Virus record (IMG/VR): IMGVR_UViG_3300033141_002732
Strand: one strand, 5' to 3'
DNA from: a virus
Lineage: Duplodnaviria; Heunggongvirae; Uroviricota; Caudoviricetes
DNA length: 64,000 nucleotides
Part shown: one piece after another, positions 1-64,000 of the stretch
Numbering within the stretch: the first letter of the stretch is position 1
Layout: each line of letters starts with the position of its first letter
The notes under the pieces: generated by a model
Database searches by the model: none
The model's input: only the letters and a program-made list of their open reading frames with translations
What the model was told of the DNA's origin: nothing
Made by a program: the position numbers and the translations under genes

Positions 1-38
1 GCATTGGCTTAAAATAAATCATCTAACATTATCCTCCA

Positions 39-953
39 TTATAACAAAAACACATCGTCTTGTTTCTCTTCTTTTTTCTTATCTATAATTTTTGATTTAA
101 TTTTTGATCCATCTTTATCACAAAACTTTTTATATAAACAATATTTACATTGTTTTGTAGTAAACCCAATAGGTTCAGGAACTTCTTTTGTTCTTATACT
201 ATTTTGAAGGAGAGTTGATCTTTCTAGAAAGGATTTAGCTAATTCACTATTAAATTTAATATCAAATGCAACCACTTTTCTTAGATTTCGAAACACATAT
301 ATAATAGTAACATTTTCAATATTATAATTATATTCATTATTCAAAATATAAACATATATAATAGCTTGAAAATAATGTTCTTTATCATAATTATTTTTAA
401 ATCTATTATCATCAACACTTTTTATCTCATAAAGAAACTTATCCTTAATTGCATCAACTCGTCCTTTAACTTTATATATTTCACTAACAACTGTTTTTTC
501 AATCTCAGAAAAATTATAAATATCTTGAATTATATTATGTATTTCATTACCAACTTTTTGCATCATATATAAATATGAAAATTGATATTGTTTCTTTATA
601 TCTACTGGATATTTTAATCTTTTATAATAACTTTCTCTTATACATGAACATAATTCAGTAACAGAGATATATGGTCTTTCATAGCTCTGTATTCTCTTAT
701 GATCATCTATTAATCTAGCTCTCATAAGAGATTCAAACAAATTTACATTAAAACCAACAGAAGAATTATTTCTATAATTATTAATGTCAGCATGAATATC
801 AAAAAATTCTTCTGGAATACTATTTTTTTCTTGCTTAATCTCAACAACTTTTTCTTTTTTCTTTAAATTTTTCGAAATATCTATAACTGTATTACTATTA
901 GGTTTCTGACTTTCTAAATATGAAAGAAGTTCTTTATATTCATTACTTTGCAC
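39..953 (-). CDS. Cas4/RecB-like PD-(D/E)xK nuclease with C-terminal Cys cluster
   Basis: Motifs 'KGRVDAIKDKFLYEIKS' (D...E.K core), N-terminal Cys ('LCSC'), and C-terminal 'CKYCLYKKFC' (C-x2-C-x5-C) typical of Fe-S Cas4-like exonucleases. Confidence 0.45.
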   Translation of the reverse strand: MQSNEYKELLSYLESQKPNSNTVIDISKNLKKKEKVVEIKQEKNSIPEEFFDIHADINNYRNNSSVGFNVNLFESLMRARLIDDHKRIQSYERPYISVTELCSCIRESYYKRLKYPVDIKKQYQFSYLYMMQKVGNEIHNIIQDIYNFSEIEKTVVSEIYKVKGRVDAIKDKFLYEIKSVDDNRFKNNYDKEHYFQAIIYVYILNNEYNYNIENVTIIYVFRNLRKVVAFDIKFNSELAKSFLERSTLLQNSIRTKEVPEPIGFTTKQCKYCLYKKFCDKDGSKIKSKIIDKKKEEKQDDVFLL

Positions 954-1509
954 TATAATTCTCTAAAATAGAAATAGCACTTTCTACAAGATTATCTCTT
1001 AAAATTTTATATGCATCTTCGATAATCTTACCAGTCCAATCATTCAATTTATCATAATTTTTAGATTCAGAAATAGTTCTTGCAATTAGTAAATTATCTA
1101 CTGCTAAAGAAAATGCTTTTTCTCGAATTTTAGTTTCAATCAAATTTGTAACATCAACAGAATCTTTTTTCTTATTTTCTAAAATTTCTTTTAAACTATT
1201 TTTAATATCTTTTCTGGCTTTTTCATTAGAAACTAATTTCTGACAATTTTCTCTGGCAATTTTTGCACTATTTTTAGCCATAGAATGAAGAGATTTTGTA
1301 TCAATTTTTTCCTGAATAGCTTTTGGAGAAAAATCAATAAGTTTAAACATCTCCATAACTACGGACAATATTGCACCTTTAATAGATAAATAATCTTCAG
1401 CCATAATTGGACAACATCCATTTAACTTCTTCACATTCTTTCCAAACAAAACATAATCAAGACTATAAAAATTTTCAAGAATCCTGATTTTTGACTCTTT
1501 AGTTAACAT
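943..1509 (-). CDS. hypothetical protein
   Basis: 188-aa ORF, co-directional with neighbours, no recognisable motif. Confidence 0.4.
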   Translation of the reverse strand: MLTKESKIRILENFYSLDYVLFGKNVKKLNGCCPIMAEDYLSIKGAILSVVMEMFKLIDFSPKAIQEKIDTKSLHSMAKNSAKIARENCQKLVSNEKARKDIKNSLKEILENKKKDSVDVTNLIETKIREKAFSLAVDNLLIARTISESKNYDKLNDWTGKIIEDAYKILRDNLVESAISILENYSAK

Positions 1510-1533
1510 AATATTACACCTCCAAAAAAATTA

Positions 1534-1824
1534 TTATTTATAAGAAAAGCTTGAATTTTCATCTTCAATAACTTCTAATAATACCCGTCTAGAATCAGAA
1601 GGGAACTTAGTATTTTTAACAGCTAAACATAAAACTTTAAGTGCATCAATAGTTCTGCCTTTCTTTCCAATAACTTTACCAAAATCTGAAGTATTTACTT
1701 CAAGTTGAATTATAATTGCTTTTGTAGAAATAGAAATCTTAACTTTTACATTTTCAGAAAAATCAACAATCTTCTCTACATTATACAGAACAAAATCTTC
1801 TAGTAACTGGGACATAGATTTCAT
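1534..1824 (-). CDS. KH-domain RNA-binding protein (KhpA/YlqC-like)
   Basis: 'GKVIGKKGRTIDALKVL' matches the KH-domain GxxG loop consensus (IGKKGrti); 96 aa. Confidence 0.5.
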   Translation of the reverse strand: MKSMSQLLEDFVLYNVEKIVDFSENVKVKISISTKAIIIQLEVNTSDFGKVIGKKGRTIDALKVLCLAVKNTKFPSDSRRVLLEVIEDENSSFSYK

Positions 1825-1920
1825 AAAAATTTCTCCTTTTCATTAATATTTACTTAATTATATATATACCTCTTAATTTTTAATTTGTTCTATATAATAG
1901 TTGTTATTAGAAAGAAATCT

Positions 1921-3210
1921 TTATATAATTTCAGGATCGTATTTCTCTTTAATATCTCTTTGAATAGCATCTTTTGTAAGTTCATCAAAAGCATCTTTAA
2001 AAGTTTCATCAGTTCTATATAAAGAATGTGCATCTTTAGTTCGAAAACTTTTATTTGGTAAATTTATTAAATGACACCATGCAGCTGAATTTATTCTTTT
2101 AGTTTCTTTCAAAAATTCATAATTTGTCCAAAAATTAGAAAAACCTCTAACGAAATCTCCAATAATTTTTACTTCAATATTTGGAGTAAATAGTTTATTT
2201 TTAACCATATTAACTCCAACAAGTATACCATCAAAACCATATGTCTCAGATTTCAATATTCCTCTGATTTTCATTTCAGCTAAATGAAATGAATTATATC
2301 GAAGAATATTTCCACCACCCATTGTTTTACCACTTGATAAAAACCTAAGATCTTTAACCCCAGAAAATGGTCCTATATTAACATCATCTCTTAATTGTTG
2401 AACAGCAATTAAACTGATATTATAATGTCCAAGTTTTGTAATATATTTAGGTAATAACAAAGAAAGTAATTTTGCTTTGTATCCAATTACAGAATTCGGA
2501 TCATCTGCTTCTCTTTCTTTTTGTGATAAAGTATTTGCAATTGAATCCCATATAACAACAGATGGAACGTCAACCATTTTCTTTTGTTCTTTAAATAAAC
2601 ATAACCCCTCTAAAAATTGGAAAACTTTCTCTACAGTAATATCAGTATATGGTTTAATTTTTGGATATCTAACTCCAAGATTTGAAAGTCTAATTGTGGT
2701 TGTAGCTTCTTCAGAATCTAAAAATGCAGAAATTGATTTTCCTTTATATTTTAATTGACTCTGTCCTAAAGTTTGAATTGCTAACATAGACTTTCCACTT
2801 CCAGCTTGACCAACAACTATATTAAATGCTCCAACCGCAAAACCACCACCTAATATAGCATCTAATACATCAATTCCTGTAGGAACAGTCTGTTTTACTC
2901 CAAGATCTTGAACTAAAGTAGTTTTCTTTTCTATAAATGAATTAAATTCAGCATATAAATCATTACTTTCTTTATTTACTTCATCTTTAATTTTATTATC
3001 TTCAACATTCAGATTTTGTTTTTCTTCTTCATTATTTATCTCAACTTTTTCAATCTCTTCTTCATTATCATCTTTTAATTTTATAGAATCCATTACTTCA
3101 TCAACATCTAGATTTGGAAACTCCTTATCATTATTTTCTACAACATTTTTATCTTCTTCAATTATTGAATCACTAGTTTCATTTTGTTCTTCTTGAATGA
3201 TATCTTCCAT
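1921..3210 (-). CDS. RecA-family recombinase (UvsX/RadA-like) with acidic N-terminal extension
   Basis: Walker A 'VVGQAGSGKSMLA', 'FLDSEEA' and 'VVIWDSIA' (Walker B-like) in RecA-fold order. The first ~110 aa are acidic and low-complexity. Confidence 0.6.
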   Translation of the reverse strand: MEDIIQEEQNETSDSIIEEDKNVVENNDKEFPNLDVDEVMDSIKLKDDNEEEIEKVEINNEEEKQNLNVEDNKIKDEVNKESNDLYAEFNSFIEKKTTLVQDLGVKQTVPTGIDVLDAILGGGFAVGAFNIVVGQAGSGKSMLAIQTLGQSQLKYKGKSISAFLDSEEATTTIRLSNLGVRYPKIKPYTDITVEKVFQFLEGLCLFKEQKKMVDVPSVVIWDSIANTLSQKEREADDPNSVIGYKAKLLSLLLPKYITKLGHYNISLIAVQQLRDDVNIGPFSGVKDLRFLSSGKTMGGGNILRYNSFHLAEMKIRGILKSETYGFDGILVGVNMVKNKLFTPNIEVKIIGDFVRGFSNFWTNYEFLKETKRINSAAWCHLINLPNKSFRTKDAHSLYRTDETFKDAFDELTKDAIQRDIKEKYDPEII

Positions 3211-3230
3211 AATTACTCCATAATAATAAT

Positions 3231-3656
3231 TTATGATAAAACAGAAACTTTATCTAATACTTTTTCTTTACTGTCTTCTAATTTATCTCTAGAAAACTTT
3301 TGAAAACTCTCAACTTTCTTAGCTATCTTTTTAATATCTAAAAAATCAGCAATATCATCATCTTTACCGGTTTTATCTAATTTTCTTCTCAACTCAATTT
3401 CATCTTTTACACTTTTAATAATTTCTTTCCTCATATCTAATAAACTATTAAAAAATAATGTTAAAGTTTTCATTCTCTCTTCAAAATAAAATTTAAATCT
3501 TTTATCTATACTTTCTGGAATAAGAGTATTTATATTCTCTTTCAAACTTTCCATTTCAACAATCATATTTTTTATTGCTTGTCTATGAGAATTATATTCA
3601 TTTAATAAACCATCAATCAATAATTCATCTTTATTTTCAACATTATTATTTTCCAT
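3231..3656 (-). CDS. hypothetical coiled-coil protein
   Basis: 141-aa K/E-rich ORF, co-directional. Confidence 0.35.
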   Translation of the reverse strand: MENNNVENKDELLIDGLLNEYNSHRQAIKNMIVEMESLKENINTLIPESIDKRFKFYFEERMKTLTLFFNSLLDMRKEIIKSVKDEIELRRKLDKTGKDDDIADFLDIKKIAKKVESFQKFSRDKLEDSKEKVLDKVSVLS

Positions 3657-3660
3657 ATTC

Positions 3661-3867
3661 TTACTCCATAATAACTTTCATTTTTCCAGTAACATCAAGT
3701 GAATTTCTTAAATATCCAGTATTTATAAAACTACCATCTTCTTTTATAAAATTACATTTAAATTCAGTATTTCTATTTGGATTAGTTCCTTGACAAAAAT
3801 CTATACCATCTCTTACATAAGGACAATTAGCAGAATATTTACAAACTTGACCAGGTTTTAATAACAT
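3661..3867 (-). CDS. small Cys-containing hypothetical protein
   Basis: 68-aa ORF packed between neighbours. Confidence 0.3.
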   Translation of the reverse strand: MLLKPGQVCKYSANCPYVRDGIDFCQGTNPNRNTEFKCNFIKEDGSFINTGYLRNSLDVTGKMKVIME

Positions 3868-4079
3868 TTTTGACTCCTCATTTTATCTACTCTTGATATT
3901 TTTTTAATATTTTTAAATTTTATTTTAATAATTTCATGACCATTATCTTTAACATTATTTATTTCAAAAGCATATTTCAAAGCACATTTTTTAGAACAAA
4001 TCATATTTATCATACAATTTTTACATGGATCAAATAATGGTTTTTTTACTAAACCATATATTGCTTTCAAACATTCCAT
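3858..4079 (-). CDS. small Cys-rich hypothetical protein
   Basis: 73 aa, 'CKNCMINMICSKKC' cysteine cluster. Confidence 0.3.
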   Translation of the reverse strand: MECLKAIYGLVKKPLFDPCKNCMINMICSKKCALKYAFEINNVKDNGHEIIKIKFKNIKKISRVDKMRSQKCY

Positions 4080-4177
4080 ATCAAACCTTTTTAATAATTT
4101 GTTCCAAATTATATTTTACATTTCCCACCTTTCTTTAAAAACATTGAATAAAATATATTTATATATCTATTTTTATA

Positions 4178-5056
4178 TTAACAAATTCTATTAGCTAAAT
4201 TTCCAGTGTTACATTCATCTTTATGTCCGTACTTGTAATGACATTCTTTACAAACAGAAATTCCAAAGTCTGGATCTAATGAGAAAAATGGTTCTAATTT
4301 TTGTGGACGAGTATGATGAACATGTTCTGCTTTTTCTCCACAATAAACACACTTATAATCATCTCGTTTTAGAACAATTTCTCTAAATGTTTGATATTCT
4401 TCTTGATTATATTGAAAACCACTCCCTTTATAAGTTCCCTGTTTTATTTCTACTTCTTTTATTAATTGTGATACTTTTTTACCATAAAGAGGACAAATAT
4501 TTTTACATTCTTTTGAACAATAGAAATTCGATTCACCAAATCCTTTTGGTTTTTCAATAGCTCTTATTCTAGCACTTATTTGATCATTAGTTGGAGTAAA
4601 CCAACCACCTTGTTCTTTCGAATTAAGACAATTATGATTTTTACAATGTACTTGTATTTCTTTTTCTCCAGGTTTATCTGGATTATATCTCATTTCTTCT
4701 ATTTTAGAAAAAAATGGATATTTTTCTCGAATCATTTCAATTGTAAATTTATTTGGTCCCTGTCTTCCTTTACAACTCTTAACTAATTTTTTGGAATACT
4801 TTTGAATTCTTATATCGTTTTCTTTATTTAAACCCTTATTCCATGGTTTCTTACCAAACATTGGATTTGATATTCCAATATTCTTATTTCTTAATCTTTT
4901 AATTGTTTCTTTCGAATGTTTTCTATTTACAGAAGATATTCTAAATTTTTCTCGATTAACTGGACAACTTTGCCAATTCTTTTCACAACAATATTTTTTA
5001 ATATGTTTAAGAAAATATTTTCCTTCTCTTCCACAACCATAATAACATAATTGCAT
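4178..5056 (-). CDS. HNH homing endonuclease with NUMOD3-like repeats
   Basis: C-terminal 'CVYCGEKAEHVHHTRPQ...CKECHYKYGHKDEC' HNH/zinc motif, repeated 'NxGxxxxGKKxWNKG' NUMOD-like segments. Starts 2 nt after the RNR stop. Confidence 0.7.
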   Translation of the reverse strand: MQLCYYGCGREGKYFLKHIKKYCCEKNWQSCPVNREKFRISSVNRKHSKETIKRLRNKNIGISNPMFGKKPWNKGLNKENDIRIQKYSKKLVKSCKGRQGPNKFTIEMIREKYPFFSKIEEMRYNPDKPGEKEIQVHCKNHNCLNSKEQGGWFTPTNDQISARIRAIEKPKGFGESNFYCSKECKNICPLYGKKVSQLIKEVEIKQGTYKGSGFQYNQEEYQTFREIVLKRDDYKCVYCGEKAEHVHHTRPQKLEPFFSLDPDFGISVCKECHYKYGHKDECNTGNLANRIC

Positions 5057-5058
5057 AT

Positions 5059-6795
5059 TTATATCTCACAAGAACCATTAGCACATTTATAATCATCTTC
5101 TTGTCTTTTGCCAAAAACTTCAGAACTATTTGTAGTAAGCTCAAAAGAAACTTCTTCTGAAGTAAGTCTATTTAATATCTGATTATCTCTACTTCCATCT
5201 ACATAAACAGTAACACCTTTTAAATCTTTTATATATTCTAATAAAAGATTATCTAACTCTTGTACAGTTGTATCTTTAGGAAGGTTAATCGTCTTCGATA
5301 CAGCGCCATCAACATATTTTTGAACTATAGATTGAACTTCAAAATGATCTTGCGGTTTAATATCAAAAGAATCTACAAACCATTCTGGAATTTCTTGTCC
5401 ATTTTCAATACATTCTCTATATAAATCATGAATATAAACTCTAGAACTAACTTCATCATCTCTTCTATATGCTTTAGAAAATAAAGGCTCAATTCCACTT
5501 GTAACATCTGCTAATAAAGAGATAGTTCCAGTTGGAGCAATAGCCATACCTGTAACACATCTAACTCCTTTTTTCTTAATATCCATTCTTAATGGAGCTG
5601 GAAGTTTTCTTATAAAAGAAGCTTTTAAATATTGAATTGAATCAAATTTAGGAAAAGCACCTTTTTCTACAGATAATTCAACTAGAGATTCATAAACATT
5701 ATCTCTAATAAATTTCATTAATTTCTCAATTTCAATAATTGATCTTTCAGACCCATATTGAACTTGTTTTGCAAATAAATATTCAGCTAAACCCATAACA
5801 CCAATTCCAATTCTTCTTGAAGTATGAGCTTTTATATCAATTTCTTTTAAAACATATTTATTTACATCTATAACATTATCTAGAAATCTTACTGCAAGTT
5901 TAATTGTTTGACTTAATTTTCTCCAGTTAGTATTTACATTACCCGTAATAAAATTGGGTAAAACAAGAGACCCCAAATCACATACATCATGTGGTGAAAG
6001 TATCGCTTCTCCACATGGATTGGTAGAAACAACTGGATCATAATAATAAGAATTATTTTTTAATAAATTTGTAAAATTTAACAAACCAGGTTCAGCACAT
6101 AATACCATATTTTTAAGAATTTTATTCCATATATCTCTTGCTTTTACTTTTTCATAACTTCTTTGTTTAAATTTAAATTCCCAATCAGAATCCATTTCAA
6201 CACATTCTAAAAATTTATTAGTTATACCAGCTGAAATATTATAGCAATTCAATTTTCCATGAACTAATTTTGAATCTATAAAATTAAGAATTTCTGGATG
6301 AGTTATATCAACACAAGCTAAAGCTGCAGCTCTCCTACTTCCACCACTTTCAATTGTTTCTGCCACAAAATTAGATGCTTCTAAAAAACTAACGAGTCCA
6401 GAAGATGTTCCTCCTTTTCCAAGTATCTCATCACCTTTTGGTCTAAGAGATGAAAAATTTACTCCAACTCCTCCTCCTTCAGACCATAAAATCAAAGCGT
6501 CTTTTATAAATTGTCCTATCTCTTCAATTGAATCTCCAATAGGTAAAACATAACAATTAAATAAAGAACCTCTTGGTCTTCCAGAATTTCTAATAATTCT
6601 GCCACCCGGAAGAAAATCCATATTGTAAATCATCTCATGAAATTTCTTTGTATACTCTGATCTTTTACCAGATTCTGCTTGAGCAACAATATCTGAAACT
6701 CTATATGTAGCAGATTCCCAATTTTCACCATCCAAAAAATATCTTTTTCTTGCTACTTCAAAAGCATTACCTGATAACATAACTTTTTTTGTCAT
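5059..6795 (-). CDS. ribonucleotide reductase catalytic subunit (likely class II, cobalamin-dependent NrdJ-like)
   Basis: Active-site 'TNPCGEA' plus radical-Cys region. 578 aa with no NrdB partner visible, so class II is favoured. Confidence 0.7.
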   Translation of the reverse strand: MTKKVMLSGNAFEVARKRYFLDGENWESATYRVSDIVAQAESGKRSEYTKKFHEMIYNMDFLPGGRIIRNSGRPRGSLFNCYVLPIGDSIEEIGQFIKDALILWSEGGGVGVNFSSLRPKGDEILGKGGTSSGLVSFLEASNFVAETIESGGSRRAAALACVDITHPEILNFIDSKLVHGKLNCYNISAGITNKFLECVEMDSDWEFKFKQRSYEKVKARDIWNKILKNMVLCAEPGLLNFTNLLKNNSYYYDPVVSTNPCGEAILSPHDVCDLGSLVLPNFITGNVNTNWRKLSQTIKLAVRFLDNVIDVNKYVLKEIDIKAHTSRRIGIGVMGLAEYLFAKQVQYGSERSIIEIEKLMKFIRDNVYESLVELSVEKGAFPKFDSIQYLKASFIRKLPAPLRMDIKKKGVRCVTGMAIAPTGTISLLADVTSGIEPLFSKAYRRDDEVSSRVYIHDLYRECIENGQEIPEWFVDSFDIKPQDHFEVQSIVQKYVDGAVSKTINLPKDTTVQELDNLLLEYIKDLKGVTVYVDGSRDNQILNRLTSEEVSFELTTNSSEVFGKRQEDDYKCANGSCEI

Positions 6796-6811
6796 TTATA
6801 TTTACTCCTTA

Positions 6812-7666
6812 TTAATAATCTGTAGTAATTGTTAAATGAAATGGATTAGAACATTCTTTTCTTCTAGACCATAACCACATATCAATATTTGCAATTGACA
6901 TTTTTGTATTTTCTTGTATTTTTTTACAAACTAATATAGTTGCTGATCTAATTTCAGCTTCCATTAATGAACCTTTTTCTATTAGCTCAAAATTTCTTAT
7001 TTTATTTTCTAACCCATAGGAATATGAAATACACCCATAATTTTTAAGAACACGAGGAAGTTGATAATCTGCAGGAACAAATACATTATTTAAATAATTA
7101 TGAAAACAACCAAATTTTCTATTCATTGTGAGAAAAAACAGAGAAGCTCGTTTTAAGAATATGTCTGAAGCATATCCCGGGAAAAATCTAATTAGTTCTT
7201 GTAATGGAGGTTCATATCCATTTTGTAGATGACGTAAAAATATACTAGAAAAGTCAAACCATAATTCATTAACTTCTTTTAAATGTTTTATTCTATCTTC
7301 TAAAAGTGGAAATCTATAAATAATTAATTGATCAATAAAATGATCTAAAAATTCTAAATCACCACCTAATTTAAGATTTTCATAAAATGTTTTATCCAAT
7401 AATTCATACATTTTCATTGCTGAAGAATTTCCAGGTCTAAAATATGGAGAAGCATACCAATAACAATAGTTTATAGAATTAGCAACAAGTTCAAAAGTTA
7501 TCTCATCAATAGTAGGTTCTAAAACTTTAAAAGAATTATTATTCTCAATATTCTGTAATATAATATTAGATAATATTTCAACATTTTCATAATGAATATT
7601 AACATATTTTGGATTTTTCATAAAATAATTTACTGCATCAAAAACACCTTTCCATATATCATCCAT
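6812..7666 (-). CDS. hypothetical protein
   Basis: 284-aa ORF, no confident motif. Confidence 0.4.
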   Translation of the reverse strand: MDDIWKGVFDAVNYFMKNPKYVNIHYENVEILSNIILQNIENNNSFKVLEPTIDEITFELVANSINYCYWYASPYFRPGNSSAMKMYELLDKTFYENLKLGGDLEFLDHFIDQLIIYRFPLLEDRIKHLKEVNELWFDFSSIFLRHLQNGYEPPLQELIRFFPGYASDIFLKRASLFFLTMNRKFGCFHNYLNNVFVPADYQLPRVLKNYGCISYSYGLENKIRNFELIEKGSLMEAEIRSATILVCKKIQENTKMSIANIDMWLWSRRKECSNPFHLTITTDY

Positions 7667-7696
7667 TTAATTCTCCCTTCAATTTCAAAAAAAAAA

Positions 7697-8038
7697 TTAT
7701 ATTAATTCTTCTAATTCTTTTTCTGCTTCATCTTCAGCATTTTCATGTTGGGAATCCAACATTTCTAATAATTCTTCAAATTCTCCAAAATGAACTTTTT
7801 CTTCATAAGCAACATCTAATAATACTTCTTTTACTCGATCATTTGTTGCTATTTGAGCCATTCTCTCATATAAATTTACTGCATCAGTTTCTGCAATAAT
7901 TGCTAATCTTAATAACTGAATATCTTTATAATCACCTGAAGTTTTTTCTATATCATTTAACTTCATAAATAGTTCTGTTAAAATTTTTCCTTTATTTTCT
8001 TTTGTTTCTTGTAATTTATTTAAATAATATTTCAGCAT
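7697..8038 (-). CDS. ferritin-like / rubrerythrin-like diiron protein
   Basis: 'AIIAETDAVNLYERMA...AYEEKVHFGEFEELL' fits the ferritin-like E...EE..H helix-pair pattern. Confidence 0.45.
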   Translation of the reverse strand: MLKYYLNKLQETKENKGKILTELFMKLNDIEKTSGDYKDIQLLRLAIIAETDAVNLYERMAQIATNDRVKEVLLDVAYEEKVHFGEFEELLEMLDSQHENAEDEAEKELEELI

Positions 8039-8040
8039 CT

Positions 8041-8454
8041 TTATTTTTCCTCTTTAGATTTAAATAACATATAATGTTGTTCTTTATAATCAGCAGTTTT
8101 TCTTCTAGTTACTGCTACATTAATAAAATGATATCTTCCTTTAATTTTCTTTCCAAAAAAATCTATAACAATATGTGCATTTGTATATTGTTCAATTTCA
8201 CAAGAACCAATGTCAAATTTTTTAAGAGTTCCAGCACCATAACCAGATTCAATTTTTCCAACAAATAATGCTTCTTTTTCACTATGATCATGAGTTCTAA
8301 TTGCTAAAACTCTTTCACCACTTTTTAATGGAACCCCTTTTCTAATTGCAAATGAAGCCCAATTATTTGAATTTGGAATCCGAAACCTTAGATCTTGATG
8401 CTTCTTAGCTTTTTTTGCATCATGATCAATAACTATAAATTTAGAAGTTGTCAT
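8041..8454 (-). CDS. LigD-type 3'-phosphoesterase (PE) domain protein
   Basis: 'FIVIDHDAKKAKKHQDLRFRI', 'SFAIRKGVPL', 'HDHSEKEALFVGKIESGYGAGTL' and 'GKKIKGRYHFINV' align with the LigD_N consensus (FVVQkHhArrlHYDlRLE / SWAvPKGPS / EDHPleY..FEG.IP.GeYGaGtV / GeKLkGrw.L). Confidence 0.65.
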   Translation of the reverse strand: MTTSKFIVIDHDAKKAKKHQDLRFRIPNSNNWASFAIRKGVPLKSGERVLAIRTHDHSEKEALFVGKIESGYGAGTLKKFDIGSCEIEQYTNAHIVIDFFGKKIKGRYHFINVAVTRRKTADYKEQHYMLFKSKEEK

Positions 8455-8463
8455 AAAATCCTC

Positions 8464-8712
8464 TTATTTTATTTTAAATACTTCTACTGTAAAATGAATT
8501 TCTGGAATTGAATCACCTTGTTTATAAGAAACTTCTTCTTTTAAAATTGGAACAAAATCTCCAGATTTTAAATTTTTTTCTGAAGTTACAAAATCATCTA
8601 TAGGAACTTTAAACAATTCATATTTACCCATTCCCCTATCTTTACTATTTGAGTTTGGAAGTTCTAAATAATCTTTCAAATATATTTCAGGAATATCATT
8701 ATTATTACTCAT
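8464..8712 (-). CDS. hypothetical protein
   Basis: 82-aa ORF. Confidence 0.35.
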   Translation of the reverse strand: MSNNNDIPEIYLKDYLELPNSNSKDRGMGKYELFKVPIDDFVTSEKNLKSGDFVPILKEEVSYKQGDSIPEIHFTVEVFKIK

Positions 8713-8924
8713 TCCTCTCTCCTCTGTATATTTTAATAAATTAGAACCATATAAAGGATTTAACCAAAATTCTCCAACATAAAGAAATAATTCTACTTCC
8801 TTTCCAACAATATCTTTTTCTCTTCATACATAATTAATATTTTTTTTGATTATGTATATCATTCTTAAAACAAAAATCTTTAAATTGTTTATAATTTCCA
8901 GAAATAACCGCTATCTAATAATTA

Positions 8925-9389
8925 TTATTCCTCAAGTGCCAATCTAGCCAAAGAATAAGCATCTGCCAAATTGTCATCATCAAATTCAACTCCCCACTTT
9001 TTAAAAACTTTAAGAAGCATTAAATTTTTTTTCGCATTTCCTTTTCCAGTAACAAATTTCTTTAAAGATCCCGGAGGAATAACTTTATAATTCATTTTAT
9101 TTTGATAAAAATATATTCTTATATAATAATTAAGAGCTCCCATTTCTAAAATAGATTGACCTTTTGATTGATAACTAGGACCCTCAATATATATAGATAA
9201 TAAATTATCATTATTTTTTAGAACGTTATCAATACTTCTAATAATTTCATTAAGTATAAATAAAATTCTAAATTCTATTTCATCTCCTGTTTTACTCTTT
9301 ATTAATTGTTTTTCTATAATCTCAGCACTTTCATTTAAAATAATTAAACCAGTTCCATCAAATGATAAATCTAATCCACAATATAACAT
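8925..9389 (-). CDS. RuvC-like Holliday junction resolvase
   Basis: N-terminal 'MLYCGLDLSFDGTGLIIL' and C-terminal 'DDNLADAYSLARLA' match the RuvC catalytic Asp regions. Confidence 0.6.
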   Translation of the reverse strand: MLYCGLDLSFDGTGLIILNESAEIIEKQLIKSKTGDEIEFRILFILNEIIRSIDNVLKNNDNLLSIYIEGPSYQSKGQSILEMGALNYYIRIYFYQNKMNYKVIPPGSLKKFVTGKGNAKKNLMLLKVFKKWGVEFDDDNLADAYSLARLALEE

Positions 9390-9409
9390 AATAAATCCTT
9401 TATTTTAAC

Positions 9410-10129
9410 TTATCCAAAATCTACTACAATATTCATTAAAGGTCCCATAGAAAGTTTTTCTATTAATTCTCTTTTCTTCTCTTTTCCCTCATCCAAAACA
9501 TCACCTTCTAAAGGAATTTCACCAAATGGAGTTCTTAAATTTCCTCCACCATATTTTTTTCTTATGCGACCTAATATGATCATGATATCAGCCAAACAAA
9601 AATCACAAAATAGAATTTGAAATTCATTTGGAATTCCTCTAAAATCTGATGGTTGCATTCTCTCATATACAACTGTTAATTGTGTTTCATTATTTGGTGT
9701 TGGAGAAATTCTTACTATATTTGGATGTTTAAATTCAAAACCATAATCCCAAGAAGAAAAATGTTTAATCATCATTGAAACTTCGACATCTAAAGCCCAT
9801 TCTCTGAGTTCAGATAATGTAAATGGACCAATGGGAGGATGTCCAAACATAATTAAATTAGACTGAGGAAAAATAATATCAACTACATTTAAAATTTCAA
9901 GACCTTCAGGTTCATTAAGATAATATTCATTGCTTCTTCCAGGAACTTGATTACTTTCTAAAGTAGTATTTAATGACATATTTTTTGGTTGAGGAACATA
10001 ATAAGAAAACTCTCTTAAAGTATATTGTTTTATATGATTAATAATTACATCATCATCCATTTCAACACCAACATATGGAAACCCTAAATTAGATTTTATA
10101 TAATTTAAAACTCTACTTTCATTTAACAT
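9410..10129 (-). CDS. hypothetical protein
   Basis: 239-aa ORF, co-directional. Confidence 0.4.
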   Translation of the reverse strand: MLNESRVLNYIKSNLGFPYVGVEMDDDVIINHIKQYTLREFSYYVPQPKNMSLNTTLESNQVPGRSNEYYLNEPEGLEILNVVDIIFPQSNLIMFGHPPIGPFTLSELREWALDVEVSMMIKHFSSWDYGFEFKHPNIVRISPTPNNETQLTVVYERMQPSDFRGIPNEFQILFCDFCLADIMIILGRIRKKYGGGNLRTPFGEIPLEGDVLDEGKEKKRELIEKLSMGPLMNIVVDFG

Positions 10130-10146
10130 AAAATAAACTCCTAATT

Positions 10147-11277
10147 TTAATTAGAAAAATATAGAACATCAATATCTTCACCAATTATAATTCCAGATCT
10201 TTGTAATGCAAGTTTCATTGACTCTTTGTTAGCAATAGAATTATCAGATAGTATATTTTGAATATGTTTCTTTTTATCTAAAATTTCCGTACTACTAGGA
10301 TCATCTAATTCTCTAGATAATAATTCAAAGGAAACTAATTTCAGATTATTAGAAATAGTACTATTTTTGATCTCTTCATTAATAACAATACTCAAATATT
10401 TGTTCAATTCATTACTAGAATCAATATTAAATATAATTTCATTGTTTCTAACTTTATCATATATAGTATTCATATTTCCAGATAATTTTAATAAATCATC
10501 AAATATACTTATAAATCTCTTAGAACCAATCCCTTTTACTCCATAAACATCATCTCCAGAATCTCCAATAATACTCATAGCTAAAGGTAAAAACTCATCT
10601 GGAATATGAGTATCAACATGTAAAAAAGAAGACATTACTTTTCCACATTTTACCAACTTTTTATGTTTTGGAACTTTAGAAAAAACAGAACAATTTTGTT
10701 TTACACATTGAAATAAATCATGATCATTTGAATAAACTAAATGATAAATATCATCTCCATCTTCAACTAAATTTCTAGTCATCAAATAATATGGTACAAA
10801 ATCAGCTTCTAAATTTGGAAGTCTAATAAATTTTATATTCGGAATTTTATTAAATACTTTTTCAGACAACAAAAAATTAGAATGTAAAACTTGAAAAAAT
10901 AAATCTCTTTTATCTCTATCTAAACCATATAAATCATCAATTTTTCTAGATATTTTATATTTTTTACTAATATTCTTATGATAATAAGATATTCCACTTT
11001 CTAAAAAAATATACACATTTATATTAATATTTCTCTTAACTGCATATATTTTATGAAAAGATAAAAAAGATAATATTGAAGAGAAAACAGATGTATCAAA
11101 CCTTTTAGTTCCTAAAGAACTTTCTACTATATTTAAAATTGCATGTTCCATATATATAGTTTGTAAATTATTTTTCAAATCAATATATATATTTAATGTT
11201 TTACAATCATTTCCAGAAATAACTTCATCAAGAATGCTATAACTTGGATAATAAGATAAAAGGCTAGCAGGATGCAT
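10147..11277 (-). CDS. 5'-3' exonuclease / flap endonuclease (T4 RNase H-like)
   Basis: 'IIGDSGDDVYGVKGIGSKRFISIF' resembles the FEN/5'-3' exonuclease helix-hairpin-helix region 'GDxSDNIPGVxGIGxKTA'. Confidence 0.55.
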   Translation of the reverse strand: MHPASLLSYYPSYSILDEVISGNDCKTLNIYIDLKNNLQTIYMEHAILNIVESSLGTKRFDTSVFSSILSFLSFHKIYAVKRNININVYIFLESGISYYHKNISKKYKISRKIDDLYGLDRDKRDLFFQVLHSNFLLSEKVFNKIPNIKFIRLPNLEADFVPYYLMTRNLVEDGDDIYHLVYSNDHDLFQCVKQNCSVFSKVPKHKKLVKCGKVMSSFLHVDTHIPDEFLPLAMSIIGDSGDDVYGVKGIGSKRFISIFDDLLKLSGNMNTIYDKVRNNEIIFNIDSSNELNKYLSIVINEEIKNSTISNNLKLVSFELLSRELDDPSSTEILDKKKHIQNILSDNSIANKESMKLALQRSGIIIGEDIDVLYFSN

Positions 11278-11280
11278 ATA

Positions 11281-12066
11281 TCACTCCAATGTATCTATAG
11301 AAGATCTTATAAATACATTAACTCCAACATTATTAATACAAGTATTAAATCTACTAATGCAAATATTTTCTCTTTCTCTAAACATATTAAATTTAATATC
11401 ACCATCATGATCTATAATAAATGGTATAACAACTAAATTAGAATATGAATTTTCAATAGAAACATCAGTTTCTACATGAATATTACCAATCAATTTAGCA
11501 AATTGGTCCTTCGATTGAGTTTCAGTAACAAGATCTGCAAACTCCCCATTAAATAAAAGTTGCAAAGAATTCATATTGAAAGATTTAGAAATAATACTTA
11601 TTCTATTTGAAAAAGATTCTTTTATATCAAGTTCTAAAATTGGTGATTGTCCATCTAGAACAAAAATACTATCTAGTTCCTCTTGACTCATAAATTTATT
11701 ATCCATAAATTCAAGATTTGGATTAGCAAACTTTAATATAGTTTGACTATCTGAAAAAGAAAAAGAAGAACTATTTACTTTTATTTCAACAATTTCATTC
11801 AAAAAACATTTTAATAAATCTATTTTTTGTCTTATATTAGTTAATGGTATATTTAAATTAAAAGCTCCAGGCGAATCAGAAATAATATTAGAAATATCAA
11901 TTTCAAAAATACAACTATGGTCATCACTTCTTTGTCTAATTACACCATCCCGAATATCTACATCACTACATAAATCTCTCAACAAAGATATAGTTCTAAT
12001 AAAATCTTCATATTGTTGAGCATCTAAATTTATAATTCTTTCTTCTTGAACTTGAGTATCAGACAT
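11281..12066 (-). CDS. hypothetical protein
   Basis: 261-aa ORF with SD 'aggaaaggag' upstream. Confidence 0.4.
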   Translation of the reverse strand: MSDTQVQEERIINLDAQQYEDFIRTISLLRDLCSDVDIRDGVIRQRSDDHSCIFEIDISNIISDSPGAFNLNIPLTNIRQKIDLLKCFLNEIVEIKVNSSSFSFSDSQTILKFANPNLEFMDNKFMSQEELDSIFVLDGQSPILELDIKESFSNRISIISKSFNMNSLQLLFNGEFADLVTETQSKDQFAKLIGNIHVETDVSIENSYSNLVVIPFIIDHDGDIKFNMFRERENICISRFNTCINNVGVNVFIRSSIDTLE

Positions 12067-12224
12067 TTAACAACTCCTTTCCTATTAAACCTCTTTGATA
12101 TAATTTTCTAACTTTTTTCTTTATTTGTTTTAAATTCATGTCTTCAGTATTATTATAATATGATCTTAAAAGTAAAAGAATTTTTGGGTTTTTAAAAATA
12201 GCTTTATTTATTCTTTTACACATC

Positions 12225-12389
12225 CTACCATTCATAAGCAGTATCCTCCATTAATTCATAAATATCATTAACTTTATTTTCAATATCATGAGAATTTAGT
12301 ATTATCTCTTTAATTTTATTTTTTATTTCAACATTGAAATCTAAACCCTTCTCATATATCTCATCAATAAAATCAAAATATTTTGACAT
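12225..12389 (-). CDS. small hypothetical protein
   Basis: Start trimmed to the internal Met ('MSKYFDF') to avoid overlap with the upstream gene. Confidence 0.3.
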   Translation of the reverse strand: MSKYFDFIDEIYEKGLDFNVEIKNKIKEIILNSHDIENKVNDIYELMEDTAYEW

Positions 12390-12393
12390 AATA

Positions 12394-12774
12394 TTATTCC
12401 TTGTTAATTTTCTTAACAATAGTTATATATACAAATTTATCTTCAGTTACTTCAATAGAATGAACATAATCAAGAGTAACAAAATATTCTTCAGTTTTAG
12501 TTAAAATTTCCATTACTCTTTCAGCAAGTTTTTTCAACCTACTTTCTTCAGTATTGATTGGAATACAAAAAATCATTAATATACTATCAAAACCATTAAA
12601 ATCATATTGAAACATACAAACATTATTTCCAAGAACCATGTGCATTTGATCAGAACTAGCAGCTTTACAAACTAAACTATAATAATTAATTTTATCTAAT
12701 CTACCATCATATTTAATACCAGATTCAACAGTAGAATCAAAAATATCTCTTATCTTTTCTTTAAAAAGGTCCAT
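12394..12774 (-). CDS. hypothetical protein
   Basis: 126-aa ORF. Confidence 0.35.
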   Translation of the reverse strand: MDLFKEKIRDIFDSTVESGIKYDGRLDKINYYSLVCKAASSDQMHMVLGNNVCMFQYDFNGFDSILMIFCIPINTEESRLKKLAERVMEILTKTEEYFVTLDYVHSIEVTEDKFVYITIVKKINKE

Positions 12775-12845
12775 TCTATTTATTTTCCTTAACTAAATTA
12801 ATATAAATTTTATTTTTGTTCATAATTTATACAATATATTCTAAA

Positions 12846-13820
12846 CTAAAGAATTATCTTTGTAGGTTCAACAGATTTACTTCCGAAATCTTTTCCATTT
12901 TTATTATAGTATACAGTTAACGTATCAATTTTAGAAAACTTTTTAATTTTTTTATAATAATCAAGAGAAATACCATTATCAGATAAAATAATAACATCTG
13001 GAAAAAATATAGATTCATAAAACTTTATACTATTAATTAATGAAGCATATTTAGAAGATAAAGCTGATGCATATATAGAAACTTCATCTTTTAAATTTAT
13101 ATAATCAAATAAACTTTCATTAAAAATATCAAAAATACCTTCTGCTAAAATAATTTTTTTACTAAATTTATTATTACCAGGTATCCTATAATAATCAAGA
13201 AATAAAGGATTATATAAATTTAATTTAAAATATGAAAAATTAGAATTGTCATTAATATTTCTAAAAACTACTTTTGATTGATTATTAGTTAAAAATCCAA
13301 CAAAATTAGAATGTAAAAAATCTCTAATTCTAAAAAGAGTTTGATTAATTGGAATATCATTAATATTTAGAAATTCATCTATATCAAAAATCAAACCTTT
13401 AATTTCTGATATACTTATATTGAAGAATTTTAACCTTTTTTTAATATATAAATATTTATTTGAAAATTTATTAATATCAATAGAAGGTATTTTATAATCT
13501 CTTTTTATTTCTATTTTATCATTTAAATTAATATTATTCTGAATATTTCTTACTTTATCTTGATCTACATATTTATTAGAAATATCATATCCAGAAATTT
13601 TTGAAATTAATTTATGTATTAATCCACTTTCTCCACAATCACCAAAAAAACAATGAAATATTGGAGCTTCTAAAGATATATATAAATGATAATGTTTCTT
13701 ATCTTTTTGATATTCACACCATGGACACCTACATACTATATTTTTACTCTTTACTTTTACAGGATCGCCCAAATTTTTTATTAGATAATCAATAAATTCA
13801 TCTTTATATATACCAATCAT
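12846..13820 (-). CDS. DNA primase (T4 gp61-type zinc finger + Toprim)
   Basis: 'CRCPWCEY...HCFFGDCGESG' zinc finger like gp61 'CPVCGD...HCYNCNYH'. Toprim-like 'ILAEGIFDIF' and 'ILSDNG' follow. Confidence 0.6.
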   Translation of the reverse strand: MIGIYKDEFIDYLIKNLGDPVKVKSKNIVCRCPWCEYQKDKKHYHLYISLEAPIFHCFFGDCGESGLIHKLISKISGYDISNKYVDQDKVRNIQNNINLNDKIEIKRDYKIPSIDINKFSNKYLYIKKRLKFFNISISEIKGLIFDIDEFLNINDIPINQTLFRIRDFLHSNFVGFLTNNQSKVVFRNINDNSNFSYFKLNLYNPLFLDYYRIPGNNKFSKKIILAEGIFDIFNESLFDYINLKDEVSIYASALSSKYASLINSIKFYESIFFPDVIILSDNGISLDYYKKIKKFSKIDTLTVYYNKNGKDFGSKSVEPTKIIL

Positions 13821-13822
13821 TT

Positions 13823-14131
13823 TTAACCTCTAAGATTTTGTAGCCAATCTAAAAAACCATGATTATTACATTTTGAACATCCACTTCCATTACAATTATC
13901 ACATATAAATATAAGATTTTCAAAAGAATTACAATCAAATCCAGTTCCATGACAATATTCACATTCACCACCACTCCAAGAAAATCCAAAAGTCATTTTA
14001 TAAACACCTGATAAACCAGTTCCATTACAATGTTTACATTTAGATAGTGGAATAGAAGAATTTTCAGAAAGTCTATTTAAAAAAACAAAAAGAGAATTTT
14101 TATCTATATGTTCTAAATTAATGTTTTCCAT
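13823..14131 (-). CDS. small DnaJ-type zinc-finger-like protein
   Basis: Three CxxCxGxG repeats: 'CKHCNGTG', 'CEYCHGTG', 'CDNCNGSG'. Confidence 0.4.
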   Translation of the reverse strand: MENINLEHIDKNSLFVFLNRLSENSSIPLSKCKHCNGTGLSGVYKMTFGFSWSGGECEYCHGTGFDCNSFENLIFICDNCNGSGCSKCNNHGFLDWLQNLRG

Positions 14132-15110
14132 TTAAAATAGTATTCCTATATTCATTAAGAACTTTAATAATTTCAAATATCATAGACATAAAATTCATTG
14201 ATGGAACCAAACAATTAGAATGTGAATTAGTATATTTATTTATTATAATTTTTGCATGTGATGGAATATTAGAAGTAAAAAATAAAGAAGAATATATTCC
14301 TCTATAATCTAAGTCAAAATCATTTAACAAATTAAGAATGTTATTAATTATTTGACTTATTTTATGTTTCTCACCTTTTTCTAATAAACTAATAATTTCA
14401 ACTATATTTGATATTAAAACCTTTTCATTTGTTGTTATTAATTCTCTATTTACAAATAACTTTCCAGATAATGAAGATTTTTGTAATAAATTAACAATTC
14501 TTCTAATATCTGGATATAAATTATCAACAATAAATTTTATATCATAATCTTCATAAGGAATTGATTCACTTTTTAATATTTCTTTACAATAGTTTACAAC
14601 AAATTCAATTGGTAATTGTTTAAAAGAATATAACATAAATCTTGATTGAATTGGTTCTGGTATTTTAGAAATATAATTACAAGTAAATATAAATCTACCA
14701 CTTTCTTCTTGATATTTATTAATTAAATATCTTAATGAATTAAAACTTGCATCTGTTAAATAATCAGCTTCATCTATAAAAACAATTCTATAATTATCTT
14801 GTCCAGCAGGTGGAATTTTTAGAAATGGTTCTATTACATCATCCACAAAATTAATTCCTCTAGATTTTTTAGCAGAACCATTAATCTCTAGTAAATTATC
14901 TCTTGGATTATTTAAAACACCATTTTTAGATGATAATATTCTAGAGAGAACTGTTTTACCACCACCAGGAGGACCATAAAATAATAAATTACCAATTTCT
15001 TTTTTATAAATACATTTTTCAAAATCTTTTCTATAAACATCTGGTAAAACTAAATCTTCTATTTTTTTTGGTCTATATTTTTCAACCCATATATTATTCA
15101 AAAATTCCAT
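14118..15110 (-). CDS. clamp loader AAA+ ATPase (RFC/gp44-like)
   Basis: Walker A 'LLFYGPPGGGKT', Walker B 'IVFIDEADYL', SRC-like 'PIQSRF' motif. Confidence 0.65.
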   Translation of the reverse strand: MEFLNNIWVEKYRPKKIEDLVLPDVYRKDFEKCIYKKEIGNLLFYGPPGGGKTVLSRILSSKNGVLNNPRDNLLEINGSAKKSRGINFVDDVIEPFLKIPPAGQDNYRIVFIDEADYLTDASFNSLRYLINKYQEESGRFIFTCNYISKIPEPIQSRFMLYSFKQLPIEFVVNYCKEILKSESIPYEDYDIKFIVDNLYPDIRRIVNLLQKSSLSGKLFVNRELITTNEKVLISNIVEIISLLEKGEKHKISQIINNILNLLNDFDLDYRGIYSSLFFTSNIPSHAKIIINKYTNSHSNCLVPSMNFMSMIFEIIKVLNEYRNTILNGKH

Positions 15111-15117
15111 AAAACTC

Positions 15118-15522
15118 CTAACAGTTATAAGTTGGACTAGTATGTAAAATTGCTAGTTGAGTTTGTTCCTTTACAAAATTAGAAATTATTCTTTTTTCTA
15201 TATTTTTTTCAAAATTATTTAATGCATCTTTTCCAAATATTATTTTATTGTTCTCATCAAAATCATGAACTTCTACAACAATAACGTCCTTTAACCACTC
15301 AAATTTATTTAATATTAACATATATAAAGCAGCCTGGTCTGGTAATACTGATACTTTAAATGAAACTTTTATTGAATCACCTTTTTTATCAAAATATAAC
15401 ATCATATCATTATTTGAAAAAACATAACCTTTTTTTATATCAGTAACATTTATAATATTAATATTATATTTAGAAAGTTCTTTTTTAATATCCTCCACTT
15501 TTTTCAATATAATATCCTCCAT
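15118..15522 (-). CDS. hypothetical protein
   Basis: Start placed at the internal Met 'MEDIILKK'; the longer ORF-track start has a hydrophobic low-complexity lead. Confidence 0.35.
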   Translation of the reverse strand: MEDIILKKVEDIKKELSKYNINIINVTDIKKGYVFSNNDMMLYFDKKGDSIKVSFKVSVLPDQAALYMLILNKFEWLKDVIVVEVHDFDENNKIIFGKDALNNFEKNIEKRIISNFVKEQTQLAILHTSPTYNC

Positions 15523-15628
15523 ATTTTTGTATTTTGTTCTAAATGAAAAAAATAAATTCTTTATAACAAAACAACAAAAAAAAGACAATATAATATTTTA
15601 TATTATCTTTTTTAAATACAAAATTAAA

Positions 15629-15859
15629 CTACTTTTTTTTCTTTCTTTGTTTCTGAGGTCTAGTTTTTTTATTATTACTATCAATATAATTTTTCTTTTC
15701 ATTAGTATCAAATAATGGACATTTACCAATTCTCCATCTACTTTGAGGAGAAATATAAGAACAACAAAAATTCTTTTCGTCTTCATTTAAAATTCTTAAA
15801 CAACCATTACATTCAGGAATAATTTCTTCACGAAGATTTTTTAAAGATAAAATTTTCAC
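15629..15859 (-). CDS. small Cys-containing basic protein
   Basis: 76 aa, 'CNGC...CC...C' and K/R-rich C-terminus. The overlapping ORF 15598..15786 is rejected. Confidence 0.3.
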   Translation of the reverse strand: MKILSLKNLREEIIPECNGCLRILNEDEKNFCCSYISPQSRWRIGKCPLFDTNEKKNYIDSNNKKTRPQKQRKKKK

Positions 15860-15882
15860 AATTAAACCTCCCTTTAATAATT

Positions 15883-16212
15883 TTATTCAAATAATTCTCC
15901 TGTAACACTTACAACATTTGGCCATAAAACATCTTTATATGGGCCTGCATTAATATCTGTTTTACTATATTCTATTTGTCTTTCAATTTCATCTATTGCA
16001 TCTAATTTAAGATAATAACTTTTTGATATTAAAAGAATATGACCATATCGATCAAAAACTTCAAAACGAAAACCATGAAAATTTCCTACTTGAATTTTTT
16101 TTGTTAAATTAATATCTATTTTTTTCTGGAATTCGTTCTGGTCCTTTTCATCTACAGTCACTACAAATTTACTGTAATTTTCGATCTTTACACCATCTAT
16201 CTGAAAGAACAC
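15883..16212 (-). CDS. hypothetical protein
   Basis: 109-aa ORF. Confidence 0.35.
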   Translation of the reverse strand: MFFQIDGVKIENYSKFVVTVDEKDQNEFQKKIDINLTKKIQVGNFHGFRFEVFDRYGHILLISKSYYLKLDAIDEIERQIEYSKTDINAGPYKDVLWPNVVSVTGELFE

Positions 16213-16239
16213 CTTCGCATTCTGGACAATATGGTAACT

Positions 16240-16662
16240 TCATTTTTCTACTCTTTTCTTTTTTAATGGAACTATAAACATTTCTTTTGTAACTATTATA
16301 TTACATTTATTTTGAATACCTTCAGCCACAATATTTCTAAAATAAACTTTTCTGATAATCTGATTATAAGATCTTAACATATTATAATCAGCATCTTCAT
16401 AGGTAATATAAATATGAAAACCAGTTTCATATGATTTATTAGAACATACACAACTTAAAAAATTATATGAATAAGAAGGACATCTATAATCTTTTTCATT
16501 CAACCAAACTCCAATAGGTAAATTTTTAGCATCAAAATATAATCCTCTTAATTTACCATATAAATCTTTTTTAAAAATTTTGTAACCAACATTATGTCTA
16601 TTTTCCTTCTGAATGTTTATTTCTTCTATATCTCTACAATAATCTAAACACATAATAATCAT
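16240..16662 (-). CDS. hypothetical protein
   Basis: 140-aa ORF. Confidence 0.35.
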   Translation of the reverse strand: MIIMCLDYCRDIEEINIQKENRHNVGYKIFKKDLYGKLRGLYFDAKNLPIGVWLNEKDYRCPSYSYNFLSCVCSNKSYETGFHIYITYEDADYNMLRSYNQIIRKVYFRNIVAEGIQNKCNIIVTKEMFIVPLKKKRVEK

Positions 16663-16668
16663 ATCCTT

Positions 16669-17892
16669 TCAAAAATCAGATATTATAAATAATTTATCTC
16701 TTGATCTTGTTACAGCAGTATATAACCATTTAGCATAAAAAATATCATCCCAATAATATGATTTCTCTTCAAATAAAATAACTCGATTCCATTCAGATCC
16801 TTGGGACTTATGTACAGAAATACAATATCCAAAATCAAAGAAGTCAATAGAATCAAATAGAGAATCTAATATTTTTTTATTTTTTTTATTACTTTTACTT
16901 GAATTAAATTTATTTATTTCCTCATTATAATTTATTTTATTAAGACAACAATTAGAAATCAATCCTTCATATAAATCAGGAAGTTTATCAAATTCAATTG
17001 TTGATCTATACACATCTTTAGAATATGGTAATAACCATAATAAAGTTCCAATTTGTCCATTCATAACTTTATTATCATAATTATTCTTTAAACAAACTAA
17101 TCTTTCTCCAGGATATGGTTCAATATTATTAAAATTTAATCTCTCTCGAATCATATTATTAATAATAACTCTAGTTCTATTCATACCACAAAGAGAAATT
17201 GTTTCAGAGTCAAAATCAATTGAATTCCAATAATTTTTACAATGTTGGGAATTCCAGGATACTTTAAAAACTTTATTAGAAAACTTTTTGTTATTTGGTA
17301 TGTAACCATTTTTTCTAATAAAATATGATAATTTAATTATAGATGATTCAAATGCTTGTCTATGTATAGTTTTTAATGAAATATGTGGTTTAGACATTAT
17401 ATTAAAATTATCATTACTAACAGGAGGTAATTGAAAATGATCACCAAAAAATACTATAGGAACCCCATAATATTTTAAATCTTGCCAAATTTCTCTAGAT
17501 ATCATAGAAGATTCATCAACAAAAATCAATTCATAATTAAATTCATCATATGATTTTTTCCTCCATCTAACTAAAACTTGTTTTCCATCCTCATCTTTTT
17601 CAAACACTGGTGTATATATCAATTTATGAATAGTCCCTATATAATCATATTCTGAAAAAATACCTATCATCTTTTCAGATAAAACTGATGCAGCTTTTCC
17701 GGTATAAGAACATAAAGCTACTCTATTAATATCTTTTAAAGAATCTCGAATTTTTGATATTAAAGTTGTTTTACCAGTTCCTGCATATCCACCAACAACT
17801 AAATAATTTAAAGTTTTTAAATCTAAACTTTTCCTTATCCAATTAATCACATAATCATAAACAGATTTCTGTTCTTCATTTAATTCTACCAT
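16669..17892 (-). CDS. Dda/RecD-like SF1 DNA helicase
   Basis: Walker A 'VVGGYAGTGKTT', 'LIFVDESSM' (DExx), C-terminal 'CISVHKSQGSEW' RecD/Dda signature. Start placed at 'MVELNEEQ'. Confidence 0.7.
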   Translation of the reverse strand: MVELNEEQKSVYDYVINWIRKSLDLKTLNYLVVGGYAGTGKTTLISKIRDSLKDINRVALCSYTGKAASVLSEKMIGIFSEYDYIGTIHKLIYTPVFEKDEDGKQVLVRWRKKSYDEFNYELIFVDESSMISREIWQDLKYYGVPIVFFGDHFQLPPVSNDNFNIMSKPHISLKTIHRQAFESSIIKLSYFIRKNGYIPNNKKFSNKVFKVSWNSQHCKNYWNSIDFDSETISLCGMNRTRVIINNMIRERLNFNNIEPYPGERLVCLKNNYDNKVMNGQIGTLLWLLPYSKDVYRSTIEFDKLPDLYEGLISNCCLNKINYNEEINKFNSSKSNKKNKKILDSLFDSIDFFDFGYCISVHKSQGSEWNRVILFEEKSYYWDDIFYAKWLYTAVTRSRDKLFIISDF

Positions 17893-18397
17893 TATTTCTC
17901 CAATATATTCTACATTTTCTTTTTGAAAATTTTTGAGCTTCTTTAATTTTTTCCTTACCACCAAAATATATATCAATTCTTTTCGTATATCTTTCATTCA
18001 TTTTATCTAAAACAACTTTTGTACCTATATTTTCAATATAAACTTTAGTATTCCTATTTAAACCTATTTTTAATAAATCTCTTGAAACTGCAATAATATT
18101 TGGTCGAATTTTATCATTCCAAGCACAAATATTTGGAGTATCATCAGTTTGAGATTCTACTGAATTATATGCTGTAACATCAACAATTACAGAATTTAAT
18201 AAAGATTTATCATATAAAACTAATTCCCGAATATTAAGAATATTTGGAAGATTTAATTCTTCTTGATATAACATCATATCAATTTGCAATGCTTTCATTT
18301 CAATTTGTAATATTTTTGGAATATTTCCATCAGAAGATATATTTGGTATGAATAACAAAATAACAAATAATGATAATAATAAAATAACTTTTTTCAT
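17876..18397 (-). CDS. secreted 3D-domain protein (MltA/YuiC-like)
   Basis: N-terminal signal peptide 'MKKVILLLSLFVILLFIP', then 'DVTAYNSVESQTDDTP...IIAVSRDLL...RIDIYF' matching the 3D (Asp-Asp-Asp) domain pattern. Confidence 0.55.
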   Translation of the reverse strand: MKKVILLLSLFVILLFIPNISSDGNIPKILQIEMKALQIDMMLYQEELNLPNILNIRELVLYDKSLLNSVIVDVTAYNSVESQTDDTPNICAWNDKIRPNIIAVSRDLLKIGLNRNTKVYIENIGTKVVLDKMNERYTKRIDIYFGGKEKIKEAQKFSKRKCRIYWRNNGRIK

Positions 18398-18536
18398 TAT
18401 TAAATCTCCATTTTATTTTTTGTTCAGTATTAATGAAACAAATACTATTTATCAAATATTTATATATATAACAAAAAAGATTATAACCAAATAAAAAAAG
18501 AACAAAATTATGAATTAGATTAGAAAAGGAGAATAT
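18398..18536. promoter_or_regulatory. divergent intergenic region at strand-switch (putative bidirectional promoters)
   Basis: All genes to the left are minus-strand and all to the right plus-strand. AT-rich 139-bp spacer with SD 'aaaggag' for the + gene. Confidence 0.35.
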
Positions 18537-18938
18537 TTGATGGCAATAGATCAAGATAGATTAGACAAAATTTTAAAAGAATCAGGAGAATCATTATCAA
18601 CTACAAATTTAACAAATACCGAAAAAGATAAATTAACACAAATAAATAATCAACAATTAATCTCATCAAATAAACCAGATTATTCTTTATCAGCATCTCA
18701 ACCTCAATGTCCACAATGTGGTTTATTTCATCCTCCATTACCTCAAGGAGAAAAATGTCCAAATGCTCCAATAAAAAATCAAGAAGGTAAAGATGTTGAT
18801 ATTAATAAATATTTAACAATATTAAAAGATGTAATAATAAGTCAATCTCAAAAGAAAAATATTCAAGATATAGATGATTTATTTAAAAAAATAATAATTT
18901 TAGTAACAAAATTTTTGGAAAGTATTAAGGTAAAATAA
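18537..18938 (+). CDS. hypothetical protein with CxxC...C motif
   Basis: 'CPQCGLFHPPLPQGEKCPN'; strong SD 'agaaaaggagaatatttg'. Confidence 0.4.
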   Translation: MMAIDQDRLDKILKESGESLSTTNLTNTEKDKLTQINNQQLISSNKPDYSLSASQPQCPQCGLFHPPLPQGEKCPNAPIKNQEGKDVDINKYLTILKDVIISQSQKKNIQDIDDLFKKIIILVTKFLESIKVK

Positions 18939-19877
18939 GTGAAAATAGCAAGTGAAAGAAGCATGAACTGGATTATATCTCCTCTAAAAAAATATGGAAA
19001 TATTATACAATTACCTTTTGAATTTAAAAAATACCATCCATTTAAATCTATTAAACCATATTTAATTATGTATGGATTTTGGGATATTGATTGTTTTAAT
19101 ATGATGGATGTAATATCAAATGAATTCTTAAATCAATATTTCTCTAAAAAAAATGGAGGTTATATACCAAAAAATCCATACGAAGCATTACATATAAATG
19201 AACAATTAAATTTAAATAAAGATGATTTATTTAATATAAATAATGATATATTAAATAAAAAAAAGAAAATTACAAGAATAAAAATATCTGATTTTGAAAT
19301 AAAAAAATATTCTTTTTTTAATCATTTATCTTCTAATAAAATATTTGATATCATGAATAAAATAATGAATTGTAAATTTCAACTTGTTTATGGAGTTCGA
19401 AATTTTTTATTTTTACAAAATAAAAAAATTAAAACAAATTATATAAATTTTAATAATCTGCCAGAAAGTAGATATAAAAACCCTGACCAATTTTGTTTGA
19501 TAAAAATAAATAAAGAACATCAAAAAGCAAATAAACAAATATATGAAAGAGAATATTTAATTGAATTTAAAACTCCATTATCTTTTTTATTTATTAGGAA
19601 TCTTATTTTAATAAATATTGATTGGATTCCTGAAGAAGTTTATTTAATAAAATATAAACCTGCTCAATATCTATATAGATTTTTCTTCACTCATAATAAT
19701 AAGAAAAAAATTAAATTAAACTTGAATGATATAAAATTTCGACTAAATTTGAAAAATAGTAATATTAATCAAATTAGAAATTTAGTTTTAAAATCTATTG
19801 AAGAATTAAAAAATATAGGTATAGTAAAAAAATTTGATTTCATAAATGATAAAAATATACATGTTGAAAATGTATGA
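18939..19877 (+). CDS. hypothetical protein (GTG start)
   Basis: 312-aa ORF beginning with GTG immediately after the previous stop. Confidence 0.4.
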   Translation: MKIASERSMNWIISPLKKYGNIIQLPFEFKKYHPFKSIKPYLIMYGFWDIDCFNMMDVISNEFLNQYFSKKNGGYIPKNPYEALHINEQLNLNKDDLFNINNDILNKKKKITRIKISDFEIKKYSFFNHLSSNKIFDIMNKIMNCKFQLVYGVRNFLFLQNKKIKTNYINFNNLPESRYKNPDQFCLIKINKEHQKANKQIYEREYLIEFKTPLSFLFIRNLILINIDWIPEEVYLIKYKPAQYLYRFFFTHNNKKKIKLNLNDIKFRLNLKNSNINQIRNLVLKSIEELKNIGIVKKFDFINDKNIHVENV

Positions 19878-19960
19878 AATTGTCAACAAAATGTATAGAA
19901 TGCATATAAAAATGTATAAAACGCATATAAAAATGTATAAAACGCATATAAAAATGTATT
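19868..19960. repeat. phased direct repeats, 21-bp period ('aaaatgtata' core; 'gcatataaaaatgtataaaac' x3)
   Basis: 'aaaatgtat' recurs at 19868, 19889, 19910, 19931 and 19952, exactly 21 bp apart. Confidence 0.6.
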
Positions 19961-20191
19961 TTAAATAGAATCAAAAAAATACTGAATTTATAAATAATTA
20001 TAAATACTTATATACATTTGTTTTATTAGTAGTAAAAGGTAAGATTAAAGATTAAAGATTAATATATTTTGTATTCTAAAACATATTCTATTACAAATAA
20101 AAAAAGAATTAAATTAGTATTTAGATTTCTTATAAATTTAAAATCTAGTGATAATAATGTTTATTTTTTAAATTAGTTTTATAATTCAAAT

Positions 20192-20256
20192 ACAACACTT
20201 CCTATATTTGTTAAACCCTCATTTGGGACTCGGGTTTAACAATTCAGAAGTGTTGC
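20192..20256 (+). other. GC-rich composite stem-loop (two stacked 9-bp stems)
   Basis: Outer stem 'caacacttc'/'gaagtgttg', inner stem 'gttaaaccc'/'gggtttaac', 13-nt loop, followed by 'cttttgttc'. Confidence 0.5.
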
Positions 20257-20353
20257 TTTTGTTCTAATTCACTATAAGATTTAATAATAATTATTAGAAC
20301 AAAATATTATAGAATATAGAGTAAAAATAGAAAGGAGATGAAATCAAGAAATT

Positions 20354-22321
20354 ATGAACACTTATTCAAAAGAAGAACAAAAATGGTTTAATCAAGTATT
20401 ACTAACTCACTATGATAATCAATTTCAAAGTAAAGGATATTTAAGAATTTCCTTTTCTAGTAATACTTCAAATTATCAGGATTTTAATCCAATAGTATTT
20501 CAAATAAATATATCAAATGAAAATCATAGTTTAACTCAAATTTTAAATATTCAGAATGCTACTGATTTTTTATTGTCTTGTAAAGATATATTATCTTCAA
20601 ATGATGTATCAGATTTTAGGTTAATAAAAAAATATTCAAAAAGTCAAAATTTAATATTAGATTTTTTAGTAAATAAAGATATTGAGAAGAAATTAGTAAA
20701 AATTCAAATCCTTAGAAATGAATCTGACTTTACTGATGTAATAATTGATTTTCATATATTTCAGGTAATAATTATGAGACTAAAATATTTTGTTAATAAT
20801 TATGATAATTTAGTTTCTAATTATATTAGTTATTTTTTATTAAAAGAAATTTTAATATCTAATAATAATGTTTTAAAAGAAATAAAAGGTTTACCATCAA
20901 AAATAGTTAATAATAATATAGAGTTAGAAAATAATAGTGAAAAAATTGATGAAATAGTAGAAGAAACAACTTTACAAGAAATGTCTTCAACATTAGAAGA
21001 TTTTGATAAATTTATTGGTGGTAATGAAGTAGATAATATAAAAATTCCAGATATAGAAATTGTTGAAAATAAACAAGAGAATAAACAAGAATTTAGTTCT
21101 AAATTTATAAAGATGTTAAATAATAATTTAATAAATTTAGAATCATTATTAGAATCATCTTCTATATCAGATAATCCTATAGAAACATTTCTCAATAATA
21201 TTAAAAATTATTCAAATGATGAAAATTTTAAATTTTTACCAGATATATCTGATAGTGATTATAAATCTCTTATTTACATGTCAAAATGTTTACATAAAAA
21301 TATGTATTTAAATTATATTGAAAATAATACAATACCATCTTCAATACCTGTTTTGAAGTATAATTATGAAAAGAATATAAATAACGAGAATTTTGAACTT
21401 GCTTTAGATTTATTAACAATACAAGGTTATATTAGAATATTAAGAAGTAAATTAGAAAGTAAAATATCTGATTCTTCAGAAAATAAATCTTTAATGTTAT
21501 TACATTTTAGATGTTTTACTGATCCTCTTATATTTACTTTTATTGAAAAACAAGATTCTTTAAAAATATCTAGTCAAATAATATCTAGATATAAATATTT
21601 AGAGAGTATTGGATTTTTTGATGAATATAATGCACTTTTACAAATGAATAATTTATCAATAATAAATGAAGTAGAAATGAATTTGTTTATTGATGAAGTT
21701 TTTGATAAAGTAGTTGGAAAAACCAGTTTTATAAATGAATTGCATAATAAATATTTTAAGAGAGGAAATTTAGATTTAAATCCCGAAAATAATTTTTCTG
21801 TAGAACAAATTACAAAAGAGATAATTCCATTAGAAATTGCTAAAAAAAGTGGAATAAATATAAATAAAGATAAAGAACTTGATAAAATATCTGGTTATAG
21901 TTTTTCAAAAGAATCTTTAGATTACTTTAGAAAGAAACAAAAAGTAAAAAATAAAAGTATAAAATATGTTTCAAATCTTGATCGATATTATTCTACCCAA
22001 TTATATTCTGATGAAGTTCCTGAAATATATAAAGAAAAGTTACATAATGTTATTAGAGATATTGGTAATAATAATTTTGAATTTGAAATGTTAGATTTTC
22101 CATTTTCTGAATTTGGTGAAAATATTATAAAAGCTTTATATTTATGGAAACCAAAAAATAATGAAAAATTACTTAGTTATAAAGAGTTTATGTTACTAAT
22201 AGAAAATGAAATTATGACAAAAGATTTAATATTATCAAGTATATCGAATAAACAAACAAATGAATCTAAAAAAAATGAAAACAATAATGAAGATTGGTCA
22301 GATTTAGTTGATATTATATAA
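20354..22321 (+). CDS. hypothetical acidic protein (655 aa)
   Basis: Long ORF with SD 'aaaggagatg' upstream; no motif recognised. Confidence 0.45.
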   Translation: MNTYSKEEQKWFNQVLLTHYDNQFQSKGYLRISFSSNTSNYQDFNPIVFQINISNENHSLTQILNIQNATDFLLSCKDILSSNDVSDFRLIKKYSKSQNLILDFLVNKDIEKKLVKIQILRNESDFTDVIIDFHIFQVIIMRLKYFVNNYDNLVSNYISYFLLKEILISNNNVLKEIKGLPSKIVNNNIELENNSEKIDEIVEETTLQEMSSTLEDFDKFIGGNEVDNIKIPDIEIVENKQENKQEFSSKFIKMLNNNLINLESLLESSSISDNPIETFLNNIKNYSNDENFKFLPDISDSDYKSLIYMSKCLHKNMYLNYIENNTIPSSIPVLKYNYEKNINNENFELALDLLTIQGYIRILRSKLESKISDSSENKSLMLLHFRCFTDPLIFTFIEKQDSLKISSQIISRYKYLESIGFFDEYNALLQMNNLSIINEVEMNLFIDEVFDKVVGKTSFINELHNKYFKRGNLDLNPENNFSVEQITKEIIPLEIAKKSGININKDKELDKISGYSFSKESLDYFRKKQKVKNKSIKYVSNLDRYYSTQLYSDEVPEIYKEKLHNVIRDIGNNNFEFEMLDFPFSEFGENIIKALYLWKPKNNEKLLSYKEFMLLIENEIMTKDLILSSISNKQTNESKKNENNNEDWSDLVDII

Positions 22322-22333
22322 GGAATTTTTATA

Positions 22334-22954
22334 ATGAGTTTAACATTAGGAAAGTCTTTTGATCGAAACTATAATTTAAGAATTCCATTTTTAGATGGTT
22401 ATTATGATATTGGTTTATTTTTTAATAAGAAGTCTACATTTTTATTATTTAAAGTTGACCATGATTTTCCGTCTATTAGACAAGTTAAAGTAAATATGTT
22501 TAAAAATTTACAAGCTTCTAAATTTTGTGAAACTTTTATAAATTTACATAATTATAAAAAATTTACTTTAGATATAGTGAATCAATTTGATTCTATTAAA
22601 TCAGAATATTTTCATGAATTAAATTCTATAATTAATGAAACTATTTCTTTATCAAAAGTAAAAGTAGATGATAAAGTTTTTTTTGATAATTTAACTATTT
22701 ATGGGTTTACTTTAGTATCATATCTTAATGAATTTTTATTTATAATTACAGAAAGACAAAATGTAATAAAAAAACTAGGTAAAAAAATTGTTAGAACTAG
22801 TGGACTTCAAATTGCAACTTCTAATGCTTTAAAGTTATTAGATGAATATCATGAAGATTTTAAAACATGTGGGAAAGAAGGGATTAAAAATAATTATATA
22901 AATAGTAATTCTGTAATAAAATTATCAGATATTGATAAGGAGTTAAAAAGTTAA
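22334..22954 (+). CDS. hypothetical protein
   Basis: 206-aa ORF, tightly packed. Confidence 0.4.
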   Translation: MSLTLGKSFDRNYNLRIPFLDGYYDIGLFFNKKSTFLLFKVDHDFPSIRQVKVNMFKNLQASKFCETFINLHNYKKFTLDIVNQFDSIKSEYFHELNSIINETISLSKVKVDDKVFFDNLTIYGFTLVSYLNEFLFIITERQNVIKKLGKKIVRTSGLQIATSNALKLLDEYHEDFKTCGKEGIKNNYINSNSVIKLSDIDKELKS

Positions 22955-24183
22955 TGGTTGATGACTCTGATATGATAACGACTCGTTATCATTATTTTTA
23001 TATACATAATGTTTTTGCCAATTTTTATAAAGATGTTCTTGATTATTTTACAACATACTTATATCCGAGATTTGAATGGAAGGTTATAGGAACATATGAC
23101 AAGGCAGTTGAGTATATATCAAAAACAGATCAATATGATCGAGAAACAGATAAACCTAATTTACCAGCACTTATATTAAATCCGAGTGGAGAATTTAATA
23201 TTGCTCAAGATGCTGGGGGACGTCAACTTTGGAGATTTCCAAATTTAGCTCCAGGATTTATCAAAAGATTATTTGATCCAATATATCAAGATCAAAATAT
23301 TATTGTACATGTTGGATTTTCAAGATTTAGAGGAGAAATAGAATTAATAATGCTCTTAAATTCTTTTTATGAATTTTGTGATTTAAGAGTATTTTTATTA
23401 CAAATATTTGGTGGAGTTGATAGAGTAATAGAACCAACTTATTTTTCTAGTTTTATTATTTTACCAGAAGAGTTAATAAATTTTAGATATCATAATGAAT
23501 ATACTCATGTAACATATACTTTAGATTGGGATACTGCTGGAGCATCAGAAAGACTTGTAAAAACTACAAATCAAACAGAATTGGTAGTTCCTGCTACTAT
23601 AAGACCACAATTAAAATTAACAAATATATCTGATGGATCTTCTAGATATGGTGGAACTGATAAAGTAGCAGATTGGAGATTGACAGCAACAGTTGAATTT
23701 GAGATAGAGATGCCAAGCTTTTTAATTTTGGAATCAGATTATTTATTAGAAAAAATTAATTTTGAAATTAGATATGGATCATGTTATTCAAGTTATAATA
23801 GACATAAAGCTCCTGTAAATAGACAATTATTTACAAAACAATGGAGTTGGGGATTAGATGAGACTTCAAATTCTGAATTATTATTAGATTCAACATCTGT
23901 CATTGATTTTACTGGAGAATATGTTTTTAAAACTAGATATTATCATGTTATAACTGAATCTGAAGCAGCTTCTACAACAAATGTTCGAATAAGTCTTCCA
24001 GAACAAATAACTGATAAGAAATCCTTAATAGTAGAATCAAGATGGGGTGAAATGCAATATGGAGATCATTATAGAATTACTAAAAATGGTAACGCAATTT
24101 ATATACAAGTTGATAATGTAGATTTAGAGAAAGATATGGTAATTCAATTATATGTTTATGAGCAAGTATCAACATTATTATAA
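22954..24183 (+). CDS. hypothetical protein (409 aa)
   Basis: ATGGTTGATGA start overlapping the previous stop. Confidence 0.45.
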   Translation: MVDDSDMITTRYHYFYIHNVFANFYKDVLDYFTTYLYPRFEWKVIGTYDKAVEYISKTDQYDRETDKPNLPALILNPSGEFNIAQDAGGRQLWRFPNLAPGFIKRLFDPIYQDQNIIVHVGFSRFRGEIELIMLLNSFYEFCDLRVFLLQIFGGVDRVIEPTYFSSFIILPEELINFRYHNEYTHVTYTLDWDTAGASERLVKTTNQTELVVPATIRPQLKLTNISDGSSRYGGTDKVADWRLTATVEFEIEMPSFLILESDYLLEKINFEIRYGSCYSSYNRHKAPVNRQLFTKQWSWGLDETSNSELLLDSTSVIDFTGEYVFKTRYYHVITESEAASTTNVRISLPEQITDKKSLIVESRWGEMQYGDHYRITKNGNAIYIQVDNVDLEKDMVIQLYVYEQVSTLL

Positions 24184-24193
24184 GGAATTATAT

Positions 24194-24763
24194 ATGGAAA
24201 AATTAACAAGTTATTTAGAAACACTTATTGGTTCTGAAGATAGGGTTAAAAAATTTATACCTGTTACTGCTGCTGTTATAATAAAAAAAGGTGATAATAA
24301 TGAAAATTTAGTTTTGCTTATACAAAGATCAAAAAATGATCACTGGCCAAACTTTTGGGAATTTCCTCGGGGTAAATGTGATAATGCAGGAAAAGGTGGT
24401 CAAGAAAATTTGTTTCATTGTTTAAAGAGAGAAGTAAAAGAAGAAGTTGGTCTTGATATTATTCCTGAAAAACTTATAGATACTTTTGATTATTTAGCAG
24501 ATAAAGGAACTAGAAAATCAACTTGTTATAATTATTTATGTAAAATGAAAGATGAAAATCAAAAAGTTAAACTTAGTAAAGAACATCAAAATTTTAAATG
24601 GATTTCAAATGTTGGTGAATGTGAACTGATGCTTCTTCCAGATCAGAAAAAAACAATTGTTAAAGTTTTAAATACTAATAAAAAAATAATTGATTATCCA
24701 GATAATGAATTTACTAAAAATAATAATATAGAAGAATATCTAAGGTTAATAAATAAATGTTAA
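24194..24763 (+). CDS. Nudix hydrolase
   Basis: Nudix box 'GKCDNAGKGGQENLFHCLKREVKEEVGLDI' (Gx5Ex7REVxEExG); start set at 'MEKLTSY' with SD 'taaggaa'. Confidence 0.6.
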   Translation: MEKLTSYLETLIGSEDRVKKFIPVTAAVIIKKGDNNENLVLLIQRSKNDHWPNFWEFPRGKCDNAGKGGQENLFHCLKREVKEEVGLDIIPEKLIDTFDYLADKGTRKSTCYNYLCKMKDENQKVKLSKEHQNFKWISNVGECELMLLPDQKKTIVKVLNTNKKIIDYPDNEFTKNNNIEEYLRLINKC

Positions 24764-25260
24764 AATTAGAAATTTCAGATAAAGGTTTATATATAGAACT
24801 TGTTGGGTTTACACCTTTTAGAACACCAGCTGAAATTTATATACCTGATACATATTTAAATAAAGCAATAAGTCAATTGAAAAAAAATGGAGTTCAAAAC
24901 TATAAAATAATTTCTGGAGATGAAAAATCTAAAAATAAAGTTTTTATAAAAAGTCCAAAAGTTACTAAAGTTATTAATAGAATAGATAAACAAGAAATTG
25001 ATTTATCACCATTTTTGAATAAGTTTGATATTTTAATAGATAAAATAAATATACTATTAAATAACAAAGAATTTGTAAATGAAAATGATATTATATTTCA
25101 AAAGAAAAAGAAGAAAGAAGAGGAAAAAGATATCGATACATTTATTCCACAAATAGGTTTAGAGGATTTGTCTTCTAATATAAAAGATTCTACTTTTGAA
25201 GAATCAAATTCAGATAAAGAAGATTTAGATGATAGTGCAGATTTATTGTCAAAAATTTAG
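24757..25260 (+). CDS. hypothetical protein with acidic C-terminus
   Basis: 167-aa ORF. Confidence 0.4.
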   Translation: MLKLEISDKGLYIELVGFTPFRTPAEIYIPDTYLNKAISQLKKNGVQNYKIISGDEKSKNKVFIKSPKVTKVINRIDKQEIDLSPFLNKFDILIDKINILLNNKEFVNENDIIFQKKKKKEEEKDIDTFIPQIGLEDLSSNIKDSTFEESNSDKEDLDDSADLLSKI

Positions 25261-25418
25261 TAATAATATATTTAATAATATTAATAACTTAGAAAATTCG
25301 TTATAAAAACTAAGAAACAGCTTTTTTAGTAATTTTTATATTTCTAACTTATTAATTTTATTAATCTTTTTTTATACATTTTTCTTTTGAAAAGTATTTT
25401 TTTATAAGGAGAAATAAA

Positions 25419-26480
25419 ATGTCAGAAAATAATGAAAATACCGAAAATATACAAAAGAATATAGATAATAATATTCTTTGTATTGGTATTGATATTGGTA
25501 CTATGAATATTTGTGTTGCAAGAAGTGATTCTGATAAAATTAGAATTACAAGAAATGTTTTTCTTCCATTAAAAAGTGAAGAAATTTCTATTTCAGAACT
25601 TACAGAAATATCTTATGTAGAAAATGATAATGGAGATCTTTTTATAATTGGAAATGATGCATTTAAATTTTCTAATATATTTGGTCAAGAAGTTTCAAGA
25701 CCAATGAAATCTGGATTAATTAGTTCAACTGAAATTGATGCTGTAGATATATTAACTCTAATTTTAAAGAGTTTAATTGGTAATGTAAAAGATCAAGATA
25801 CTTATTGTAGTTATAGTATTCCAGCAGAAGCTATTGATTCAAATCGTTCAGTAATATATCATGAAAAAGTATTTGGAAGAATTTTATCTGCTTTGGGAGT
25901 TAATTATTCTTCTGTAAATGAAGCAATGGCAATTATTTATTCTGAATGTGCAAAAGAAAGATTTAGTGGTGTTAGTATTAGTTTTGGAGCTGGTATGGCA
26001 AATTGTGCTGTATCATTTAAGGGAATTGAAGCATTAAAATTTTCCACAGCTAGAAGTGGAGATTGGGTAGATAAAAATGTTGCAGAATCATTAAATATTG
26101 TAACAAATCGTGTTACAAGTATAAAAGAAAAACATTTAGATTTAGAAACAGGATTTATAAATATTTCAAATAAAAAAATAAGAAGAGTAGTAGAAGCATT
26201 AGAATATTATTATAATGCTTTACTTGAATATACTGTTAAAAAGATAATTTATGAATTTGAAGATAAAGTTAACTTGGAAATTGATGAAAATATTCCTTTA
26301 GTTTTATCTGGAGGAACTGCATTACCTAATGGTTTTTTAAATTTATTTAAAAAAGTTTTATCTAATTATGAGTTACCTTTTGGTATATCAGAAATAAGAT
26401 TAGCTAAAAATCCGCTTACATCTGTAGTTAATGGATTATTAGTAAAAACATTATCTGATGTGAAGAAGATAAATAAATAA
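25419..26480 (+). CDS. actin-like ATPase (ParM/StbA/Alp superfamily)
   Basis: Phosphate-1-like 'LCIGIDIGTMNICVA', later 'SFGAGMANCAVS' (phosphate-2-like) and 'LVLSGGTALP' (adenosine motif-like); 353 aa. Confidence 0.5.
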   Translation: MSENNENTENIQKNIDNNILCIGIDIGTMNICVARSDSDKIRITRNVFLPLKSEEISISELTEISYVENDNGDLFIIGNDAFKFSNIFGQEVSRPMKSGLISSTEIDAVDILTLILKSLIGNVKDQDTYCSYSIPAEAIDSNRSVIYHEKVFGRILSALGVNYSSVNEAMAIIYSECAKERFSGVSISFGAGMANCAVSFKGIEALKFSTARSGDWVDKNVAESLNIVTNRVTSIKEKHLDLETGFINISNKKIRRVVEALEYYYNALLEYTVKKIIYEFEDKVNLEIDENIPLVLSGGTALPNGFLNLFKKVLSNYELPFGISEIRLAKNPLTSVVNGLLVKTLSDVKKINK

Positions 26481-26493
26481 GGAGGAAAATAAA

Positions 26494-26736
26494 ATGTCTA
26501 AAAAAGAGGTAGTTATTGACATAAAAAAAGTTTTGAAAAATGTTGATAAAATTATAGATGAATGTGTAAAAGTAAATAAAGAAGAGATTGAAATTCAAGA
26601 AAATGAATATCAAGAATTATTTAAAAAGAAATTAAAAGATTTTGGAGTTTCTTCACCTAATGAATTATCTGATCAGAAAAAGAAAGAATTTTTTGATCAA
26701 GTAGATAAAGAATGGAAGTCTAAAAAGGAAAAATAG
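26494..26736 (+). CDS. small K/E-rich hypothetical protein
   Basis: 80 aa; strong SD 'aaggaggaaaataaaatg'. Confidence 0.4.
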   Translation: MSKKEVVIDIKKVLKNVDKIIDECVKVNKEEIEIQENEYQELFKKKLKDFGVSSPNELSDQKKKEFFDQVDKEWKSKKEK

Positions 26737-26738
26737 AA

Positions 26739-27308
26739 ATGACTATAAGTAATAAATTTATAATTTTTCTTATTACTTTATTTATAACATTTTTTCTGCA
26801 TATATTTATAAATATATCTATTATTAATGCTTATGATAAAAGTGATATAGAAAAAATATTTTCTTTTCAAAAAACATGTAAACAAACAAATTTGGAAATA
26901 CAAAAAACTTTATTTGGGAATTTAGAAATTAGAGTTTTACAAAATGAAGAAAATACTGCACAACATAATAATTTTAAATGGTCATATAATTTTCATACTT
27001 TAACTACAAAATATATAAAAAATTATTTAAAATATATTATTTTTACAGTAAAAGAAACTCAGATTTTTTCATCTTACTCTTATAAAGGGTTTGTTTTATG
27101 GTGTTTTGAAGATGATGAATTAGATGGAAAATTTAATAGATATACCCGAGATTATTTTATTTGTAAAAGAAATGGAAATTTTATTATGCCACAATATCCG
27201 AAAGGTTTTGTAAATCAAAAATGGTTTAGACCAGATAGAAAAGAAGTTCAAGAAAGATTTGATCAAGAAGTTAATTTTTGGTTTAAATTTTTTGAAAAAA
27301 ATAAATAA
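26739..27308 (+). CDS. membrane-anchored hypothetical protein
   Basis: N-terminal TM helix 'FIIFLITLFITFFLHIFINISII'. Confidence 0.4.
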   Translation: MTISNKFIIFLITLFITFFLHIFINISIINAYDKSDIEKIFSFQKTCKQTNLEIQKTLFGNLEIRVLQNEENTAQHNNFKWSYNFHTLTTKYIKNYLKYIIFTVKETQIFSSYSYKGFVLWCFEDDELDGKFNRYTRDYFICKRNGNFIMPQYPKGFVNQKWFRPDRKEVQERFDQEVNFWFKFFEKNK

Positions 27309-27342
27309 ATATTATCTAGAAGAAGAAAAGGAGAATATTTAA

Positions 27343-28620
27343 ATGGATATAAAGCAAGAACTTAGTGAATTACAGGAAATGATGAAAATAAAAGGTGTTA
27401 ATTTTAAACCTATATCAGATTCTGATTTCAGAAAGTTTAAAATAAATCCATCTGAAATTAAAAAAGTATCTACAATAGAAGAATTAAGAAATGGAACTCC
27501 AAATATGATTGTTACTGAATCTGTGGCTAATACAACATTTATTCAAAATAATTTTAAGAAACAGAATTTAATAAAGAAGAAAAAATATGTTATGTCTTTG
27601 GGTGTTTATAGTCAACTACATTATGAAATAAATAGAGATGTAAGAATTTTAAAACCTACAAAACCGTTATTTAAGAATATATATAAACCATATTTGGGAC
27701 AAAATCTAAATGGGAAAACGTTATTAGTATGGAGAACTGGAGGAATTGGAGATCTTTTATTTATTAATCCAAACTTAAGATTTTTAAAAGAGAAATATCC
27801 AGATTGTACAATAAAATTTGCTTGTGGACCACAATATCAATCAATGGTTGAAACTTGGGATTTTGTTGATAAAGTCTTAGATTTACCATTTAATATTCAA
27901 CAAGTTATAATGGCTGATTATCATGCTATGTTTGAAGGAGTTATAGAAAGATGTGAAGCAGCTGAAAAAGAAAATGCTTATCGTTTATTTACAAAATGGC
28001 TTAATATTAATTTACCTGATGAATTATTAATACCAAAACAAGAACCAAGAGAAGATAAAGTAAAAGAATGTTATGAAATATTAGATAGAGAATGGGGTTT
28101 AAAAGGAAATGATTTTATATTATTACAACTTAGAGCAAGTTCTCCAATAAGAACTCCAAGACCTGAATTTTCTCAAAATTTAATAAATTTATTAACAGAT
28201 AGAGGACATAATGTTGTTATTACTGATGGTCCACATAAATATCAAGCTATTGAAGATTTAGTTATGAATTTTGTAAAAGATAAAAATAAAGTATTTAATT
28301 TTGCAAATTTTTCAAAAACTTTAGATTATACAATTGCTTTAACTTCATTAGCAAAAGTTGTTGTATCTACAGATTCTGCTCTTATACATGTTGCTCAATC
28401 TTTAGGAATTCCAGCATTTGGAATTTATGGTCCTTTTCTTGGAAGAATTCGTCTTGAAACGTATAAAAATGTTGATTGGATAGATGCACCAAAAAATTGC
28501 TGCCCATGTTTTCTTCATGGACATATGCCTTGCAAACATTCAAAAGATAATTATCCAACCTGTTTTGATACAATAGATTTAAGAGATGTAGTTAATCGAG
28601 TGGAGAAATTAATGATATGA
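27343..28620 (+). CDS. GT9-family (heptosyltransferase-like) glycosyltransferase
   Basis: 'LLVWRTGGIGDLLFINPNLRFLKEKYP' and C-terminal 'STDSALIHVAQSLGIPAFGIYGPF' match GT9 motifs. Confidence 0.6.
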   Translation: MDIKQELSELQEMMKIKGVNFKPISDSDFRKFKINPSEIKKVSTIEELRNGTPNMIVTESVANTTFIQNNFKKQNLIKKKKYVMSLGVYSQLHYEINRDVRILKPTKPLFKNIYKPYLGQNLNGKTLLVWRTGGIGDLLFINPNLRFLKEKYPDCTIKFACGPQYQSMVETWDFVDKVLDLPFNIQQVIMADYHAMFEGVIERCEAAEKENAYRLFTKWLNINLPDELLIPKQEPREDKVKECYEILDREWGLKGNDFILLQLRASSPIRTPRPEFSQNLINLLTDRGHNVVITDGPHKYQAIEDLVMNFVKDKNKVFNFANFSKTLDYTIALTSLAKVVVSTDSALIHVAQSLGIPAFGIYGPFLGRIRLETYKNVDWIDAPKNCCPCFLHGHMPCKHSKDNYPTCFDTIDLRDVVNRVEKLMI

Positions 28621-29424
28621 TTTTATGTGATTATGGTTGTGGAAGAGAAGCAAAATATCAATTTAAAAATGGGAAATGGTGTTGTGAAAATCATTATAGT
28701 AAATGTCTAAAAGTAAGAGAAAAAAGTAGTAAATCACATAAAGGACAAATACCTTGGATAAAAGGTCGAAATCATTCAGAATTAAGTAAAAAGAAAATAA
28801 GTGATAATAATAAAGGAAAAAAAACATTCAGAAAAAACTAAAAGAAAAATATCTAAATCTAATAAAGGATTAACTAAACTTAATATTGAACAAATAAAGA
28901 AAAGATATCCTTTCTTTTCTAAAATAGAAGAAATGAGATATAATCCAAATAAACCTGGAGAAAAAGAAATACAAGTACACTGTAAAAACCATAATTGTCC
29001 TAATTCGAAAGAGATGAATGGTTGGTTTACTCCAACATATAATCAAATACATGAAAGAATAATGGAGATTGAAAAAGACTGGGGAAATGATGGTAAATAT
29101 ATGTATTGTTCAGATGATTGTAAAAAAGAATGTCCTCTATATCATATGAAAACATGTTTATTAAAAAAAGATCAAGAAAATCTTTTTCCATATACTATAG
29201 AAGAATATCAAATATTTAGAGAAGAAGTTCTAAAACGAGATGATTATAAATGTGTTTATTGTGGAGAAAAAGCAGAACATGTTCATCATATTCGTCCGCA
29301 AAAACTAGAACCATTTTTTGCTTTGGATCCAGATTTTGGAATTTCTGTTTGTAAAAAATGTCATTACAAGTACGGACATAAAGATGAATGTAACACTGGA
29401 AACTTAGCTAATAGAATTTGTTAG
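28617..29424 (+). pseudogene. HNH homing endonuclease, second copy, interrupted by +1 frameshift in an A8 run
   Basis: ORFs 28617..28841 and 28801..29424 together parallel the 4178..5056 protein. The frame breaks at A8 (28817-28824) inside a NUMOD3-like 'KGKKHSEKTKRKIS' motif. Confidence 0.55.
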
Positions 29425-30254
29425 GAGAGAAGATGATTAAAATTATGATGACTGTAAGAAATAGATTGAGTATTACAAAGAAAGCAATTTCGGCACTTTT
29501 TCTTCATACAAAAACTCCGTACCAATTATATATTTATGATAACCTTACTGATTTTAGATTAGATGATCATTTCAATTACTTTTATAAATTATATAACCGA
29601 GGAGAAATAACTCAGGTTACATTTAATACTGCTGATTCAACATTTAAAGCATTTTCTAAAGCATCTGCTTGTAATGCTTTTGGTGCACAACATGAACAAG
29701 ATCCAGAAAAAGATAATTATGATTTTCTATTATTTTTAGATAATGATATTATTGTTACTCCTGAATGGGATTTAAGAATATTAAAAGCTTGGAGACAAGT
29801 TAAAAAATTTGGATTAAAAAATATAAAAGCAATATCTCAAAGACCTGGCGGCATTAAAGAAGTTATTGAATATGATAAACCAATTGCTGGTACAAAAGCT
29901 ATTATTGGAAAATTAGGAGGTAGTGGTTTTTGGAGTGTTAAACCTGATTTTTTTAGAGATGTTGGATTTTTAGATTTAAAAAAATTAATTGGTAGAAATA
30001 AGATGCATGATCAATTATATTGGAGAATGATGGATATTTCTACTCAAGGTAAAAAATATATTATGGGTTTGGGTTGTAAATTAGCAATTCATTGTGGACA
30101 TGTTTCTGGATCTATTTGTAATATTTTAGATAAACGTCCTGATGCTTTATATAAAATTAAATTTGAAGAAGCGGAAATAAATATAGATAAAATGTCATTT
30201 GAAGAATTTTATAATTCTATAGTAAATAATAAATTTTTAATAAAAGATTGGTAA
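29418..30254 (+). CDS. GT2-like glycosyltransferase (tentative)
   Basis: N-terminal 'IMMTVRNRLSITKKAISAL...YIYDN' and 'LFLDNDIIVTPEWD' resemble GT2 fold motifs. Confidence 0.4.
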   Translation: MLGEKMIKIMMTVRNRLSITKKAISALFLHTKTPYQLYIYDNLTDFRLDDHFNYFYKLYNRGEITQVTFNTADSTFKAFSKASACNAFGAQHEQDPEKDNYDFLLFLDNDIIVTPEWDLRILKAWRQVKKFGLKNIKAISQRPGGIKEVIEYDKPIAGTKAIIGKLGGSGFWSVKPDFFRDVGFLDLKKLIGRNKMHDQLYWRMMDISTQGKKYIMGLGCKLAIHCGHVSGSICNILDKRPDALYKIKFEEAEINIDKMSFEEFYNSIVNNKFLIKDW

Positions 30255-30281
30255 AATTTTTACAAAAAAAATAAATCTGAG

Positions 30282-30380
30282 GTTTTGTTTCTCCCCCTCT
30301 GATTAGTAGTAGGATACCATTACTTACGTAGCTTGGCACGGCTGACACTTTATTTTCTTCCCGACAGCAAGGAAGAATCT
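30282..30380. other. GC-rich island with hairpin between convergent genes
   Basis: GC content visibly above the surrounding AT-rich sequence (not computed); 'ttcttcc-cgacagcaa-ggaagaa' 7-bp hairpin at 30355-30377. Confidence 0.35.
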
Positions 30381-30381
30381 T

Positions 30382-30816
30382 TCATATGGTTTCTAATTCT
30401 GGACCCATATCAAGACTATTTTCACCATCAGTTAACCAATTTCTTCCACAGCAGTTAAATGTTATATCTCTTTTACATTTATATTTTTTATCTGAATCAC
30501 TTATATATTGTGGAACCTTCAATTTTTTTGGTTCTATTTCTTTTCCGCATTTTCTACAATATACTCCAAACCATTTTATAATAGGTTGTTCTTTAAATGA
30601 AATATATTGTCTTACATCTATGGGAACAATCTCTGAAAATGTTTCTTTTGCTTCTTCCAAAGATGAAAATTTTGATTTATTTAAGATAAATGAAGATATG
30701 ATATTTGATTGTGCTTCTATTATAAATTTTTTCTCTACTTTATTTTCAATAATTTTCCCAAGAAATATTTCTCCAAGATAAACTTTTATTAATGTGATGT
30801 TTTCTTTTTCCAACAT
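30382..30816 (-). CDS. hypothetical protein with zinc-ribbon-like CxxC pairs
   Basis: 'CRKCGKEI...CKRDITFNCC'. Confidence 0.35.
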   Translation of the reverse strand: MLEKENITLIKVYLGEIFLGKIIENKVEKKFIIEAQSNIISSFILNKSKFSSLEEAKETFSEIVPIDVRQYISFKEQPIIKWFGVYCRKCGKEIEPKKLKVPQYISDSDKKYKCKRDITFNCCGRNWLTDGENSLDMGPELETI

Positions 30817-30826
30817 TAAATCTTCC

Positions 30827-31222
30827 TTATTTTTTCAAATCATCAATATGAATTTCTTTTCCATCTGGAAATTTACAATGCAATGTTTTTAAATTGATTT
30901 CGCAACCATATTCTCTTTCAAACTTTTGTATATACCATGGTTTATATATTTGAGCAATTTTTTTAATATGGTTCTTCATTCCATCTGGTAAGTCAATGTT
31001 GTTGAATGTTGACAATCCATTTGTTCCATCTTCTCTTATTGTGTGTTGACATTCATCACATAATGGTTCTCTACAAATAGATTGTCCAAATTCACCACAT
31101 TCATGAGTAGCTGGTTTACCACATGAAACACATTTTAAATCTTTATGTATATCACAATATCTTCCTCCATTTGTTGGAGAATTGCATATTCCTTTCCAAG
31201 CTATTAAAAATTTACAATACAT
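30827..31222 (-). CDS. Cys-rich hypothetical protein
   Basis: Multiple CxxC: 'CVSCGKPATHEC...CREPLCDEC'. Confidence 0.35.
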   Translation of the reverse strand: MYCKFLIAWKGICNSPTNGGRYCDIHKDLKCVSCGKPATHECGEFGQSICREPLCDECQHTIREDGTNGLSTFNNIDLPDGMKNHIKKIAQIYKPWYIQKFEREYGCEINLKTLHCKFPDGKEIHIDDLKK

Positions 31223-31224
31223 TT

Positions 31225-31539
31225 TTAATTCCTTTCTGTAATTTCTGGGGTTGTTCTTCCTATTAACCAGAATTTATTATCATGAAAATAAATAGCTAAA
31301 TATGGAAATTGTTTTTGAAGTGGATTAATTTCAATAACAATAGCTGTTTTATTGATCCATAAAATATGATCTTTATCTAAATAATTAGTAGGAGAATGAT
31401 AAGTAAATGTAATTTGGAATACCCATAATTCTGCAACTTCTTGTGATAATTCACAAATTTGTTGCCAATTTTTTTCTAAATTTGTTGAATAACCTTTTTT
31501 ACATGGATATGAAATATTTTGACCAATAGCTAAATTCAT
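31225..31539 (-). CDS. hypothetical protein
   Basis: 104-aa ORF. Confidence 0.35.
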   Translation of the reverse strand: MNLAIGQNISYPCKKGYSTNLEKNWQQICELSQEVAELWVFQITFTYHSPTNYLDKDHILWINKTAIVIEINPLQKQFPYLAIYFHDNKFWLIGRTTPEITERN

Positions 31540-31606
31540 TATATTTCTCCTTTCTTGAATTCTGTAGAAAATAACTTTTTTATTTCCTACATAATTTATT
31601 ATAAGG

Positions 31607-32293
31607 TTATTTTTTAATTATATCTTTTCTTTGGTTGAGAGCATCTTTTAATATTAAAGTATCTTGTAGTCCGCCAGGTTTAATTGCATCAAAAGGAATT
31701 ACAACAACTGTGTTGTTTGGTCCTTCTGCTAGTTTTACAAGAGTTTCTAATTGTTTCACAGCAAGAATTTCAGGTGTTAGACTTTTTGCTCTAATATTAT
31801 TTGCTGCAGCATCCATTTTAGCTCTTACAAGTTCTGCTTTACCTTGTTCAGCTGCGAGTTCAGCATTCCTTTTTGCTTTTGCTACATTTGCTTTAGCGAT
31901 TGCAGCATTTTCAAGATCTTGAAGTTCAGCTTGTTTAATTGATTCCCTTTTATTTTTGATTTCAATGGGATAGTCAAGATTTGTAATTAAAATATCTGAT
32001 GTTTTGACTGGATATTTTAATTCTTGCATTCTTTTAAGAAATCTGTTTTTGATTTCCTGTCGAATATCTTGTCTCTTTTCCCTGATGTTATCAGTAATAT
32101 AAGGAGACACGACATCTCTTGTAATATTTGAGAGAATATCTTGCATTGTTGTTGAGAAGAATCTATCAAGTGATAAAATAAATCCTTCTGTATCTTCAAC
32201 TTTTGATTTAATAGCAGGAACTTTCTTTTTAATTGTATCAATTGTATTTGGTGAAACTTTGAAAGATCCAATCCATTTTACGCTTACGTCCAT
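31607..32293 (-). CDS. SPFH/band-7 (prohibitin/HflC-like) domain protein
   Basis: Ala-rich coiled segment 'NAAIAKANVAKAKRNAELAAEQGKAELVRAKMDAAANNIRAKSLTPEILAVKQLETL' typical of the SPFH C-terminal region. Confidence 0.5.
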   Translation of the reverse strand: MDVSVKWIGSFKVSPNTIDTIKKKVPAIKSKVEDTEGFILSLDRFFSTTMQDILSNITRDVVSPYITDNIREKRQDIRQEIKNRFLKRMQELKYPVKTSDILITNLDYPIEIKNKRESIKQAELQDLENAAIAKANVAKAKRNAELAAEQGKAELVRAKMDAAANNIRAKSLTPEILAVKQLETLVKLAEGPNNTVVVIPFDAIKPGGLQDTLILKDALNQRKDIIKK

Positions 32294-32319
32294 ATTAATT
32301 TCATCAGCACATAATATTT

Positions 32320-32559
32320 TTAAATCTTTTTTATATGACTTGATTTTTTCATCAACAAAATATGCTCTGGTTCTACCCCTGCACGAAAGGCTTCAGATTC
32401 TTTTACCTGTGTACTTCCATCTGGTTCTACAAGAAGTAATGTCATATCAGGAGGAGCTGTATCACCACAACAACAATCACCACAACCGGTAATGAATATT
32501 GACAACATAAAAATAATACATGCAAATATTATTGAAACTGATTTGAAATTATGAAACAT
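32320..32559 (-). CDS. small lipoprotein with Cys-rich 'CGDCCCGD' segment
   Basis: Signal peptide plus lipobox-like 'FITGC'. Confidence 0.4.
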   Translation of the reverse strand: MFHNFKSVSIIFACIIFMLSIFITGCGDCCCGDTAPPDMTLLLVEPDGSTQVKESEAFRAGVEPEHILLMKKSSHIKKI

Positions 32560-32585
32560 TTTTTTCTCCTTATTGTTTTTTTGTT

Positions 32586-33041
32586 TTAGTTTGATTTTTT
32601 ATTGTTCTTAAATATTTTGTCTATTTCGTCCATTGCTCTATAATTATCTTTTTCTGCTTCCTCTTTTTTTAGATTACTTTTTTCTTTTATCACCTCCCTA
32701 TTTAATTTCTTAATTTCTTCTTTTGAAAGAGTTATAATAGATGAGTCTGGTTCAGCAGTAGTTATTGTTTCTCTTCCTTTTGTTTCAAGAGGATTAGACA
32801 AAAAGGTTATACATACTAATGTTAATATTATAGATGTAAGTAATATAACTATTTGAATAATACGTGTTATATTTTTTACATTATTTATACTTTTATTTAT
32901 AATTGTTTCATTTTTAAACTTTACTTTTTTAATACATTTACAAAAGAAACGAAAAGTAATTTCAAGAGATATAACAATTATAAATGTTAATAAAATAATT
33001 GGTATAATATGCTGTTGTAAATTATCTATAAAACCTTCCAT
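32586..33041 (-). CDS. membrane protein
   Basis: Two predicted TM helices ('IIPIILLTFIIVISLEI', 'IQIVILLTSIILTLVCITFL'). Confidence 0.4.
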   Translation of the reverse strand: MEGFIDNLQQHIIPIILLTFIIVISLEITFRFFCKCIKKVKFKNETIINKSINNVKNITRIIQIVILLTSIILTLVCITFLSNPLETKGRETITTAEPDSSIITLSKEEIKKLNREVIKEKSNLKKEEAEKDNYRAMDEIDKIFKNNKKSN

Positions 33042-33162
33042 AATATAATAAACTCCTTTCTTTTTTTAATAATAAAAACAATCTCACTTTCTATTATTAA
33101 TTTATATATATAATTAGAACAAATTATAAATGAATTTTCTTTCGTTGAAAAGGAGTTAAGAA

Positions 33163-34080
33163 TTGGAGAAAGCTATATTACTTGGTCCTTTTATTGGAGA
33201 GTTTTATTGGGAGTTTGCAAGGTTTGGACCGCTGCTTCCATATTTAAAAGAAAAAGAATTTAAAAATAAAGATATTACTTATATAGTATTTACAAGACAA
33301 GAAAGATATGATATTTATGGAAATTATACAGATATATTTGTTCCATTAAAAATAGATGGTGATTATGATAAATATCAGCCAGATTGTTATAGACTAATTG
33401 GACTTCCAAATTCTGATTATGAAAATTTAGCATATAAACTAAATAGTAAATATTCAAAACGATTTAAAATTATTAAACATATTTACCCTACCTTAAAAAG
33501 AAGATTCTTCGCTCAAAAAAATCAATATCCAATTGATAAAATGTTATTTAAATATTCTCCAAGACAAAATAATTCTTTAGTAGTTGAAAATTATCTTCCT
33601 AAAAATAATAAACCCTTGGTAGTATTAGCCCCAAGATTTAGAAAAGGATTTAGAAGAAATTGGAATCATTGGGGTGAATTTTATGATAAATTATATAATA
33701 ATCAAAATTTAATGAATAATTTTAATTTTATTATTTGTGGAAAAAAAGAAGAATATATTCCAGATGTAAAACATAGATTTTTAGATATGAATGATGTTGA
33801 ATTAATAGAAGGAGTATCAACTGTTGGTATATTAATTGAAATAATGAAGAGATCATTTTTTACATGTGGAAGTCAAAGTGCTATTCCAAATATATCTTTA
33901 CTTTTTGGTATAGAAGCTTTAGAGTGGGGTCATCAAAGAAAACAACATGTAGTATGGTATAATATTAGAAATACCCCAGTAACATATATTGATGATCCAC
34001 ATTATAATATTGATTCTAAGATCATTTTTAAAAAGTTTGAACAAATATTAAATAAGAAATTAAGAAAAAGGAGAGTTTAA
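33163..34080 (+). CDS. paralog family B member 1 (unknown function, TTG start)
   Basis: 'LLGPFIGEFYWEFARFGP...YIVFTRQERYDIYGNYTDIFVPL' is shared with the 34694 ORF. Confidence 0.45.
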   Translation: MEKAILLGPFIGEFYWEFARFGPLLPYLKEKEFKNKDITYIVFTRQERYDIYGNYTDIFVPLKIDGDYDKYQPDCYRLIGLPNSDYENLAYKLNSKYSKRFKIIKHIYPTLKRRFFAQKNQYPIDKMLFKYSPRQNNSLVVENYLPKNNKPLVVLAPRFRKGFRRNWNHWGEFYDKLYNNQNLMNNFNFIICGKKEEYIPDVKHRFLDMNDVELIEGVSTVGILIEIMKRSFFTCGSQSAIPNISLLFGIEALEWGHQRKQHVVWYNIRNTPVTYIDDPHYNIDSKIIFKKFEQILNKKLRKRRV

Positions 34081-34332
34081 ATGCAGAGACTGACTGAAAT
34101 AGGTAATAATGCGTGGTTACAAGCAAATCAAGTAAGAGTTAATAAAGTTTTACAACTTTGTGATGAAAGCTCTTTTCGAGGAGATTTTTCTTCATTACCA
34201 TTACAAACTATAATTCAATTATTAACAGGATCATGTAATGAGATTGGTAAATTACAAAAAGAAGTAGATAGATGTAATAATCTAATGAATCAAAAAGAAA
34301 AATATGTAGATACAATTACAGAAAAAAAGTGA
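34081..34332 (+). CDS. small hypothetical protein
   Basis: 83 aa, ATG adjacent to the previous stop. Confidence 0.35.
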   Translation: MQRLTEIGNNAWLQANQVRVNKVLQLCDESSFRGDFSSLPLQTIIQLLTGSCNEIGKLQKEVDRCNNLMNQKEKYVDTITEKK

Positions 34333-34693
34333 TGAATATAATAATTACAAAAAAATTAGAAATTAGTAATAATAATAAATTTAAAAAGAAATATAAGAAA
34401 GCAAAATTAAATAAGAGAAATAGAATGAAAAATAAAAACGATAAAATTCAAAAAGTGGATAAACGAGGTTCCTGATGATTATGAAATTGTTATATCGAAA
34501 TATATAATTTATATTCAAAGATGAATATTTTTTAGTTGTTGATGATTCTATAATTAGTCTTATATTAAAATAATAAAGAAACCAAAGAAATTAGGTTTGT
34601 TATACAATCAAGTCATAAAAGAGTTTTATCAATAGTTAAAAAAGAAAATGATATGAAAAAGAGTGGGATGGTATTGGAGAAGGAAAATAAAAA

Positions 34694-35512
34694 TTGAGAA
34701 CTCAATGTATGTTATTTGGTCCATTTATTGGTTCATTATTCTGGGAGTTTTACAGATTTGCTCCGTATTCAATATATTTAAAAAAGAAAAATCCAAAGTG
34801 GAATTTAATTGTCTATACAAGACCTCAAAGATTTGATTTATATGGTGAATATGCAGATATATTTGTTCCCTTAAGAACTAGAGAAAGAATGAGAAATTTA
34901 AAGCAAAATTGTTTTTCTTTAGATAATTTTCTTTTAGAAGAATATCAAGAGTTAATATCAGTTTTCAAAGAAAAATATTCTTCTAGATATCATGTTAAAG
35001 CCCATTTTTTTCCTCGAATTGATAATTATAGACATTTAGTTAAGTGGCAATTTCCAAGAAATAAAATGGATTATGATTTTAAAGAAAGAGAAGCTAATCT
35101 ATTATTTTTAGAAGACAAGTTTGATTTAAATAAAAATATTGTATTTTTTGATTCAACTTATGTTTTTTCTAAAAATATAAAATTAAATTATATTAATGAT
35201 ATTATTTCTGATAAAAATATAGAATTAATATTATATGATAAATTTTCAAAATCTTTAAAAAACAATTTAAATAATTATTCTTTTGATAATCTTAATTACA
35301 GTATTTTAGGTTGTATTATTTCAATTATAAAAAAGTCTTTTATAGTAATAAGCGATTTAAAGTCTGATATAGCTAGATTGTCTTTATTATTAAAAACACC
35401 AGTTCTTGTTTTTAAGAAATCGATTTCAGATGATGAATTAAAATTAATAAATCCATTTAATACGGAAGTTGTTTTATTAAAAAATCTAGAGGAATTAGAT
35501 AATTTATTATGA
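34694..35512 (+). CDS. paralog family B member 2 (unknown function)
   Basis: 'MLFGPFIGSLFWEFYRFAP...LIVYTRPQRFDLYGEYADIFVPL'. Confidence 0.45.
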   Translation: MRTQCMLFGPFIGSLFWEFYRFAPYSIYLKKKNPKWNLIVYTRPQRFDLYGEYADIFVPLRTRERMRNLKQNCFSLDNFLLEEYQELISVFKEKYSSRYHVKAHFFPRIDNYRHLVKWQFPRNKMDYDFKEREANLLFLEDKFDLNKNIVFFDSTYVFSKNIKLNYINDIISDKNIELILYDKFSKSLKNNLNNYSFDNLNYSILGCIISIIKKSFIVISDLKSDIARLSLLLKTPVLVFKKSISDDELKLINPFNTEVVLLKNLEELDNLL

Positions 35513-36501
35513 AAATAATAATGAATTTATTTAACGTGGGACTTGGTAATAATGGCGGAAGTATGACATTAGTTAGATCTGCAAATACATTAGTAAATTT
35601 AGGACATGAAGTCATTATAGTTGATGGAGGAAAAAATAAACATACATGGACTAAATTAAAAGCTAAACATTTGATTATTAGAGATACAAATCAAATACCA
35701 GAAGCTGATGTAATAGTCGCTACGGGAATGAAAAGTATTTCTTCAACTAATAAAAGTAAAATTAAAAATAAATTTATATGGTTAAGAGGTTGGGAAACTT
35801 GGGTTTTTTCAGAAGAAAAAATTATAAATATGTTGAAAAATTCTTCTTGTATAAAAATTGTAAATAGTATATGTTTACAAAATAAACTAAATAGTTTTAA
35901 TATAAATTCTGAAATTATTAGACCGGGTTATGATTTTAATGAAATATATCCTTTAGAAATTAAAAAGGGAAAAAATATTATTTTAGGTGGTTTATATTCT
36001 GTTCCAAAACATTTTACTACAAAGAGAACTAAATGGATTTTAGAAGCAGTTTCATCTTTAAAAAGTGATCGAATTTTAAATGTAAAATTATGGATGTTTG
36101 GTTCACCTTCTGATCCGAAAAATAATATTATTGATAAGTATTTTTGCCAACCAGATATTCAAACAAAAAATAAATTTTATAATAAAATAGACATATGGTT
36201 AAGCCCAAATACTTTAGAAGGATTACATATAGTTCCAGCTGAAGCTATGCTGACTGGTTGTCCAGTTATTGGAACGAATTCTGAAATGTCTGGTTTACAA
36301 GATTATCTTATTCATAATTCTACTGGTTTAGTATCTGAAAATGATTTTGATAGATTTTTAGCAAATATAATATATTTAATTCAAAATAAACAAAAAAGAT
36401 TAGAAATGGGAAGAAACGCTAGAAATAAAATTTTAGGAATTGGAGATAGAAAAACAAATATGAAGAAAATGATTTCTTTTATTGAAAGGAATTGTAAATG
36501 A
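35509..36501 (+). CDS. GT4 (GT-B, family 1 superfamily) glycosyltransferase
   Basis: 'EGLHIVPAEAMLTGCPVIGTNSEMSGLQDYLIHNSTGLV' matches the E-x7-E / 'EAMA.G.PVI' GT4 motif. Confidence 0.7.
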   Translation: MKIIMNLFNVGLGNNGGSMTLVRSANTLVNLGHEVIIVDGGKNKHTWTKLKAKHLIIRDTNQIPEADVIVATGMKSISSTNKSKIKNKFIWLRGWETWVFSEEKIINMLKNSSCIKIVNSICLQNKLNSFNINSEIIRPGYDFNEIYPLEIKKGKNIILGGLYSVPKHFTTKRTKWILEAVSSLKSDRILNVKLWMFGSPSDPKNNIIDKYFCQPDIQTKNKFYNKIDIWLSPNTLEGLHIVPAEAMLTGCPVIGTNSEMSGLQDYLIHNSTGLVSENDFDRFLANIIYLIQNKQKRLEMGRNARNKILGIGDRKTNMKKMISFIERNCK

Positions 36502-36696
36502 AAATATTAGTATGTTTAATGATTCTTTTTGTACTTTTACCATTTTTTAATAAATATTTACCAAAATGGTTTTGTTATAAAATGGTTGGCATTTACAACC
36601 AAATGAAATAAAATTTGATGGTTGTTATGATATTTGTTTTAGATGTAATAAGAAAGTTTTACAAGATAGTTAAGGAAATTGGTTTGAGGGAAGTAA

Positions 36697-37542
36697 TTGA
36701 TAATGAATGAAAATGAAAAAATTAAAGTATATTCTGTATCTGTAATAATGGAACATCTAGATAAGTGTATACAAAATAAAGATCCATTTTCTTTAATTAG
36801 ATTTGGAGATGGAGGACTTAAATTTATTCATTCATTAGTGTTTAATGATGATAGACAATTAGAAATAATTTTGAGAAAAGAAGGAATTCCTAGAAGTAAT
36901 ATGATAGAGATCTTTGAAAAATGGGGATATTATGTTAGAAAAGCAGATTATATAGATACTCCACAAGTTTATTTTTCTAAGACATTTTGGCCTCGTTATA
37001 GAAAAAATTTTAAACCTATGAATCCTTCAACTATTTCAAAATTAAAAAATTGGAAAGATTTATATAATAGAGCTGAATTTGATAATGATAATTATTGTAA
37101 TCCAGAGATTAATTATTTATCTATAATTAAAAGAGAAAATAAAGTTAATCTTTTTGATGTAATGAAAAGCAGAAAAATATGTTGTATTACTGCAGTTCCA
37201 GAATGTATGGATAGTTTTATAAATTTAGAAGTTGATATTGTTCAAATAGTAAAACAATATCAAAATCATTATTTAAATTCATATCATGATGTAGTTAGAA
37301 TAATAAAAAAAGCTGCAACCAACTATGATTTATGGTTAGTTGCAGCTGGAGAAATTGGAAGAATATATAGTGGATTAATTAAAGAATATGGTGGTAGATC
37401 TTTTGATATTGGATTTGTTGCGGAATATTGGAAAGATTATGATATACCTATTAGATTAAGTTATTTTTTAAAACCAGATTATAAAAATAAAACACAACTT
37501 ATATTTACAAAATTAGGAGAACCTTATGAGGAGTTAATATAG
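36697..37542 (+). CDS. paralog family A member 1 (possible GT-D/DUF1792-like glycosyltransferase)
   Basis: N-terminal 'DPFSLIRFGDGG', C-terminal 'LWLVAAGEIGRIYSGLIKEYGGRSFDIGFV..YW'. Confidence 0.45.
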   Translation: MIMNENEKIKVYSVSVIMEHLDKCIQNKDPFSLIRFGDGGLKFIHSLVFNDDRQLEIILRKEGIPRSNMIEIFEKWGYYVRKADYIDTPQVYFSKTFWPRYRKNFKPMNPSTISKLKNWKDLYNRAEFDNDNYCNPEINYLSIIKRENKVNLFDVMKSRKICCITAVPECMDSFINLEVDIVQIVKQYQNHYLNSYHDVVRIIKKAATNYDLWLVAAGEIGRIYSGLIKEYGGRSFDIGFVAEYWKDYDIPIRLSYFLKPDYKNKTQLIFTKLGEPYEELI

Positions 37543-37544
37543 AA

Positions 37545-38444
37545 ATGAATCTTATAATTCCAGTTGAGTCGATTTTTCAAAATAAAGGTGGAGTGATATT
37601 ATATAATCCATATAAAAATAAAATTATTGATTATTATATTCATGATAGAAAATGGAGGAGAGTTGGTTGGAGAGGTGGAATTTTATATAATGATTATTTA
37701 ATAGCTACTGATTGGAATGAATTACATTATTTCAATATAAAAAAATGGAAGTATGAATATACATTTAGAAAAAAGAGTTTTAATGATCTTCATTATGTAC
37801 AAGTTAACAAAAATAAATTATTTGTTGTTAATACAGGTATTGATGCAATAGAAATATTTAATAATCCAATGGAACCAAAATTTGAAAGAATTGAATTTGT
37901 ATTTAAATTAAATAAAATGTTTAAAGATAGATATATTGATTTAAATAGAAAATATAATAAAATGTATAAAATAAAACCACATTCATGTCACCCTAATTGT
38001 ATATCTTTTAATGAACATGGAACTTATATTACATGTTTTCAAAGACAACAAAAAATAAATACAGGTCAATTAATTGATATGAAAAGTGGTAAAAAATTGT
38101 TTCATAGAAATATGGATTGTCATGATGGATTATTTTATAAAAATGATTTTTATTTAACAAAAACTAGACAATCAAAAATTTTGAAATTTAAAAATCTGAG
38201 ACCTGTGAAAAATAATATACCAGACGAAATTATTGATATTGGTCATAAAGGTTGGTGGCGAGGTATGGTTATTCATAATGATATAATATTTATTTTTTGT
38301 AGCAGAGGTTATTCTAATAAAAAATCTAAAGCAATTATGGCTATGATAGATTTACAAACACAACATACTACTTTTAAGAAACTTCCAGTGTGTGGTGATA
38401 TACATTGGGATACAATTTATCAACCAAATGTTTTTGAGGGATAA
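37545..38444 (+). CDS. hypothetical protein
   Basis: 299-aa ORF between family-A paralogs. Confidence 0.4.
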   Translation: MNLIIPVESIFQNKGGVILYNPYKNKIIDYYIHDRKWRRVGWRGGILYNDYLIATDWNELHYFNIKKWKYEYTFRKKSFNDLHYVQVNKNKLFVVNTGIDAIEIFNNPMEPKFERIEFVFKLNKMFKDRYIDLNRKYNKMYKIKPHSCHPNCISFNEHGTYITCFQRQQKINTGQLIDMKSGKKLFHRNMDCHDGLFYKNDFYLTKTRQSKILKFKNLRPVKNNIPDEIIDIGHKGWWRGMVIHNDIIFIFCSRGYSNKKSKAIMAMIDLQTQHTTFKKLPVCGDIHWDTIYQPNVFEG

Positions 38445-39233
38445 ATGTTATATAATCTTAATCATATTTTAAAAGATATTGAATATCATTTAAATAATAA
38501 AAAACCATTCTCTTTAGTTCGATTAGGAGATGGAGATATTAAATTATTACATTCAGCATGTCAAGGAATTGTTCATAATGATAAATTTAGAAGACAAGGA
38601 ATCCCAGGAAGTGATTTAAATATAGTTATTCAAATATATAGAAAAAGTTGTAATAATGCTAATTATATTTCTTCTTTTGATGTATATTTTGATGGTAATT
38701 TTTGGTCAAGAAAAAGTTCTTCTGGAACTAGAAAAAAGTTAGAAAGCTGGAAAAAAATTTATAAAAAAATTGGAATTCAAAATCAAAGTTATTGCAATCC
38801 AGAAATTGGTTTTCTTTTGTTTTTAAGATCTAAATATAATTTATTTAACTTAATTAAAGATAAAAAAATATGTCTTATTACTTGTTTTAAGTCTATTGAG
38901 TTAAAATTACGAAAACTTAATTATGATGTGAATACTATATTAATTCCAAAAATATATTCAAATCATTATTCTAAATACAAACCAAATAAATTATTGATAA
39001 AAAGTTCTATTGAGAAAAATGATATATTTTTAATTGGAGCTGGAGGACTCGGAAAAGGTTATTCAAAAGTTATTAAAAGAAATGGTGGGATAGCAATTGA
39101 TATTGGTCAAGTTTTTAATTCATGGGCTGGAAGTGTAATACCTCCTAGAATTTCAAAGTATATGAAATTAAATGAAAAAGATTTGACATTTAGATTTACA
39201 AAAATTGGAGAAAAATTTAGAGAATGGATATAA
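38445..39233 (+). CDS. paralog family A member 2
   Basis: 'KPFSLVRLGDGD', 'IFLIGAGGLGKGYSKVIKRNGGIAIDIGQVFNSWAG'. Confidence 0.45.
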   Translation: MLYNLNHILKDIEYHLNNKKPFSLVRLGDGDIKLLHSACQGIVHNDKFRRQGIPGSDLNIVIQIYRKSCNNANYISSFDVYFDGNFWSRKSSSGTRKKLESWKKIYKKIGIQNQSYCNPEIGFLLFLRSKYNLFNLIKDKKICLITCFKSIELKLRKLNYDVNTILIPKIYSNHYSKYKPNKLLIKSSIEKNDIFLIGAGGLGKGYSKVIKRNGGIAIDIGQVFNSWAGSVIPPRISKYMKLNEKDLTFRFTKIGEKFREWI

Positions 39234-39460
39234 AGAATATTCCAGAAGGTTATTATGTTTGTCCACAATGTAATGGAACTGGTTCTGATTATACTGAAAT
39301 TAGAGAAAATAAAAAATATTCTAGAATTTGTGATAAATGTAATGGTGGTGGAATAATAGATTGGATTACAATGATATTACCTTGTAAACATAATATGTCA
39401 ACTATACGAGAGTATAAACTTACTTTTATACATAACAAAAAAAGAAGGAGAAAAAAATGA
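39224..39460 (+). CDS. small DnaJ-type zinc-finger-like protein
   Basis: 'CPQCNGTGSD...CDKCNGGGII' CxxCxGxG repeats. Confidence 0.35.
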   Translation: MDIKNIPEGYYVCPQCNGTGSDYTEIRENKKYSRICDKCNGGGIIDWITMILPCKHNMSTIREYKLTFIHNKKRRRKK

Positions 39461-40590
39461 AAACAATATTAGTAACAGGCGCTGATGGTTATTGCGGTTG
39501 GCCAACGATTTTAAGATTATTATCAGAAATTCCTATGTGTAAAGTTATAGGAGTTGATAACCAGTCAAGAAGAGAATGGGTTAAAGAAATTGGTTCTGAT
39601 AGTGTAATACCAATTTATAATTTATATGAAAGGTCTAAATTAGTTGATAAAGATAAACTTGAAGTTTTTAAAAATTGTGATTTAACTGATTATAATATTG
39701 TAAATGATTTATTTACAAAATATAAACCAGATATTGTTCTGCATCTTGCTTCACAACCTTCTGCCCCATATTCTCATATTGATATTGAACATTGTAACTT
39801 TACACAACATAATAATCTTCAAATGTTAAGAAATATATTATGGTCTTTAAATAACAATAAAATGGATCGTACTCATTTGGTTGTTACAACAACAACTGGA
39901 ATATATGGCGCGCCTTCATTTAGAATTCCAGAAGGAAATTTAGACATTGTTGATAAATTATTACCATATCCATCAATGGGTGGAAGCTGGTACCATATGA
40001 GTAGAGCACATGATGCAGCAAATTTATGGTTAGCAAATAAACAATTTAATTTTCCTATAACTGAAATGAGAACTTCTATTGTTGTGGGAAGTTCAACTCG
40101 TGAAACGAGAGTAGATCCAATTTTAGCAACAAGAACTGATGTAGATTTTTATTTTGGAGTTGTTACAAATAGATTTGTTGCTATGGCTTTGAAGAATGAA
40201 CCGCTTACAATATATGGAAAAGGTTTACAAGGGAAACCTATGATTTCTTTGGAAGATATGGTTAAATCTATGGTTGATATTTGTAAAGTTGATCCAACTA
40301 GTAGAGAAAATAAATATGAAATATATAACCAAATGGAAAAAGTAGTTCCTATAGTTGATATTGCACAAACTATTAAAGCTACAATGAATATAATGTTTGG
40401 ATTGAATGTCGAAATAAAACATATTCCAAATCCTAGAATTGAAGATGAATCTCATCATATGGAAATGGATAATTTTAAATTTAAGAAATTAATAGGTGGT
40501 AAATTTATTTGTCCTATAGAACAAGCAGTTTCTCAAATGTGTTCAGATTTGTACAAATATAAAGATAGAATAGGAAAGTTTAGTAATTAA
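39457..40590 (+). CDS. NAD-dependent sugar-nucleotide epimerase/dehydratase, SQD1 (UDP-sulfoquinovose synthase)-like
   Basis: N-terminal 'ILVTGADGYCGWPTILRL' resembles the SQD1 'GGDGYCGW' Rossmann motif; 'YHMSRAHD' YxxxK-like region. Confidence 0.55.
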   Translation: MKTILVTGADGYCGWPTILRLLSEIPMCKVIGVDNQSRREWVKEIGSDSVIPIYNLYERSKLVDKDKLEVFKNCDLTDYNIVNDLFTKYKPDIVLHLASQPSAPYSHIDIEHCNFTQHNNLQMLRNILWSLNNNKMDRTHLVVTTTTGIYGAPSFRIPEGNLDIVDKLLPYPSMGGSWYHMSRAHDAANLWLANKQFNFPITEMRTSIVVGSSTRETRVDPILATRTDVDFYFGVVTNRFVAMALKNEPLTIYGKGLQGKPMISLEDMVKSMVDICKVDPTSRENKYEIYNQMEKVVPIVDIAQTIKATMNIMFGLNVEIKHIPNPRIEDESHHMEMDNFKFKKLIGGKFICPIEQAVSQMCSDLYKYKDRIGKFSN

Positions 40591-40607
40591 AAAGGAGATA
40601 TAGAATT

Positions 40608-41606
40608 ATGTTAAATATTACAGTTCTCGGAGGATTAGGTTATATTGGAAGTCATTTAAGTAGAATGCTAGTTGATTCTGGACATAATGTAACAATTTTA
40701 GATATTGCTTGGTTTGGATTTGATCATATAAATGATGTTTTAGAGAAAGAGAATTGTGAATGGATTAATGGAGATATCAGACATTCAGAAGATCTAAGTT
40801 GTGCTATAAAGAATAGTGATGTTGTTGTTCATCTCGCAGGAATAGTTGGAGACCCTGCTTGTTCACTTGATAATGATGAAACATGGTTACAAAATATTGA
40901 ATCTTCTAATTTAATAGTAGATGTTTGTAATCATTATGATATTCAAAAATTTATATTTGCATCTAGTTGTAGTGTATATGGTGCAGCACCATCTGATATT
41001 CTTCTTAATGAAGGATCTTATTTAAATCCTGTTTCCTTATATGCAGAAAGTAAAATAAAATCTGAAAAAATCTTTCTTAGTGAATTTAATAATATATGCA
41101 CAATTTTACGATTATCTACTGTTTTTGGATATTCTGAAAGAATGAGATTTGACCTTGTTGCTAACCTTTTTACAATAAAAGCAATTAAAGAGAAAAAGAT
41201 TCAGGTGTTTGGTGGATCTCAATATAGACCTTTTATTCATTGTAAAGATGTTGCAAGAGCAATTAAAAAAGTTATTGATTTTCCAGATAAAATTAAAATT
41301 GATAAAGAAGTATTTAATATTTCAGTTGAAAATATCTCAATACGAGAACTTGGTATACTAGTTTCTGAATTAACTGATTCTGATATAGAACTTGTTGAGA
41401 CAAAAGAAGATGATAGAAATTATAAAGTATCTGCAGATAAAATAAAATGGTTACTGGGTTATAAACCATATTTTGGTTTAGCTTCTGGTATTTTACATAT
41501 GATAGAATCTATAAAAGGGAAAAGATTTGATGATTGGGTAACAAATAAACAAAAATATGAGAATGTAAATAATCTTCAAGAAAGGAGAAAAACAAACATA
41601 AAATGA
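40608..41606 (+). CDS. NAD-dependent epimerase/dehydratase (SDR family)
   Basis: 'ITVLGGLGYIGSHL' Rossmann motif, 'YAESK' catalytic YxxxK. Confidence 0.65.
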   Translation: MLNITVLGGLGYIGSHLSRMLVDSGHNVTILDIAWFGFDHINDVLEKENCEWINGDIRHSEDLSCAIKNSDVVVHLAGIVGDPACSLDNDETWLQNIESSNLIVDVCNHYDIQKFIFASSCSVYGAAPSDILLNEGSYLNPVSLYAESKIKSEKIFLSEFNNICTILRLSTVFGYSERMRFDLVANLFTIKAIKEKKIQVFGGSQYRPFIHCKDVARAIKKVIDFPDKIKIDKEVFNISVENISIRELGILVSELTDSDIELVETKEDDRNYKVSADKIKWLLGYKPYFGLASGILHMIESIKGKRFDDWVTNKQKYENVNNLQERRKTNIK

Positions 41607-42112
41607 AAAAGGAGTTTTTTATGAAGTATATAGTTTATTTAGTAGGTCAGATTACAGCAAATCCAGAAACATATGCTTGGAGAGAAAGAGTATCATTATA
41701 TTTTAATACTAACAGAAATAAAGTTGATTCTGATATTGAAGTTATTAATCCATGTAATAGTTTGTTTAATAAGAATTTAATTGATAATTGTAGAAATAAT
41801 TCTGTTGAGTATTCAAAATGGGTATTAAAACGAGATCCGAGTTTATTAGTTCCAAAAGATAGAAGATTTGTTAAAAGAGCAAATGTATTATTTGTTAATA
41901 TGAATATGTATTCTCCTGAGAAACCAATGTTAGGATCTTTTTTTGAATTAGCTTGGGCTTATGATTCTCCAGAAAAGATGGTGATTGGAATATTTAATGG
42001 AGATCATGAAAAAGATTTTCAGTGTAGACATCCATTTGTTAGTCAAATTATACATTCTTGGGTTAAAGATGAAATTGAAGCCTGTAAATTATTAGAATAT
42101 TATATTGATTAA
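41603..42112 (+). CDS. nucleoside 2-deoxyribosyltransferase-like protein
   Basis: 'YLVGQI...' N-terminus and 'PMLGSFFELAWAY' resembling the NDT 'GTAFEiGyA' active-site Glu region. Confidence 0.45.
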   Translation: MKKEFFMKYIVYLVGQITANPETYAWRERVSLYFNTNRNKVDSDIEVINPCNSLFNKNLIDNCRNNSVEYSKWVLKRDPSLLVPKDRRFVKRANVLFVNMNMYSPEKPMLGSFFELAWAYDSPEKMVIGIFNGDHEKDFQCRHPFVSQIIHSWVKDEIEACKLLEYYID

Positions 42113-42325
42113 AGTGAATTAAAGTGAGGTGAAAAATTTGAAAGAAATAAAATTTTTATTAAAACATTTATATACAACAGCATTAGTTTCTTCATGATGG
42201 TTATATGTATATATTCCTAATAATTATTCTTTATCTTTATCAACAATTTTTAGTGTAATTACTATTATTTTAGCATGTTGGTATTTAGTTTATCATTGGG
42301 ATGATTGTTAGAAAGGATTTTTGAT

Positions 42326-42568
42326 ATGATGAGAAAAAATGGGTTATTAGATTTTGTTATGGGAGTATTATATGCTACTATATTATGGGCACATTTTACT
42401 TTTAAATTGGAGTGGTTGCTTCCTTTTATTTTAATTAGTACTATTGCTACAGTAATTATGTTTGTAGTAAGATCATTTTTACAAAAGGAAAAAAGAAATC
42501 ATAATAAAACAAATAAAAAAAGTTCTTTAGAAGAAGTAACTAATGTAAAAATAGGACCTTTAGGATAG
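42326..42568 (+). CDS. small membrane protein
   Basis: Two TM helices; start moved to the ATG at 42326 (the ORF-track start is TTG). Confidence 0.35.
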   Translation: MMRKNGLLDFVMGVLYATILWAHFTFKLEWLLPFILISTIATVIMFVVRSFLQKEKRNHNKTNKKSSLEEVTNVKIGPLG

Positions 42569-42582
42569 AAGGGAGTTTTCTA

Positions 42583-43740
42583 ATGATAAAAGTTGCTGAA
42601 CCTATTATTGATGATAAAGAAATAGATGTTGCAATTTCAGTATTAAAATCTGGAAATTATACATCTGGTAAATATGTTCAAAAATTTGAAGAAATGTTTG
42701 CAGAATATATTGGAGTTAAATATGCTGTAGCTGTGAATAGCGGAACTGCTGCTCTACACCTTTCTTTATTATCATTGGGATTAACTAAAGATAGATATTC
42801 AAATGGAGAAGTTATTGTTCCACCAATGACATTTTTTGCAACTATATCTTCTGTTTTAAATGTTGGGTTAATTCCTAATTTTGTAGATACAAATTATATT
42901 TGTAATATTGATCATACATTAATAGAGTCAAATATTAATGAAAATACATTAGCTATTATACCAGTACATTTTTATGGACATCCATGTAATATGAATGAAA
43001 TAATGAAAATAGCTAATAAATATAATCTTTTTGTAATTGAAGATTGCGCTCAAGCACATGGAGCTTCTATAAATAATAAAAAAGTTGGTTCTTATGGTAT
43101 AACTGGATGTTTTTCATTTTTTGCTACTAAAAATATGACTACTATAGAAGGCGGAATGATTACTACTGATGAAAAGTTTATATATGAAAAAGCTAAAAAA
43201 TTAAGAAGTCATGGAATGATTGATAGAGATACACATTCTTTACTTGGTTATAATTATAGAATGAATGAATTATCTGGAGCTATTGGAATTGAACAATTAA
43301 AAAAGTTAGATATGTTAAATAAAAAAAGAATTGAAAATTCTGAATATTTATCTAAAAATATAAAACAAACTAATTTTATACAACCATTGTATAATGAAAA
43401 TTTTTTGACTGTCTCTAATTGTAAAAATAATACATATAAAAATGTCTATTTTTGGTTTCCAATAACAACAATGAAATTTTGTTCTGTTGATTTAAAAAAT
43501 CATTTAAAGAAGAATGATATTGGTTTTAGAAGTAGATATAATGAACCATTATATAAACAACCATTATTTAGAGAATATACATATAAACCAAATAGATGTA
43601 GATGTGAAAATGCCGAATTATTTTCTGGAGTAGTTTTTGGATTACCTAATCATCCAGGTTTATCAAGAGAGGAATTAGATAAAGTTATTGATGTAGTTAA
43701 TACTTTTGAATTTAAAGTATATGATGAATTTGATTTCTAA
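42583..43740 (+). CDS. DegT/DnrJ/EryC1/StrS-family PLP-dependent sugar aminotransferase
   Basis: 'AEPIIDDKEIDVAISVLKSGNYTSGKYVQKFEEMFAEYIGVKYAVAVNSGTAALHLSL' is the canonical family N-terminus; 'FSFFATKNMTTIEGG' has the Lys region. Confidence 0.75.
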   Translation: MIKVAEPIIDDKEIDVAISVLKSGNYTSGKYVQKFEEMFAEYIGVKYAVAVNSGTAALHLSLLSLGLTKDRYSNGEVIVPPMTFFATISSVLNVGLIPNFVDTNYICNIDHTLIESNINENTLAIIPVHFYGHPCNMNEIMKIANKYNLFVIEDCAQAHGASINNKKVGSYGITGCFSFFATKNMTTIEGGMITTDEKFIYEKAKKLRSHGMIDRDTHSLLGYNYRMNELSGAIGIEQLKKLDMLNKKRIENSEYLSKNIKQTNFIQPLYNENFLTVSNCKNNTYKNVYFWFPITTMKFCSVDLKNHLKKNDIGFRSRYNEPLYKQPLFREYTYKPNRCRCENAELFSGVVFGLPNHPGLSREELDKVIDVVNTFEFKVYDEFDF

Positions 43741-43772
43741 TTCTTTGTAATTAAAAATAAGGATATTTAATT

Positions 43773-44627
43773 TTGAAAAAATTAGACAGACAATTATATT
43801 ATATTCATAGTACAGAAGAAATATTAAAAGATTTAAATAATTGTATTAGAAAGAAAAAACCATTTTCTGTAATGAGATTTGGTGACGCTTGTTTGGGAAT
43901 TATGTGTTCTTTTTTAGCTCCAAATTTTATAAAACATGGAAAATGGAAAGGTGGACAAAAGTGTGGTTTAGCTAATTCAATATTTAGACAATTAGGAGTT
44001 CCAGTAAAGAGAAGAAAACTAATATGTAATAAACTTGTAAAATATGCAAATGAAGCTAATTATATAGATTCTTTTGATTGTTATTTTACTGAAATGAAAT
44101 CGAAAAAAGGAATTGGTAATTTAGCATTTAGTTGGAAAGAAATTCATGAATTAATTGGTATTACAAACGAATCTTATTGTAGTACTTTTTTACATTATTT
44201 TTCAATAGTGGATGGAGAATATAATTTATTTAATGTAATGAAAAATAGAAGTGTATTTTGTATAAGTAATCAAGTTCAAGTAACTAATTTATTAAAAGAT
44301 AAGAGTGGAGCTAAAATAATAGATTCATATAAAATACCAAGAAGAGGTGGTAAATTTCATTACCAAAATCATTATAGAAATGTTATAAATATGATTAAAA
44401 AGAATTCTACTAAATATGATCTATTCTTAATTGGAGCTGGATTATTAGGTAAAATATATTGTGGAGTTATTAAAGAGAATGGTGGAAGAGCATATGATGT
44501 TGGACGATTATTTGATTTTTGGGCTGGAATAAGAAAAATTGATTCTAGACCAAAAAGATTTATTCAAATGGATCATTCTAAATTTTTATGTAATAGATTA
44601 AAGAACTTTGGTGGTAAAGTTTGGTGA
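43773..44627 (+). CDS. paralog family A member 3 (TTG start)
   Basis: 'KPFSVMRFGDAC', 'LFLIGAGLLGKIYCGVIKENGGRAYDVGRLFDFWAG'. Confidence 0.45.
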   Translation: MKKLDRQLYYIHSTEEILKDLNNCIRKKKPFSVMRFGDACLGIMCSFLAPNFIKHGKWKGGQKCGLANSIFRQLGVPVKRRKLICNKLVKYANEANYIDSFDCYFTEMKSKKGIGNLAFSWKEIHELIGITNESYCSTFLHYFSIVDGEYNLFNVMKNRSVFCISNQVQVTNLLKDKSGAKIIDSYKIPRRGGKFHYQNHYRNVINMIKKNSTKYDLFLIGAGLLGKIYCGVIKENGGRAYDVGRLFDFWAGIRKIDSRPKRFIQMDHSKFLCNRLKNFGGKVW

Positions 44628-45724
44628 AAGGGAAAATAATGATGAATTGTGTATCTAAATATATAACTATAAAAGATGAAATGAAATTAGAAGCATATTA
44701 TATTAAATCTCCATTACTTTCTGATTATAATTTGTCTTTTGGATCAATTGATTGTTATGATTCAATTTTTGTAATTATATCTGATAATAATAAAATGGGA
44801 ATTGGAGAGGTTACTAATTTATTTAAGTATTCTAGATATACTATTGATGAGGTATGGAATTATACAATCCAATGGTTGTCTGATTTTTCTTTAAATAAAT
44901 TAAATTCAATTGTAAGAAAAAATTTTAAGAGTGTTGCTATTAATCTTGCAATTGAAACATATAATGATGATTTTTTAAATAAAATTTCTAATTTAAAATT
45001 AGAAGTTCCAGTTAGCTATACTTTAACTGATGTAAATGATATTGATATATTAGATATAATTAGTAAATTTGGTGATGTATTTAAATTTAAAATTGGAAAA
45101 GATATTTATCAAGATATTTATAACATTGGTTATATACAATCTAAATTAAGAGGAACTAACTTTAAACTTAGACTAGATGCTAATCAAGGTTACAGTCTTC
45201 TTGATGCTAAAAAATTTCTAAAATGTGTTCTAGATAAAAATATTGAACATTTTGAACAGTTACTTCCAAGAGATCAATCTTATATGAATCGTGAATTAAT
45301 GAAAGAATTTCCGCATAAATTTATATTAGATGAAAGTATTTTTAGTAATAGTGATATAGCAGTTATGTCTGAATCTAAAACAGCACATGGAGTAAAGTTA
45401 AAATTATTTAAACATAATAGTATACAAGAAACAATTGATCTTATATATAATATTCCAGATGAATTTGATATCATTTTTGGAAATGGAGTACAATCTTATA
45501 TAGCAACAATATATGAAATGTATATATTTAATGAAGCAAAAAAAATAAAACAAAATTTAAATCCTATTTCTGAAATTAATGGTATATTAAAATTGTCAGA
45601 ACAACTTGGTGGAGTGTCCTATTCAGGAAATAAATTAATTGTGAATGTAAGAGAATTAATTAATAATTTCTTTAAATTTTTAGAGGAACATTGTAATGTC
45701 AACAATAATAGGATTAGCTTGTAG
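44621..45724 (+). CDS. enolase-superfamily enzyme (MR/MLE-like, e.g. dipeptide epimerase/OSBS-like)
   Basis: 'FKLRLDANQGYSL' (R.DANQ..), 'FILDESIFS', 'KLKLFKHNS', in the order of MR/MLE metal ligands. Confidence 0.45.
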   Translation: MVKGKIMMNCVSKYITIKDEMKLEAYYIKSPLLSDYNLSFGSIDCYDSIFVIISDNNKMGIGEVTNLFKYSRYTIDEVWNYTIQWLSDFSLNKLNSIVRKNFKSVAINLAIETYNDDFLNKISNLKLEVPVSYTLTDVNDIDILDIISKFGDVFKFKIGKDIYQDIYNIGYIQSKLRGTNFKLRLDANQGYSLLDAKKFLKCVLDKNIEHFEQLLPRDQSYMNRELMKEFPHKFILDESIFSNSDIAVMSESKTAHGVKLKLFKHNSIQETIDLIYNIPDEFDIIFGNGVQSYIATIYEMYIFNEAKKIKQNLNPISEINGILKLSEQLGGVSYSGNKLIVNVRELINNFFKFLEEHCNVNNNRISL

Positions 45725-46934
45725 TTTAAGAAGTAAGATTGATGAAAAGTGGGTAGAAAAGGTATGTAAGGAAGAAATAAAAACTGATCAAGATTTACAT
45801 AATCTTATTGAAATACTTGGAAGAGATAAAGTTATTAGTAATTCAGATGCTTGTTTAATTGCTGCTATGTATGGAGTAGTTAAAGAAGAATGTGATATAA
45901 AAGTTATTAGAATGTCAGATTTTCATCCTTCAATATTAGATTCACTTATATTTAGAGGAGTTATTGTGTCTACTCCAGTTTATTTTGGAGATAATTCCTC
46001 ATATTCGAAAAAATTCTTTTATAAGATGAGAGATTTAAAATTATTAAATTCTAAAGTATTTTCTGTATTATCTGTTGGAGCTAAAAGAAATGGTGGTCAA
46101 GAAACAAGTAATATATTTTCATTATATGAAGCACTATCTCAAGGGTGTAGACTTGTAGGAAATGGTTTTGCTATATCACAATATGGTGGGACTGCTTGGG
46201 CTGGCGATCTTGGTTCTGTTAGAGAAGATACATATGGAATTGAAACAAGTTTAAGTACTGGAATGAATAATGCAAGAGTTTCAAATTTATTCATTGAAAG
46301 ATCTTTTAATATAAAAGAAAAAACAAAATTAAATATTACTTTTCTTAATACTAAAAATAGTAATATTTATTCTTTTGTAGATAAGTTACAAAACTTAATA
46401 CCAAAAAATTTAATAGATTTATATGTAAGTTATATTGATATTTCTAGATATTATATTTCTCCTTGTAAAGCTTGTTCAGTCTGTCCAAAACCAAATTCTA
46501 AAATTGATTATAAATGTAGACAAATTGATGAGAATAAAGAAATTTGTGAACGTTTAGTAAATTCAGATCTAATAGTTAAAGTTAATGATCATGATATAGA
46601 TTTTGATATTTTTATGGAAAGAACTAGACATTTGAGAAGAGATAATTATAGATTATCTCATATTCCATTCGTTACTTATATTGATAAACAATGCGATAGT
46701 TCTTTTGTTGTAATTAATGATTTTACTAAATTTATTAGACATAATGTAATTATATTTCCTCCTTTAATAACTACAAATTATAAAAATCAAACATTAAAAG
46801 GTAATGATACTGATGAATATTATGTAAGAAAAATGTTAGATTATATTGCAGAAGCACTTAGAATTAAGAAGAACAAAATAGAAAATAAATCTACTTTTGA
46901 ATATAAACCAATAGGTTATAAGCAGAAAGGATAA
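45696..46934 (+). CDS. flavodoxin-fold (NAD(P)H-dependent FMN reductase-like) protein with Cys cluster
   Basis: 'VIVSTPVYFGDNSSYSKKFFYKM' resembles the FMN-reductase 'SPeYngs..g.lKn..D' region; 'CKACSVCP...C'. Confidence 0.3.
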   Translation: MSTIIGLACSLRSKIDEKWVEKVCKEEIKTDQDLHNLIEILGRDKVISNSDACLIAAMYGVVKEECDIKVIRMSDFHPSILDSLIFRGVIVSTPVYFGDNSSYSKKFFYKMRDLKLLNSKVFSVLSVGAKRNGGQETSNIFSLYEALSQGCRLVGNGFAISQYGGTAWAGDLGSVREDTYGIETSLSTGMNNARVSNLFIERSFNIKEKTKLNITFLNTKNSNIYSFVDKLQNLIPKNLIDLYVSYIDISRYYISPCKACSVCPKPNSKIDYKCRQIDENKEICERLVNSDLIVKVNDHDIDFDIFMERTRHLRRDNYRLSHIPFVTYIDKQCDSSFVVINDFTKFIRHNVIIFPPLITTNYKNQTLKGNDTDEYYVRKMLDYIAEALRIKKNKIENKSTFEYKPIGYKQKG

Positions 46935-46936
46935 AT

Positions 46937-48019
46937 ATGTATAATATATTAATTTCAACTTCTGGTGCTGGAAATGCTAATAATTTGGTTAGAAGTTTAC
47001 AATCATCTAATGATCTTAATATGATTACAAATCTTAATATAATTGGTATAAATAGTTCTGAATATGAATTAAGTAAATCAATAGCGCATAAAAAATATTT
47101 AGTTCCAAAATTTAATAATCCCGAATATGTGAATTCTATTTTAGAAATATTTAATCGAGAAAAAATAGATTTTTTTATACCAAATCATGAATTTGAAATT
47201 GAAGCTTTATATAGATATGATAATCAAGAGATTTTAGATAAATGTTTTTTACCATCTTTTGAAACAGTTGTATTATGTAATAATAAATATAATTTAAATA
47301 AGAAATTACATGAAGAAGGAATTTATGTTCCAGTATCTATAAATATACAAAAATGGTTTGATATAGATTCTTATTTTGATGAACAACTAGTTGAAAAACC
47401 TGCTTGGTGTAGATTAATTAGAGGTGCTGGTTCAGCAGGTGCAACTCTAGTTTATGATAAAGAACATGCTAAATCATGGATTGAGTATTGGATAAGTCAT
47501 AAGGGAGCAGAAATTGATCAATTTATGTTAAGTGAATATTTGCCATTTGAAGATTATCACTTTTTTAGTCTTTGGAAAGATGGAAATATGATAATTGGTA
47601 AATATATTGAAAGATTAGCTTATGTATGTTCTAAATATACTTTAACAGGAACATCTTCTTCACCATCTGTTTGTAAATTAGATAATGATCCAGTAATTAA
47701 AGCGATATGTGAAGAAGCAGTTAAATGTATTGATCCAAATGCAAATGGTTTATTTGGAATAGATTTAAAATGTGATTCTCGACATTCACCATGTATAACA
47801 GAAATTAATATAGGAAGGTTTCCAAGAATTAATCCAATTTTTAGTATGGTTGGAAATAATATAGCAGAACTATTTGTAAAAATTGGATTAGGATTAGAAG
47901 AATATGAAATAGATGAAAAACTTGATGATGATATTTATTATATGTTTAGAGATTTTGATACTGAACCAGTAATAATACATGCAAAAGATTTAAAAAATAA
48001 ATATACTAATTTAAGTTAG
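46937..48019 (+). CDS. ATP-grasp ligase
   Basis: 360-aa ORF with 'ITEINIGRFP' resembling the ATP-grasp C-terminal 'E.N.R' motif and 'DQFMLSEYLP...EDYHF' central-domain-like segments. Confidence 0.45.
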   Translation: MYNILISTSGAGNANNLVRSLQSSNDLNMITNLNIIGINSSEYELSKSIAHKKYLVPKFNNPEYVNSILEIFNREKIDFFIPNHEFEIEALYRYDNQEILDKCFLPSFETVVLCNNKYNLNKKLHEEGIYVPVSINIQKWFDIDSYFDEQLVEKPAWCRLIRGAGSAGATLVYDKEHAKSWIEYWISHKGAEIDQFMLSEYLPFEDYHFFSLWKDGNMIIGKYIERLAYVCSKYTLTGTSSSPSVCKLDNDPVIKAICEEAVKCIDPNANGLFGIDLKCDSRHSPCITEINIGRFPRINPIFSMVGNNIAELFVKIGLGLEEYEIDEKLDDDIYYMFRDFDTEPVIIHAKDLKNKYTNLS

Positions 48020-48062
48020 CAATTTTATAATGTTATTATAAAATTCAGGAGGAGTTATTTTT

Positions 48063-48962
48063 ATGGTTCGTATATTTGGTACCAGATATATTTTAAAACA
48101 TTTAAATAGTTGTATAGTTCATAATAAATCTTTTTCTACTATTAGATTTGGTGATGCTTGTTTATTTATATTATCTTCAACTTTTTGTAGACAATTTGAA
48201 AAGGGAAAAGGTAAAATTTCAAATAAAATTTTTGATGGATTGAATATTCCTCCAAATAAAAGATTAGAAATAGTTCAAGATTTGGTTAAATATGCTAATC
48301 AAGCAGATTATGTTGATGCACAAAGTGCTGTACTAGTTGAGATTCCAAAATTTCTTCCTATTATGGAAGAATTTATAAAAAGTGGAAATACTAATTTTGG
48401 TCAAGTTTGGGAAAGATTATGTTTAAAAACTAAGGGACAAGGAAGAGGTGTAGGAAATGTAATGAGTAGATGGAGAGAAATTTATAAAGAATCTGGAATA
48501 ACAAATAATTCATTTTGTAGTCCTCATCTTCATTCATTTTCTATAATTGATGGTGAATATAATTTATTTGATATAATGAAAAATAGGAATATTTTTTGTA
48601 TAAGTAATAATATTGAAGTTTGTGATAGATTACAAAAAAAGAGTGGTGCTAAGAATATAGATTATTTTAGAGTTGTGAGGAGAGGATCTAAAAAACACTA
48701 TCCATTATATTATCAAAACGTAATGGATATAATATCTAAAAAAGCTATTAAATATGATCTATTCTTAATTGGAGCTGGATTATTAGGAAAGATATATTGT
48801 GGTTATGTAAAAGAATGTGGTGGTAGATCATTCGATGCTGGAAGGTTATTTGATGTATGGAAAGGTAAAAATATTAGATCTATTCCAGCTAGATTTTTAG
48901 TGATGAATAAACAAAAAATGCTTTGTGAAAGAAAGAAAAATAAAAATGGGAGAGTATGGTAA
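48063..48962 (+). CDS. paralog family A member 4
   Basis: 'KSFSTIRFGDAC', 'LFLIGAGLLGKIYCGYVKECGGRSFDAGRLFDVWKG'. Shares a near-identical 53-nt DNA stretch with member 3. Confidence 0.45.
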   Translation: MVRIFGTRYILKHLNSCIVHNKSFSTIRFGDACLFILSSTFCRQFEKGKGKISNKIFDGLNIPPNKRLEIVQDLVKYANQADYVDAQSAVLVEIPKFLPIMEEFIKSGNTNFGQVWERLCLKTKGQGRGVGNVMSRWREIYKESGITNNSFCSPHLHSFSIIDGEYNLFDIMKNRNIFCISNNIEVCDRLQKKSGAKNIDYFRVVRRGSKKHYPLYYQNVMDIISKKAIKYDLFLIGAGLLGKIYCGYVKECGGRSFDAGRLFDVWKGKNIRSIPARFLVMNKQKMLCERKKNKNGRVW

Positions 48963-49162
48963 AAATGGAGAATATAACTGAGAAAGATAAGAAACAAAAA
49001 GAAATAACTGAGAATATAAAAAGATATGTAAAAAATTTAAATTCATTAATTCTTGAAGCTTCAATGAATGACTTAAATGTTTTTTTAACATTATTATTTA
49101 GTAAAAATAATGAAAATATGTATCAACAATTATTAATTGAATATATAGAAAAAACAGGATAG
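48956..49162 (+). CDS. small hypothetical protein
   Basis: 68 aa. Confidence 0.3.
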   Translation: MVKMENITEKDKKQKEITENIKRYVKNLNSLILEASMNDLNVFLTLLFSKNNENMYQQLLIEYIEKTG

Positions 49163-49177
49163 AAAGGTATTTGAAAA

Positions 49178-49480
49178 ATGAAAGGAGCAAATGAAAAATT
49201 CTTTGATAGCAAGAGTGTAAAAAGGAGATTAGAAATACAAAAATCTTCTAAAAAGAATAAAAGTATGTTAGAAATTTTAGAAACTGAAAATGAACAACGA
49301 TATTTAGAGAAAGAAGTTGCTGATAAATTAAGAATAAAAATTAAAGAAATAAATGAAATATTAAAAGAATGTGATAATTTACAAATAGACGTTGATATAA
49401 ATTATAATAATCTTCCAAGTAGAATATATATAAATAATATTAGAAAGATAATAAACTTAGTTGAAGGAGAAATTAAATGA
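49178..49480 (+). CDS. small hypothetical protein
   Basis: 100 aa with SD 'aaaggtatttgaaaaatg'. Confidence 0.3.
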   Translation: MKGANEKFFDSKSVKRRLEIQKSSKKNKSMLEILETENEQRYLEKEVADKLRIKIKEINEILKECDNLQIDVDINYNNLPSRIYINNIRKIINLVEGEIK

Positions 49481-50400
49481 ATATAGTAATAACAGGTGGT
49501 GCTGGTTTTATTGGTTCACATTTAGCAGATAGATTAATAGAATCTAGTTATTTAAATAAAGTTTTTATATTAGATAATTTAATTACAGGAAGAATGGATA
49601 ATGTAAATCCAGAAGCAATTTTTTATAATATAGATATTTCAGATACTGAAAAAGTTGAAGAATTTTTTAGGGGAAAGAAAATTGATATTGTAATTCATGC
49701 AGCCGCTACTGGAGCTGATCCAAATAATTGGAAAATGGATACAATGTCAAATGTTTTAGGAACTGTTAATATAGTTAAACAATCTTTATTGTGTAGAATA
49801 GAAAGATTAATTTATTTTCAAACTTCTCTTTGTTATGGAACTCCTCAAACAAACCCAATAACTTTAGATCATCCAATAAATCCTACTAATAGTTATTCAA
49901 TAACAAAAACAGCAGCTGAAAGATATATTGCAATGAGTGGACTTAATTTTATATCTTTTAGATTAGCTAATTGTTATGGACCTAGAAATTTAGCTGGTGC
50001 TGTTCCAACTTTTTATCATAGGTTAAGTCAAGGACAATCATGTTTTGTATATAATACTCGAAGAGATTTTGTATATATTGAAGATTTGGTTAACATTGTT
50101 ATGAGAGCTGTTTGTGGTTATGGAGAAAAAGGATATTATCATATTTCTACTGGAAAAGATTATCCCATATTAGATATATATAATATTGTTGCAAATCAAC
50201 TTGGAATTGATACAAAACCTGAAATAAAACCAATGATGAAAGAAGATGTTGAAAGTATATTATTAGATCCATCAGTTACTAAAAAAGTTTTTGAAGTGAT
50301 TCCAAGAACTCTCTTAGATTATGGAATTAGAAAAGCAATTAATTGGTATAAAGAGCATGGTATTACTGAAACATATACTCATTTACCAAAGGAGAAATAA
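49477..50400 (+). CDS. NAD-dependent epimerase/dehydratase (dTDP-/UDP-sugar 4,6-dehydratase or epimerase-like)
   Basis: 'MNIVITGGAGFIGSHLADRL', 'YSITKTAAE' (YxxxK). Confidence 0.7.
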   Translation: MNIVITGGAGFIGSHLADRLIESSYLNKVFILDNLITGRMDNVNPEAIFYNIDISDTEKVEEFFRGKKIDIVIHAAATGADPNNWKMDTMSNVLGTVNIVKQSLLCRIERLIYFQTSLCYGTPQTNPITLDHPINPTNSYSITKTAAERYIAMSGLNFISFRLANCYGPRNLAGAVPTFYHRLSQGQSCFVYNTRRDFVYIEDLVNIVMRAVCGYGEKGYYHISTGKDYPILDIYNIVANQLGIDTKPEIKPMMKEDVESILLDPSVTKKVFEVIPRTLLDYGIRKAINWYKEHGITETYTHLPKEK

Positions 50401-50402
50401 AA

Positions 50403-51089
50403 TTGTTATTTACTAAAGATTATATAAATATAGTAGATGGAATATATGATTTTATTGATAAAACAGATGATTATATTGATAATTATGAAGAAATATCAAA
50501 AGATTGGGCTCAATCTCATGTAGATAATAAATCTTTTGTAAGTTTAGAAACTCAAGCAATATTTAATTGTTGTGACCTTTTAGTTCAAAATTATAGACCT
50601 GAAAATGTATTAGATATAGGTTGTGGTTTTGGATATGTCATTAATAATCTTAAATGTAAAAATAAATTTGGAGTTGATATTTCTTTAAATCAATTAAAAT
50701 ATGTAGATTATAATGTAACTAAAATAAGATGTTATGCTAAAGATATTCCATTAAATAATGAATATTTCGATATGATTATTTGTACTGATTTATTTGAGCA
50801 TGTTCTAGAACCTTATATGTTAGTTCTTGAAATTGACAGATTATTAAAGAAAGATGGTATTTTATTATTTGCATGTCCTTGGCAACAAGATTTATCTGTA
50901 TATGAGTCAGAAGAATACAAAGAAAATTTTAAGAATTATAAATATTTACATTTAAGATCTGTAAATGAAAGTGATATAAAATATTTTAAATTTCATTTTA
51001 CTGAAGTTGCATCTACTATGATTACAGTAGCAATGAAAGATATGATGTTTGAACCTTATCCAATAAAATTTATTCAGTTTATAAAATGA
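50403..51089 (+). CDS. class I SAM-dependent methyltransferase (TTG start)
   Basis: Motif I 'VLDIGCGFGY'; 'MIICTDLFEH'; strong SD 'aaaggagaaataaaattg'. Confidence 0.55.
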   Translation: MLFTKDYINIVDGIYDFIDKTDDYIDNYEEISKDWAQSHVDNKSFVSLETQAIFNCCDLLVQNYRPENVLDIGCGFGYVINNLKCKNKFGVDISLNQLKYVDYNVTKIRCYAKDIPLNNEYFDMIICTDLFEHVLEPYMLVLEIDRLLKKDGILLFACPWQQDLSVYESEEYKENFKNYKYLHLRSVNESDIKYFKFHFTEVASTMITVAMKDMMFEPYPIKFIQFIK

Positions 51090-51249
51090 TAGATATAAAA
51101 AAATTAGAAAAACATGTAAAATTATGTAAAAGAAATTTGAACTCAAAAAGAGTAATTTGTTGTGCTTCTTGTCCATTTGAAGATATTATTATTAAATATT
51201 ATCCAGATTTAAAAGAAAAATTCTATAACAAAAGAGAGGAATTAAAAAA

Positions 51250-52497
51250 ATGAATATATCTTATAAATATAAAAATAAGATTTTTAATAACATAAGAGAT
51301 ATTATTGAAAATAATCGATTATATCCAGATTTTCATTTCTTTCAAGAAGAGTTTATTCCATTTCAAGGATTTATGTCTGGAAGAACTTTTTTTGAAGGAG
51401 TGTCTATACATTCGGATATTAAATTTGATGTATTAGATCAAAGACAAGAAGAATTTAATTTTGATTTTTTTGTTACTTGTATTAATAAATATCTTCGTAA
51501 TCATGATTATAAATCTTTAAAGAATCCAATTTCTGCTGTGTCTGGTGGAGTTGATTCTTCTACTATTGCATTAACATTAAAACCATCAACAATATATTCT
51601 GGGTATTATGAAGGAGATGATTTTTTTAGTGAACTTCCATATTCTAGTTTAGTAGCGTCTGCAATTGATGCTAAACATTATAAATTTAAATTAGACGAAG
51701 ATGATTTTATTAACAATTTATCTGATTATTTTGAGGTTATAGGAAATCCAATTGCTGGTATGGGTGGAGTAATGGAATTTACTTTAATTAAGAAGATTCT
51801 TAAAGAAGTAGATACTGATGTAATATTATTTGGAAATGGTGGTGATGAAATATTTTTGGGATATTACTTTAATTATTTTGTAAAAGAATTTTATGAATAT
51901 GGTCAACAAAAACCACTATACATGCCAAATTTTTATCCACAGAAAAAGTCGATTACTAATAATGTTATAGATTTTATGATTCTTTCTTCTCTCAATAGAG
52001 GATCAGTTGATTTTATGTATACTGATTTTGTTTATTCAAAATTACTTCCACAATTAGAGAAAATGAACTCAATTCTTGAAAAGATTTTATATGTTAATAT
52101 TAATTATACTTTACCGTCATTACTACATCCATATAATCAATATTCTCATGAATTTGGAATTAAATGTTTGAATCCATTGTCTAATGAAGATTTTATAAAA
52201 AACTCACTATATCTTAATACTCCAATTTCTGAAGTTCCAAAGAAAAGATTGAGAGATATAAATCCAATTCTACCAGATGAAATTAAATATAATTTTGTTA
52301 AAAGAGGTTTTCCAATGCCAATTAAGAATTGGACTAAATTGAGTAAATTAATAGAAAAATATTATCATAGATTTTTTGATAGAAAAGAAGTTAAAATTAT
52401 AAAACTTCCTTATAATGGAATAGATAGATTCGCTTGGGGTGTATTTCAAGTGGAATGGTTTTTAGAACATTATTTTGATAATAATTTTAAGGGATAA
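51250..52497 (+). CDS. PP-loop amidotransferase (asparagine synthase-like / WbpG-type N-acetyl sugar amidotransferase)
   Basis: PP-loop 'SAVSGGVDSSTIAL'. Confidence 0.5.
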   Translation: MNISYKYKNKIFNNIRDIIENNRLYPDFHFFQEEFIPFQGFMSGRTFFEGVSIHSDIKFDVLDQRQEEFNFDFFVTCINKYLRNHDYKSLKNPISAVSGGVDSSTIALTLKPSTIYSGYYEGDDFFSELPYSSLVASAIDAKHYKFKLDEDDFINNLSDYFEVIGNPIAGMGGVMEFTLIKKILKEVDTDVILFGNGGDEIFLGYYFNYFVKEFYEYGQQKPLYMPNFYPQKKSITNNVIDFMILSSLNRGSVDFMYTDFVYSKLLPQLEKMNSILEKILYVNINYTLPSLLHPYNQYSHEFGIKCLNPLSNEDFIKNSLYLNTPISEVPKKRLRDINPILPDEIKYNFVKRGFPMPIKNWTKLSKLIEKYYHRFFDRKEVKIIKLPYNGIDRFAWGVFQVEWFLEHYFDNNFKG

Positions 52498-52500
52498 AAA

Positions 52501-53262
52501 ATGAAAGTAATAGATTTTCATATACATATAGGTAAAACAGAAAAAACTAGGTTTTATTGTACTTTTGATAATCTTCAAAATAAAATTTCAAGTGGAGAAA
52601 TTGATAAAGCTGTAATTTTTCCGAATGTATCAAGTATAATTAAAGATAGTGAACTAAATAGTAAATTTTTTCATGAAACAGATAATTATTTTGATATGAT
52701 TTCTTCAAATATATATCTTTTTCTTCTTGTAGATCCTAATGATAAAGAAACTTTAAATCAAATTATTAATAATCAAAATGTTATTAATGGAGTTAAATTT
52801 CATCCAAGTATTACAAGAGTAACTGCTGATAGTAGTAGAATGGATCCATTTTGGGAAGTATGTAAAATTCATCATTATCCAGTAATTGTTCATTGTGGGA
52901 GAGATGCAATTAGTAATATAATATATTTAATTACAGCTGCAAGAAAACATAAAGATGTAAACTTTATTGGAGCACATCTTGGAGGAAATGCTACAGATAT
53001 TATAGATAAATCATTATCTATTTTGAAACAAGAAAAAAATTTAGATAATTTATATTTAGATACTTCTTCTGGAAGATTTCCAGAATTAATAAAAACTGCA
53101 GTTGAATCAATAGGAGCAGAAAGAATAATTTTTGGTTCTGATATTCCTTATGCTGATTTAAAAATTAGTAAATTATGTGTAGAGTTTGCTAATATAAAAG
53201 ATAGTGAAAAGGAGTTGATTTTTTATAAAAATGCTGAAATATTATTGGAAAACACTAATTAG
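52501..53262 (+). CDS. metal-dependent amidohydrolase (TIM barrel)
   Basis: 'MKVIDFHIHIG' HxH at N-terminus; 'VIVHCG', 'GAHLGG', 'FGSDIPY' in amidohydrolase_2-like order. Confidence 0.5.
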   Translation: MKVIDFHIHIGKTEKTRFYCTFDNLQNKISSGEIDKAVIFPNVSSIIKDSELNSKFFHETDNYFDMISSNIYLFLLVDPNDKETLNQIINNQNVINGVKFHPSITRVTADSSRMDPFWEVCKIHHYPVIVHCGRDAISNIIYLITAARKHKDVNFIGAHLGGNATDIIDKSLSILKQEKNLDNLYLDTSSGRFPELIKTAVESIGAERIIFGSDIPYADLKISKLCVEFANIKDSEKELIFYKNAEILLENTN

Positions 53263-53812
53263 TTTAATTCGTGGGCTTATATATGGAAAGCAGTTATGTT
53301 TTATTGGAACAAACGTAAAATTGGGAAAGAATGTTAGAATAAGTTATTTGGTTTCAATAGAAGATAATTGTCAAATTGGTAATAATACTTTTATTGGATA
53401 TTGTTGTATATTAAGACCTAATGTTAAAATTGGAAATGATTGTTCTTTTGGTCATTTAACTGTTATTGAGAAAAATGTTATAATTAAAAATCGAGTTTCT
53501 TTTCATGCTCAATGTCATATAACAGAAGGAACATATGTTGAAGATAATGTTTTTGTTGCGCCAATGTTTATGGGAACTAATACAAAAATAATAGATCATG
53601 GAAGAAATTTAAATCCTCCTATTGAAGGTCCTATTATTAGAAGAGCCGTAAGAATAGCCTCTAATGTAAAATTACTTCCTGGAGTTGAAATAGGAGAGAA
53701 TGCTTTAATTGGAATCGGTTCTGTAGTTACTAAAGATGTTCCTCCAAGAGAAATATGGTTTGGAAATCCAGCTAGAAAATTTGGAAATGTGAAGGAAGAT
53801 GAAATTTTATGA
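53231..53812 (+). CDS. hexapeptide-repeat (LbH) acyltransferase
   Basis: Repeating [LIV]-G-x-x-x-x hexads: 'NVKLGKNVRISY..IEDNCQIGNNTFIGY..LRPNVKIGNDCSFGH'. Confidence 0.55.
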   Translation: MLKYYWKTLISLIRGLIYGKQLCFIGTNVKLGKNVRISYLVSIEDNCQIGNNTFIGYCCILRPNVKIGNDCSFGHLTVIEKNVIIKNRVSFHAQCHITEGTYVEDNVFVAPMFMGTNTKIIDHGRNLNPPIEGPIIRRAVRIASNVKLLPGVEIGENALIGIGSVVTKDVPPREIWFGNPARKFGNVKEDEIL

Positions 53813-54138
53813 GAAAAAATGAAAACTCATGTAAAGGATGTGAATTTTTAGGTAGTGATTCATGTAGAGATATATTTTGGTATGTTTGTAGTCATGATTC
53901 CATACTAGAAGAATATCCAGAAGCATTAATATTAAATCAAGATTTAGAAACTCCAGATTGGTGTCCGTTAAGAATTTCTAATGATGATATTGAAATTGAA
54001 AAAGTGATTAATTACATTAGAAAATTTAAAAATCAAATTAAAAGAGTTTATGGATCTTATAATCATGGAAGTGTTTTCTCACCTGTTTATACTCAAGAAA
54101 ATTCCCCACCTGATCAGATAATTATTGTATTTAAATAA
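53809..54138 (+). CDS. small Cys-containing hypothetical protein
   Basis: 109 aa. Confidence 0.35.
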   Translation: MRKNENSCKGCEFLGSDSCRDIFWYVCSHDSILEEYPEALILNQDLETPDWCPLRISNDDIEIEKVINYIRKFKNQIKRVYGSYNHGSVFSPVYTQENSPPDQIIIVFK

Positions 54139-54341
54139 GAAAGAAAAATATGGAAATATTATGTCCACGTTGTGAGAAAACAATAATATTAAATTGATAT
54201 TGAAGGTGGATTATTTGATCCTAGTTTATTACTAAAGAGATTTAAAACAGACCGAGAAAAATGTGGTTTTAGATGTCAAAATTGTAATTTTTTAGTTAGT
54301 GAATATATAATATGGAGAGTTTGTAAAAGGATATTTATATT

Positions 54342-54815
54342 TTGATTGCATATTTAGAAATTACTACATGGGTTGGAAGCTCAGTTGTTTATGGAGAACA
54401 TTATTACGGAAAAATATTTTTTGGACAAGATTATGTTGATGTATATACAATACTTACTAGAACAGAAGCTATAAAATTAAATAAAGCAGAAGAATGGAGT
54501 GTATTTCCATATGGGATCAGATATAAACAAGGAGAAGAAACTTCTAGATTTACTGATAAAAAGAAATTAATTAAATGTGCTACAGAAGTATTTAATAAAA
54601 AAATTAAACCGAAAGGATTTAATATTTTGTTAGAATGTTCTAAATGTATTATAGACCCATGTTATATGATAATAGGACCCGATAATATAAAAAGTAAAGC
54701 TAATAAATTGTGGAAGCAATTTGAAAAATTTAATGGTTGGGAATGTGATAAAGTTAATGAATCTAAAGTTCAAAAGATTTGTGATGAATGGAGTAAATTA
54801 ATAAATGGAGGATAA
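54342..54815 (+). CDS. hypothetical protein (TTG start)
   Basis: 157 aa. Confidence 0.35.
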   Translation: MIAYLEITTWVGSSVVYGEHYYGKIFFGQDYVDVYTILTRTEAIKLNKAEEWSVFPYGIRYKQGEETSRFTDKKKLIKCATEVFNKKIKPKGFNILLECSKCIIDPCYMIIGPDNIKSKANKLWKQFEKFNGWECDKVNESKVQKICDEWSKLINGG

Positions 54816-54818
54816 ATT

Positions 54819-55004
54819 ATGTGGAATCTTAAATTATTACTGAATTATTGTGAAGATAATCATGTTTATTTAAATGGAAAATGGGTTCCATCTCGTCCTT
54901 TAAATGGACAAAAAAATATATATCCTTTTTGGAAACGAATTAAAGATTCTTGGAAAGTATTTAAATGTAAAGCAGAAGCATTTGAGTGGCCAGAAGGACA
55001 ATAA
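54819..55004 (+). CDS. small hypothetical protein
   Basis: 61 aa. Confidence 0.3.
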   Translation: MWNLKLLLNYCEDNHVYLNGKWVPSRPLNGQKNIYPFWKRIKDSWKVFKCKAEAFEWPEGQ

Positions 55005-55360
55005 TGAAAGAATTACTATTTTCAGTAACTAAGAAAGATTTAGACATCCAATTTTTTTCTGGAAAAGGTGCTGGTGGTCAACATAGGAATAAACATCAGA
55101 ATTGTGTTCGTATGGTTCATAAAGATTCTGGAGTTATTGTTACTGGTCAAAATAGTAGAAGTAGAAAAGCTAATATAAAAGAAGCTTTTAATAATTTAGT
55201 TAAACATCCTAAATTTAAAATATGGTTAAATAGAACAGCACAAGAAATTATAAATAATGAAAATATAAACCAAACAGTTGATTCAATGATGGACCTTAAA
55301 AATCTAAAAATAGAAGTTAAAGATAAAGATGGAAATTGGGTAGAAAAAAATAATATTTAA
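55004..55360 (+). CDS. ArfB-like peptidyl-tRNA hydrolase / RF-1 GGQ-domain protein
   Basis: 'SGKGAGGQHRNKHQNCVRMVHKDSGVIV' matches the class-I release-factor GGQ domain 'sGpGGQhVNkt.SaVrl.H'. The ATG at 55004 overlaps the upstream stop (TAATG). Confidence 0.6.
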   Translation: MKELLFSVTKKDLDIQFFSGKGAGGQHRNKHQNCVRMVHKDSGVIVTGQNSRSRKANIKEAFNNLVKHPKFKIWLNRTAQEIINNENINQTVDSMMDLKNLKIEVKDKDGNWVEKNNI

Positions 55361-55411
55361 AAAGAAAATAATACTAATTATTTAGAACATAATAAAAAAG
55401 GAGAATTGTAA

Positions 55412-56116
55412 ATGAACTATTTAGTTTTTGAAACAATGAAAAAAGTTTTGGAATATGGTGCTTTAGTAATACGAGATGTTGATAATGGTGAAGAACCTTT
55501 TTTATATGCATCTGGTAATTGGGGACCAGGATATGTATCAATTAAAGGTTTAGTTTCTAAACCTCGTCTTTTTGAAAGTATGACATTACAGCTTGCTTCA
55601 AAAATATCATATATTACAGAAATAGATATTGTAGCTGGAAATGTTACTGGAGGAGTTCCACCTTCTGTTTTATTATCCAAACAATTATCTATATTTTATG
55701 GAAAAGATGTACCTCTTCTTTATGTTAGAGATGCTAGAAAAAAAGGTGGTATGAAAGAACTTGTAACTGGACACCGTTCTGAATATAAACGTAAACATGT
55801 TTTAGTTACTGAAGAGTTAGTAAACTTTGCACAAACTACTTGTAATAGTGTGAATATTTTAAGAGAAATGAATTATTATGTTGATTGTTCTTGTTGTATT
55901 TTATTTTATAATAATCCAGTTGCTAATGAAATGTTATATAATAATAAAATAACTATAATATATTTATTTACTTTATCAGAATTACTTTATTGTGCAGAAT
56001 CATGTAATTATTTTTCAAAAAATTTAATTGATAAATATAGAAACTTTTTAGAAGATCCACTAGATTGGCAAAAGAAGAAGGGATTAGAACCAGTGAAAGG
56101 TGGGGGAACTAAATAA
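55412..56116 (+). CDS. orotate phosphoribosyltransferase-like protein
   Basis: 'FLYASGNWGPGYVSIKG' (PyrE hood region 'F.L.SG..SPyY.D') and PRPP-motif-like 'HVLVTEELVNFAQTT'. Confidence 0.5.
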   Translation: MNYLVFETMKKVLEYGALVIRDVDNGEEPFLYASGNWGPGYVSIKGLVSKPRLFESMTLQLASKISYITEIDIVAGNVTGGVPPSVLLSKQLSIFYGKDVPLLYVRDARKKGGMKELVTGHRSEYKRKHVLVTEELVNFAQTTCNSVNILREMNYYVDCSCCILFYNNPVANEMLYNNKITIIYLFTLSELLYCAESCNYFSKNLIDKYRNFLEDPLDWQKKKGLEPVKGGGTK

Positions 56117-56796
56117 TGAAATATCCATTTTTGTTTGTTGCTTTAGATAATCTTTTAGATGATGATCCTGAAATATTATATAAATTATCCGAAGTAGATG
56201 GAAATTTTGGTTTTAAAATAAATTTAGATTATCTTTTATTTATGGGTTTAGATATAATTCCATATTTAAAAGCTTTTAATAGACCATTATTTTTTGATTT
56301 AAAAATGTTTAATGGTAAAAGAACAATGAAAAGATTGGTATATAGATTAGTTGATTCACAAATTGATTTTTTCAATTTTCATATGTTAGCTGATAATCAA
56401 ATTGAATTTATAAATGAAATGGATTTAAAAAATACAAAAGTTTTGGGAGTTACTGTTCTTAGTCATATGAATGAAAGTTATTGTAAATTTATGTTTGGAA
56501 AATCATTAATTGATGTAATTGGTATATTAGAAACTAAAGCTTTGAGTTTAGGATGTCATGGGGTTATTTTACCACCATTCGCTCTTGGAAAAATCAGACA
56601 TGGGAATATTATAAAAGTATCTCCTGGAATTAGGCCAGAATGGTATCAAGATTCAATTCATGTTAATCCTTCTACACCAAAATATGCTGTACAAAATGGT
56701 GCAGATATTTTAGTATGTGGATCTCCAATTATGAAATCCAATGATCCAATTTTAGCTTTGAAAAGAGTGTTAGAAGAAATGGAATGTTCAAAATGA
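56116..56796 (+). CDS. OMP decarboxylase-family protein (PyrF/KGPDC/HPS fold)
   Basis: 'LFVALDNL...FGFKINLDYL...FFDLKMFNGKRTM' parallels 'alD...vKvG...f.DlKlhDIpnTv' of OMPDC. Confidence 0.45.
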   Translation: MKYPFLFVALDNLLDDDPEILYKLSEVDGNFGFKINLDYLLFMGLDIIPYLKAFNRPLFFDLKMFNGKRTMKRLVYRLVDSQIDFFNFHMLADNQIEFINEMDLKNTKVLGVTVLSHMNESYCKFMFGKSLIDVIGILETKALSLGCHGVILPPFALGKIRHGNIIKVSPGIRPEWYQDSIHVNPSTPKYAVQNGADILVCGSPIMKSNDPILALKRVLEEMECSK

Positions 56797-57065
56797 AAAC
56801 TCATTGGTTATTTGGAATAGATCCTAATAAGGAAGTTAAATTTAAAAAAGAAATTGATGAAGAAACTGATTGTAATAAATGTATACATAAAAAGGTTTGT
56901 ATGAGAGATATGCCAAAGAGATGTATAAATTTTGAAATGTCAAATTCAAATGCATTTAGTTGTGGAACTTGTGTACATAATTTTACAAGATTCAGTAGAA
57001 ATTCAATTCCCTGTTTTTATTGTAAAGATTTTTTGGAGGAGTTTAATGGAAAAGAAAAAAATTAA
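56784..57065 (+). CDS. small Cys-rich hypothetical protein
   Basis: 'CNKCIHKKVC...CGTCVHNF...CFYC'. Confidence 0.35.
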   Translation: MFKMKTHWLFGIDPNKEVKFKKEIDEETDCNKCIHKKVCMRDMPKRCINFEMSNSNAFSCGTCVHNFTRFSRNSIPCFYCKDFLEEFNGKEKN

Positions 57066-57819
57066 AACAAATGAAGATTTTAGTAATATGTCTGATGTAT
57101 ATAAAGATTATTTAGAAGAGTTAGTAAATTCTTTTCATAGTTCAACAGGTGCCACTATTTCAAAACTTGAAAACTTTTCTAAATATGTTCCTAGATCATC
57201 AATTTCTAGATTTTTATGTAAATATGAAATATTTAAAAAAATATTAAATATACAGGGATCTATTATAGAAGGTGGAGTATTTTTTGGTGGTGGTTTAATG
57301 ACTTGGGCACAATTAAGTTCAATTCTTGAGCCAGCAAATCATCAAAGGAGAATTATTGGATTTGATACTTTTGCTGGTTTTACTACTGTAACAGGATTTG
57401 ATAAAAGTTCAAAATCTTCACATTTAAATGAAGCTGGATATTATTTTGCTGATTCATATGAAGAATTGCAAAATTCTATTAAAATATATGATATGACTAG
57501 ATATATGAATCATATTAAAAAAATAGAATTAGTAAAAGGTAATGTTGTAGAGACTATACCAAAATATATTAAAGATAATCCTCATTTAATTGTAAGTTTA
57601 TTATATTTAGATTTTGATATTTTTGAACCTACTGCAGCTGCTATTAAAAATTTTCTTCCATTAATGCCAAAGGGTTCAATCATTGCTTTTGATGAATTTG
57701 CACAAGAACTTTGGCCTGGTGAAACTCAAGCAGTTCTTCAAGAATTTCCAGAATTGAATAAATGGAAAATTGAAAGATTTCCATTTGGAACTTCTATTTC
57801 TTATACTATTATTGATTAA
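57047..57819 (+). CDS. TylF/MycF-family sugar O-methyltransferase
   Basis: 'LLYLDFDIFEPTAAAIKNFLPLMPKGSIIAFDEF' matches the macrocin-O-MTase 'D.DlYesT...L..l.p.l..GG.ii.DDY' region; start at 'MEKKKIK' with SD 'ggagg'. Confidence 0.6.
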
Positions 57820-57826
57820 AATTTAT

Positions 57827-57905
57827 TCGCTCGTAGCTCAGTTGGATCTAGAGCAGGAGATTTCTAATCTCCAGGTCGCGGGTTCAAGTCCTGCCGAGCG
57901 AGCCA
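57827..57905 (+). tRNA. tRNA-Arg (anticodon TCT)
   Basis: Cloverleaf: acceptor 'TCGCTCG'/'CGAGCGA', D-arm 'GCTC..GAGC', anticodon stem 'GGAGA/TCTCC' with loop 'TTTCTAA', T-arm 'GCGGG-TTCAAGT-CCTGC', encoded CCA. Confidence 0.8.
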
Positions 57906-57917
57906 CTTTCTAATTAC

Positions 57918-58712
57918 TTGATGGAGATATTTTATATGAAAGCTAGTATTATTATGTGTACTAGAAATAAAAATATATGTTTATCAAATACTTTATATTC
58001 CATTAAAAGACAAATAACTAATATACCATATGAAGTTTGTATTTTAGATGAGAATTCTATAATTGATCCAAAACCAATAATTGATAGAATTTTACCAGAA
58101 GCTAAATATAAAAGATTAGAAAAACAAGTTGGCTTTGGTTTAGCACATAAAATGGTTATGAATTTAGTTTCTGATGATTCTGATATTATAATTATTCAAT
58201 CGAGTGATGTAATGTGGATTCAAAAAGATATCTTACAAAAATTATGTAAAAATGTTTTTAAACATACTATATGTTTACCGGAAGTTCATAATTTAACAGT
58301 TAATAGATATTTTTATAAAAATTTTGAAGAAGATGTTTTGTTGAGAAAAATTAAAAGAAGTAAAACTCAAATTTATTCTGGTAGTAAAAGATCCAATGTA
58401 TGGTTCTTTTTTTTAGGTTCTATTCTTAAAAAAGATTTGGAAGAAATTGGTGGAATGTGGTGTGATGTAAGAATGGATAATCTAATGAGATTTTTAAATT
58501 TTAAAGCAAAATATTTAGATAACTTAAAAGCGATTCACCAAAAACATGAAAGAACAAGTAGAGAGAAATGTGGTCTTGAACATATTTGTGGTACATTATG
58601 TAAAGAAAGACGAAGAAGAAATGACGTTATATTAAAAAGATTATTAAGTAACAAAAAAAAAAAGAATGAGAGAATAAAGAAAATTAGAAAATTAACAAGG
58701 AGGAATAAATAA
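57918..58712 (+). CDS. GT2-like glycosyltransferase with poly-basic C-terminus (tentative)
   Basis: 'ASIIMCTRNKNICLSNTLYSIKRQ...CILDENS' GT2-like N-terminus. Confidence 0.4.
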   Translation: MMEIFYMKASIIMCTRNKNICLSNTLYSIKRQITNIPYEVCILDENSIIDPKPIIDRILPEAKYKRLEKQVGFGLAHKMVMNLVSDDSDIIIIQSSDVMWIQKDILQKLCKNVFKHTICLPEVHNLTVNRYFYKNFEEDVLLRKIKRSKTQIYSGSKRSNVWFFFLGSILKKDLEEIGGMWCDVRMDNLMRFLNFKAKYLDNLKAIHQKHERTSREKCGLEHICGTLCKERRRRNDVILKRLLSNKKKKNERIKKIRKLTRRNK

Positions 58713-58713
58713 A

Positions 58714-58890
58714 ATGGCAGGTGCTACTACTAGAGGAGAAAATGCAGGAAAATTACAAGCTAAAGCTATTATAGAATATATACATTTAATGTATCAAAAT
58801 AATACAGCATTATCATATTTAAATGGTTTAATAAATCTATTAATAGAAGAAAAGAATAGAAGAGAAAAAATAAAGGAAATAAAAATATGA
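58714..58890 (+). CDS. small hypothetical protein (58 aa, not in ORF track)
   Basis: Strong SD 'acaaggaggaataaataaaatg'; stop overlaps the start of the next gene (ATATGA). Confidence 0.35.
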   Translation: MAGATTRGENAGKLQAKAIIEYIHLMYQNNTALSYLNGLINLLIEEKNRREKIKEIKI

Positions 58891-59960
58891 AAATATTTTT
58901 AGTTGTTGGGGCTAGACCAAATTTTATGAAAATAGCTCCGCTAATTCGAGAATTAAAAGGATATCCAAATATTGAATACAAAATAATTCATACGGGACAG
59001 CATTATGATTTTACAATGAGTGAAATATTTTTTAGAAATTTAGATATACCAAAACCTGATATAAATTTAGGAGTTGGATCTTCTAGTCATGCTTTACAAA
59101 CTGCTCAAATAATGTCAAAATTTGAGAGAATATGTTTAGAAGAAGGTCCTGATATTGTTATTGTTGTTGGTGATGTAAATTCTACTTTAGCTTGTTCTTT
59201 AGTAGTATCTAAAATTGGTGGAATTAAGTTAGCTCATATTGAAGCTGGTGAAAGAAGTTTTGATAAAAGTATGCCAGAAGAAACTAATAGAATTGTGGTA
59301 GATCATATTTCTGACTATTTATTTTGTGCGACCCAAAAATCTTATGAAAATTTAAAAAATGAAGGACTTGAAAATAAAGCATTTTTAGTTGGAAATATAA
59401 TAATAGATAATTTGCTTTATTATGAGAAAAAAATTGAACTTATTCGTGATAAAGAACCTCATATTTTACTTACAATACATAGAGAATCTAATACAAATAA
59501 TTTAGAAAATCTTCAAAACATATTAATAGCAGTTTCTAAAATAAAAGATAAATCTGGTGTTAATATAATATTTCCAATTCATCCAAGAACTGCAAAACAA
59601 ATAGAAAAATTTAATTTGTTTCATTATTTACATAATATTGATATTGTAGATCCTATGTCATATTTATCTTTTTTAAAATGTATGAAAAGTGCTTCTCTTG
59701 TATTAACAGATTCTGGTGGTATTCAAGTTGAAACAACAGTTTTAAATATACCATGTTTGACTTTAAGAGATAATACAGAATGGATATTTACTTTATCAGA
59801 AGGTACAAATCAATTAGTTGGAACTGACATAATAAAAATTATTAATAAGTCTCTAAAAATTTTATATTTTCAAGATGTTAATTCTAATTTATCTGAAGAA
59901 ACAAAAAAATTACTAGATGGAAATGTATCTAATAAAATTATAAATATTCTAGTAGAATAG
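58887..59960 (+). CDS. UDP-N-acetylglucosamine 2-epimerase (WecB/NeuC-like)
   Basis: 'MKIFLVVGARPNFMKIAPLIREL...IHTGQHYD' is the canonical family N-terminus; 'VVGDVNSTLA', 'LTDSGGIQVE'. Confidence 0.75.
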   Translation: MKIFLVVGARPNFMKIAPLIRELKGYPNIEYKIIHTGQHYDFTMSEIFFRNLDIPKPDINLGVGSSSHALQTAQIMSKFERICLEEGPDIVIVVGDVNSTLACSLVVSKIGGIKLAHIEAGERSFDKSMPEETNRIVVDHISDYLFCATQKSYENLKNEGLENKAFLVGNIIIDNLLYYEKKIELIRDKEPHILLTIHRESNTNNLENLQNILIAVSKIKDKSGVNIIFPIHPRTAKQIEKFNLFHYLHNIDIVDPMSYLSFLKCMKSASLVLTDSGGIQVETTVLNIPCLTLRDNTEWIFTLSEGTNQLVGTDIIKIINKSLKILYFQDVNSNLSEETKKLLDGNVSNKIINILVE

Positions 59961-59994
59961 ACTATAATGTCCATTCTACTAGAATATTTTTATA
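59943..59994 (+). terminator. rho-independent terminator
   Basis: 17-bp stem 'aatattctagtagaata'/'cattctactagaatatt' (one mismatch), then a T-run, straddling the WecB stop. Confidence 0.6.
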
Positions 59995-60217
59995 TTATAA
60001 AATCTAAACTATTTAAGTTAATCAAAGAAGTTTTATTTTTGTTTGTTATAAAACATTGTTGGTAATCGAACTCTAAAGATATATTCATTCTCACTAAATC
60101 AAATAAAAAATGATTATATTTTAAATTAAATGTTTTATTTAAACTCCTATATTAAAAAAGTTATTCTTTTTATATTATAGAACAAAATAATATACTAAAA
60201 ATGGAGGTTTTTATAAT

Positions 60218-60520
60218 ATGTTTAATTCTACTCAAAATAAAGTTACTAATTATTTAGATAATTTATATGAACAAGAGAAAGTAAAAATTCCGGTAAAAGC
60301 TGGAGATTTGGGTTTAAGTTTGGATGATCCTTTAGATTCATATAAAAAACAGATTCTAAATGGAAAAAGTTGGGAAGAAATGAGTCAACAATTAAATACA
60401 TTATATGTTTTCAATAAAAATAAACATCCTGATGTTGCAAAGAAAGCTGAAGATAAAAGAGAAGCTCTTTCTAAATGGGTTGAATCAAAAAGAAAAGAGA
60501 ATCCAGATTTTGCAAAATAA
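60218..60520 (+). CDS. hypothetical protein
   Basis: 100 aa; SD 'aaaatggaggtttttataatatg'. Confidence 0.4.
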   Translation: MFNSTQNKVTNYLDNLYEQEKVKIPVKAGDLGLSLDDPLDSYKKQILNGKSWEEMSQQLNTLYVFNKNKHPDVAKKAEDKREALSKWVESKRKENPDFAK

Positions 60521-60792
60521 AAATATTTCATTATATTTAGAGAAGTTATTTTTATCTCCAAATATAATACGAAATTTAAAAAATCAAAATCCAGAAAGTA
60601 TTAAAAAATTAAATACAAAACAACTTTTGGATTATCATAGAAAATGTCATATGTTATATGAATTACATGAAAATAATTTACAATTTAGAAGAGAGATAAT
60701 TAGAATTCATGATATGATTGTAAAAGAAATGGAAAGAAGAAATCTAAAACATAAAACTCCTTTAAAATAAAAAATGAGAAGATTGGTATTTT

Positions 60793-61086
60793 ATGGATAA
60801 TAGTTTAAAATATTTGAAAATGTGTAAATTAGCATATGAGATACAAGTTAGAAGACCCTTTATTGTATATAATGATCAATATATTATTAAATGGTTTGAA
60901 GGTGAATGTATTTGGGTTGTAAAACAAAGTGATCTTCAAAAGATTGTTGGAGTATATCATGAAACTCAATATGGTAATGAATTTTGTGGGGTATGTACTA
61001 TTAAGAATTTTTTATCTTTTTTAGAGTGGTTTGAAAATATTGAGAAGTCTGAGTTTATTGACTTTGATTCTATGGAACAATTATGA
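60793..61086 (+). CDS. hypothetical protein
   Basis: 97 aa. Confidence 0.35.
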   Translation: MDNSLKYLKMCKLAYEIQVRRPFIVYNDQYIIKWFEGECIWVVKQSDLQKIVGVYHETQYGNEFCGVCTIKNFLSFLEWFENIEKSEFIDFDSMEQL

Positions 61087-61188
61087 CTATCTTATGCCAT
61101 GAAAGTTCTTTCCGATAAATACTGGAACTCTATTTTTTGGGAATCCTATTCTAATAGTTTTTATAACCCCACAAAAACATTACAATAT

Positions 61189-62076
61189 TTATAATGTTTG
61201 TTTTACTATATTTATAACATCGATCATTTGGAGCTTTGTTCCATTTTTTGGTGAGCCAATTATACTACCATTTATTGGCCCACCCCATCCTTTTTCTATA
61301 TAATTTAACTTGTTACATAATATTAAAATATCAATATCCTTTCTCTCTACGGATATTGTAAATTTTGGAAAACCATTGTAATTTGGGTTTTTTATAACGA
61401 TAATATCTGCTTTACTTCTTCTTCTAAGATTTGGTAATAAACCATGAATTTTACTTTCCATAAATACTAAACGATAACCCAGAAGTGTTTTTTCTGTTTC
61501 ATATCCATTTTTTAATTCTTTCTTTTTTTCGTTTACTTTCCTCTCTTTTGTTCTTCTATATTTTTCAAATCCTCTAATTGTTTTGAATACACTTTGTTTT
61601 TCTTGAACTAATTTATGAAATATTTCTATTCCTTCCCAGAATTGAAAAATTTCATTTTTTTCTGAATCTAACATTCCATTAAAAATATCAGTTAATCTAG
61701 GAAATTTTGTTTGTCTAACACTTTTTGAAAAACTTAATTTTGAACTGTCTATAATATTTATATATTTAACTAATTTTTCTATATAGGGGTTATTAAAATT
61801 TTCTTTTGTTTTTTTCCAAACTTGAAATGTGGCTGGTTCTGTAGGACCATTAGGATCATGATGATCCCAATTATTTTTCTCTGTTTGTCCACTTCCACCA
61901 CATTCAATACATATTACGTTTGGATTTTCTAAATCTTCATCTGTTGCTTTATCTATTACTGAAAAAATAACGTCTCTTATTGGGTTACAATTTAAAAGGA
62001 ATCCAACTCCACAAGTATCTAAGTCTATTTTGTTACTAACAACAATTTTCATTTTTTTGTTACCATCCATATGCAT
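61189..62076 (-). CDS. hypothetical protein
   Basis: 295-aa ORF. Confidence 0.4.
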   Translation of the reverse strand: MHMDGNKKMKIVVSNKIDLDTCGVGFLLNCNPIRDVIFSVIDKATDEDLENPNVICIECGGSGQTEKNNWDHHDPNGPTEPATFQVWKKTKENFNNPYIEKLVKYINIIDSSKLSFSKSVRQTKFPRLTDIFNGMLDSEKNEIFQFWEGIEIFHKLVQEKQSVFKTIRGFEKYRRTKERKVNEKKKELKNGYETEKTLLGYRLVFMESKIHGLLPNLRRRSKADIIVIKNPNYNGFPKFTISVERKDIDILILCNKLNYIEKGWGGPINGSIIGSPKNGTKLQMIDVINIVKQTL

Positions 62077-62341
62077 TATGTGGAAATGCTTTTTTAATTA
62101 TTTTTGTAAATTCTTTTCCACCATATTTTAATTTTCGAAATTCTCTGATAGCATCTTTTTCTATATCATTTTTACAATACGTTTCTAGATAAGATGAATC
62201 ACATACAGTTTCTGTGACATGATCTCTGGACATAACTCCTTCTTTACCAGCTTCTTCAAGTGCTCGAAGACAATCTTCAGCAATTATGTTCCATGTTTTG
62301 TTTAATGATAAAATAATAATTTTTTCAGTTTCTGGACTCAT
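62060..62341 (-). CDS. hypothetical protein
   Basis: 93-aa ORF co-directional with its downstream neighbour. Confidence 0.35.
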   Translation of the reverse strand: MSPETEKIIILSLNKTWNIIAEDCLRALEEAGKEGVMSRDHVTETVCDSSYLETYCKNDIEKDAIREFRKLKYGGKEFTKIIKKAFPHNAYGW

Positions 62342-62750
62342 TTTTATATCCTTTCTATTTTTATTTTTTCATCTTTAATTGTTACAATATTTCCATTATC
62401 TTCACTGTTCATTTTTTCTAATTGTGAACGATAATATTTTGCATGTTCACTTAATAGTAACATTTTAGAATCTGGATCTCCAAGTTTTCCACAATCTTTT
62501 ATATTAACCATTCTATATCGAAATAGTCTTCATCAATTGCGAATATTTTAGAATATAGTTTTTTAAATCTTTTATTTTATTAGTTCTTTTATAATGACCT
62601 TTTGCATATAAATATATATGTTTATCTGACCCTTCAACTAATTTTTTTGAATCCATAATTATTTTTTTAACCTCCAGTTTTTATTTTATTAAATATTAAT
62701 ATATATATAGTAGAACAAATATAAAAATAGATTTAATTTGGAGAATATAA

Positions 62751-63440
62751 ATGTCTTATCCAGAAAATCCAGAAACTATTGTTTTAAAAAATAAATTTTA
62801 TTCAAATGGTTTAAAAGAAATAGATATATGGAATTATTATCAAAAGAATAAACGTTTATTATTAGAACAAACAAAGAATAGAGATTTAATGTTTTTTATT
62901 GCAACTGAATTGAATAAATTTGTAATTAGAAGAAAAGGAAAAGATGGATATATTAGGTTGACCCAAAATAATTACAATAATATAATGACGGGTAGAACTG
63001 TTAGTGTTCATTCATCTATTGGTTTATATGAAGATATAGGAATAGTTGATATAGATACTGATAATTGGAGTGAAGCAAAAAGAGCAGCTAAAAATGTATA
63101 TGAAGTTATGTTAGATGCTCCATTTGCAAAAAGGGTTTCAATTAGATATACTGGAAAAGAATCTTTTCATATATTTTTTACATTGATGAGAAAAATAAGA
63201 GTTGATTCTATAAAATTTCTTCTGGAGAATTATTTAAGAAAAACTGACTTAATAAAACAATATACAATTCAACCAAAAAGAACTGGTAAAGTTCCAAATT
63301 TGGATATATGGGCTTCTAATAAATTTAAAGGTAATTTTATTTCTTTATATAGTTTATCTATTTGGGGTTTAAAATGTATGGAAGTTCCATATGAAAAGAT
63401 ATTAAGTTTTAATCAAAGAAATGCAGAAATAAAAGTTTAA
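62751..63440 (+). CDS. hypothetical protein
   Basis: 229-aa ORF. Confidence 0.4.
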   Translation: MSYPENPETIVLKNKFYSNGLKEIDIWNYYQKNKRLLLEQTKNRDLMFFIATELNKFVIRRKGKDGYIRLTQNNYNNIMTGRTVSVHSSIGLYEDIGIVDIDTDNWSEAKRAAKNVYEVMLDAPFAKRVSIRYTGKESFHIFFTLMRKIRVDSIKFLLENYLRKTDLIKQYTIQPKRTGKVPNLDIWASNKFKGNFISLYSLSIWGLKCMEVPYEKILSFNQRNAEIKV

Positions 63441-63441
63441 G

Positions 63442-63480
63442 AAGAGGTTGAGTTTTAATTAAAATTCAACCTCTTCTTTT
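63442..63480. terminator. bidirectional rho-independent terminator between convergent genes
   Basis: 'aagaggttgagttttaa|ttaaaattcaacctctt' near-perfect palindrome, flanked by T-runs on both strands. Confidence 0.6.
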
Positions 63481-63481
63481 A

Positions 63482-63979
63482 TTACAATAATGTAAAATTA
63501 TCTTCTTTTTGTTGTTCAAATAGTATAAATCTTGTTTTTGTTTTATTGAAATATGTTTGATATTGTATACAATCATCTATTATTACATCAATAGCATATT
63601 GTTGACAAATTAAAGATTTTGAAGACCACCAATCTTCTTCTTTATATGTCCACCAATTACCACTTTTATCTTGATATATTGGAACATTATTAAATTTTAG
63701 AAAATCAATTATTGATATCATATGTTCATAATGTGTAATATATTCATAACTCAAATATTGAAGTTGTTCATGAATCTCATTAAGTGGAGGGCCTGAAATT
63801 ATATATATTTCTTCATCCATATATCGAAGAAGACGTAATAATTTTTGGAAAAAACTAATATTGGCATCTAGAGTTCCATGTAAATCGAATGCTATTTTCA
63901 TATTCTTTTTCCTTTCTTTTTTTATATTCTTAGTTCTGTCCACCAATGTACATCTGGTGATTTGTTTAGCATTAACCAT
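63482..63979 (-). CDS. HAD-like hydrolase fold protein (tentative)
   Basis: N-terminal 'MKIAFDLHGTLD' resembles HAD motif I (DxDGTL) with the second Asp replaced by His. Confidence 0.3.
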   Translation of the reverse strand: MVNAKQITRCTLVDRTKNIKKERKKNMKIAFDLHGTLDANISFFQKLLRLLRYMDEEIYIISGPPLNEIHEQLQYLSYEYITHYEHMISIIDFLKFNNVPIYQDKSGNWWTYKEEDWWSSKSLICQQYAIDVIIDDCIQYQTYFNKTKTRFILFEQQKEDNFTLL

Positions 63980-64000
63980 TCACAATCTTGATATTTTCCT

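What the first reader, a model, noticed from the sequence alone, without database searches (positions are those of the whole stretch)
4178..5056. HNH homing endonuclease inserted directly after the RNR gene, with a second inverted copy 24 kb away
The HNH/NUMOD gene starts 2 nt after the ribonucleotide reductase stop, a classic homing-endonuclease target neighbourhood. A second copy at 28617-29424 shares about 90% nucleotide identity over its 3' ~230 nt and a central ~100 nt ('ttttctaaaatagaagaaatgagatataatcca...') but is in the opposite orientation. The result is a long inverted repeat spanning the replication module and the start of the glycan island. It is a potential substrate for inversion or recombination.
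Basis: seen in the sequence. Interest (0 to 1): 0.55.

Follow-up and report, generated by a model that had tools for sequence, protein, structure and literature searches.

The report
Selfish nuclease genes scattered in a phage
The two similar genes are members of a multi-copy family of selfish HNH "homing" nuclease genes that insert right behind conserved genes of an uncultured large phage; this is a well-known kind of element, one copy is broken by a frameshift, and nothing indicates that the pair flips the DNA between them.

Summary
Copy A (4178-5056, minus strand, 292 aa) starts 2 nt after the stop of a class II ribonucleotide reductase (RNR) gene. Copy B (28617-29424, plus strand) is inverted. 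The two share 253 nt at 90%, a central 107 nt at 94%, and about 70% over the whole gene.

Both genes encode an N-terminal zinc-ribbon-like motif, NUMOD3 repeats, a Cys/His-rich central domain and a C-terminal HNH nuclease. Related phages have the same two junctions either empty or occupied, with exact ORF-sized boundaries. That is the signature of free-standing homing endonuclease genes, analogous to T4 mobE after nrdA.

Three corrections apply.
- Copy B is split into 74-aa and 207-aa ORFs by a +1 frame change in an A8 run (28817-28824). The split ORF products are on record on all four contigs carrying this phage.
- The source genome has at least five paralogues, not two. Two more lie 2.3-5.6 kb left of the window.
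- The central DNA identity is family-wide (A versus a copy in another phage: 94%), so it reflects protein constraint plus AT-rich codons. The paralogues are mosaics.

No inversion was seen: all four contigs and all relatives keep the same arrangement. This is a new member of a known kind, of modest interest.

The parts
5059..6795 (-). Class II-type ribonucleotide reductase gene (578 aa). This is the conserved gene after whose stop codon copy A sits.
   Evidence: Pfam Ribonuc_red_lgC E=1.3e-97 and lgN. The conserved 3' end encoding CxNGSCE(I/L) is shared with relatives L036-L041.
4178..5056 (-). HNH copy A: an intact 292-aa free-standing HNH endonuclease gene. Approximate layout: zinc-ribbon-like motif plus NUMOD3 region (5056-4721), Cys/His-rich central domain (4759-4457), HNH domain (4441-4181).
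   Evidence: ORF. NUMOD3 E=7.6e-6. PHROG HNH families E=7e-12. PDB 5h0m HNH by sequence and by fold. Model pLDDT 80.5. Invariant Cys/His residues across 56 homologues.
28617..29424 (+). HNH copy B: a paralogue of A in inverted orientation, interrupted by a frame change. ORF1 is 28617-28841 (74 aa, NUMOD3). ORF2 is 28801-29424 (207 aa, central domain plus HNH).
   Evidence: Removing one A restores a 268-aa protein that aligns over the full length with its paralogues.
28817..28824 (+). A8 homopolymer run where the reading frame of copy B shifts by +1. It lies inside a Lys-rich NUMOD3 repeat.
   Evidence: Sequence and reconstruction. A second assembly (63,823-bp contig) is identical over 6.6 kb including this run. 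The split product P0016 is on record on 4 contigs.
4179..4431 (.). Inverted-repeat arm 1a (3' HNH-coding end of copy A). It pairs with 29171-29423.
   Evidence: 253 nt, 90%. dS 0.23 and dN 0.053 over the HNH segment.
29171..29423 (.). Inverted-repeat arm 1b (3' HNH-coding end of copy B).
   Evidence: The longest exact matches of 46 and 40 nt lie here.
4550..4759 (.). Inverted-repeat arm 2a (central-domain coding region of copy A). It pairs with 28867-29076.
   Evidence: 210 nt, 82%. The 107-nt core is 94.4% identical. The same core is 82-95% identical across most copies compared.
28867..29076 (.). Inverted-repeat arm 2b (central-domain coding region of copy B).
27343..28620 (+). GT9-like glycosyltransferase gene (425 aa). 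Its stop overlaps the start of copy B.
   Evidence: Pfam Glyco_transf_9 E=1.4e-8. The homologue in L047 is followed directly by the next gene (empty site). The homologue in L005 is followed by an HNH family member.
29433..30254 (+). 273-aa gene downstream of copy B. It is the conserved right-hand neighbour of the GT9 insertion site.
   Evidence: Homologues sit directly after GT9 in L047 and after the HNH gene in L005. A GGAGAG ribosome-binding motif precedes the ATG at 29433.
3661..3867 (-). g68 small Cys-rich gene. It is the conserved downstream neighbour of the RNR gene in relatives.
   Evidence: In L036 the RNR stop is followed after 12 nt by the g68 homologue, which is the empty site.
1921..3210 (-). 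UvsX/RecA-like recombinase. This is the phage's own homologous-recombination enzyme, which homing by double-strand-break repair or any repeat recombination would need.
   Evidence: PHROG UvsX-like recombinase E=3.6e-40. Pfam RecA_N on record.

Best explanation
Copies A and B are two members of a dispersed family of at least five free-standing HNH homing endonuclease genes in an uncultured, very AT-rich (24% GC) phage. The longest contig carrying it is about 152 kb, and its replication genes are T4-like.

Each gene is a self-contained ORF wedged exactly between two tightly packed genes. It lies in the same orientation as its neighbours, and no promoter-like excess or clear ribosome-binding site was found upstream.

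Inferred mechanism, by analogy with T4 mobE and the seg genes: during mixed infection the nuclease is made from the host operon's transcript. Its variable NUMOD3 array and zinc-binding modules recognise the conserved gene junction in a phage that lacks the insert. The HNH domain nicks or cuts there. Repair by the phage's UvsX-like recombinase then copies the nuclease gene and its flanks into the cut genome.

Copy A, after the RNR gene, looks functional. Copy B, after a GT9-like glycosyltransferase gene, carries a +1 frame change in an A8 run. It is most likely a recently inactivated copy, which is the expected degeneration phase of the homing cycle.

The inverted repeat is a by-product of two paralogues sitting in oppositely transcribed gene blocks. 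Its high-identity stretches are the most constrained protein segments, encoded with AT-biased codons, with some exchange among paralogues added on top.

Shown: domain content, exact insertion boundaries, empty and occupied sites, copy number, the frameshift, and the mosaic identity pattern.
Inferred: cleavage specificity, homing itself, co-transcription, and inactivity of copy B.
For: - Domains: NUMOD3 in both copies and Pfam HNH in copy B. PHROG HNH endonuclease families E about 1e-11 in both. HNH of phage GVE2 (5h0m) is the best hit by sequence and by fold, followed by Cas5-HNH, McrA and IscB HNH domains. BFVD gives phage HNH endonucleases. The Zn-binding Cys and the HNH His residues are invariant in 56 homologues and present in both copies.
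- RNR site, empty versus occupied. L036: RNR, 12 nt, g68. L037 and L038: RNR stop, then the intergenic motif ACTCTAGACGCAGAG. L039: RNR, ATGA overlap, a 316-aa family member, then the same motif.
- GT9 site. L047: GT9 then the next gene by ATGA overlap. L005 and the window: GT9, HNH gene, next gene.
- In 23 loci the HNH ORF starts within -32 to +29 nt of the upstream gene's stop in all but one. Upstream genes include the large terminase, a helicase, an RNA-polymerase-like protein, glycosyltransferases and RNR.
- L012 has a copy between the Q_salvage gene and the RNR gene.
- Multi-copy: 5 copies in the source genome and 4 in a 223-kb contig.
- Mosaic paralogues. Copy B's N-terminus is closest to P0002 and P0004 (83-85%), its central region to P0004 (92%), and its HNH region to A (92%).
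- Literature. T4 mobE lies after nrdA and is co-transcribed with it (PMC2790892). RNR genes are a hot spot (PMC3653736). Homing endonuclease genes cluster near RNR and terminase genes and swap domains (PMC10448857).
- A UvsX-like recombinase is present.
Against: - No biochemical or genetic evidence of cleavage or homing exists for any member of this family.
- HNH genes at the same site in different phages are not each other's closest relatives (A versus L039 40%; B versus L005 54%). Site occupancy could therefore reflect old insertions and losses rather than ongoing site-specific homing.
- No relative close enough to show flanking co-conversion tracts was found.
- Copy A could be domesticated for some other role.
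- The domain order (DNA-binding part first, HNH last) differs from characterised HNH homing enzymes such as I-HmuI and MobE.
- The frame change in copy B could be bypassed by transcriptional slippage, so 'inactive' is not proven.
Confidence: 0.8

Rival explanations
1. The two copies act as the arms of an invertible segment. Homologous recombination between them flips the 24-kb replication block, giving two genome isomers in the population.
For: - The arms are real: 253 nt at 90%, with exact runs of 46 and 40 nt.
- The phage encodes a UvsX-like recombinase.
- The arms lie on either side of the strand-switch and GC-skew minimum near 18-20 kb. An inversion would therefore keep every gene co-oriented with its block (inference).
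Against: - All four contigs carrying the exact RNR, A, B-ORF2 and downstream 273-aa proteins show the same neighbourhood.
- One 63.8-kb contig from another sample is base-for-base identical to the window over 6.6-6.9 kb around each copy, with both copies in the window's relative orientation and spacing.
- No protein more than 61% identical to A, as an A/B chimera would be, exists in the 5.8-billion-protein set.
- Relatives keep RNR beside g68-g141-recombinase, as in the window.
- The repeat boundaries coincide with the ORFs, and the identity profile follows protein conservation.
- Other paralogues are equally similar to A.
Confidence: 0.05
2. The genes are domesticated HNH nucleases that serve the phage, for example in degrading host or competitor DNA, in exclusion of co-infecting phages, or in DNA processing. 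They no longer home.
For: - Purifying selection acts on the HNH and central domains (dN/dS about 0.1-0.3).
- The best solved-structure match is the terminase-associated HNH of phage GVE2.
- The literature warns that homing cannot be inferred from sequence alone (PMC10448857).
Against: - Presence/absence occurs at exact junctions in related phages.
- Copy number and position vary between phages.
- One copy is frameshifted.
- None of the window copies lies near packaging genes.
- Purifying selection is also expected for actively homing genes.
Confidence: 0.12
3. Copy B is not a pseudogene. The A8 run is either a sequencing or assembly error, or a slippery site. In the second case RNA-polymerase slippage (loss of one A) or +1 ribosomal frameshifting would yield a small amount of full-length nuclease, as a way of throttling a toxic enzyme.
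For: - The frame change sits exactly in a homopolymer.
- Everything downstream is intact, with all catalytic residues and low dN.
- Homing endonuclease genes are typically expressed at very low levels (mobE terminator, PMC2790892).
Against: - The same split ORFs are on record on all four contigs, and one was checked base for base. This argues against random error, although systematic homopolymer error cannot be excluded.
- A8 is short for efficient slippage (from general knowledge, not tested here).
- No other family member examined shows the same arrangement.
- Lys-rich NUMOD3 repeats in a 24%-GC genome make A-runs a plain mutational hot spot.
Confidence: 0.15

Closest known systems
Phage T4 MobE (free-standing HNH homing endonuclease between nrdA and nrdB)
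   Same: - It is a stand-alone HNH nuclease gene placed directly after a ribonucleotide reductase gene.
- It has no promoter of its own and is co-transcribed with the upstream gene.
- It is present in some related phages and absent in others, and it is one of many such genes in the genome (PMC2790892, PMC2988022).
- Copy A has the same placement: 2 nt after the RNR stop, with no promoter-like excess upstream.
   Different: [quoted passage not shown] Here the HNH (PF01844 type) is C-terminal, preceded by NUMOD3 repeats and a family-specific Cys/His domain.
- The RNR here is a single-gene class II enzyme, not nrdA/nrdB.
- tblastn found no similarity to any of 50,697 deposited phage genomes.
I-HmuI / NUMOD-containing HNH homing endonucleases of Bacillus phages
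   Same: An HNH catalytic domain combined with NUMOD-type DNA-binding repeats. The architecture is modular, with one end binding DNA and the other cutting it.
   Different: I-HmuI is intron-encoded, with the HNH at the N-terminus (from general knowledge). The present genes are free-standing, have the reverse domain order, and have an extra conserved central domain with no Pfam or PDB match.
Homing-endonuclease-rich phages (T4 with 15, Pectobacterium phage CB7 with 23, Vibrio phage ICP1) and 'HEG islands'
   Same: - Many paralogous nuclease genes per genome, sitting next to essential genes such as RNR, terminase, polymerase and helicase.
- Evidence of domain swapping between paralogues (PMC7344957, PMC10448857).
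   Different: The protein family differs. Exchange of the DNA lying between two nuclease genes, the 'island' idea, was not demonstrated here.

Membership tests
Free-standing HNH homing endonuclease genes | HNH (beta-beta-alpha-metal) nuclease domain with catalytic His and zinc-binding Cys residues | tested here: met
   Pfam HNH in copy B. PHROG HNH families E about 1e-11 in both copies. 5h0m by sequence and fold. CxxC...HxHH...CxxCH is invariant or nearly so in 56 homologues and intact in both copies.
Free-standing HNH homing endonuclease genes | Separate DNA-binding module(s) attached to the nuclease | tested here: met
   NUMOD3 above the Pfam cut-off in A and in B-ORF1. The number of NUMOD3 repeats varies among paralogues.
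Free-standing HNH homing endonuclease genes | Own ORF between genes, not inside an intron or intein, without disrupting the neighbours | tested here: met
   The RNR gene is intact (Pfam coverage 80-531 of 578). Copy A starts 2 nt after its stop, and copy B overlaps the GT9 stop by ATGA. The same tight packing occurs in 22 of 23 related loci.
Free-standing HNH homing endonuclease genes | Sporadic presence or absence at the same site among related genomes, with exact boundaries | tested here: met
   RNR site: empty in L036, L037 and L038, occupied in L039 and the window. GT9 site: empty in L047, occupied in L005 and the window.
Free-standing HNH homing endonuclease genes | Site-specific cutting of the allele lacking the gene, and biased inheritance in mixed infection | not testable with these tools
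   This needs enzyme assays and phage crosses. The host and the phage are uncultured.
T4 Mob-type HNH endonucleases | N-terminal HNH-3 domain followed by a C-terminal zinc finger | tested here: not met
   The HNH domain is at residues about 206-283 of 292, at the C-terminus, and matches PF01844-type profiles. There is no HNH_3 hit.
Terminase-associated HNH nucleases (HK97 gp74 / GVE2 type) | Small HNH protein encoded next to the terminase and portal genes, acting in DNA packaging | tested here: not met
   The neighbours are RNR and a glycosyltransferase. The proteins are 268-392 aa with DNA-binding repeats. The resemblance to 5h0m is limited to the HNH fold.
Programmed invertible DNA segments (Gin/Cin/Hin type) | Short non-coding or gene-end crossover sites in inverted orientation flanking a segment that exists in both orientations | tested here: not met
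   The arms are whole paralogous ORFs with protein-shaped identity profiles. Only one orientation is seen in 4 of 4 contigs.
Programmed invertible DNA segments (Gin/Cin/Hin type) | A site-specific invertase gene next to the segment | not tested
   The ORFs adjacent to both copies were profiled and none is a recombinase of that type. The whole window was not scanned for one.
McrA-type modification-dependent restriction enzymes (the name JGI gives some homologues) | N-terminal modified-cytosine-binding domain plus C-terminal HNH | tested here: not met
   Only the HNH fold matches 6ghc (E=0.1). The N-terminal part is NUMOD3 repeats.

The most novel reading that the evidence does not exclude
The family may be a previously uncharacterised architecture of homing endonuclease: a zinc ribbon, an expandable NUMOD3 array, a new Cys/His domain and a C-terminal HNH. 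Target choice would be re-programmed by gain, loss or exchange of NUMOD3 repeats among paralogues.

The oppositely oriented copies A and B would then mark the ends of a 24-kb 'island' holding the replication genes. That island could be swapped as a block between phages or occasionally inverted. The A8 run in copy B might additionally act as a slippage throttle rather than a lesion.
Probability: 0.1. Interest if true: 0.55.

Novelty: new member of a known kind. Interest (0 to 1): 0.3.

Why it matters
It adds little conceptually. Free-standing HNH homing endonuclease genes next to ribonucleotide reductase genes, in many copies per phage genome, are textbook (T4 mobE).

What is mildly useful:
- The family is large: 980 hits with E <= 0.001 among the candidates scored, all from metagenomes.
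- It has no tblastn match in 50,697 deposited phage genomes.
- It carries a conserved roughly 100-aa Cys/His domain with no Pfam or solved-structure match.
- It offers clean natural empty/occupied site pairs that would allow target-site prediction.

For annotation, copy B should be marked as frameshifted. The inverted repeat should not be read as an invertible-segment system.

Tried and rejected
- DNA (blastn) and protein (tblastn) searches of the HNH region against deposited phage genomes gave no match. No annotated relative could therefore be used.
- The first search for relatives of the GT9 gene in viral contigs found none. It worked only after building a two-sequence alignment with the L005 neighbour.
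- A direct search for the predicted inversion junction (A-specific 26-mer, gap, B's downstream flank) in metagenome contigs found nothing. The parental control pattern also found nothing, so that collection evidently lacks the source contigs and the test is void. It is not used as evidence.
- Promoter- and terminator-like scans around both copies gave counts within the range of shuffled sequence. The single terminator-like hits are on the wrong strand. No regulatory claim is made.
- I tested whether copies at the same site in different phages are each other's closest relatives. They are not, so I do not claim site-specific orthology.
- I rejected recent duplication of A and B as the source of the central identity, because copies from other phages are as similar or more so.

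Full report

Yes. ORF listing shows an intact 292-aa ORF at 4178..5056 on the minus strand. It lies directly downstream of a 578-aa ORF at 5059..6795. That upstream ORF is a ribonucleotide reductase (RNR; Pfam barrel domain E=1.3e-97).

The sequence reads ...GAG ATA TAA AT ATG CAA..., so the gap between the RNR stop and the next start is 2 nt.

The second copy lies at 28617..29424 on the plus strand. Its ATG overlaps the TGA of a GT9-like glycosyltransferase gene (27343..28620).

The repeat finder reports three inverted arms:
- 4179-4431 / 29171-29423: 253 nt, 90%
- 4550-4759 / 28867-29076: 210 nt, 82%
- 4988-5058 / 28615-28685: 71 nt, 76%

From the pairwise alignment, the last 229 nt are 92.1% identical. 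A central 107 nt is 94.4% identical, including a 65-nt stretch with one mismatch. The whole gene is 69.6% identical when gaps are counted. Random identity at this base composition is about 32%. Similarity ends at the ORF boundaries.

**2.

(a) Copy B is not one ORF. It is 28617..28841 (74 aa) plus 28801..29424 (207 aa), the second in the +1 frame.
- The switch lies in an A8 run at 28817-28824, inside a Lys-rich NUMOD3 repeat.
- Deleting one A gives a 268-aa protein that aligns end to end with its paralogues.
- A 63,823-bp contig from another sample is identical to the window over 6.6 kb, including this run.
- The 207-aa product is on record on four contigs, all with the same neighbours.

(b) The source phage has at least five paralogues. 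Its longest contig on record is 151,964 bp.
- Besides A and B there are P0002 (319 aa) and P0008 (340 aa). They lie about 2.3-3.3 kb and 4.6-5.6 kb left of the window's first base, on the same strand as A.
- P0004 (392 aa) sits after an amidase gene elsewhere.

**3. What the genes encode**

- Both copies have NUMOD3 DNA-binding repeats above Pfam's cut-off. Copy B's second ORF also hits Pfam HNH.
- Both hit several PHROG 'HNH endonuclease' families at E about 1e-11 over the last 80 residues or so.
- The best solved-structure match by sequence and by fold is the HNH nuclease of phage GVE2 (5h0m). It is followed by the HNH domains of Cas5-HNH, McrA and IscB. Predicted viral structures give phage HNH endonucleases.
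- The AlphaFold model (pLDDT 80.5) shows a beads-on-a-string protein. The order is an N-terminal zinc-ribbon-like hairpin, helical NUMOD3 units, a central domain and the C-terminal HNH.
- In an alignment of 56 homologues, the Cys and His residues of all three Cys-rich parts are invariant or nearly so. Both window copies keep them.

**4. Are they mobile?**

The comparative evidence is strong. Nine viral contigs carry RNR genes 55-68% identical to the window's. Five of these (L036-L039, L041) share the window's downstream gene block, in full or in part: g68, g141, UvsX-like recombinase, KH protein, g188, g304.

At the RNR junction:
- In L036 the RNR stop is followed after 12 nt by g68.
- In L037 and L038 it is followed by a short intergenic motif (ACTCTAGACGCAGAG) and two accessory genes.
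- In L039 a 316-aa member of the same HNH family sits between the RNR stop (ATGA overlap) and that same motif.

At the GT9 junction:
- In L047 the GT9 homologue overlaps the next gene by ATGA.
- In L005, part of a 223-kb contig, and in the window, an HNH family member sits exactly between them.

Further observations:
- In the same 223-kb contig another copy sits between the Q_salvage gene and the RNR gene (L012).
- Across 23 loci the HNH ORF begins within -32 to +29 nt of the upstream gene's stop in all but one. The upstream genes include the large terminase, a helicase, an RNA-polymerase-like protein, glycosyltransferases and RNR.
- Several contigs carry 2-4 copies.
- In L042-L044 the RNR gene itself carries an intein, as does the neighbouring helicase. 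This underlines that the neighbourhood attracts selfish elements.

This matches the literature. T4 mobE lies directly after nrdA, lacks its own promoter, is co-transcribed with nrdA, and nicks the nrdB gene of phages lacking it (PMC2790892). RNR genes are the most frequently interrupted phage nucleotide-metabolism genes (PMC3653736). Homing endonuclease genes cluster near RNR and terminase genes (PMC10448857). Genomes with 15-23 such genes are known (PMC2790892, PMC7344957).

**5. What the DNA identity means**

I codon-aligned the five paralogues.

| Segment | A versus B | Other pairs within the genome |
|---|---|---|
| HNH segment, nt identity | 92% | 82-89% |
| HNH segment, dS / dN | 0.23 / 0.053 | dS 0.23-0.74 |
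| Central segment, nt identity | 84% | 81-92% (B closest to P0004, 92%) |
| N-terminal 40 codons, nt identity | 69% | B closest to P0002 and P0004 (83-85%); A divergent from all |

The paralogues are therefore mosaics. That fits domain exchange among homing endonuclease genes as described for other families (PMC10448857).

The 114-nt central core is 82-95% identical at the DNA level among most copies compared, including copies from different phages. A versus L001 is 94%, higher than A versus B at 90%. That stretch is explained by an almost invariant peptide (FSKIEEMRYNPDKPGEKEIQVHCKNHNC) written in AT-biased codons, not by recent duplication.

In the 174-nt HNH core, the paralogues of this genome are 82-92% identical to each other. 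Copies in most other phages are 67-80% identical to them. The exception is L003, from a sample with a neighbouring accession number, at 86-91%. A versus P0002 equals A versus B at 92%.

So the HNH ends of this genome's copies share more recent ancestry, or undergo some homogenisation. The A/B pair is not special.

**6. Inversion**

The ingredients exist. The longest exact matches are 46 and 40 nt, and the phage encodes a UvsX-like recombinase. The two copies also sit on opposite sides of the strand switch and cumulative GC-skew minimum at about 18-20 kb. An inversion would therefore keep genes co-oriented with their blocks (inference).

No evidence for inversion was found:
- All four contigs that carry the exact RNR, A, B-ORF2 and downstream 273-aa proteins show the same neighbourhoods.
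- No protein more than 61% identical to A other than A itself is in the 5.8-billion-protein set. An A/B chimera would be about 95% identical.
- All relatives keep RNR next to the g68-recombinase block.
- My junction-pattern search in metagenome contigs is void, because the parental control also found nothing.

Consensus assemblies cannot exclude minor isomers. Read-level data are needed.

**7. Mechanism**

Best-supported account (confidence about 0.8): these are free-standing HNH homing endonuclease genes.
- They appear to be expressed from the upstream gene's transcript. There is no promoter-like excess, the starts abut or overlap the preceding stop, and copy A has no clear ribosome-binding site.
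- The variable NUMOD3 array, together with the zinc-binding modules, would recognise the uninterrupted gene junction of a co-infecting relative.
- The HNH domain would nick or cut there.
- Recombinational repair would copy the gene in.

Copy A looks active. Copy B is most likely a recently inactivated copy, because dN/dS of about 0.2 over its HNH part shows that most of its history was under constraint. Cleavage, specificity and homing are inferred, not shown.

Rival explanations:
- Domesticated nuclease: about 0.12.
- Copy B's frameshift is an artefact or a slippage throttle: about 0.15. This is compatible with the main account.
- A functional invertible segment: about 0.05.

**8. Comparison and novelty**

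The genes work like T4 MobE but are not Mob-type proteins. The HNH is C-terminal and of the PF01844 type, not an N-terminal HNH-3. They are not I-HmuI-like in domain order either.

The family is large (980 hits with E <= 0.001 among the candidates scored) and purely metagenomic. Some sources label members 'McrA' or 'NUMOD3 domain-containing DNA-binding protein'. It has no tblastn match in 50,697 deposited phage genomes.

That makes it a new member of a well-known kind. Its one uncharacterised feature is the central Cys/His domain. Interest is modest (0.3).

Noticed in passing
window 19888-19959 (wider array 19861-19959): There are 3.4 tandem copies of a 21-nt unit (AAAATGTATAAAACGCATATA, 96% matches). 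They lie in the gene-poor stretch next to the switch from minus-strand to plus-strand genes and the cumulative GC-skew minimum (about 18-20 kb). They could be iterons of a replication origin or a promoter/operator array.
   Followed up: partly
window 37146-48867: Direct-repeat families D1-D4 have up to four copies, 42-300 nt long and 61-79% identical, spaced 1.7-5.4 kb apart. They indicate a set of paralogous genes in the plus-strand block downstream of copy B. The genes were not identified.
   Followed up: no
L042 3120-5978 and 5981-8437 (also L043, L044): In these related viral contigs the RNR gene is a 952-aa ORF with an intein of about 350 aa inserted just before the conserved NPCGE motif (CLSGDT...VVHN|C). 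The adjacent 818-aa helicase gene also carries an intein-like insert.
   Followed up: partly
L037 ~6735-6750, L038 ~6735-6750, L039 ~7700-7715: The conserved intergenic motif ACTCTAGACGCAGAG (a possible small hairpin, CTCT...AGAG) follows the RNR stop in L037 and L038. In L039 it follows the inserted HNH gene. It marks the exact right-hand boundary of the insertion.
   Followed up: partly
[not shown]
   Followed up: partly
L002 5995-6876 (protein P0006); protein P0007: Relatives show internal duplications. P0006 repeats the catalytic stretch KAEHVHHIRPQKLEPFFS twice in tandem. P0007 (381 aa) has two copies of the central domain. Both are signs of slippage or recombination within these genes.
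   Followed up: no
window 6812-8454: Upstream of the RNR gene lie a Q_salvage-family gene (queuosine salvage, 284 aa), a rubrerythrin-like gene (113 aa) and a LigD_N-like gene (137 aa). This is an unusual accessory set for a phage nucleotide-metabolism block (precomputed Pfam).
   Followed up: no
window 57827-57905: A single tRNA-Arg(TCT) gene. It reads AGA, the Arg codon expected to be favoured in a 24%-GC genome.
   Followed up: no
window 39-953: A Cas4-like gene (PHROG 'CRISPR/Cas system associated', E=5e-28) closes the recombinase block. It is conserved in relatives L036-L041.
   Followed up: no

Follow-up and report, generated by a model that had tools for sequence, protein, structure and literature searches.

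Glycan-gene islands of a similar sort are already known from aquatic myophages, with large islands of glycosyltransferase and LPS genes described for pelagimyophages and for big cyanomyophages (PMC7029224, PMC12801897). Glycosylation of virions by viral enzymes has precedents too. Giant viruses offer one, with clade-specific gene clusters (PMC10117803), and mycobacteriophages are another, cited in PMC12619734, for virus-encoded glycosylation of the virion in the cytoplasm. In view of the published islands, the opinion of the preliminary description that the repertoire reported here is not typical of phages cannot be maintained.

The window (the whole stretch of 64,000 nucleotides that was analysed) contains a dense glycan locus of ~33 kb, from 27.3 to 59.96 kb, as seen in profile searches and two structure predictions. 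Protein families were assigned by Pfam, NCBIfam and PDB searches, for some genes also by PHROG. Among its genes are at least 10 for putative glycosyltransferases and ~17 for enzymes of sugar-nucleotide metabolism or decoration; ~27 of the ~45 ORFs in the block are glycan-related, far above chance expectation. The searches thus bore out the claim of a sugar-nucleotide and glycan island, a very large one, and upheld most of the earlier family assignments: the GT9, GT4 and GT2 transferases, three SDR epimerase/dehydratases, DegT aminotransferase, hexapeptide acyltransferase, Amidohydro_2 protein, two methyltransferases, UDP-GlcNAc 2-epimerase, ATP-grasp and enolase-superfamily proteins.

The contig is viral. 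It carries phage replication and virion genes (UvsX-like, clamp-loader, RuvC-like and virion-protein PHROGs) and has relatives in IMG/VR. The contig is colinear with a 244-kb IMG/VR contig, and the relatives are jumbo phages of 220-312 kb. Next to the locus lie one NUDIX and one actin-like gene and, as described earlier, a replication module of T4 type, in which we find genes resembling UvsX, the gp44 clamp loader, the Dda helicase and RNase H/FEN. The likeness to T4 holds for this module but is distant, with a best identity of ~32% (gp44); one virion protein has a homolog in AR9/PBS1-type jumbo phages. The left part of the locus contains the following features.

27343-28620 (+): core gene 1, GT9-family (heptosyltransferase-like) GT-B, 425 aa (Pfam PF01075, E 4e-8)
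28617-28841 (+): small NUMOD3 ORF, insertion within the core
28801-29424 (+): HNH homing endonuclease, insertion within the core, by likeness to 4178-5056 (-)
29433-30254 (+): core gene 2, GT-A-fold glycosyltransferase, 273 aa (AlphaFold and Foldseek)
30382-33041 (-): islet of six ORFs, outside the glycan system
33163-34080 (+): core gene 3, divergent GT9-like GT-B, 305 aa (AlphaFold and Foldseek)
34694-35512 (+): core gene 4, second, shorter GT9-like paralog, ~270 aa (likeness to core gene 3)
35509-36501 (+): core gene 5, GT4 (Glycos_transf_1; Pfam PF00534, E 1e-13)
36697-37542 (+): core gene 6, GT-D-fold-like protein 1 (PF22882, 39 bits against a cut-off of 27)

The core lies at 27.3-37.5 kb and, with the two insertions excluded, consists of a GT9, a GT-A, a pair of GT9-like enzymes, a GT4 and a GT-D-like enzyme. 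Core gene 1, which has an extra N-terminal stretch of ~120 aa, matches NCBIfam heptosyltransferase II (E 6e-13, under the cut-off), its profile finds WaaF in the PDB (1psw, E 5e-8), and 27 of the 29 related loci have a homolog, with a median identity of 52%. Core gene 2 had been omitted from the earlier list. It belongs to no Pfam or PHROG family; the best Foldseek matches of its AlphaFold model (pLDDT 91.8) are GnT-I (1fo9), SpsA (1qg8), TarP (6h2n) and K4CP (E ~3e-7), and its DND (DxD) motif, D103-N104-D105, is invariant across 36 sequences. There are 736 metagenomic homologs, NCBI names one a GT2 family protein, and the presence of the gene in 29 of 29 loci is set by its use as search anchor. 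Core gene 3 (pLDDT 94.5, pTM 0.92) has as best PDB matches in Foldseek the GT9 protein 3tov, WaaC (2h1f/2gt1) and WaaF (1psw), with E 9e-8 and TM ~0.55, and TibC (4rb4) is among the matches listed. Neither Pfam nor PHROG has a family for it, and a Pfam domain was found in 0 of 710 homologs. The gene occurs in 28 of 29 loci and is preceded, 49 nt upstream, by the motif TTAGAACAAA. Core gene 4 is 30% identical to it and shares the N-terminal motif GPFxGxxxWExxRFxP; its homologs in 26 of 29 loci may include some matches to the longer paralog. Core gene 5 (PHROG 2170 glycosyltransferase) was found in 24 of 29 loci with a median identity of 50%, and core gene 6, whose profile finds the GT-D structure 4pfx (E 0.012), in 19 of 29.

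Sequence comparison shows that the core is conserved, in the type of its enzymes and in their order, throughout a widespread clade of uncultured jumbo phages. It is carried by 25 IMG/VR contigs, which reach 312 kb, and its six genes are in syntenic position in 19-29 of the 29 related loci. The order NUDIX, actin, GT9, GT-A, GT9-like, GT9-like, GT4, GT-D is identical in loci L007, L009 and L011, and differs in L013 by the loss or absence of the second of the two GT9-like paralogs. Identity of the core to its relatives is at the level of backbone genes. The NUMOD3/HNH insertion (28617-29424), which shares 67% identity with an HNH/NUMOD3 protein encoded at 4178-5056 (-), is present in just 3-4 of 29 relatives, and the minus-strand islet has homologs in none of the 29 loci. 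The islet encodes Cys-rich proteins, a SPFH/Band 7 protein (31607-32293; Pfam Band_7, E 2e-7) and small membrane proteins, and hydrophobic segments were detected in it. The rest of the locus, 37.5-59.96 kb, is a variable cassette.

37545-38444 (+): 299-aa protein, semi-variable (weak DUF4915 match, under cut-off)
38445-39233 (+): GT-D-like paralog 2, motif RLGDGD (PF22882, 37 bits)
39457-40590 (+): SQD1/Agl3-family SDR, UDP-sulfoquinovose-synthase-like (NCBIfam NF041015, E 2.6e-92)
40608-41606 (+): NDP-sugar epimerase/dehydratase, extended SDR (Pfam Epimerase, E 4e-39)
41603-42112 (+): 169-aa protein, no family matches
42305-42568 (+): small hydrophobic 87-aa protein, one hydrophobic segment
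42583-43740 (+): DegT/DnrJ/EryC1-type sugar aminotransferase (Pfam, E 2e-105; PHROG 3139)
43773-44627 (+): GT-D-like paralog 3, motif RFGDAC (PF22882, 38 bits)
44621-45724 (+): enolase-superfamily (MR/MLE, OSBS/racemase-like) enzyme (Pfam MR_MLE_C, E 6e-10)
45696-46934 (+): 412-aa protein, partial flavin-reductase-like segment and Cys-rich region (Pfam FMN_red, E 2e-7)
46937-48019 (+): ATP-grasp ligase, PylC-like N-terminus, carbamoyl-phosphate-synthase-like (Pfam PylC-like_N, ATP-grasp_3)
48063-48962 (+): GT-D-like paralog 4, motif RFGDAC (PF22882, 35 bits)
49477-50400 (+): NDP-sugar epimerase/dehydratase (Pfam Epimerase, E 4e-42)
50403-51089 (+): class I SAM methyltransferase (Pfam Methyltransf_11, E 6e-16)
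51250-52497 (+): asparagine-synthase-type ATP-dependent amidotransferase (Pfam Asn_synthase, E 4e-23)
52501-53262 (+): Amidohydrolase_2-family metal hydrolase (Pfam PF04909, E 1e-16)
53231-53812 (+): left-handed beta-helix sugar N/O-acyltransferase, NeuD/PglB/VioB type (Pfam Hexapep, E 1e-19)
54986-55360 (+): RF-1-domain (GGQ) protein, ArfB/peptidyl-tRNA-hydrolase-like (Pfam RF-1, E 8e-15)
55412-56116 (+): PyrE-like orotate phosphoribosyltransferase (NCBIfam PRK00455, E 4e-27, under cut-off)
56116-56796 (+): PyrF-like OMP decarboxylase (PRK00230, E 2e-26, under cut-off; Pfam OMPdecase, E 2e-17)
56932-57819 (+): TylF (macrocin/sugar O-methyltransferase) family protein, likely starting at 57046 (Pfam TylF, E 2e-9)
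57827-57905 (+): tRNA-Arg(TCT) (ARAGORN)
57918-58712 (+): GT2-family glycosyltransferase (Pfam Glycos_transf_2, E 6e-8)
58887-59960 (+): non-hydrolysing UDP-GlcNAc 2-epimerase, WecB type, last gene of the locus (Pfam, E 2e-95)
59942-59989 (no strand): palindrome with 20-bp stem (terminator scan)

The block, described earlier as plus-strand, is not entirely so; it is interrupted by the 2.7-kb minus-strand islet and by further non-glycan genes (the HNH endonuclease, RF-1-domain gene, pyrE- and pyrF-like genes and tRNA-Arg). The palindrome overlaps the WecB stop codon and likely marks the end of the transcription unit; the terminator scan found no plus-strand terminator-like site between 26 and 46 kb.

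The six proteins previously given as 4+2 paralogs of unknown function are indeed paralogous, but they are now assigned as four GT-D-like and two divergent GT9-like GT-B proteins. The four match PF22882 with 35-39 bits (cut-off 27) and are 32-48% identical to each other, paralogs 3 and 4 being the 48% pair. The N-terminal motif of paralog 1 is RFGDGG, in 110 of the 120 best of its 385 homologs, compared with RFGDGE in the solved GT-D. The SQD1-like SDR matches NF041015 over its full length, yet its score of 310 bits is below the cut-off of 575; PDB SQD1 (1qrr) is matched with E 1.6e-57. In this enzyme Arg replaces the catalytic YxxxK lysine (WYHMSR, FYHLSK in SQD1), which we counted against the reading favoured below; the L011 homolog retains the lysine. 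The top PDB match of the 40608-41606 SDR is 6vo6 (E 9e-38), and the third SDR is nearest to 2q1w (E 1.7e-72) and 2pzk (E 1.4e-59), which we take to be Bordetella O-antigen SDRs. The nearest NCBIfam model of the aminotransferase is PseC (255 bits, under its cut-off), the enolase-superfamily enzyme has o-succinylbenzoate synthase-like NCBIfam matches under cut-off, and the ATP-grasp ligase matches PRK12767 (E 3e-19). The protein named WbpG-like in the preliminary description does have an asparagine-synthase synthetase domain (asn_synth_AEB, residues 95-346), without a glutaminase domain, but it matches no WbpG/WbuX-type model and gave no PDB sequence match. The acyltransferase matches TIGR03570 (E 1e-24). 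The 2-epimerase scores 322 bits with wecB, above the equivalog cut-off of 210, and fails NeuC with just 93 bits; in L007, where the locus is 15 kb long, a 46%-identical homolog is the closing gene. The start given for the TylF-family gene is that of its gene call (4296-5069 on L003). The 299-aa protein has no PHROG family and homologs in 3 of 29 loci (L011 copy 55% identical), no Pfam or NCBIfam family was found for the two proteins at 41603-42568, and for the 412-aa protein, in which the FMN_red match is limited to residues 88-139, NCBIfam and PDB searches gave no match.

Compared with related phages, the right two thirds of the locus turn over, but the core is stable. The cassette genes of the window recur in 0-3 of 29 loci, the exception being the acyltransferase (7 of 29). 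A set of 189 cassette ORFs from 23 loci formed 82 families, 48 of them confined to a single locus; in each of 22 relatives, 3-10 kb of cassette was sampled. Recurring functions are methyl-, acyl-, pyruvyl- and sulfotransferases, a radical SAM enzyme, PIG-L deacetylase and more glycosyltransferases, and sulfoquinovose-like functions are also among the families that turn over. Bacterial surface-antigen loci vary in much the same manner, with shared transferases and differing decoration genes. GC3 (9-10%) and codon frequencies (r 0.98-0.99) are alike in backbone, core and cassette. The suggestion of an accessory insertion is contradicted by this codon usage and by the conserved, syntenic left third at backbone identity; the locus is not a foreign insertion and appears to be long-resident and inherited along the phage lineage.

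Flippase, polymerase and initiating phosphoglycosyl transferase are absent from the window and from the sampled cassettes of the relatives, polytopic membrane proteins from the window and from the 189 cassette ORFs, and no locus gave a Wzx, Wzy, Bac_transf or ABC Pfam match. With these components missing, a typical O-antigen or capsule cluster is not supported. Nor is a nonulosonic-acid pathway: a NeuB/PseI/LegI-type synthase and CMP-transferase are missing, and the 2-epimerase is of the non-hydrolysing WecB type. It must be noted that ~84 kb of a genome of probably >200 kb was covered, thus export, hydroxymethylase or heptose/Kdo genes could sit elsewhere in it.

Virion glycan, host-surface remodelling and DNA hypermodification, listed in the preliminary description, were the right candidates for the role of the locus. 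Since genes for lipid-carrier initiation, flipping, polymerisation and export are absent from the window and from the sampled cassettes, the glycan is most likely assembled in the cytoplasm and straight onto its final acceptor. We tentatively favour, at a little less than an even chance, a self-contained cytoplasmic glycosylation system making a glycan with a conserved inner and a strain-specific outer part, probably on virion proteins. A protein acceptor is favoured because, to our knowledge, the only solved GT-D enzyme (PDB 4pfx) extends a protein O-glycan, because TibC, a protein heptosyltransferase, is a member of the GT9-like fold, and because of the viral precedents. The DXE metal-binding motif is, however, without its Glu in the GT-D-like proteins, and none of the genes beside the locus is recognisable as a capsid, tail or fibre gene; both points count against this reading. 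The main rival, in which the phage remodels a glycolipid of the host envelope or a wall polymer, seems to us possible but less likely. Characterised GT9 enzymes are mostly LPS heptosyltransferases, and the three GT9-type enzymes and the GT4 resemble an LPS inner-core toolkit; both points weigh against the virion-protein reading, as does the published interpretation of comparable pelagimyophage islands, which favours host-surface modification (PMC7029224).

The enzyme families, the division into core and cassette, the lack of export genes and the viral context are observed; which sugars are made, in what order they are joined, what accepts them and what the phage gains are what we infer. The six soluble core transferases would assemble a common inner oligosaccharide. 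From the UDP-GlcNAc and UDP-hexoses of the host, the cassette enzymes would make rare donors, namely UDP-ManNAc-type, amino and N-acyl sugars and possibly one like sulfoquinovose. They would also provide carboxamide, amino-acid and O-methyl decorations, and the PyrE- and PyrF-like enzymes may supply UMP for UDP-sugars. Four cassette transferases, three GT-D-like and the GT2, would add the strain-specific outer part. The acceptor would most likely be phage-made, i.e. the surface proteins of the virion. If this is true, each strain would carry its own glycan coat, shielding or tuning the surface of the particle.

The contig is viral, from a clade of jumbo phages whose resemblance to T4 is only distant. 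The window (24% G+C, single strand switch near 18.4 kb) is contained in the JGI metagenome contig Ga0366832_1000077 (128,683 bp), and the same phage is also present on a contig of 151,964 bp. Pfam and PHROG matches identify a phage replication and recombination module in the left 18 kb, on the minus strand, with genes for a Cas4-like nuclease, a UvsX-like recombinase (PHROG E 8e-41), ribonucleotide reductase, a RuvC-like resolvase, an RNase H/FEN-like exonuclease (with a Pfam 5'-3' exonuclease match), a gp44-like clamp loader (PHROG E 5e-52), a Dda/PIF1-like helicase (also matched in Pfam) and an HNH homing endonuclease. The product of 9410-10129 (minus strand) shows about 28% identity to a virion protein of AR9/PBS1-type jumbo phages, and its relatives among deposited phages are only virion proteins (AR9, PBS1, and Listeria, Staphylococcus and Yersinia jumbo phages). 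An IMG/VR contig of 244,552 bp is colinear with window positions 39-18938 at 43-68% amino acid identity. It is the replication module, the virion protein homolog and this colinear contig that identify the sequence as viral.

The preliminary description had called the phage T4-like. The replication and recombination module is indeed of the T4 type (UvsX, clamp loader, Dda, RNase H), but identity of the clamp loader to its cyanomyophage and PA5oct counterparts does not exceed 32%, and the virion protein homolog is of the AR9/PBS1 type. T4-type structural genes (gp23 capsid, gp20 portal, gp18 sheath etc.) were found neither in the window nor in its 10-kb flanks. Among 50,697 phage records, megablast found nothing matching a 50-kb portion of the window, an exact 50-mer of the window was absent from IMG/VR, a scan of IMG/VR with the DegT protein found nothing, and a database look-up of the protein encoded by 943-1509 returned nothing.

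Some further features of this region deserve mention. Several of the jumbo phages with relatives of this virion protein have uracil-containing DNA; pyrE-/pyrF-like genes and a nearby dCMP deaminase gene were noted here alongside the AR9/PBS1-type virion protein homolog. A Q_salvage (DUF2419)-like gene lies at 6812-7666 (minus strand), and QueC, dCMP deaminase and dGTP_diPhyd_N genes lie downstream of the window (14156-14716 and 16296-16664 of L003, a contig covering the right end of the window and the sequence beyond it), together pointing tentatively to a 7-deazaguanine-type modification of the phage DNA. The replication module also contains three ORFs, which are an uncommon combination in a phage:

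8041-8454, minus strand: stand-alone LigD 3'-phosphoesterase domain
7697-8038, minus strand: rubrerythrin-like protein
1534-1824, minus strand: KhpA/B-type KH-domain protein

Small Cys-rich proteins (CxxC, zinc-ribbon-like) are unusually numerous across the replication module and the glycan locus, and they match no family:

13823-14131, minus strand: small Cys-rich ORF
30382-31222, minus strand: small Cys-rich ORF
53809-54138, plus strand: small Cys-rich ORF
56784-57065, plus strand: small Cys-rich ORF
39234-39456 and 51090-51249: small unlisted ORFs

All 47 ORFs of at least 80 amino acids at or beyond 27.3 kb were included in a Pfam and NCBIfam scan. The preliminary description had proposed a glycan island of about 33 kb at 27343-59960, and nearly all of the families it had assigned were recovered at their positions: GT9, GT4 and GT2 glycosyltransferases (GTs), three extended SDRs, a DegT aminotransferase (E 2e-105), an Amidohydro_2 protein, a NeuD/PglB/VioB-type hexapeptide acyltransferase, two methyltransferases (one of TylF type), an ATP-grasp ligase and an enolase-superfamily enzyme. 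The protein described as WbpG-like did not bear out that name, its only match being an asparagine-synthase synthetase domain. In total, the block accounts for 10 or more putative glycosyltransferases and some 17 tailoring enzymes; a further GT1 gene lies about 11 kb past its right end. Six of the transferase genes form what we call the core:

27343-28620: GT9 transferase
29433-30254: GT-A transferase
33163-34080: GT9-like transferase
34694-35512: GT9-like transferase
35509-36501: GT4 transferase
36697-37542: GT-D-like transferase, paralog #1

The GT9 gene is a true sequence member of its family (PF01075 33 bits, cut-off 22). Sequence-only searches of the PDB gave nothing usable for the GT9-like and GT-A families, so that structure prediction was needed to identify them. 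The GT9-like paralogs match neither PF01075 nor any NCBIfam family, and hhalign against the GT9 profile gave a probability of 3%, while the AlphaFold model (36 homologs, pLDDT 94.5) has a GT-B fold whose best structural matches are the GT9 structure 3tov, WaaC and WaaF, with TibC also listed. The two enzymes share with GT9 the fold only, at about 10% identity. The model of the 29433-30254 product (pLDDT 91.8) has a GT-A transferase fold with an invariant DND motif; its structural matches include TarP, a prophage-encoded enzyme modifying host wall teichoic acid.

The preliminary description had also listed four plus two paralogous proteins of unknown function. The paralogy was correct, but the proteins are less mysterious: AlphaFold and Foldseek make the pair the GT-B enzymes resembling GT9, and Pfam (PF22882) gives the other four a GT-D-like fold. 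The four GT-D-like paralogs (262-299 amino acids) score 35-39 bits with PF22882 (cut-off 27) and below the cut-off of NCBIfam GT-D_rel; they are 32-38% identical to paralog #1, and #3 and #4 are 48% identical to each other. All four thus share an above-threshold GT-D domain with the GT-D enzyme of streptococcal serine-rich-repeat adhesins (DUF1792, 4pfx/4phr), with which an N-terminal RxGD and a C-terminal D-x-G region can be aligned. The alignment to 4pfx is, however, weak (E 0.012), and the DXE metal motif has lost its Glu (GDGE in the solved GT-D, but DGG, DGD, DAC and DAC in the four paralogs); their activity is putative. Among the 120 best metagenomic homologs 110 have RFGDGG. Five of the six core families (GT9, GT-A, both GT9-like and GT-D-like) and the protein encoded by 37545-38444, in the adjoining part of the locus, belong to no PHROG family, which makes them candidates for new glycosyltransferase activities.

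The remainder of the locus (37.5-59.96 kb), referred to as the cassette, encodes sugar-nucleotide and decoration enzymes and four more GTs. The SDR at 39457-40590 is a full-length homolog of UDP-sulfoquinovose synthase (NF041015 E 2.6e-92, positions 2-374 of 384; SQD1 structure 1qrr, E 1.6e-57, residues 1-345), which misses the NF041015 equivalog cut-off (310 vs. 575 bits). In its active site Thr146, Tyr179 and His180 are kept, but the Lys of YxxxK is replaced by Arg183 (WYHMSR); the homolog in the related locus L011 retains the Lys. Judged by these residues, the enzyme may have lost its activity or changed its chemistry. One viral gene resembling UDP-sulfoquinovose synthase was reported earlier (PMC7785012). 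The SDR at 49477-50400 is closest in the PDB to 2q1w and 2pzk (E 2e-72), two Bordetella O-antigen SDRs. The UDP-GlcNAc 2-epimerase (58887-59960) is of the non-hydrolysing WecB type (wecB 322 bits, cut-off 210) and scores far below the cut-off of the hydrolysing NeuC type (NeuC_NnaA 93 bits, cut-off 236); a palindrome with a 20-bp stem overlaps its stop codon in the window. PDB searches by sequence gave nothing usable for the AsnB-like protein, a 412-aa protein and the ATP-grasp ligase. A pathway of the 2,3-diacetamido-uronic-acid type (2q1w-like SDR, WecB/WbpI-type epimerase, DegT, hexapeptide acyltransferase and AsnB-like amidotransferase) was considered and weighed against one of the 4-amino-4,6-dideoxy type, but all specific equivalog cut-offs were missed, and the window contains no UDP-GlcNAc 6-dehydrogenase or WbpB-type oxidoreductase.

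The block also carries passengers unrelated to glycans: an HNH endonuclease, a minus-strand islet (30382-33041) with an SPFH protein, an RF-1-domain protein, pyrE-/pyrF-like genes, small Cys-rich ORFs and a tRNA-Arg(TCT). The HNH/NUMOD3 homing endonuclease at 28801-29424 (plus strand), which is inserted between the first two core genes, is 67% identical to the one at 4178-5056 (minus strand). The RF-1-domain protein in the middle of the cassette (54986-55360, plus strand; GGQ motif, ArfB/peptidyl-tRNA-hydrolase-like) could serve in rescue of stalled ribosomes, or in stop-codon handling as in other large phages.

Homologs of the core enzymes are numerous (385 GT-D-like, 710 GT9-like and 736 GT-A protein clusters), all metagenomic and typically 50-60% identical. 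The contigs with homologs reach 304-312 kb, and sizes of 223-312 kb are found among the relatives; examples are IMGVR_UViG_3300032046_000001 (312 kb) and IMGVR_UViG_3300001782_000005 (277 kb). Gene contexts were recovered for 29 related loci using the GT-A family as search anchor. Upstream, all 29 show synteny: NUDIX, the actin-like Volactin, then GT9, GT-A, GT9-like, a small ORF, GT9-like, GT4 and GT-D-like.

Occurrence of homologs of window genes in the 29 related loci
GT9: 27 of 29
GT-A: 29 of 29 (search anchor)
GT9-like, longer paralog: 28 of 29
GT9-like, shorter paralog: 26 of 29
GT4: 24 of 29
GT-D-like: 19 of 29
Window genes of 37.5-59 kb: 0-3 of 29
Hexapeptide acyltransferase: 7 of 29
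HNH insertion, at the same place: 3 of 29
Minus-strand islet: 0 of 29

The actin homolog (25419-26480, plus strand) matches the archaeal Volactin family PF25216 over its full length (E 2e-65). It is located about 0.9 kb upstream of the glycan core, with two small ORFs between them in the relatives examined, and was detected in 21 of the 29 loci (median identity 65%). It may be a cytoskeletal element of the jumbo phage with a role like that of PhuZ in nucleus-forming phages. A Volactin scan of IMG/VR yielded only distant matches (33-35% identity), uninformative as to the island.

The part following the core is very different from one relative to the next. In 23 loci the 3-10 kb immediately past the core contained 189 ORFs, which fell in 82 families, 48 of them confined to a single locus and only three present in seven or more. 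The L007 cassette encodes hexapeptide acyltransferases, a PIG-L protein, a radical SAM/B12 enzyme, a WbpB-like oxidoreductase and WecB (here the complete locus measures about 15 kb and likewise has the WecB homolog at its end), that of L009 three GT2s and methyltransferases, that of L013 five or six methyltransferases, and that of L011 two sulfotransferases, an APS kinase and an SQD1-like SDR. The PAPS-type sulfotransferase and APS kinase genes of L011 are at 11746-12501, 18643-19347 and 20360-20734; such decoration genes occur in further relatives. Polysaccharide pyruvyl transferase occurs in the cassettes of other relatives, and the clade seems to return repeatedly to strongly anionic decoration.

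These comparisons speak against the suggestion that the island is an accessory insertion. The core genes are syntenic and their identities (48-53%) are those of the backbone genes. A compositional island is ruled out: G+C content and codon usage equal those of the backbone, with GC3 values of 9.2% for the backbone, 10.5% for the core and 9.8% for the cassette, and codon-frequency correlations (r) of 0.98-0.99. Only the cassette turns over. The conserved core and the shared codon bias show that the locus is not a recent insertion but an old, clade-defining feature, consisting of a conserved core and a fast-evolving cassette.

A Shine-Dalgarno core (GGAG, GAGG, AGGA or AAGG) lies within 20 nt before the start of 52 of 67 genes (78%), compared to 6.8% at random positions. 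Heavy use of Shine-Dalgarno sequences is atypical of Bacteroidota and their phages, which argues against a host from this phylum. The T4 late-promoter motif TATAAATA is mildly enriched (48 occurrences, 33 expected), and the copies are not positioned upstream of genes; sigma-70-like sites were found at background level only. Another motif, (T)TAGAACAAA, was noticed at 33114, 20294/20258, 60177, 62710, 1884, 3991, 15533 and 62862. It lies 41-60 nt upstream of five starts (33163, 20354, 60218, 62751 and, on the minus strand, 1534), and 5 upstream regions contain its nine-base core TAGAACAAA (about 0.5 expected), with an inverted pair at 20258/20294. The element may be a phage promoter or operator.

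The repertoire had been likened to O-antigen, capsule or nonulosonic-acid pathways. As in O-antigen and capsule loci, NDP-sugar synthesis genes are clustered with several GT genes and their content varies among strains, but the other functions of such loci are missing. No initiating phosphoglycosyl transferase (PGT; Bac_transf, Glycos_transf_4) was detected in the window, in the gene calls of the relatives or among the cassette representatives, and profile searches of the block revealed no Wzx, Wzy, WaaL, oligosaccharyltransferase or ABC exporter. A hydropathy scan of the glycan block, within the approximately 84 kb sampled, found no protein with three or more hydrophobic segments, and a polytopic membrane protein is likewise absent among the 189 cassette ORFs of the 23 loci. 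An O-antigen or capsule locus of the Wzx/Wzy or ABC type is therefore not supported. A nonulosonic-acid pathway is likewise not supported: no block ORF matched, in Pfam or NCBIfam, a NeuB/PseI/LegI condensing synthase or a CMP-NulO synthetase (NeuB, CTP_transf_3 families), and the 2-epimerase is WecB, not of the NeuC type.

We propose that the six core GTs build a common inner oligosaccharide, while the cassette would convert host UDP-GlcNAc and UDP-hexose to rare donors, which its own GTs would attach. Candidate steps of donor synthesis are WecB-type epimerisation, transamination of a keto-sugar and N-acylation, O-methylation, and ligation of a carboxamide or amino acid by the AsnB-like, ATP-grasp and racemase-like enzymes; a sulfoquinovose-like sugar is a possible product. 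The PyrE-/PyrF-like proteins may raise the supply of UMP, hence of UDP-sugars. Three of the four cassette GTs are GT-D-like paralogs, each located beside a different group of tailoring genes, which suggests that the cassette grew module by module.

Because no function for translocating the glycan across a membrane is encoded in anything sampled, the acceptor is most simply one accessible from the cytoplasm. The known acceptors of GT-D and TibC-type enzymes are proteins. These precedents, and the virus-encoded cytoplasmic glycosylation of virions by clade-specific gene clusters in giant viruses (PMC10117803, PMC9614988) and, in a simpler version, in mycobacteriophages (cited in PMC12619734), favour the structural proteins of the phage, an assignment by analogy to which we would give slightly less than an even chance. 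What fits virion glycosylation here is the set of enzymes and the missing export genes. More tentatively, the whole system can be viewed as a clade-wide, host-independent "serotype" coat, in which virion proteins would receive an inner oligosaccharide directly from the core enzymes while still in the cytoplasm, and the outer sugars would vary between strains through exchangeable cassettes (sulfonate/sulfate, pyruvate, methyl, acyl, amino-acid amide).

The strongest rival explanation is that the substrate of the GTs is a host glycolipid or the precursor of a wall polymer, reached from the cytoplasmic side of the membrane. It could be lipid A-Kdo (the result being another kind of LPS/LOS core plus outer core) or a polymer of the teichoic-acid type, with export by the host's MsbA/Lpt or TarGH, and the altered surface of the infected cell would block superinfection by competing phages or prevent loss of progeny on debris. 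We consider this possible, though less likely than virion glycosylation. A core with three GT9-type enzymes, a GT4 and a GT-A resembles the waa set of Gram-negative bacteria, where soluble or peripheral cytoplasmic enzymes act sequentially and a conserved inner part bears a variable outer part; as LPS-core assembly needs no Und-P, Wzx, Wzy or PGT, the absence of export genes fits this explanation too. Hypervariability would be expected from an arms race among competing phages, TarP is among the structural matches of the GT-A model, and modification of the host O-chain with avoidance of coinfection is what has been proposed in print for the GT-rich hypervariable islands that pelagimyophages and large cyanomyophages carry (PMC7029224, PMC12801897). 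However, unlike waa loci, this locus is in a viral genome, ADP-heptose, Kdo and WaaA (GT30) genes are lacking in the window and in the relatives' cassettes, two of the three GT9-type enzymes are GT9 by fold only, and the role known for GT-D is on proteins. A lytic jumbo phage would probably gain little from altering newly made LPS alone, and a Gram-negative host is not established, given the frequency of Shine-Dalgarno sequences and the Bacillota phages among the sources of the virion protein relatives.

It is improbable that the sugars are placed on modified bases of the DNA (hydroxymethyl-pyrimidines or others) as a protection against restriction, as in T-even phages and in the more recently described glycan-hypermodifying viruses. 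Virus-encoded GTs can add more than one sugar to DNA (bioRxiv 10.1101/2023.12.21.572611), the phage has nucleotide- and base-modification genes (the Q_salvage-like gene of 6812-7666; QueC, dCMP deaminase and dGTP_diPhyd_N just past the window), and there are pyrE-/pyrF-like genes within the block. On the other hand, no enzyme creating the acceptor base was detected: neither a dCMP/dUMP hydroxymethylase (thymidylate-synthase-like), nor a TET/JBP dioxygenase, nor a T4-type alpha- or beta-glucosyltransferase was found in the 64 kb or the flanks. The number of enzymes, ten GTs and some 17 for tailoring (acyl, amidino/amide, amino-acid ligase, methyl, sulfo), looks far beyond the need, and we know of no DNA glycan that approaches such a number; serotype-like gene variation would also be unexpected for a mark that has to be compatible with the phage's own replication enzymes. 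Still less credible, and largely refuted, is the idea that the DNA comes from a cellular chromosome, bacterial or archaeal, or from a chimeric assembly, and that the block is an ordinary polysaccharide locus. One relative, L013 (DAOVGR010000028.1, 54.5 kb), is in a 'Thermoplasmatales archaeon' MAG of a cold-seep catalogue, another, P0263 (255.6 kb), is labelled 'Candidatus Thorarchaeota archaeon', and the neighbouring actin-like gene matches the archaeal Volactin family. But the replication genes and the GT core occur in the same order on independent JGI, ENA, Logan, NCBI and IMG/VR assemblies, the 84 kb contain neither ribosomal nor housekeeping genes, phage hallmarks (UvsX, gp44, RuvC, homing endonucleases, a virion protein) are present, and the composition is uniform. 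The family was found in 1 of 185,579 species genomes, as expected from a mis-binned viral contig, and the two archaeal labels probably have the same origin. An archaeal host, suggested by the two MAG labels and the Volactin match, was not adopted, because it would be deduced from binning labels only.

It is instructive to compare the locus with other virus-encoded glycan systems. Chlorovirus N-glycans consist of a conserved core with strain-specific decoration. The clade-specific glycan clusters of Megavirinae and the glycosylation of chloroviruses (PMC10117803, PMC9614988) share with our locus virus-encoded rare "bacterial-like" sugars (amino, N-acetyl and methylated), soluble GTs, a UDP-GlcNAc 2-epimerase, independence of host ER and lipid-carrier routes and a clade-dependent gene content. 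These viruses differ in having eukaryotic hosts and glycans chemically demonstrated on fibrils or capsid, whereas ours is a tailed phage. In mycobacteriophages, cytoplasmic GTs encoded by the phage modify proteins of the capsid and tail tube, altering recognition of the virion surface; as that work is cited (Freeman et al. 2023, in PMC12619734), only one or two GT genes, beside the structural genes, are involved, host sugars are used and there is no sugar-nucleotide pathway. The jumbo-phage locus, with its much larger enzyme set, is away from recognisable structural genes.

The islands of pelagimyophages (PMC7029224) and large cyanomyophages (S-SCSM2R, P-SSM2 and S-SCSM1 in PMC12801897) are also found in aquatic myophages with T4-type replication genes, and comprise tens of kb of non-syntenic DNA rich in GTs and NDP-sugar epimerases. 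They are situated in the structural region with the tail fibres, between VrlC and gp14, GT8 is dominant and a multi-GT core was not described, whereas our locus follows the actin-like gene beside the replication module and has a clade-wide core of six GTs. Also comparable are the "moraphages", uncultured jumbo phages of 200-307 kb from freshwater, marine and sediment metagenomes, which are related to the sediment "ERM" phages and have four putative glycosyltransferases among their core orthogroups (PMC12619734). Sizes (200-307 vs. 223-312 kb), habitats and GT orthogroups fit, in a comparison made without shared sequence or contig identifiers, and the two clades are possibly related or identical. 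Bacteroidota hosts were predicted for moraphages, in contrast to what the Shine-Dalgarno sequences suggest here.

Large glycan-gene islands of aquatic myophages and putative GTs among moraphage core genes (PMC12619734) are thus already documented. In the literature searched, we did not find described a six-GT core common to hundreds of relatives, its largely PHROG-less composition, the serotype-fast turnover of cassettes with sulfo, sulfate, pyruvyl and methyl chemistry, or the consistent lack of export genes. The glycan-gene islands of big aquatic phages have been noticed for 15 years, and to our knowledge their role has never been established. The locus offers a cleaner handle on island function than earlier examples, because a fixed set of six enzymes is present in hundreds of relatives, the turnover of the cassette can be read as diversifying selection, and the absence of export machinery narrows the range of possible acceptors. 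If the proposed coat exists, it would be a phage counterpart of the LPS core and O-antigen, on the particle and not on the cell, and its chemistry would include anionic sulfo-sugars, which we have not seen reported for any phage virion. If the virion is the acceptor, the particles would bear strain-specific, partly sulfated or sulfonated glycans, which would affect their adsorption, stickiness, decay and grazing.

What the first reader, a model, noticed from the sequence alone, without database searches (positions are those of the whole stretch)
36697..48962. Four-member paralog family (RFGDG...LIGAG.LGK.Y...K..GG...D.G..F..W.G) scattered through the glycan island
ORFs 36697-37542, 38445-39233, 43773-44627 and 48063-48962 (262-299 aa) share an N-terminal 'KPFS[LV][IV]R[FL]GD[GA]' motif and a C-terminal Gly-rich block. 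Members 3 and 4 share a near-identical ~53-nt DNA stretch (44412-44465 vs 48750-48802: 'aaatatgatctattcttaattggagctggattattagg...atatattgtgg'). That points to recent duplication or gene conversion. The N-terminal motif recalls the GT-D (DUF1792) glycosyltransferase fold, but I cannot confirm this. Four diverged copies suggest stepwise addition of different residues to one acceptor, or a diversifying transferase set.
Basis: seen in the sequence. Interest (0 to 1): 0.75.

Follow-up and report, generated by a model that had tools for sequence, protein, structure and literature searches.

The report
Four GT-D-like glycosyltransferase paralogs in phage
An uncultured large phage carries four old, diverged copies of a rare-fold (GT-D-like) sugar-transferring enzyme inside a 33-kb sugar-building gene island, and three of the four have moved one of the two acidic residues that the only studied enzymes of this fold use to hold their metal ion.

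Summary

The GT-D idea is therefore supported. "Recent duplication or gene conversion" is not. Each copy has its own orthologs on other phage contigs, so the duplications are old. The 53-nt near-identity is an 18-residue invariant peptide in a 24%-GC genome (P about 0.03-0.06).

The window is from an uncultured large phage. m1 belongs to a GT module conserved in 16 related phage loci. It always follows a GT4 gene and is fused to it once. m2-m4 lie in the variable sugar-nucleotide region.

New point: only m2 keeps the acidic D-x-[DE] metal motif. m1, m3 and m4 lack the second acid but have an invariant Asp at the end of strand beta2. Across 287 family domains the two states never co-occur.

Best reading: soluble Leloir transferases that extend a phage-specified glycan step by step, probably on a protein. 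The acceptor is unknown. This is a new variant of a known kind, of moderate interest.

The parts
36697..37542 (+). m1: GT-D-like paralog, the conserved core copy. Motif R35-F-G-D38-G-G40 has no second acid; Asp87 in 'YID'.
   Evidence: PF22882 43.3 bits. Orthologs lie directly after the GT4 gene in 16 related phage loci and are fused to GT4 in L032/P0127. The m1 clade forms its own group in the tree.
38445..39233 (+). m2: GT-D-like paralog that keeps an acidic pair (D29-G-D31); Ser76 in 'YIS'.
43773..44627 (+). m3: GT-D-like paralog. Motif D38-A-C40 has no second acid; Asp99.
   Evidence: PF22882 41.5 bits. AF2 pLDDT 93.7 with the same order of elements as m2. 59 metagenomic homologs, all PF22882. 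Orthologs in L032, L033 and L034.
48063..48962 (+). m4: GT-D-like paralog, sister of m3 (54% identity), with a roughly 25-residue insertion. Motif D31-A-C33; Asp85.
   Evidence: PF22882 36.7 bits. Ortholog L032 10779-11768. P0048, P0050-P0052 are the m4-like proteins.
44412..44465 (+). Near-identical DNA block in m3 (partner 48750-48802 in m4), encoding KYDLFLIGAGLLGKIYCG.
   Evidence: 51/54 bases identical. Null expectation 46.3/54, P=0.03.
48750..48802 (+). Partner of the near-identical block, in m4.
35509..36501 (+). GT4 (Glycos_transf_1) glycosyltransferase, the constant upstream partner of m1.
   Evidence: Pfam families on the source record. Adjacent to the m1 ortholog in 16 loci. One polypeptide with m1 in P0127.
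37545..38444 (+). 299-aa protein (weak DUF4915 match) that sits between m1 and m2.
   Evidence: PF16261 19.8 bits, below GA. In L032 and L033 a gene of similar size (297 and 301 aa) sits between the m1 and m2 orthologs, and in L034 one (303 aa) follows the m1 ortholog; their homology to this ORF was not tested. A confirmed homolog (60% identity) follows the m1 ortholog in L010.
27343..28620 (+). GT9-like (heptosyltransferase family) protein, first gene of the conserved GT module.
   Evidence: PF01075 34.8 bits. Conserved in 15 loci.
29418..30254 (+). Conserved module member with no family assignment.
   Evidence: Conserved at 49-58% identity in 15 loci. No Pfam, PHROG or NCBIfam hit.
33163..35512 (+). 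Paralog pair 33163-34080 and 34694-35512 of unknown family, inside the conserved module.
   Evidence: BLASTP E=1e-27 between them. Conserved in 16 and 5 loci respectively.
39457..43740 (+). Donor cassette after m2: UDP-sulfoquinovose-synthase-like SDR, a second SDR epimerase/dehydratase, a small nucleoside-deoxyribosyltransferase-like ORF, and a PseC/LegC-like aminotransferase.
   Evidence: NF041015 312 bits (below cutoff) and TIGR03588 257.7 bits (below cutoff). Pfam families.
44621..48019 (+). Cassette between m3 and m4: enolase-superfamily protein, flavodoxin-like/FMN_red protein, ATP-grasp ligase.
49477..53812 (+). Cassette after m4: SDR epimerase, SAM methyltransferase, Asn-synthase-like amidotransferase, amidohydrolase_2, NeuD/PglB/VioB-like acetyltransferase.
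56932..59960 (+). Distal end of the island: TylF-like O-methyltransferase, GT2, and WecB UDP-GlcNAc 2-epimerase (above the NCBIfam cutoff).

Best explanation
The four ORFs are ancient paralogs of a phage-specific branch of the GT-D-like (Pfam PF22882) family. PF22882 is a sister family of the DUF1792/GT-D glycosyltransferases. I propose that they are soluble, cytoplasmic, nucleotide-sugar-dependent transferases that work in series with the neighbouring GT4, GT9-like and GT2 enzymes. Together these would build a phage-specified hetero-oligosaccharide. m1 acts as a fixed pair with the GT4 enzyme in a core that is conserved across this phage lineage. m2, m3 and m4 add further residues. Each is encoded next to a different cassette that makes an unusual donor: a sulfoquinovose-like or amino sugar; an acylated or amidated sugar; a methylated or acetylated sugar. 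The acceptor is most likely a protein, plausibly a virion protein, glycosylated in the cytoplasm before assembly. m2 would use the classical D-x-[DE] metal site. m1, m3 and m4 would supply the second carboxylate from an Asp at the end of strand beta2 instead. Shown here: homology, fold, orthology pattern, gene order, motif states and absence of membrane machinery. Inferred: catalytic activity, seriality, donor assignment, protein acceptor and carboxylate relocation.
For: Family and fold:
- PF22882 hits all four above GA.
- A broader family profile hits 4pfx at E=0.002 and aligns both motifs.
- The m3 model is confident, with the same order of elements as m2.

Old paralogs:
- Each copy has orthologs on other contigs.
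- L032 and L034 carry 4 copies and L033 carries 3, in similar order.

Coupling to GT4:
- GT4 and m1 are adjacent in 16 loci and fused in P0127.
- GT4+DUF1792 fusions are known in serine-rich-repeat-protein glycosylation clusters (PMC6291802).
- DUF1792 performs the third step of a serial cytoplasmic O-glycosylation (PMC5207161).

Glycan context and a hint of protein acceptors:
- In the wider family the domain is fused to TPR repeats, GT2, GT25 and sulfotransferase domains.

No sign of a lipid-linked pathway:
- No polytopic membrane protein, flippase, polymerase or priming transferase was found among 39 ORFs from 27343 to 59960.

Motif states:
- The wider family is nearly always GDGE. The m2 clade is GDGD/GDGE. 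The m1 clade is GDGG. The m3/m4 clade is GD[AG][CVIGA].
- Position 76 is Asp in 100% of m1, m3 and m4 clade members. It is Ser in the m2 clade and Gly in distant relatives.
- Among 287 domains, 173 have the acid at +2 only, 109 have Asp76 only, 0 have both and 5 have neither.
- All other family-wide invariant residues are kept in all four copies.
Against: - No member of PF22882 has, to my knowledge, been characterised, so activity rests on fold and distant homology (14-20% identity to DUF1792).
- Three of the four copies lack the Glu of the DXE motif that is described as required for catalysis in GT-D (PMC9804384, PMC6493773).
- The Asp76 relocation rests on about three independent switches on an approximate NJ tree. 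Spatial proximity could not be measured because the tools return no coordinates.
- No acceptor protein was identified. No structural genes lie next to the island in the 64-kb window or in the 10 kb beyond it.
- A GT9-like enzyme and WecB are also typical of envelope-glycan pathways.
Confidence: 0.6

Rival explanations
1. The island, including the four GT-D-like enzymes, remodels a host envelope glycan (LPS core/O-antigen, capsule, S-layer or flagellin glycan) during infection. The purpose could be to block superinfection or alter receptors. In this reading the phage's own proteins are not the target.
For: The GT9 heptosyltransferase family, WecB UDP-GlcNAc 2-epimerase above cutoff, and PseC/LegC-like and NeuD/PglB/VioB-like enzymes are typical of cell-surface glycan pathways. 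Cellular relatives of the family sit in glycan clusters with GT2, epimerase and methyltransferase genes.
Against: The 33-kb island has no flippase, polymerase, ligase, ABC exporter or polyprenyl-phosphate priming transferase, and no polytopic membrane protein. The GT core is conserved across phages with 24-39% GC that probably infect different hosts. That is easier to explain if the acceptor is phage-encoded. The only characterised enzymes of this fold act on a cytoplasmic protein-linked glycan (PMC5207161).
Confidence: 0.22
2. m1, m3 and m4, which lack the DXE glutamate, are catalytically dead paralogs. They would serve as acceptor-binding, scaffolding or chaperone subunits for active partners (GT4 for m1; m2 or others for m3/m4). 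The non-catalytic GtfB/Gtf2 partner of GtfA/Gtf1 in serine-rich-repeat-protein glycosylation is the model.
For: The second metal ligand is lost in three clades. m1 is tightly coupled to GT4 and fused to it once. Gtf1/Gtf2 acting as a two-protein complex is a precedent (PMC5207161).
Against: All other family-invariant polar residues (the Arg and Asp of RxGD, the HY pair, Lys211, Asp219, Trp227 in m2 numbering) are kept in these clades. The loss of the acid is always matched by gain of an invariant Asp at position 76, with 0 of 287 domains having both and only 5 having neither. That pattern looks like compensation, not decay.
Confidence: 0.15
3. The enzymes glycosylate phage DNA (hypermodified bases carrying sugars) to evade restriction.
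For: Phages use multiple GTs and sugar-nucleotide cassettes to hang diverse glycans on 5hmC (bioRxiv 10.1101/2023.12.21.572611). Nucleotide-metabolism genes lie in or near the island: PyrE-like, OMP decarboxylase, Nudix, QueC, dCMP deaminase and a MazZ-like domain.
Against: Known DNA glycosyltransferases have GT-A or GT-B folds and cluster with ThyS, 5mYOX or C5-methyltransferase genes (same preprint). The fold here is GT-D. A motif scan of all six frames of the window found no thymidylate-synthase-like or C5-MT signature (a crude test). At least six genes with glycosyltransferase-family hits (GT9-like, GT4, GT2 and the four GT-D-like copies), plus three further conserved module genes of unknown family and about 15 sugar-tailoring enzymes, are far more than any described DNA glycan needs.
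Confidence: 0.06
4. One reading: m3 and m4 arose by recent duplication, or were recently homogenised by gene conversion over the 53-nt block.
For: 51/54 identical bases, including the rare codons CTA (6% usage) and TTC (5% usage). In this block the within-genome m3/m4 pair is more alike (51/54) than either is to its L032 ortholog (42/54 and 45/54).
Against: m3 and m4 are only 54% identical in protein and differ by a 25-residue indel. Each has its own ortholog in L032. TTC and a C-initial Leu codon are also present in orthologs from other phages. L032 has 35% GC against 24% here, which alone lowers cross-genome codon identity. P is about 0.03-0.06 for a window chosen after the fact. Flanking synonymous sites are not elevated. 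A conversion tract of about 40 nt cannot be excluded.
Confidence: 0.08

Closest known systems
DUF1792 / GT-D glycosyltransferases (N-terminal domain of Streptococcus parasanguinis dGT1; PDB 4PFX, 4PHR, 5V4A; Pfam PF08759)
   Different: Only 14-20% identity. PF08759 is below threshold for all four. Three of the four lack the Glu of the DXE Mn2+ motif. They are encoded by a phage, not by a Gram-positive SecA2/Y2 adhesin locus. No serine-rich repeat acceptor is in view, and the donors are probably unusual sugars rather than UDP-Glc.
Pfam PF22882 'GT-D fold-like domain' / NCBIfam NF040628 'GT-D_rel' proteins of bacteria (often TPR-fused; Alphaproteobacteria, cyanobacteria, Acidimicrobiia, Bacillota)
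   Same: All four pass the PF22882 threshold. They share the RxGD, HY, GAGxLGKxY and GGxAxDxG...W motifs. Multi-copy arrays also occur in cellular genomes: 3-5 copies in the Bacillota MAG loci L098, L107 and L111.
   Different: The wider family is almost uniformly GDGE and frequently fused to TPR, GT2 or sulfotransferase domains. The phage clade consists of stand-alone proteins (or GT4 fusions), and most of it has the Asp76 state instead. Only 58 of 1793 family representatives score E<=1e-30 against the phage-clade profile. The four are below the NF040628 cutoff (27-38 vs 75 bits).
Virus-encoded cytoplasmic glycosylation machineries (mycobacteriophage capsid/tail-tube glycosylation, as summarised in PMC12619734; chlorovirus and mimivirus glycan gene clusters, from my own knowledge)
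   Same: The virus carries its own soluble GTs plus nucleotide-sugar genes with no membrane export machinery. The gene content is variable, island-like, between relatives. The GT-D-like fold is also predicted in Moumouvirus, Hyperionvirus and Homavirus proteins.
   Different: Those systems use GT-A or GT-B enzymes as far as described. No GT-D enzyme has been reported from a virus in the literature I could search. Virion glycosylation is not shown here.
TagA/TarA/WecG (GT-E fold)
   Different: Lower structural score than GT-D, only 157-160 aligned residues, no shared sequence motifs, and no Pfam WecG hit.

Membership tests
GT-D glycosyltransferases (DUF1792, PF08759) | GT-D three-dimensional fold | tested here: met
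GT-D glycosyltransferases (DUF1792, PF08759) | Asp-x-Glu (DXE) Mn2+-binding motif, described as required for catalysis (PMC9804384, PMC6493773). I take it to be the D-G-E of 'RFGDGE' seen in the 4pfx and 5v4a sequences; the mapping to that tripeptide is my inference. | tested here: not met
   m1 has D-G-G, m3 D-A-C and m4 D-A-C. Only m2 keeps an acidic pair, as D-G-D. The Asp is invariant in all four.
GT-D glycosyltransferases (DUF1792, PF08759) | Score above the Pfam PF08759 gathering threshold (27 bits) | tested here: not met
   Only m2 matches, at 19.8 bits. TIGR03728 (SP_1767 family) gives 18 bits for m1 against a cutoff of 290.
GT-D glycosyltransferases (DUF1792, PF08759) | UDP-sugar-dependent, Mn2+-dependent transfer onto a protein-linked O-glycan | not testable with these tools
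   This needs enzyme assays. No serine-rich repeat protein or SecA2/Y2 genes are present in the window.
GT-D fold-like domain (Pfam PF22882) | Score above the PF22882 gathering threshold (27 bits) | tested here: met
   43.3, 40.8, 41.5 and 36.7 bits. The homologs of m3 and m2 in the 5.8-billion-protein collection carry PF22882, apart from two short fragments and one 199-aa protein with no Pfam entry.
GT-D fold-like domain (Pfam PF22882) | Family-wide invariant residues (m2 numbering): R26, D29, G200, Y206, D219, G221, W227 | tested here: met
   Present in all four copies.
GT-D fold-like domain (Pfam PF22882) | Consensus 'GDGE' (acid at +2 from the invariant Asp) | tested here: not met
   Nearly universal in the wider family. 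It is absent from m1, m3 and m4 and conservatively replaced (Asp) in m2.
NCBIfam NF040628 GT-D_rel | Score above the curated cutoff (75 bits) | tested here: not met
   38.1, 38.3, 33.2 and 27.6 bits. The four are related to the model but outside its trusted range.
GT-E (WecB/TagA/CpsF) | GT-E fold as best structural match, or a sequence-family hit | tested here: not met
Phage DNA glycosyltransferases | GT-A or GT-B fold, and clustering with ThyS/5mYOX/C5-MT genes (bioRxiv 10.1101/2023.12.21.572611) | tested here: not met
   The fold is GT-D. A six-frame scan of the window found no ThyA-like or C5-MT motif. That scan is crude, and the rest of the roughly 152-kb genome was not seen.

The most novel reading that the evidence does not exclude
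These are the first GT-D-fold glycosyltransferases assigned to a virus, and they define a sub-type of the fold in which the second metal-binding carboxylate has moved from the DXE motif to the end of strand beta2. Four such enzymes, each tied to a different rare-sugar cassette, would work with a conserved GT9-like/GT4 core. Together they would form a phage-encoded cytoplasmic O-glycosylation line that coats virion proteins with a complex, strain-variable (possibly sulfonated) glycan in a widespread lineage of large uncultured aquatic phages.
Probability: 0.3. Interest if true: 0.72.

Novelty: new variant of a known kind. Interest (0 to 1): 0.55.

Why it matters
GT-D is the least explored of the glycosyltransferase folds. 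In the literature I could search, only the streptococcal DUF1792 enzymes have been studied. The sister family PF22882 has about 1,800 representative members and none that I know to be characterised.

This locus offers a compact natural experiment: four paralogs in one operon-like island. One has the classical acidic pair and three have the alternative Asp, and each sits next to a different donor cassette. Testing them would show whether the DXE motif is really obligatory for the fold.

It would also assign donors to an uncharacterised family. And it would show what a conserved five-to-six-gene glycosyltransferase core is for in a lineage of large phages with contigs up to 312 kb. Virus-encoded glycosylation of virions affects host recognition and immune evasion, so the acceptor is worth finding.

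Tried and rejected
- Megablast of 33000-55000 and tblastn of m1 and m3 against 50,697 phage records found no match. PHROGs has no family for m1 or m3. Cultured phages therefore gave no context.
- A tblastn search with a recombinase from the window (1921-3207) shows only 27-29% identity to any cultured phage. The lineage and host remain unknown.
- The phage-clade profile (A3) against PDB sequences gave only spurious herpesvirus gB hits at E>0.1. Single sequences (m2, P0078) gave nothing relevant. Only the broader profile A4 reached 4pfx.
- I could not obtain full-length DUF1792 sequences. A search with the 69-residue 4pfx fragment returned only short fragments, so no profile-profile alignment over the whole domain was made. 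Zhang et al. 2014 is not in the library, so the residue-level description of the Mn2+/UDP site could not be read.
- I considered that Caulobacter FlmG (TPR + GT flagellin glycosyltransferase) might be a characterised PF22882 member. TPR+GT-D-like proteins do occur in Caulobacteraceae, Brevundimonas and Asticcacaulis. However, the papers call the FlmG domain GT-B (PMC7591256), and I had no FlmG sequence to test. A flagellin-motif scan of 80 cellular loci found nothing (crude regex). This is left as an untested lead.
- I considered that the lineage might be the 'moraphages', large aquatic phages with four core glycosyltransferase groups (PMC12619734). There were no shared identifiers or sequences to test this.
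- The genome-contig scan with A3 failed for lack of a conserved stretch. It was repeated with A5.
- A look-up of DNA upstream of the window failed. The 10 kb downstream holds nucleotide-metabolism genes but no structural genes and no obvious acceptor.


Full report
**What the window is.** The 64-kb window has about 24% GC. It carries phage replication and recombination genes on the minus strand up to about 18 kb, judged from the ORF translations: recombinase-, clamp-loader-, primase-, helicase-, RNase H- and ribonucleotide-reductase-like. From about 27 kb onward there is a long plus-strand block of sugar genes. The same DNA is on JGI metagenome contigs of up to 151,964 bp. It has no nucleotide or GT-D-like protein match among 50,697 deposited phage genomes. 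A recombinase from the window is only 27-29% identical to any cultured phage. This is therefore an uncultured large phage.

**Checking the observation.** The four ORFs exist at the stated coordinates.
- They align over their full length with 37 invariant columns.
- The most distant pair (m2 vs m4, 26-27% identity) gives BLASTP E=1e-25 with composition-based statistics. The shared motifs are homology, not AT-rich coincidence.
- All four exceed the Pfam gathering score for PF22882, 'GT-D fold-like domain'.
- The 53-54-nt near-identical stretch is real: 51/54 bases.

**Fold.** An AlphaFold2 model of m2, built on a 29-sequence alignment, is confident (pLDDT 91.9, pTM 0.91).
- Against the PDB, Foldseek puts the three DUF1792 GT-D structures first, and only these have E<1e-3.
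- A model of m3 is equally confident (pLDDT 93.7) and has the same succession of strands and helices.
- At the sequence level, a probe retrieved the N-termini of the crystallised proteins: 4pfx '...HASVVRFGDGEIDLM', 5v4a '...GASVVRFGDGEMDLV'.
- A profile of diverse PF22882 members hits 4pfx/4phr at E=0.002. It aligns both this motif and the C-terminal block: 'LFLVGAGvLGKiY...GGiAiDIGsv' against 'LILVMLGPTAKVL...GYQAIDLGHI'.

**Age of the paralogs.** A pattern scan of IMG/VR found 30 loci on viral contigs of 9-312 kb, most of them over 35 kb.
- In 16 of them the GT-D-like gene is the ortholog of m1.
- It sits in a conserved, collinear block equivalent to window 22939-37542: unknown 409-aa protein, Nudix hydrolase, actin-like protein, GT9-like, an unassigned protein, the 33163 family (sometimes with its paralog), GT4, then m1.
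- In the window this block is interrupted by an HNH endonuclease gene (28801-29424) and a minus-strand insert (30382-33041).
- Downstream of m1 the loci diverge in content but keep sugar-nucleotide genes.
- Three further metagenome contigs carry several copies in the same relative order as the window. L032 has four, with GT4 and m1 fused into one 616-aa protein. L033 has three. L034 has four.
- In a neighbour-joining tree, m1, m2, m3 and m4 each cluster with their counterparts from these contigs rather than with one another.

The duplications therefore predate the divergence of phages whose orthologs are now about 40-60% identical. The set is an inherited, maintained feature, not a recent event.

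**The 53-nt block.** It encodes the invariant peptide KYDLFLIGAGLLGKIYCG, with 15 of 18 codons identical.
- Given the island's extreme codon bias, two independent encodings of this peptide would share 46.3/54 bases on average, and reach 51 or more with P=0.03.
- Against the gene-wide same-codon rate for identical residues (0.636), P=0.06.
- The two rare shared codons (TTC Phe and a C-initial Leu codon) are also present at these positions in m3/m4 orthologs of other phages. They are probably ancestral.
- A very short conversion tract cannot be excluded, but nothing requires it.

**The catalytic motif.** GT-D enzymes are described as defined by an Asp-x-Glu motif that binds the Mn2+ needed for catalysis (PMC9804384; PMC6493773). 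I take this to be the D-G-E of RFGDGE. That mapping is my inference from the sequences, because the primary paper was not available.
- Across the wider PF22882 family the motif is almost uniformly GDGE.
- In the phage clade it differs by paralog. The m2 clade has GDGD or GDGE. The m1 clade has GDGG. The m3/m4 clade has GD[A/G] followed by C, V, I, G or A.
- A clade-by-clade conservation table shows a matching change elsewhere. The residue at the end of strand beta2 (position 76 in m2; 'YI-D/S') is Asp in 100% of m1, m3 and m4 clade members. It is Ser in 94% of the m2 clade and Gly in 86% of distant relatives.
- Over 287 domains that keep the invariant Asp, 173 have an acid at +2 and none at 76. 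Another 109 have Asp76 and no acid at +2. None has both and five have neither.
- Parsimony on an approximate tree puts DXE as ancestral, with about three switches.

I read this as relocation of the second carboxylate, which would keep the enzymes active. This is an inference. The number of independent events is small, and I could not measure distances in the models.

**Context and likely mechanism.**
- The island from 27343 to 59960 encodes six proteins with glycosyltransferase-family hits (GT9-like, GT4, GT2 and the four GT-D-like copies). It also encodes three conserved proteins of unknown family.
- It encodes about fifteen sugar-tailoring enzymes: a UDP-sulfoquinovose-synthase-like SDR, two further SDR epimerase/dehydratases, a PseC/LegC-like aminotransferase, an enolase-superfamily protein, a flavodoxin-like protein, an ATP-grasp ligase, two methyltransferases, an Asn-synthase-like amidotransferase, an amidohydrolase, a NeuD/PglB/VioB-like acetyltransferase and a bona fide WecB epimerase.
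- None of the 39 ORFs in the island is a polytopic membrane protein. There is no flippase, polymerase, ligase or priming phosphotransferase. This points to assembly on a soluble acceptor in the cytoplasm.
- The only characterised enzymes of this fold do exactly that, as one step in a serial O-glycosylation of a protein (PMC5207161, PMC5063993). They occur fused to GT4 or GT-A domains (PMC6291802), as m1 does in L032.
- In cellular genomes the PF22882 domain is very often fused to TPR repeats, a protein-binding module. It is also fused to GT2, GT25 and sulfotransferase domains.
- Each extra paralog in the window lies beside a different tailoring cassette.

Taken together, the best-supported model is a set of soluble Leloir transferases that add different residues in sequence to a phage-specified glycan. 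m1+GT4 would form a fixed core step and m2-m4 variable decorations. A protein, plausibly a virion protein, is the most likely acceptor, but none was identified.

**Rivals.**
- Host-envelope remodelling is the main alternative. GT9, WecB and Pse/Leg-like enzymes are typical of it. Against it stand the lack of any export or lipid-carrier genes and the conservation of the core across phages of very different GC.
- The pseudo-enzyme reading of m1, m3 and m4 is weakened by the retention of all other invariant residues and by the compensatory pattern at position 76.
- DNA glycosylation is unlikely. Known DNA glycosyltransferases are GT-A or GT-B and cluster with ThyS/5mYOX (bioRxiv 10.1101/2023.12.21.572611). 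No such signature was found in the window, and the enzyme count is excessive.

**Novelty.**
- PF22882 and NF040628 already name the family 'GT-D-like', so the fold assignment itself is in the databases.
- Not described in the literature I could search: GT-D-type enzymes in phages, the conserved GT module of this phage lineage, the inherited four-paralog set, and the mutually exclusive DXE / Asp76 states.
- BFVD shows the fold is also predicted in a few giant-virus proteins and one uncultured phage protein, all uncharacterised.
- The phage clade is small: 58 of 1,793 family representatives at E<=1e-30 among 1.84 billion proteins.

I rate this a new variant of a known kind, of moderate interest.

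Noticed in passing
window 25419-26480 (+): Phage-encoded actin homolog with a strong match to Pfam Volactin (PF25216, 224 bits). It is the best-conserved gene of the syntenic block, at 60-69% identity in 14 related phage loci, and lies just upstream of the glycosyltransferase module.
   Followed up: partly
window 33163-34080 and 34694-35512 (+): A second paralog pair in the island (BLASTP E=1e-27, 36% identity over the N-terminal 140 residues; shared 'GPFIG.(F/L)(Y/F)WEF.RF.P' start). It has no Pfam, PHROG or NCBIfam match. The first member is conserved in 16 related loci and the second in 5. This may be another unrecognised transferase family.
   Followed up: partly
window 4178-5056 (-) and 28801-29424 (+): Two HNH-type endonuclease genes with almost identical C-terminal halves ('...VLKRDDYKCVYCGEKAEHVHH.RPQKLEPFF.LDPDFGISVCK.CHYKYGHKDECNTGNLANRIC'). 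The second is inserted inside the conserved glycosyltransferase module, and L010 has a homolog at the same position. This looks like a mobile homing endonuclease.
   Followed up: no
window 30382-33041 (-): A block of minus-strand genes interrupts the otherwise plus-strand, collinear GT module. It includes a two-TM protein (32586-33041), a 228-aa protein that looks coiled-coil/SPFH-like by eye (31607-32293; no tool was run on it) and Cys-rich small proteins. It is absent from the related loci.
   Followed up: no
window 39457-40590 (+); L032-L034: An SDR most similar to UDP-sulfoquinovose synthase (NF041015, 312 bits, below the 575 cutoff). Related phage loci carry several sulfotransferase-like genes, which hints at sulfonated or sulfated sugars in the phage glycan.
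   Followed up: partly
window 54986-56796 (+): An RF-1/GGQ-domain protein (124 aa), a PyrE-like phosphoribosyltransferase and an OMP decarboxylase sit inside the sugar island. Their link to it is unexplained.
   Followed up: no
window 57827-57905 (+): A tRNA-Arg(TCT) gene lies between the TylF-like methyltransferase and the GT2 gene.
   Followed up: no
L115 1-10000 (DNA just beyond window position 64000); window 6812-7666 (-): QueC, dCMP deaminase, a dGTP_diPhyd_N (MazZ-like) domain protein and another GT1-family gene lie directly after the window. L033 also carries QueC. The window ORF 6812-7666 looked to me like a queuosine-salvage (DUF2419) protein, from memory and not tested. Together these suggest modified purines (7-deazaguanine type) in this phage's DNA.
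   Followed up: no
L098, L107, L111 (Bacillota MAG contigs): Arrays of three to five GT-D-like genes within 10 kb also occur in cellular genomes. Multi-copy sets are therefore a recurring habit of this family, not a phage peculiarity.
   Followed up: no
BFVD hits to the m2 model: The GT-D-like fold is predicted in uncharacterised proteins of Moumouvirus australiensis, Hyperionvirus and Homavirus (one fused to a GT2 domain, one to a methyltransferase) and in an uncultured Caudovirales protein.
   Followed up: no
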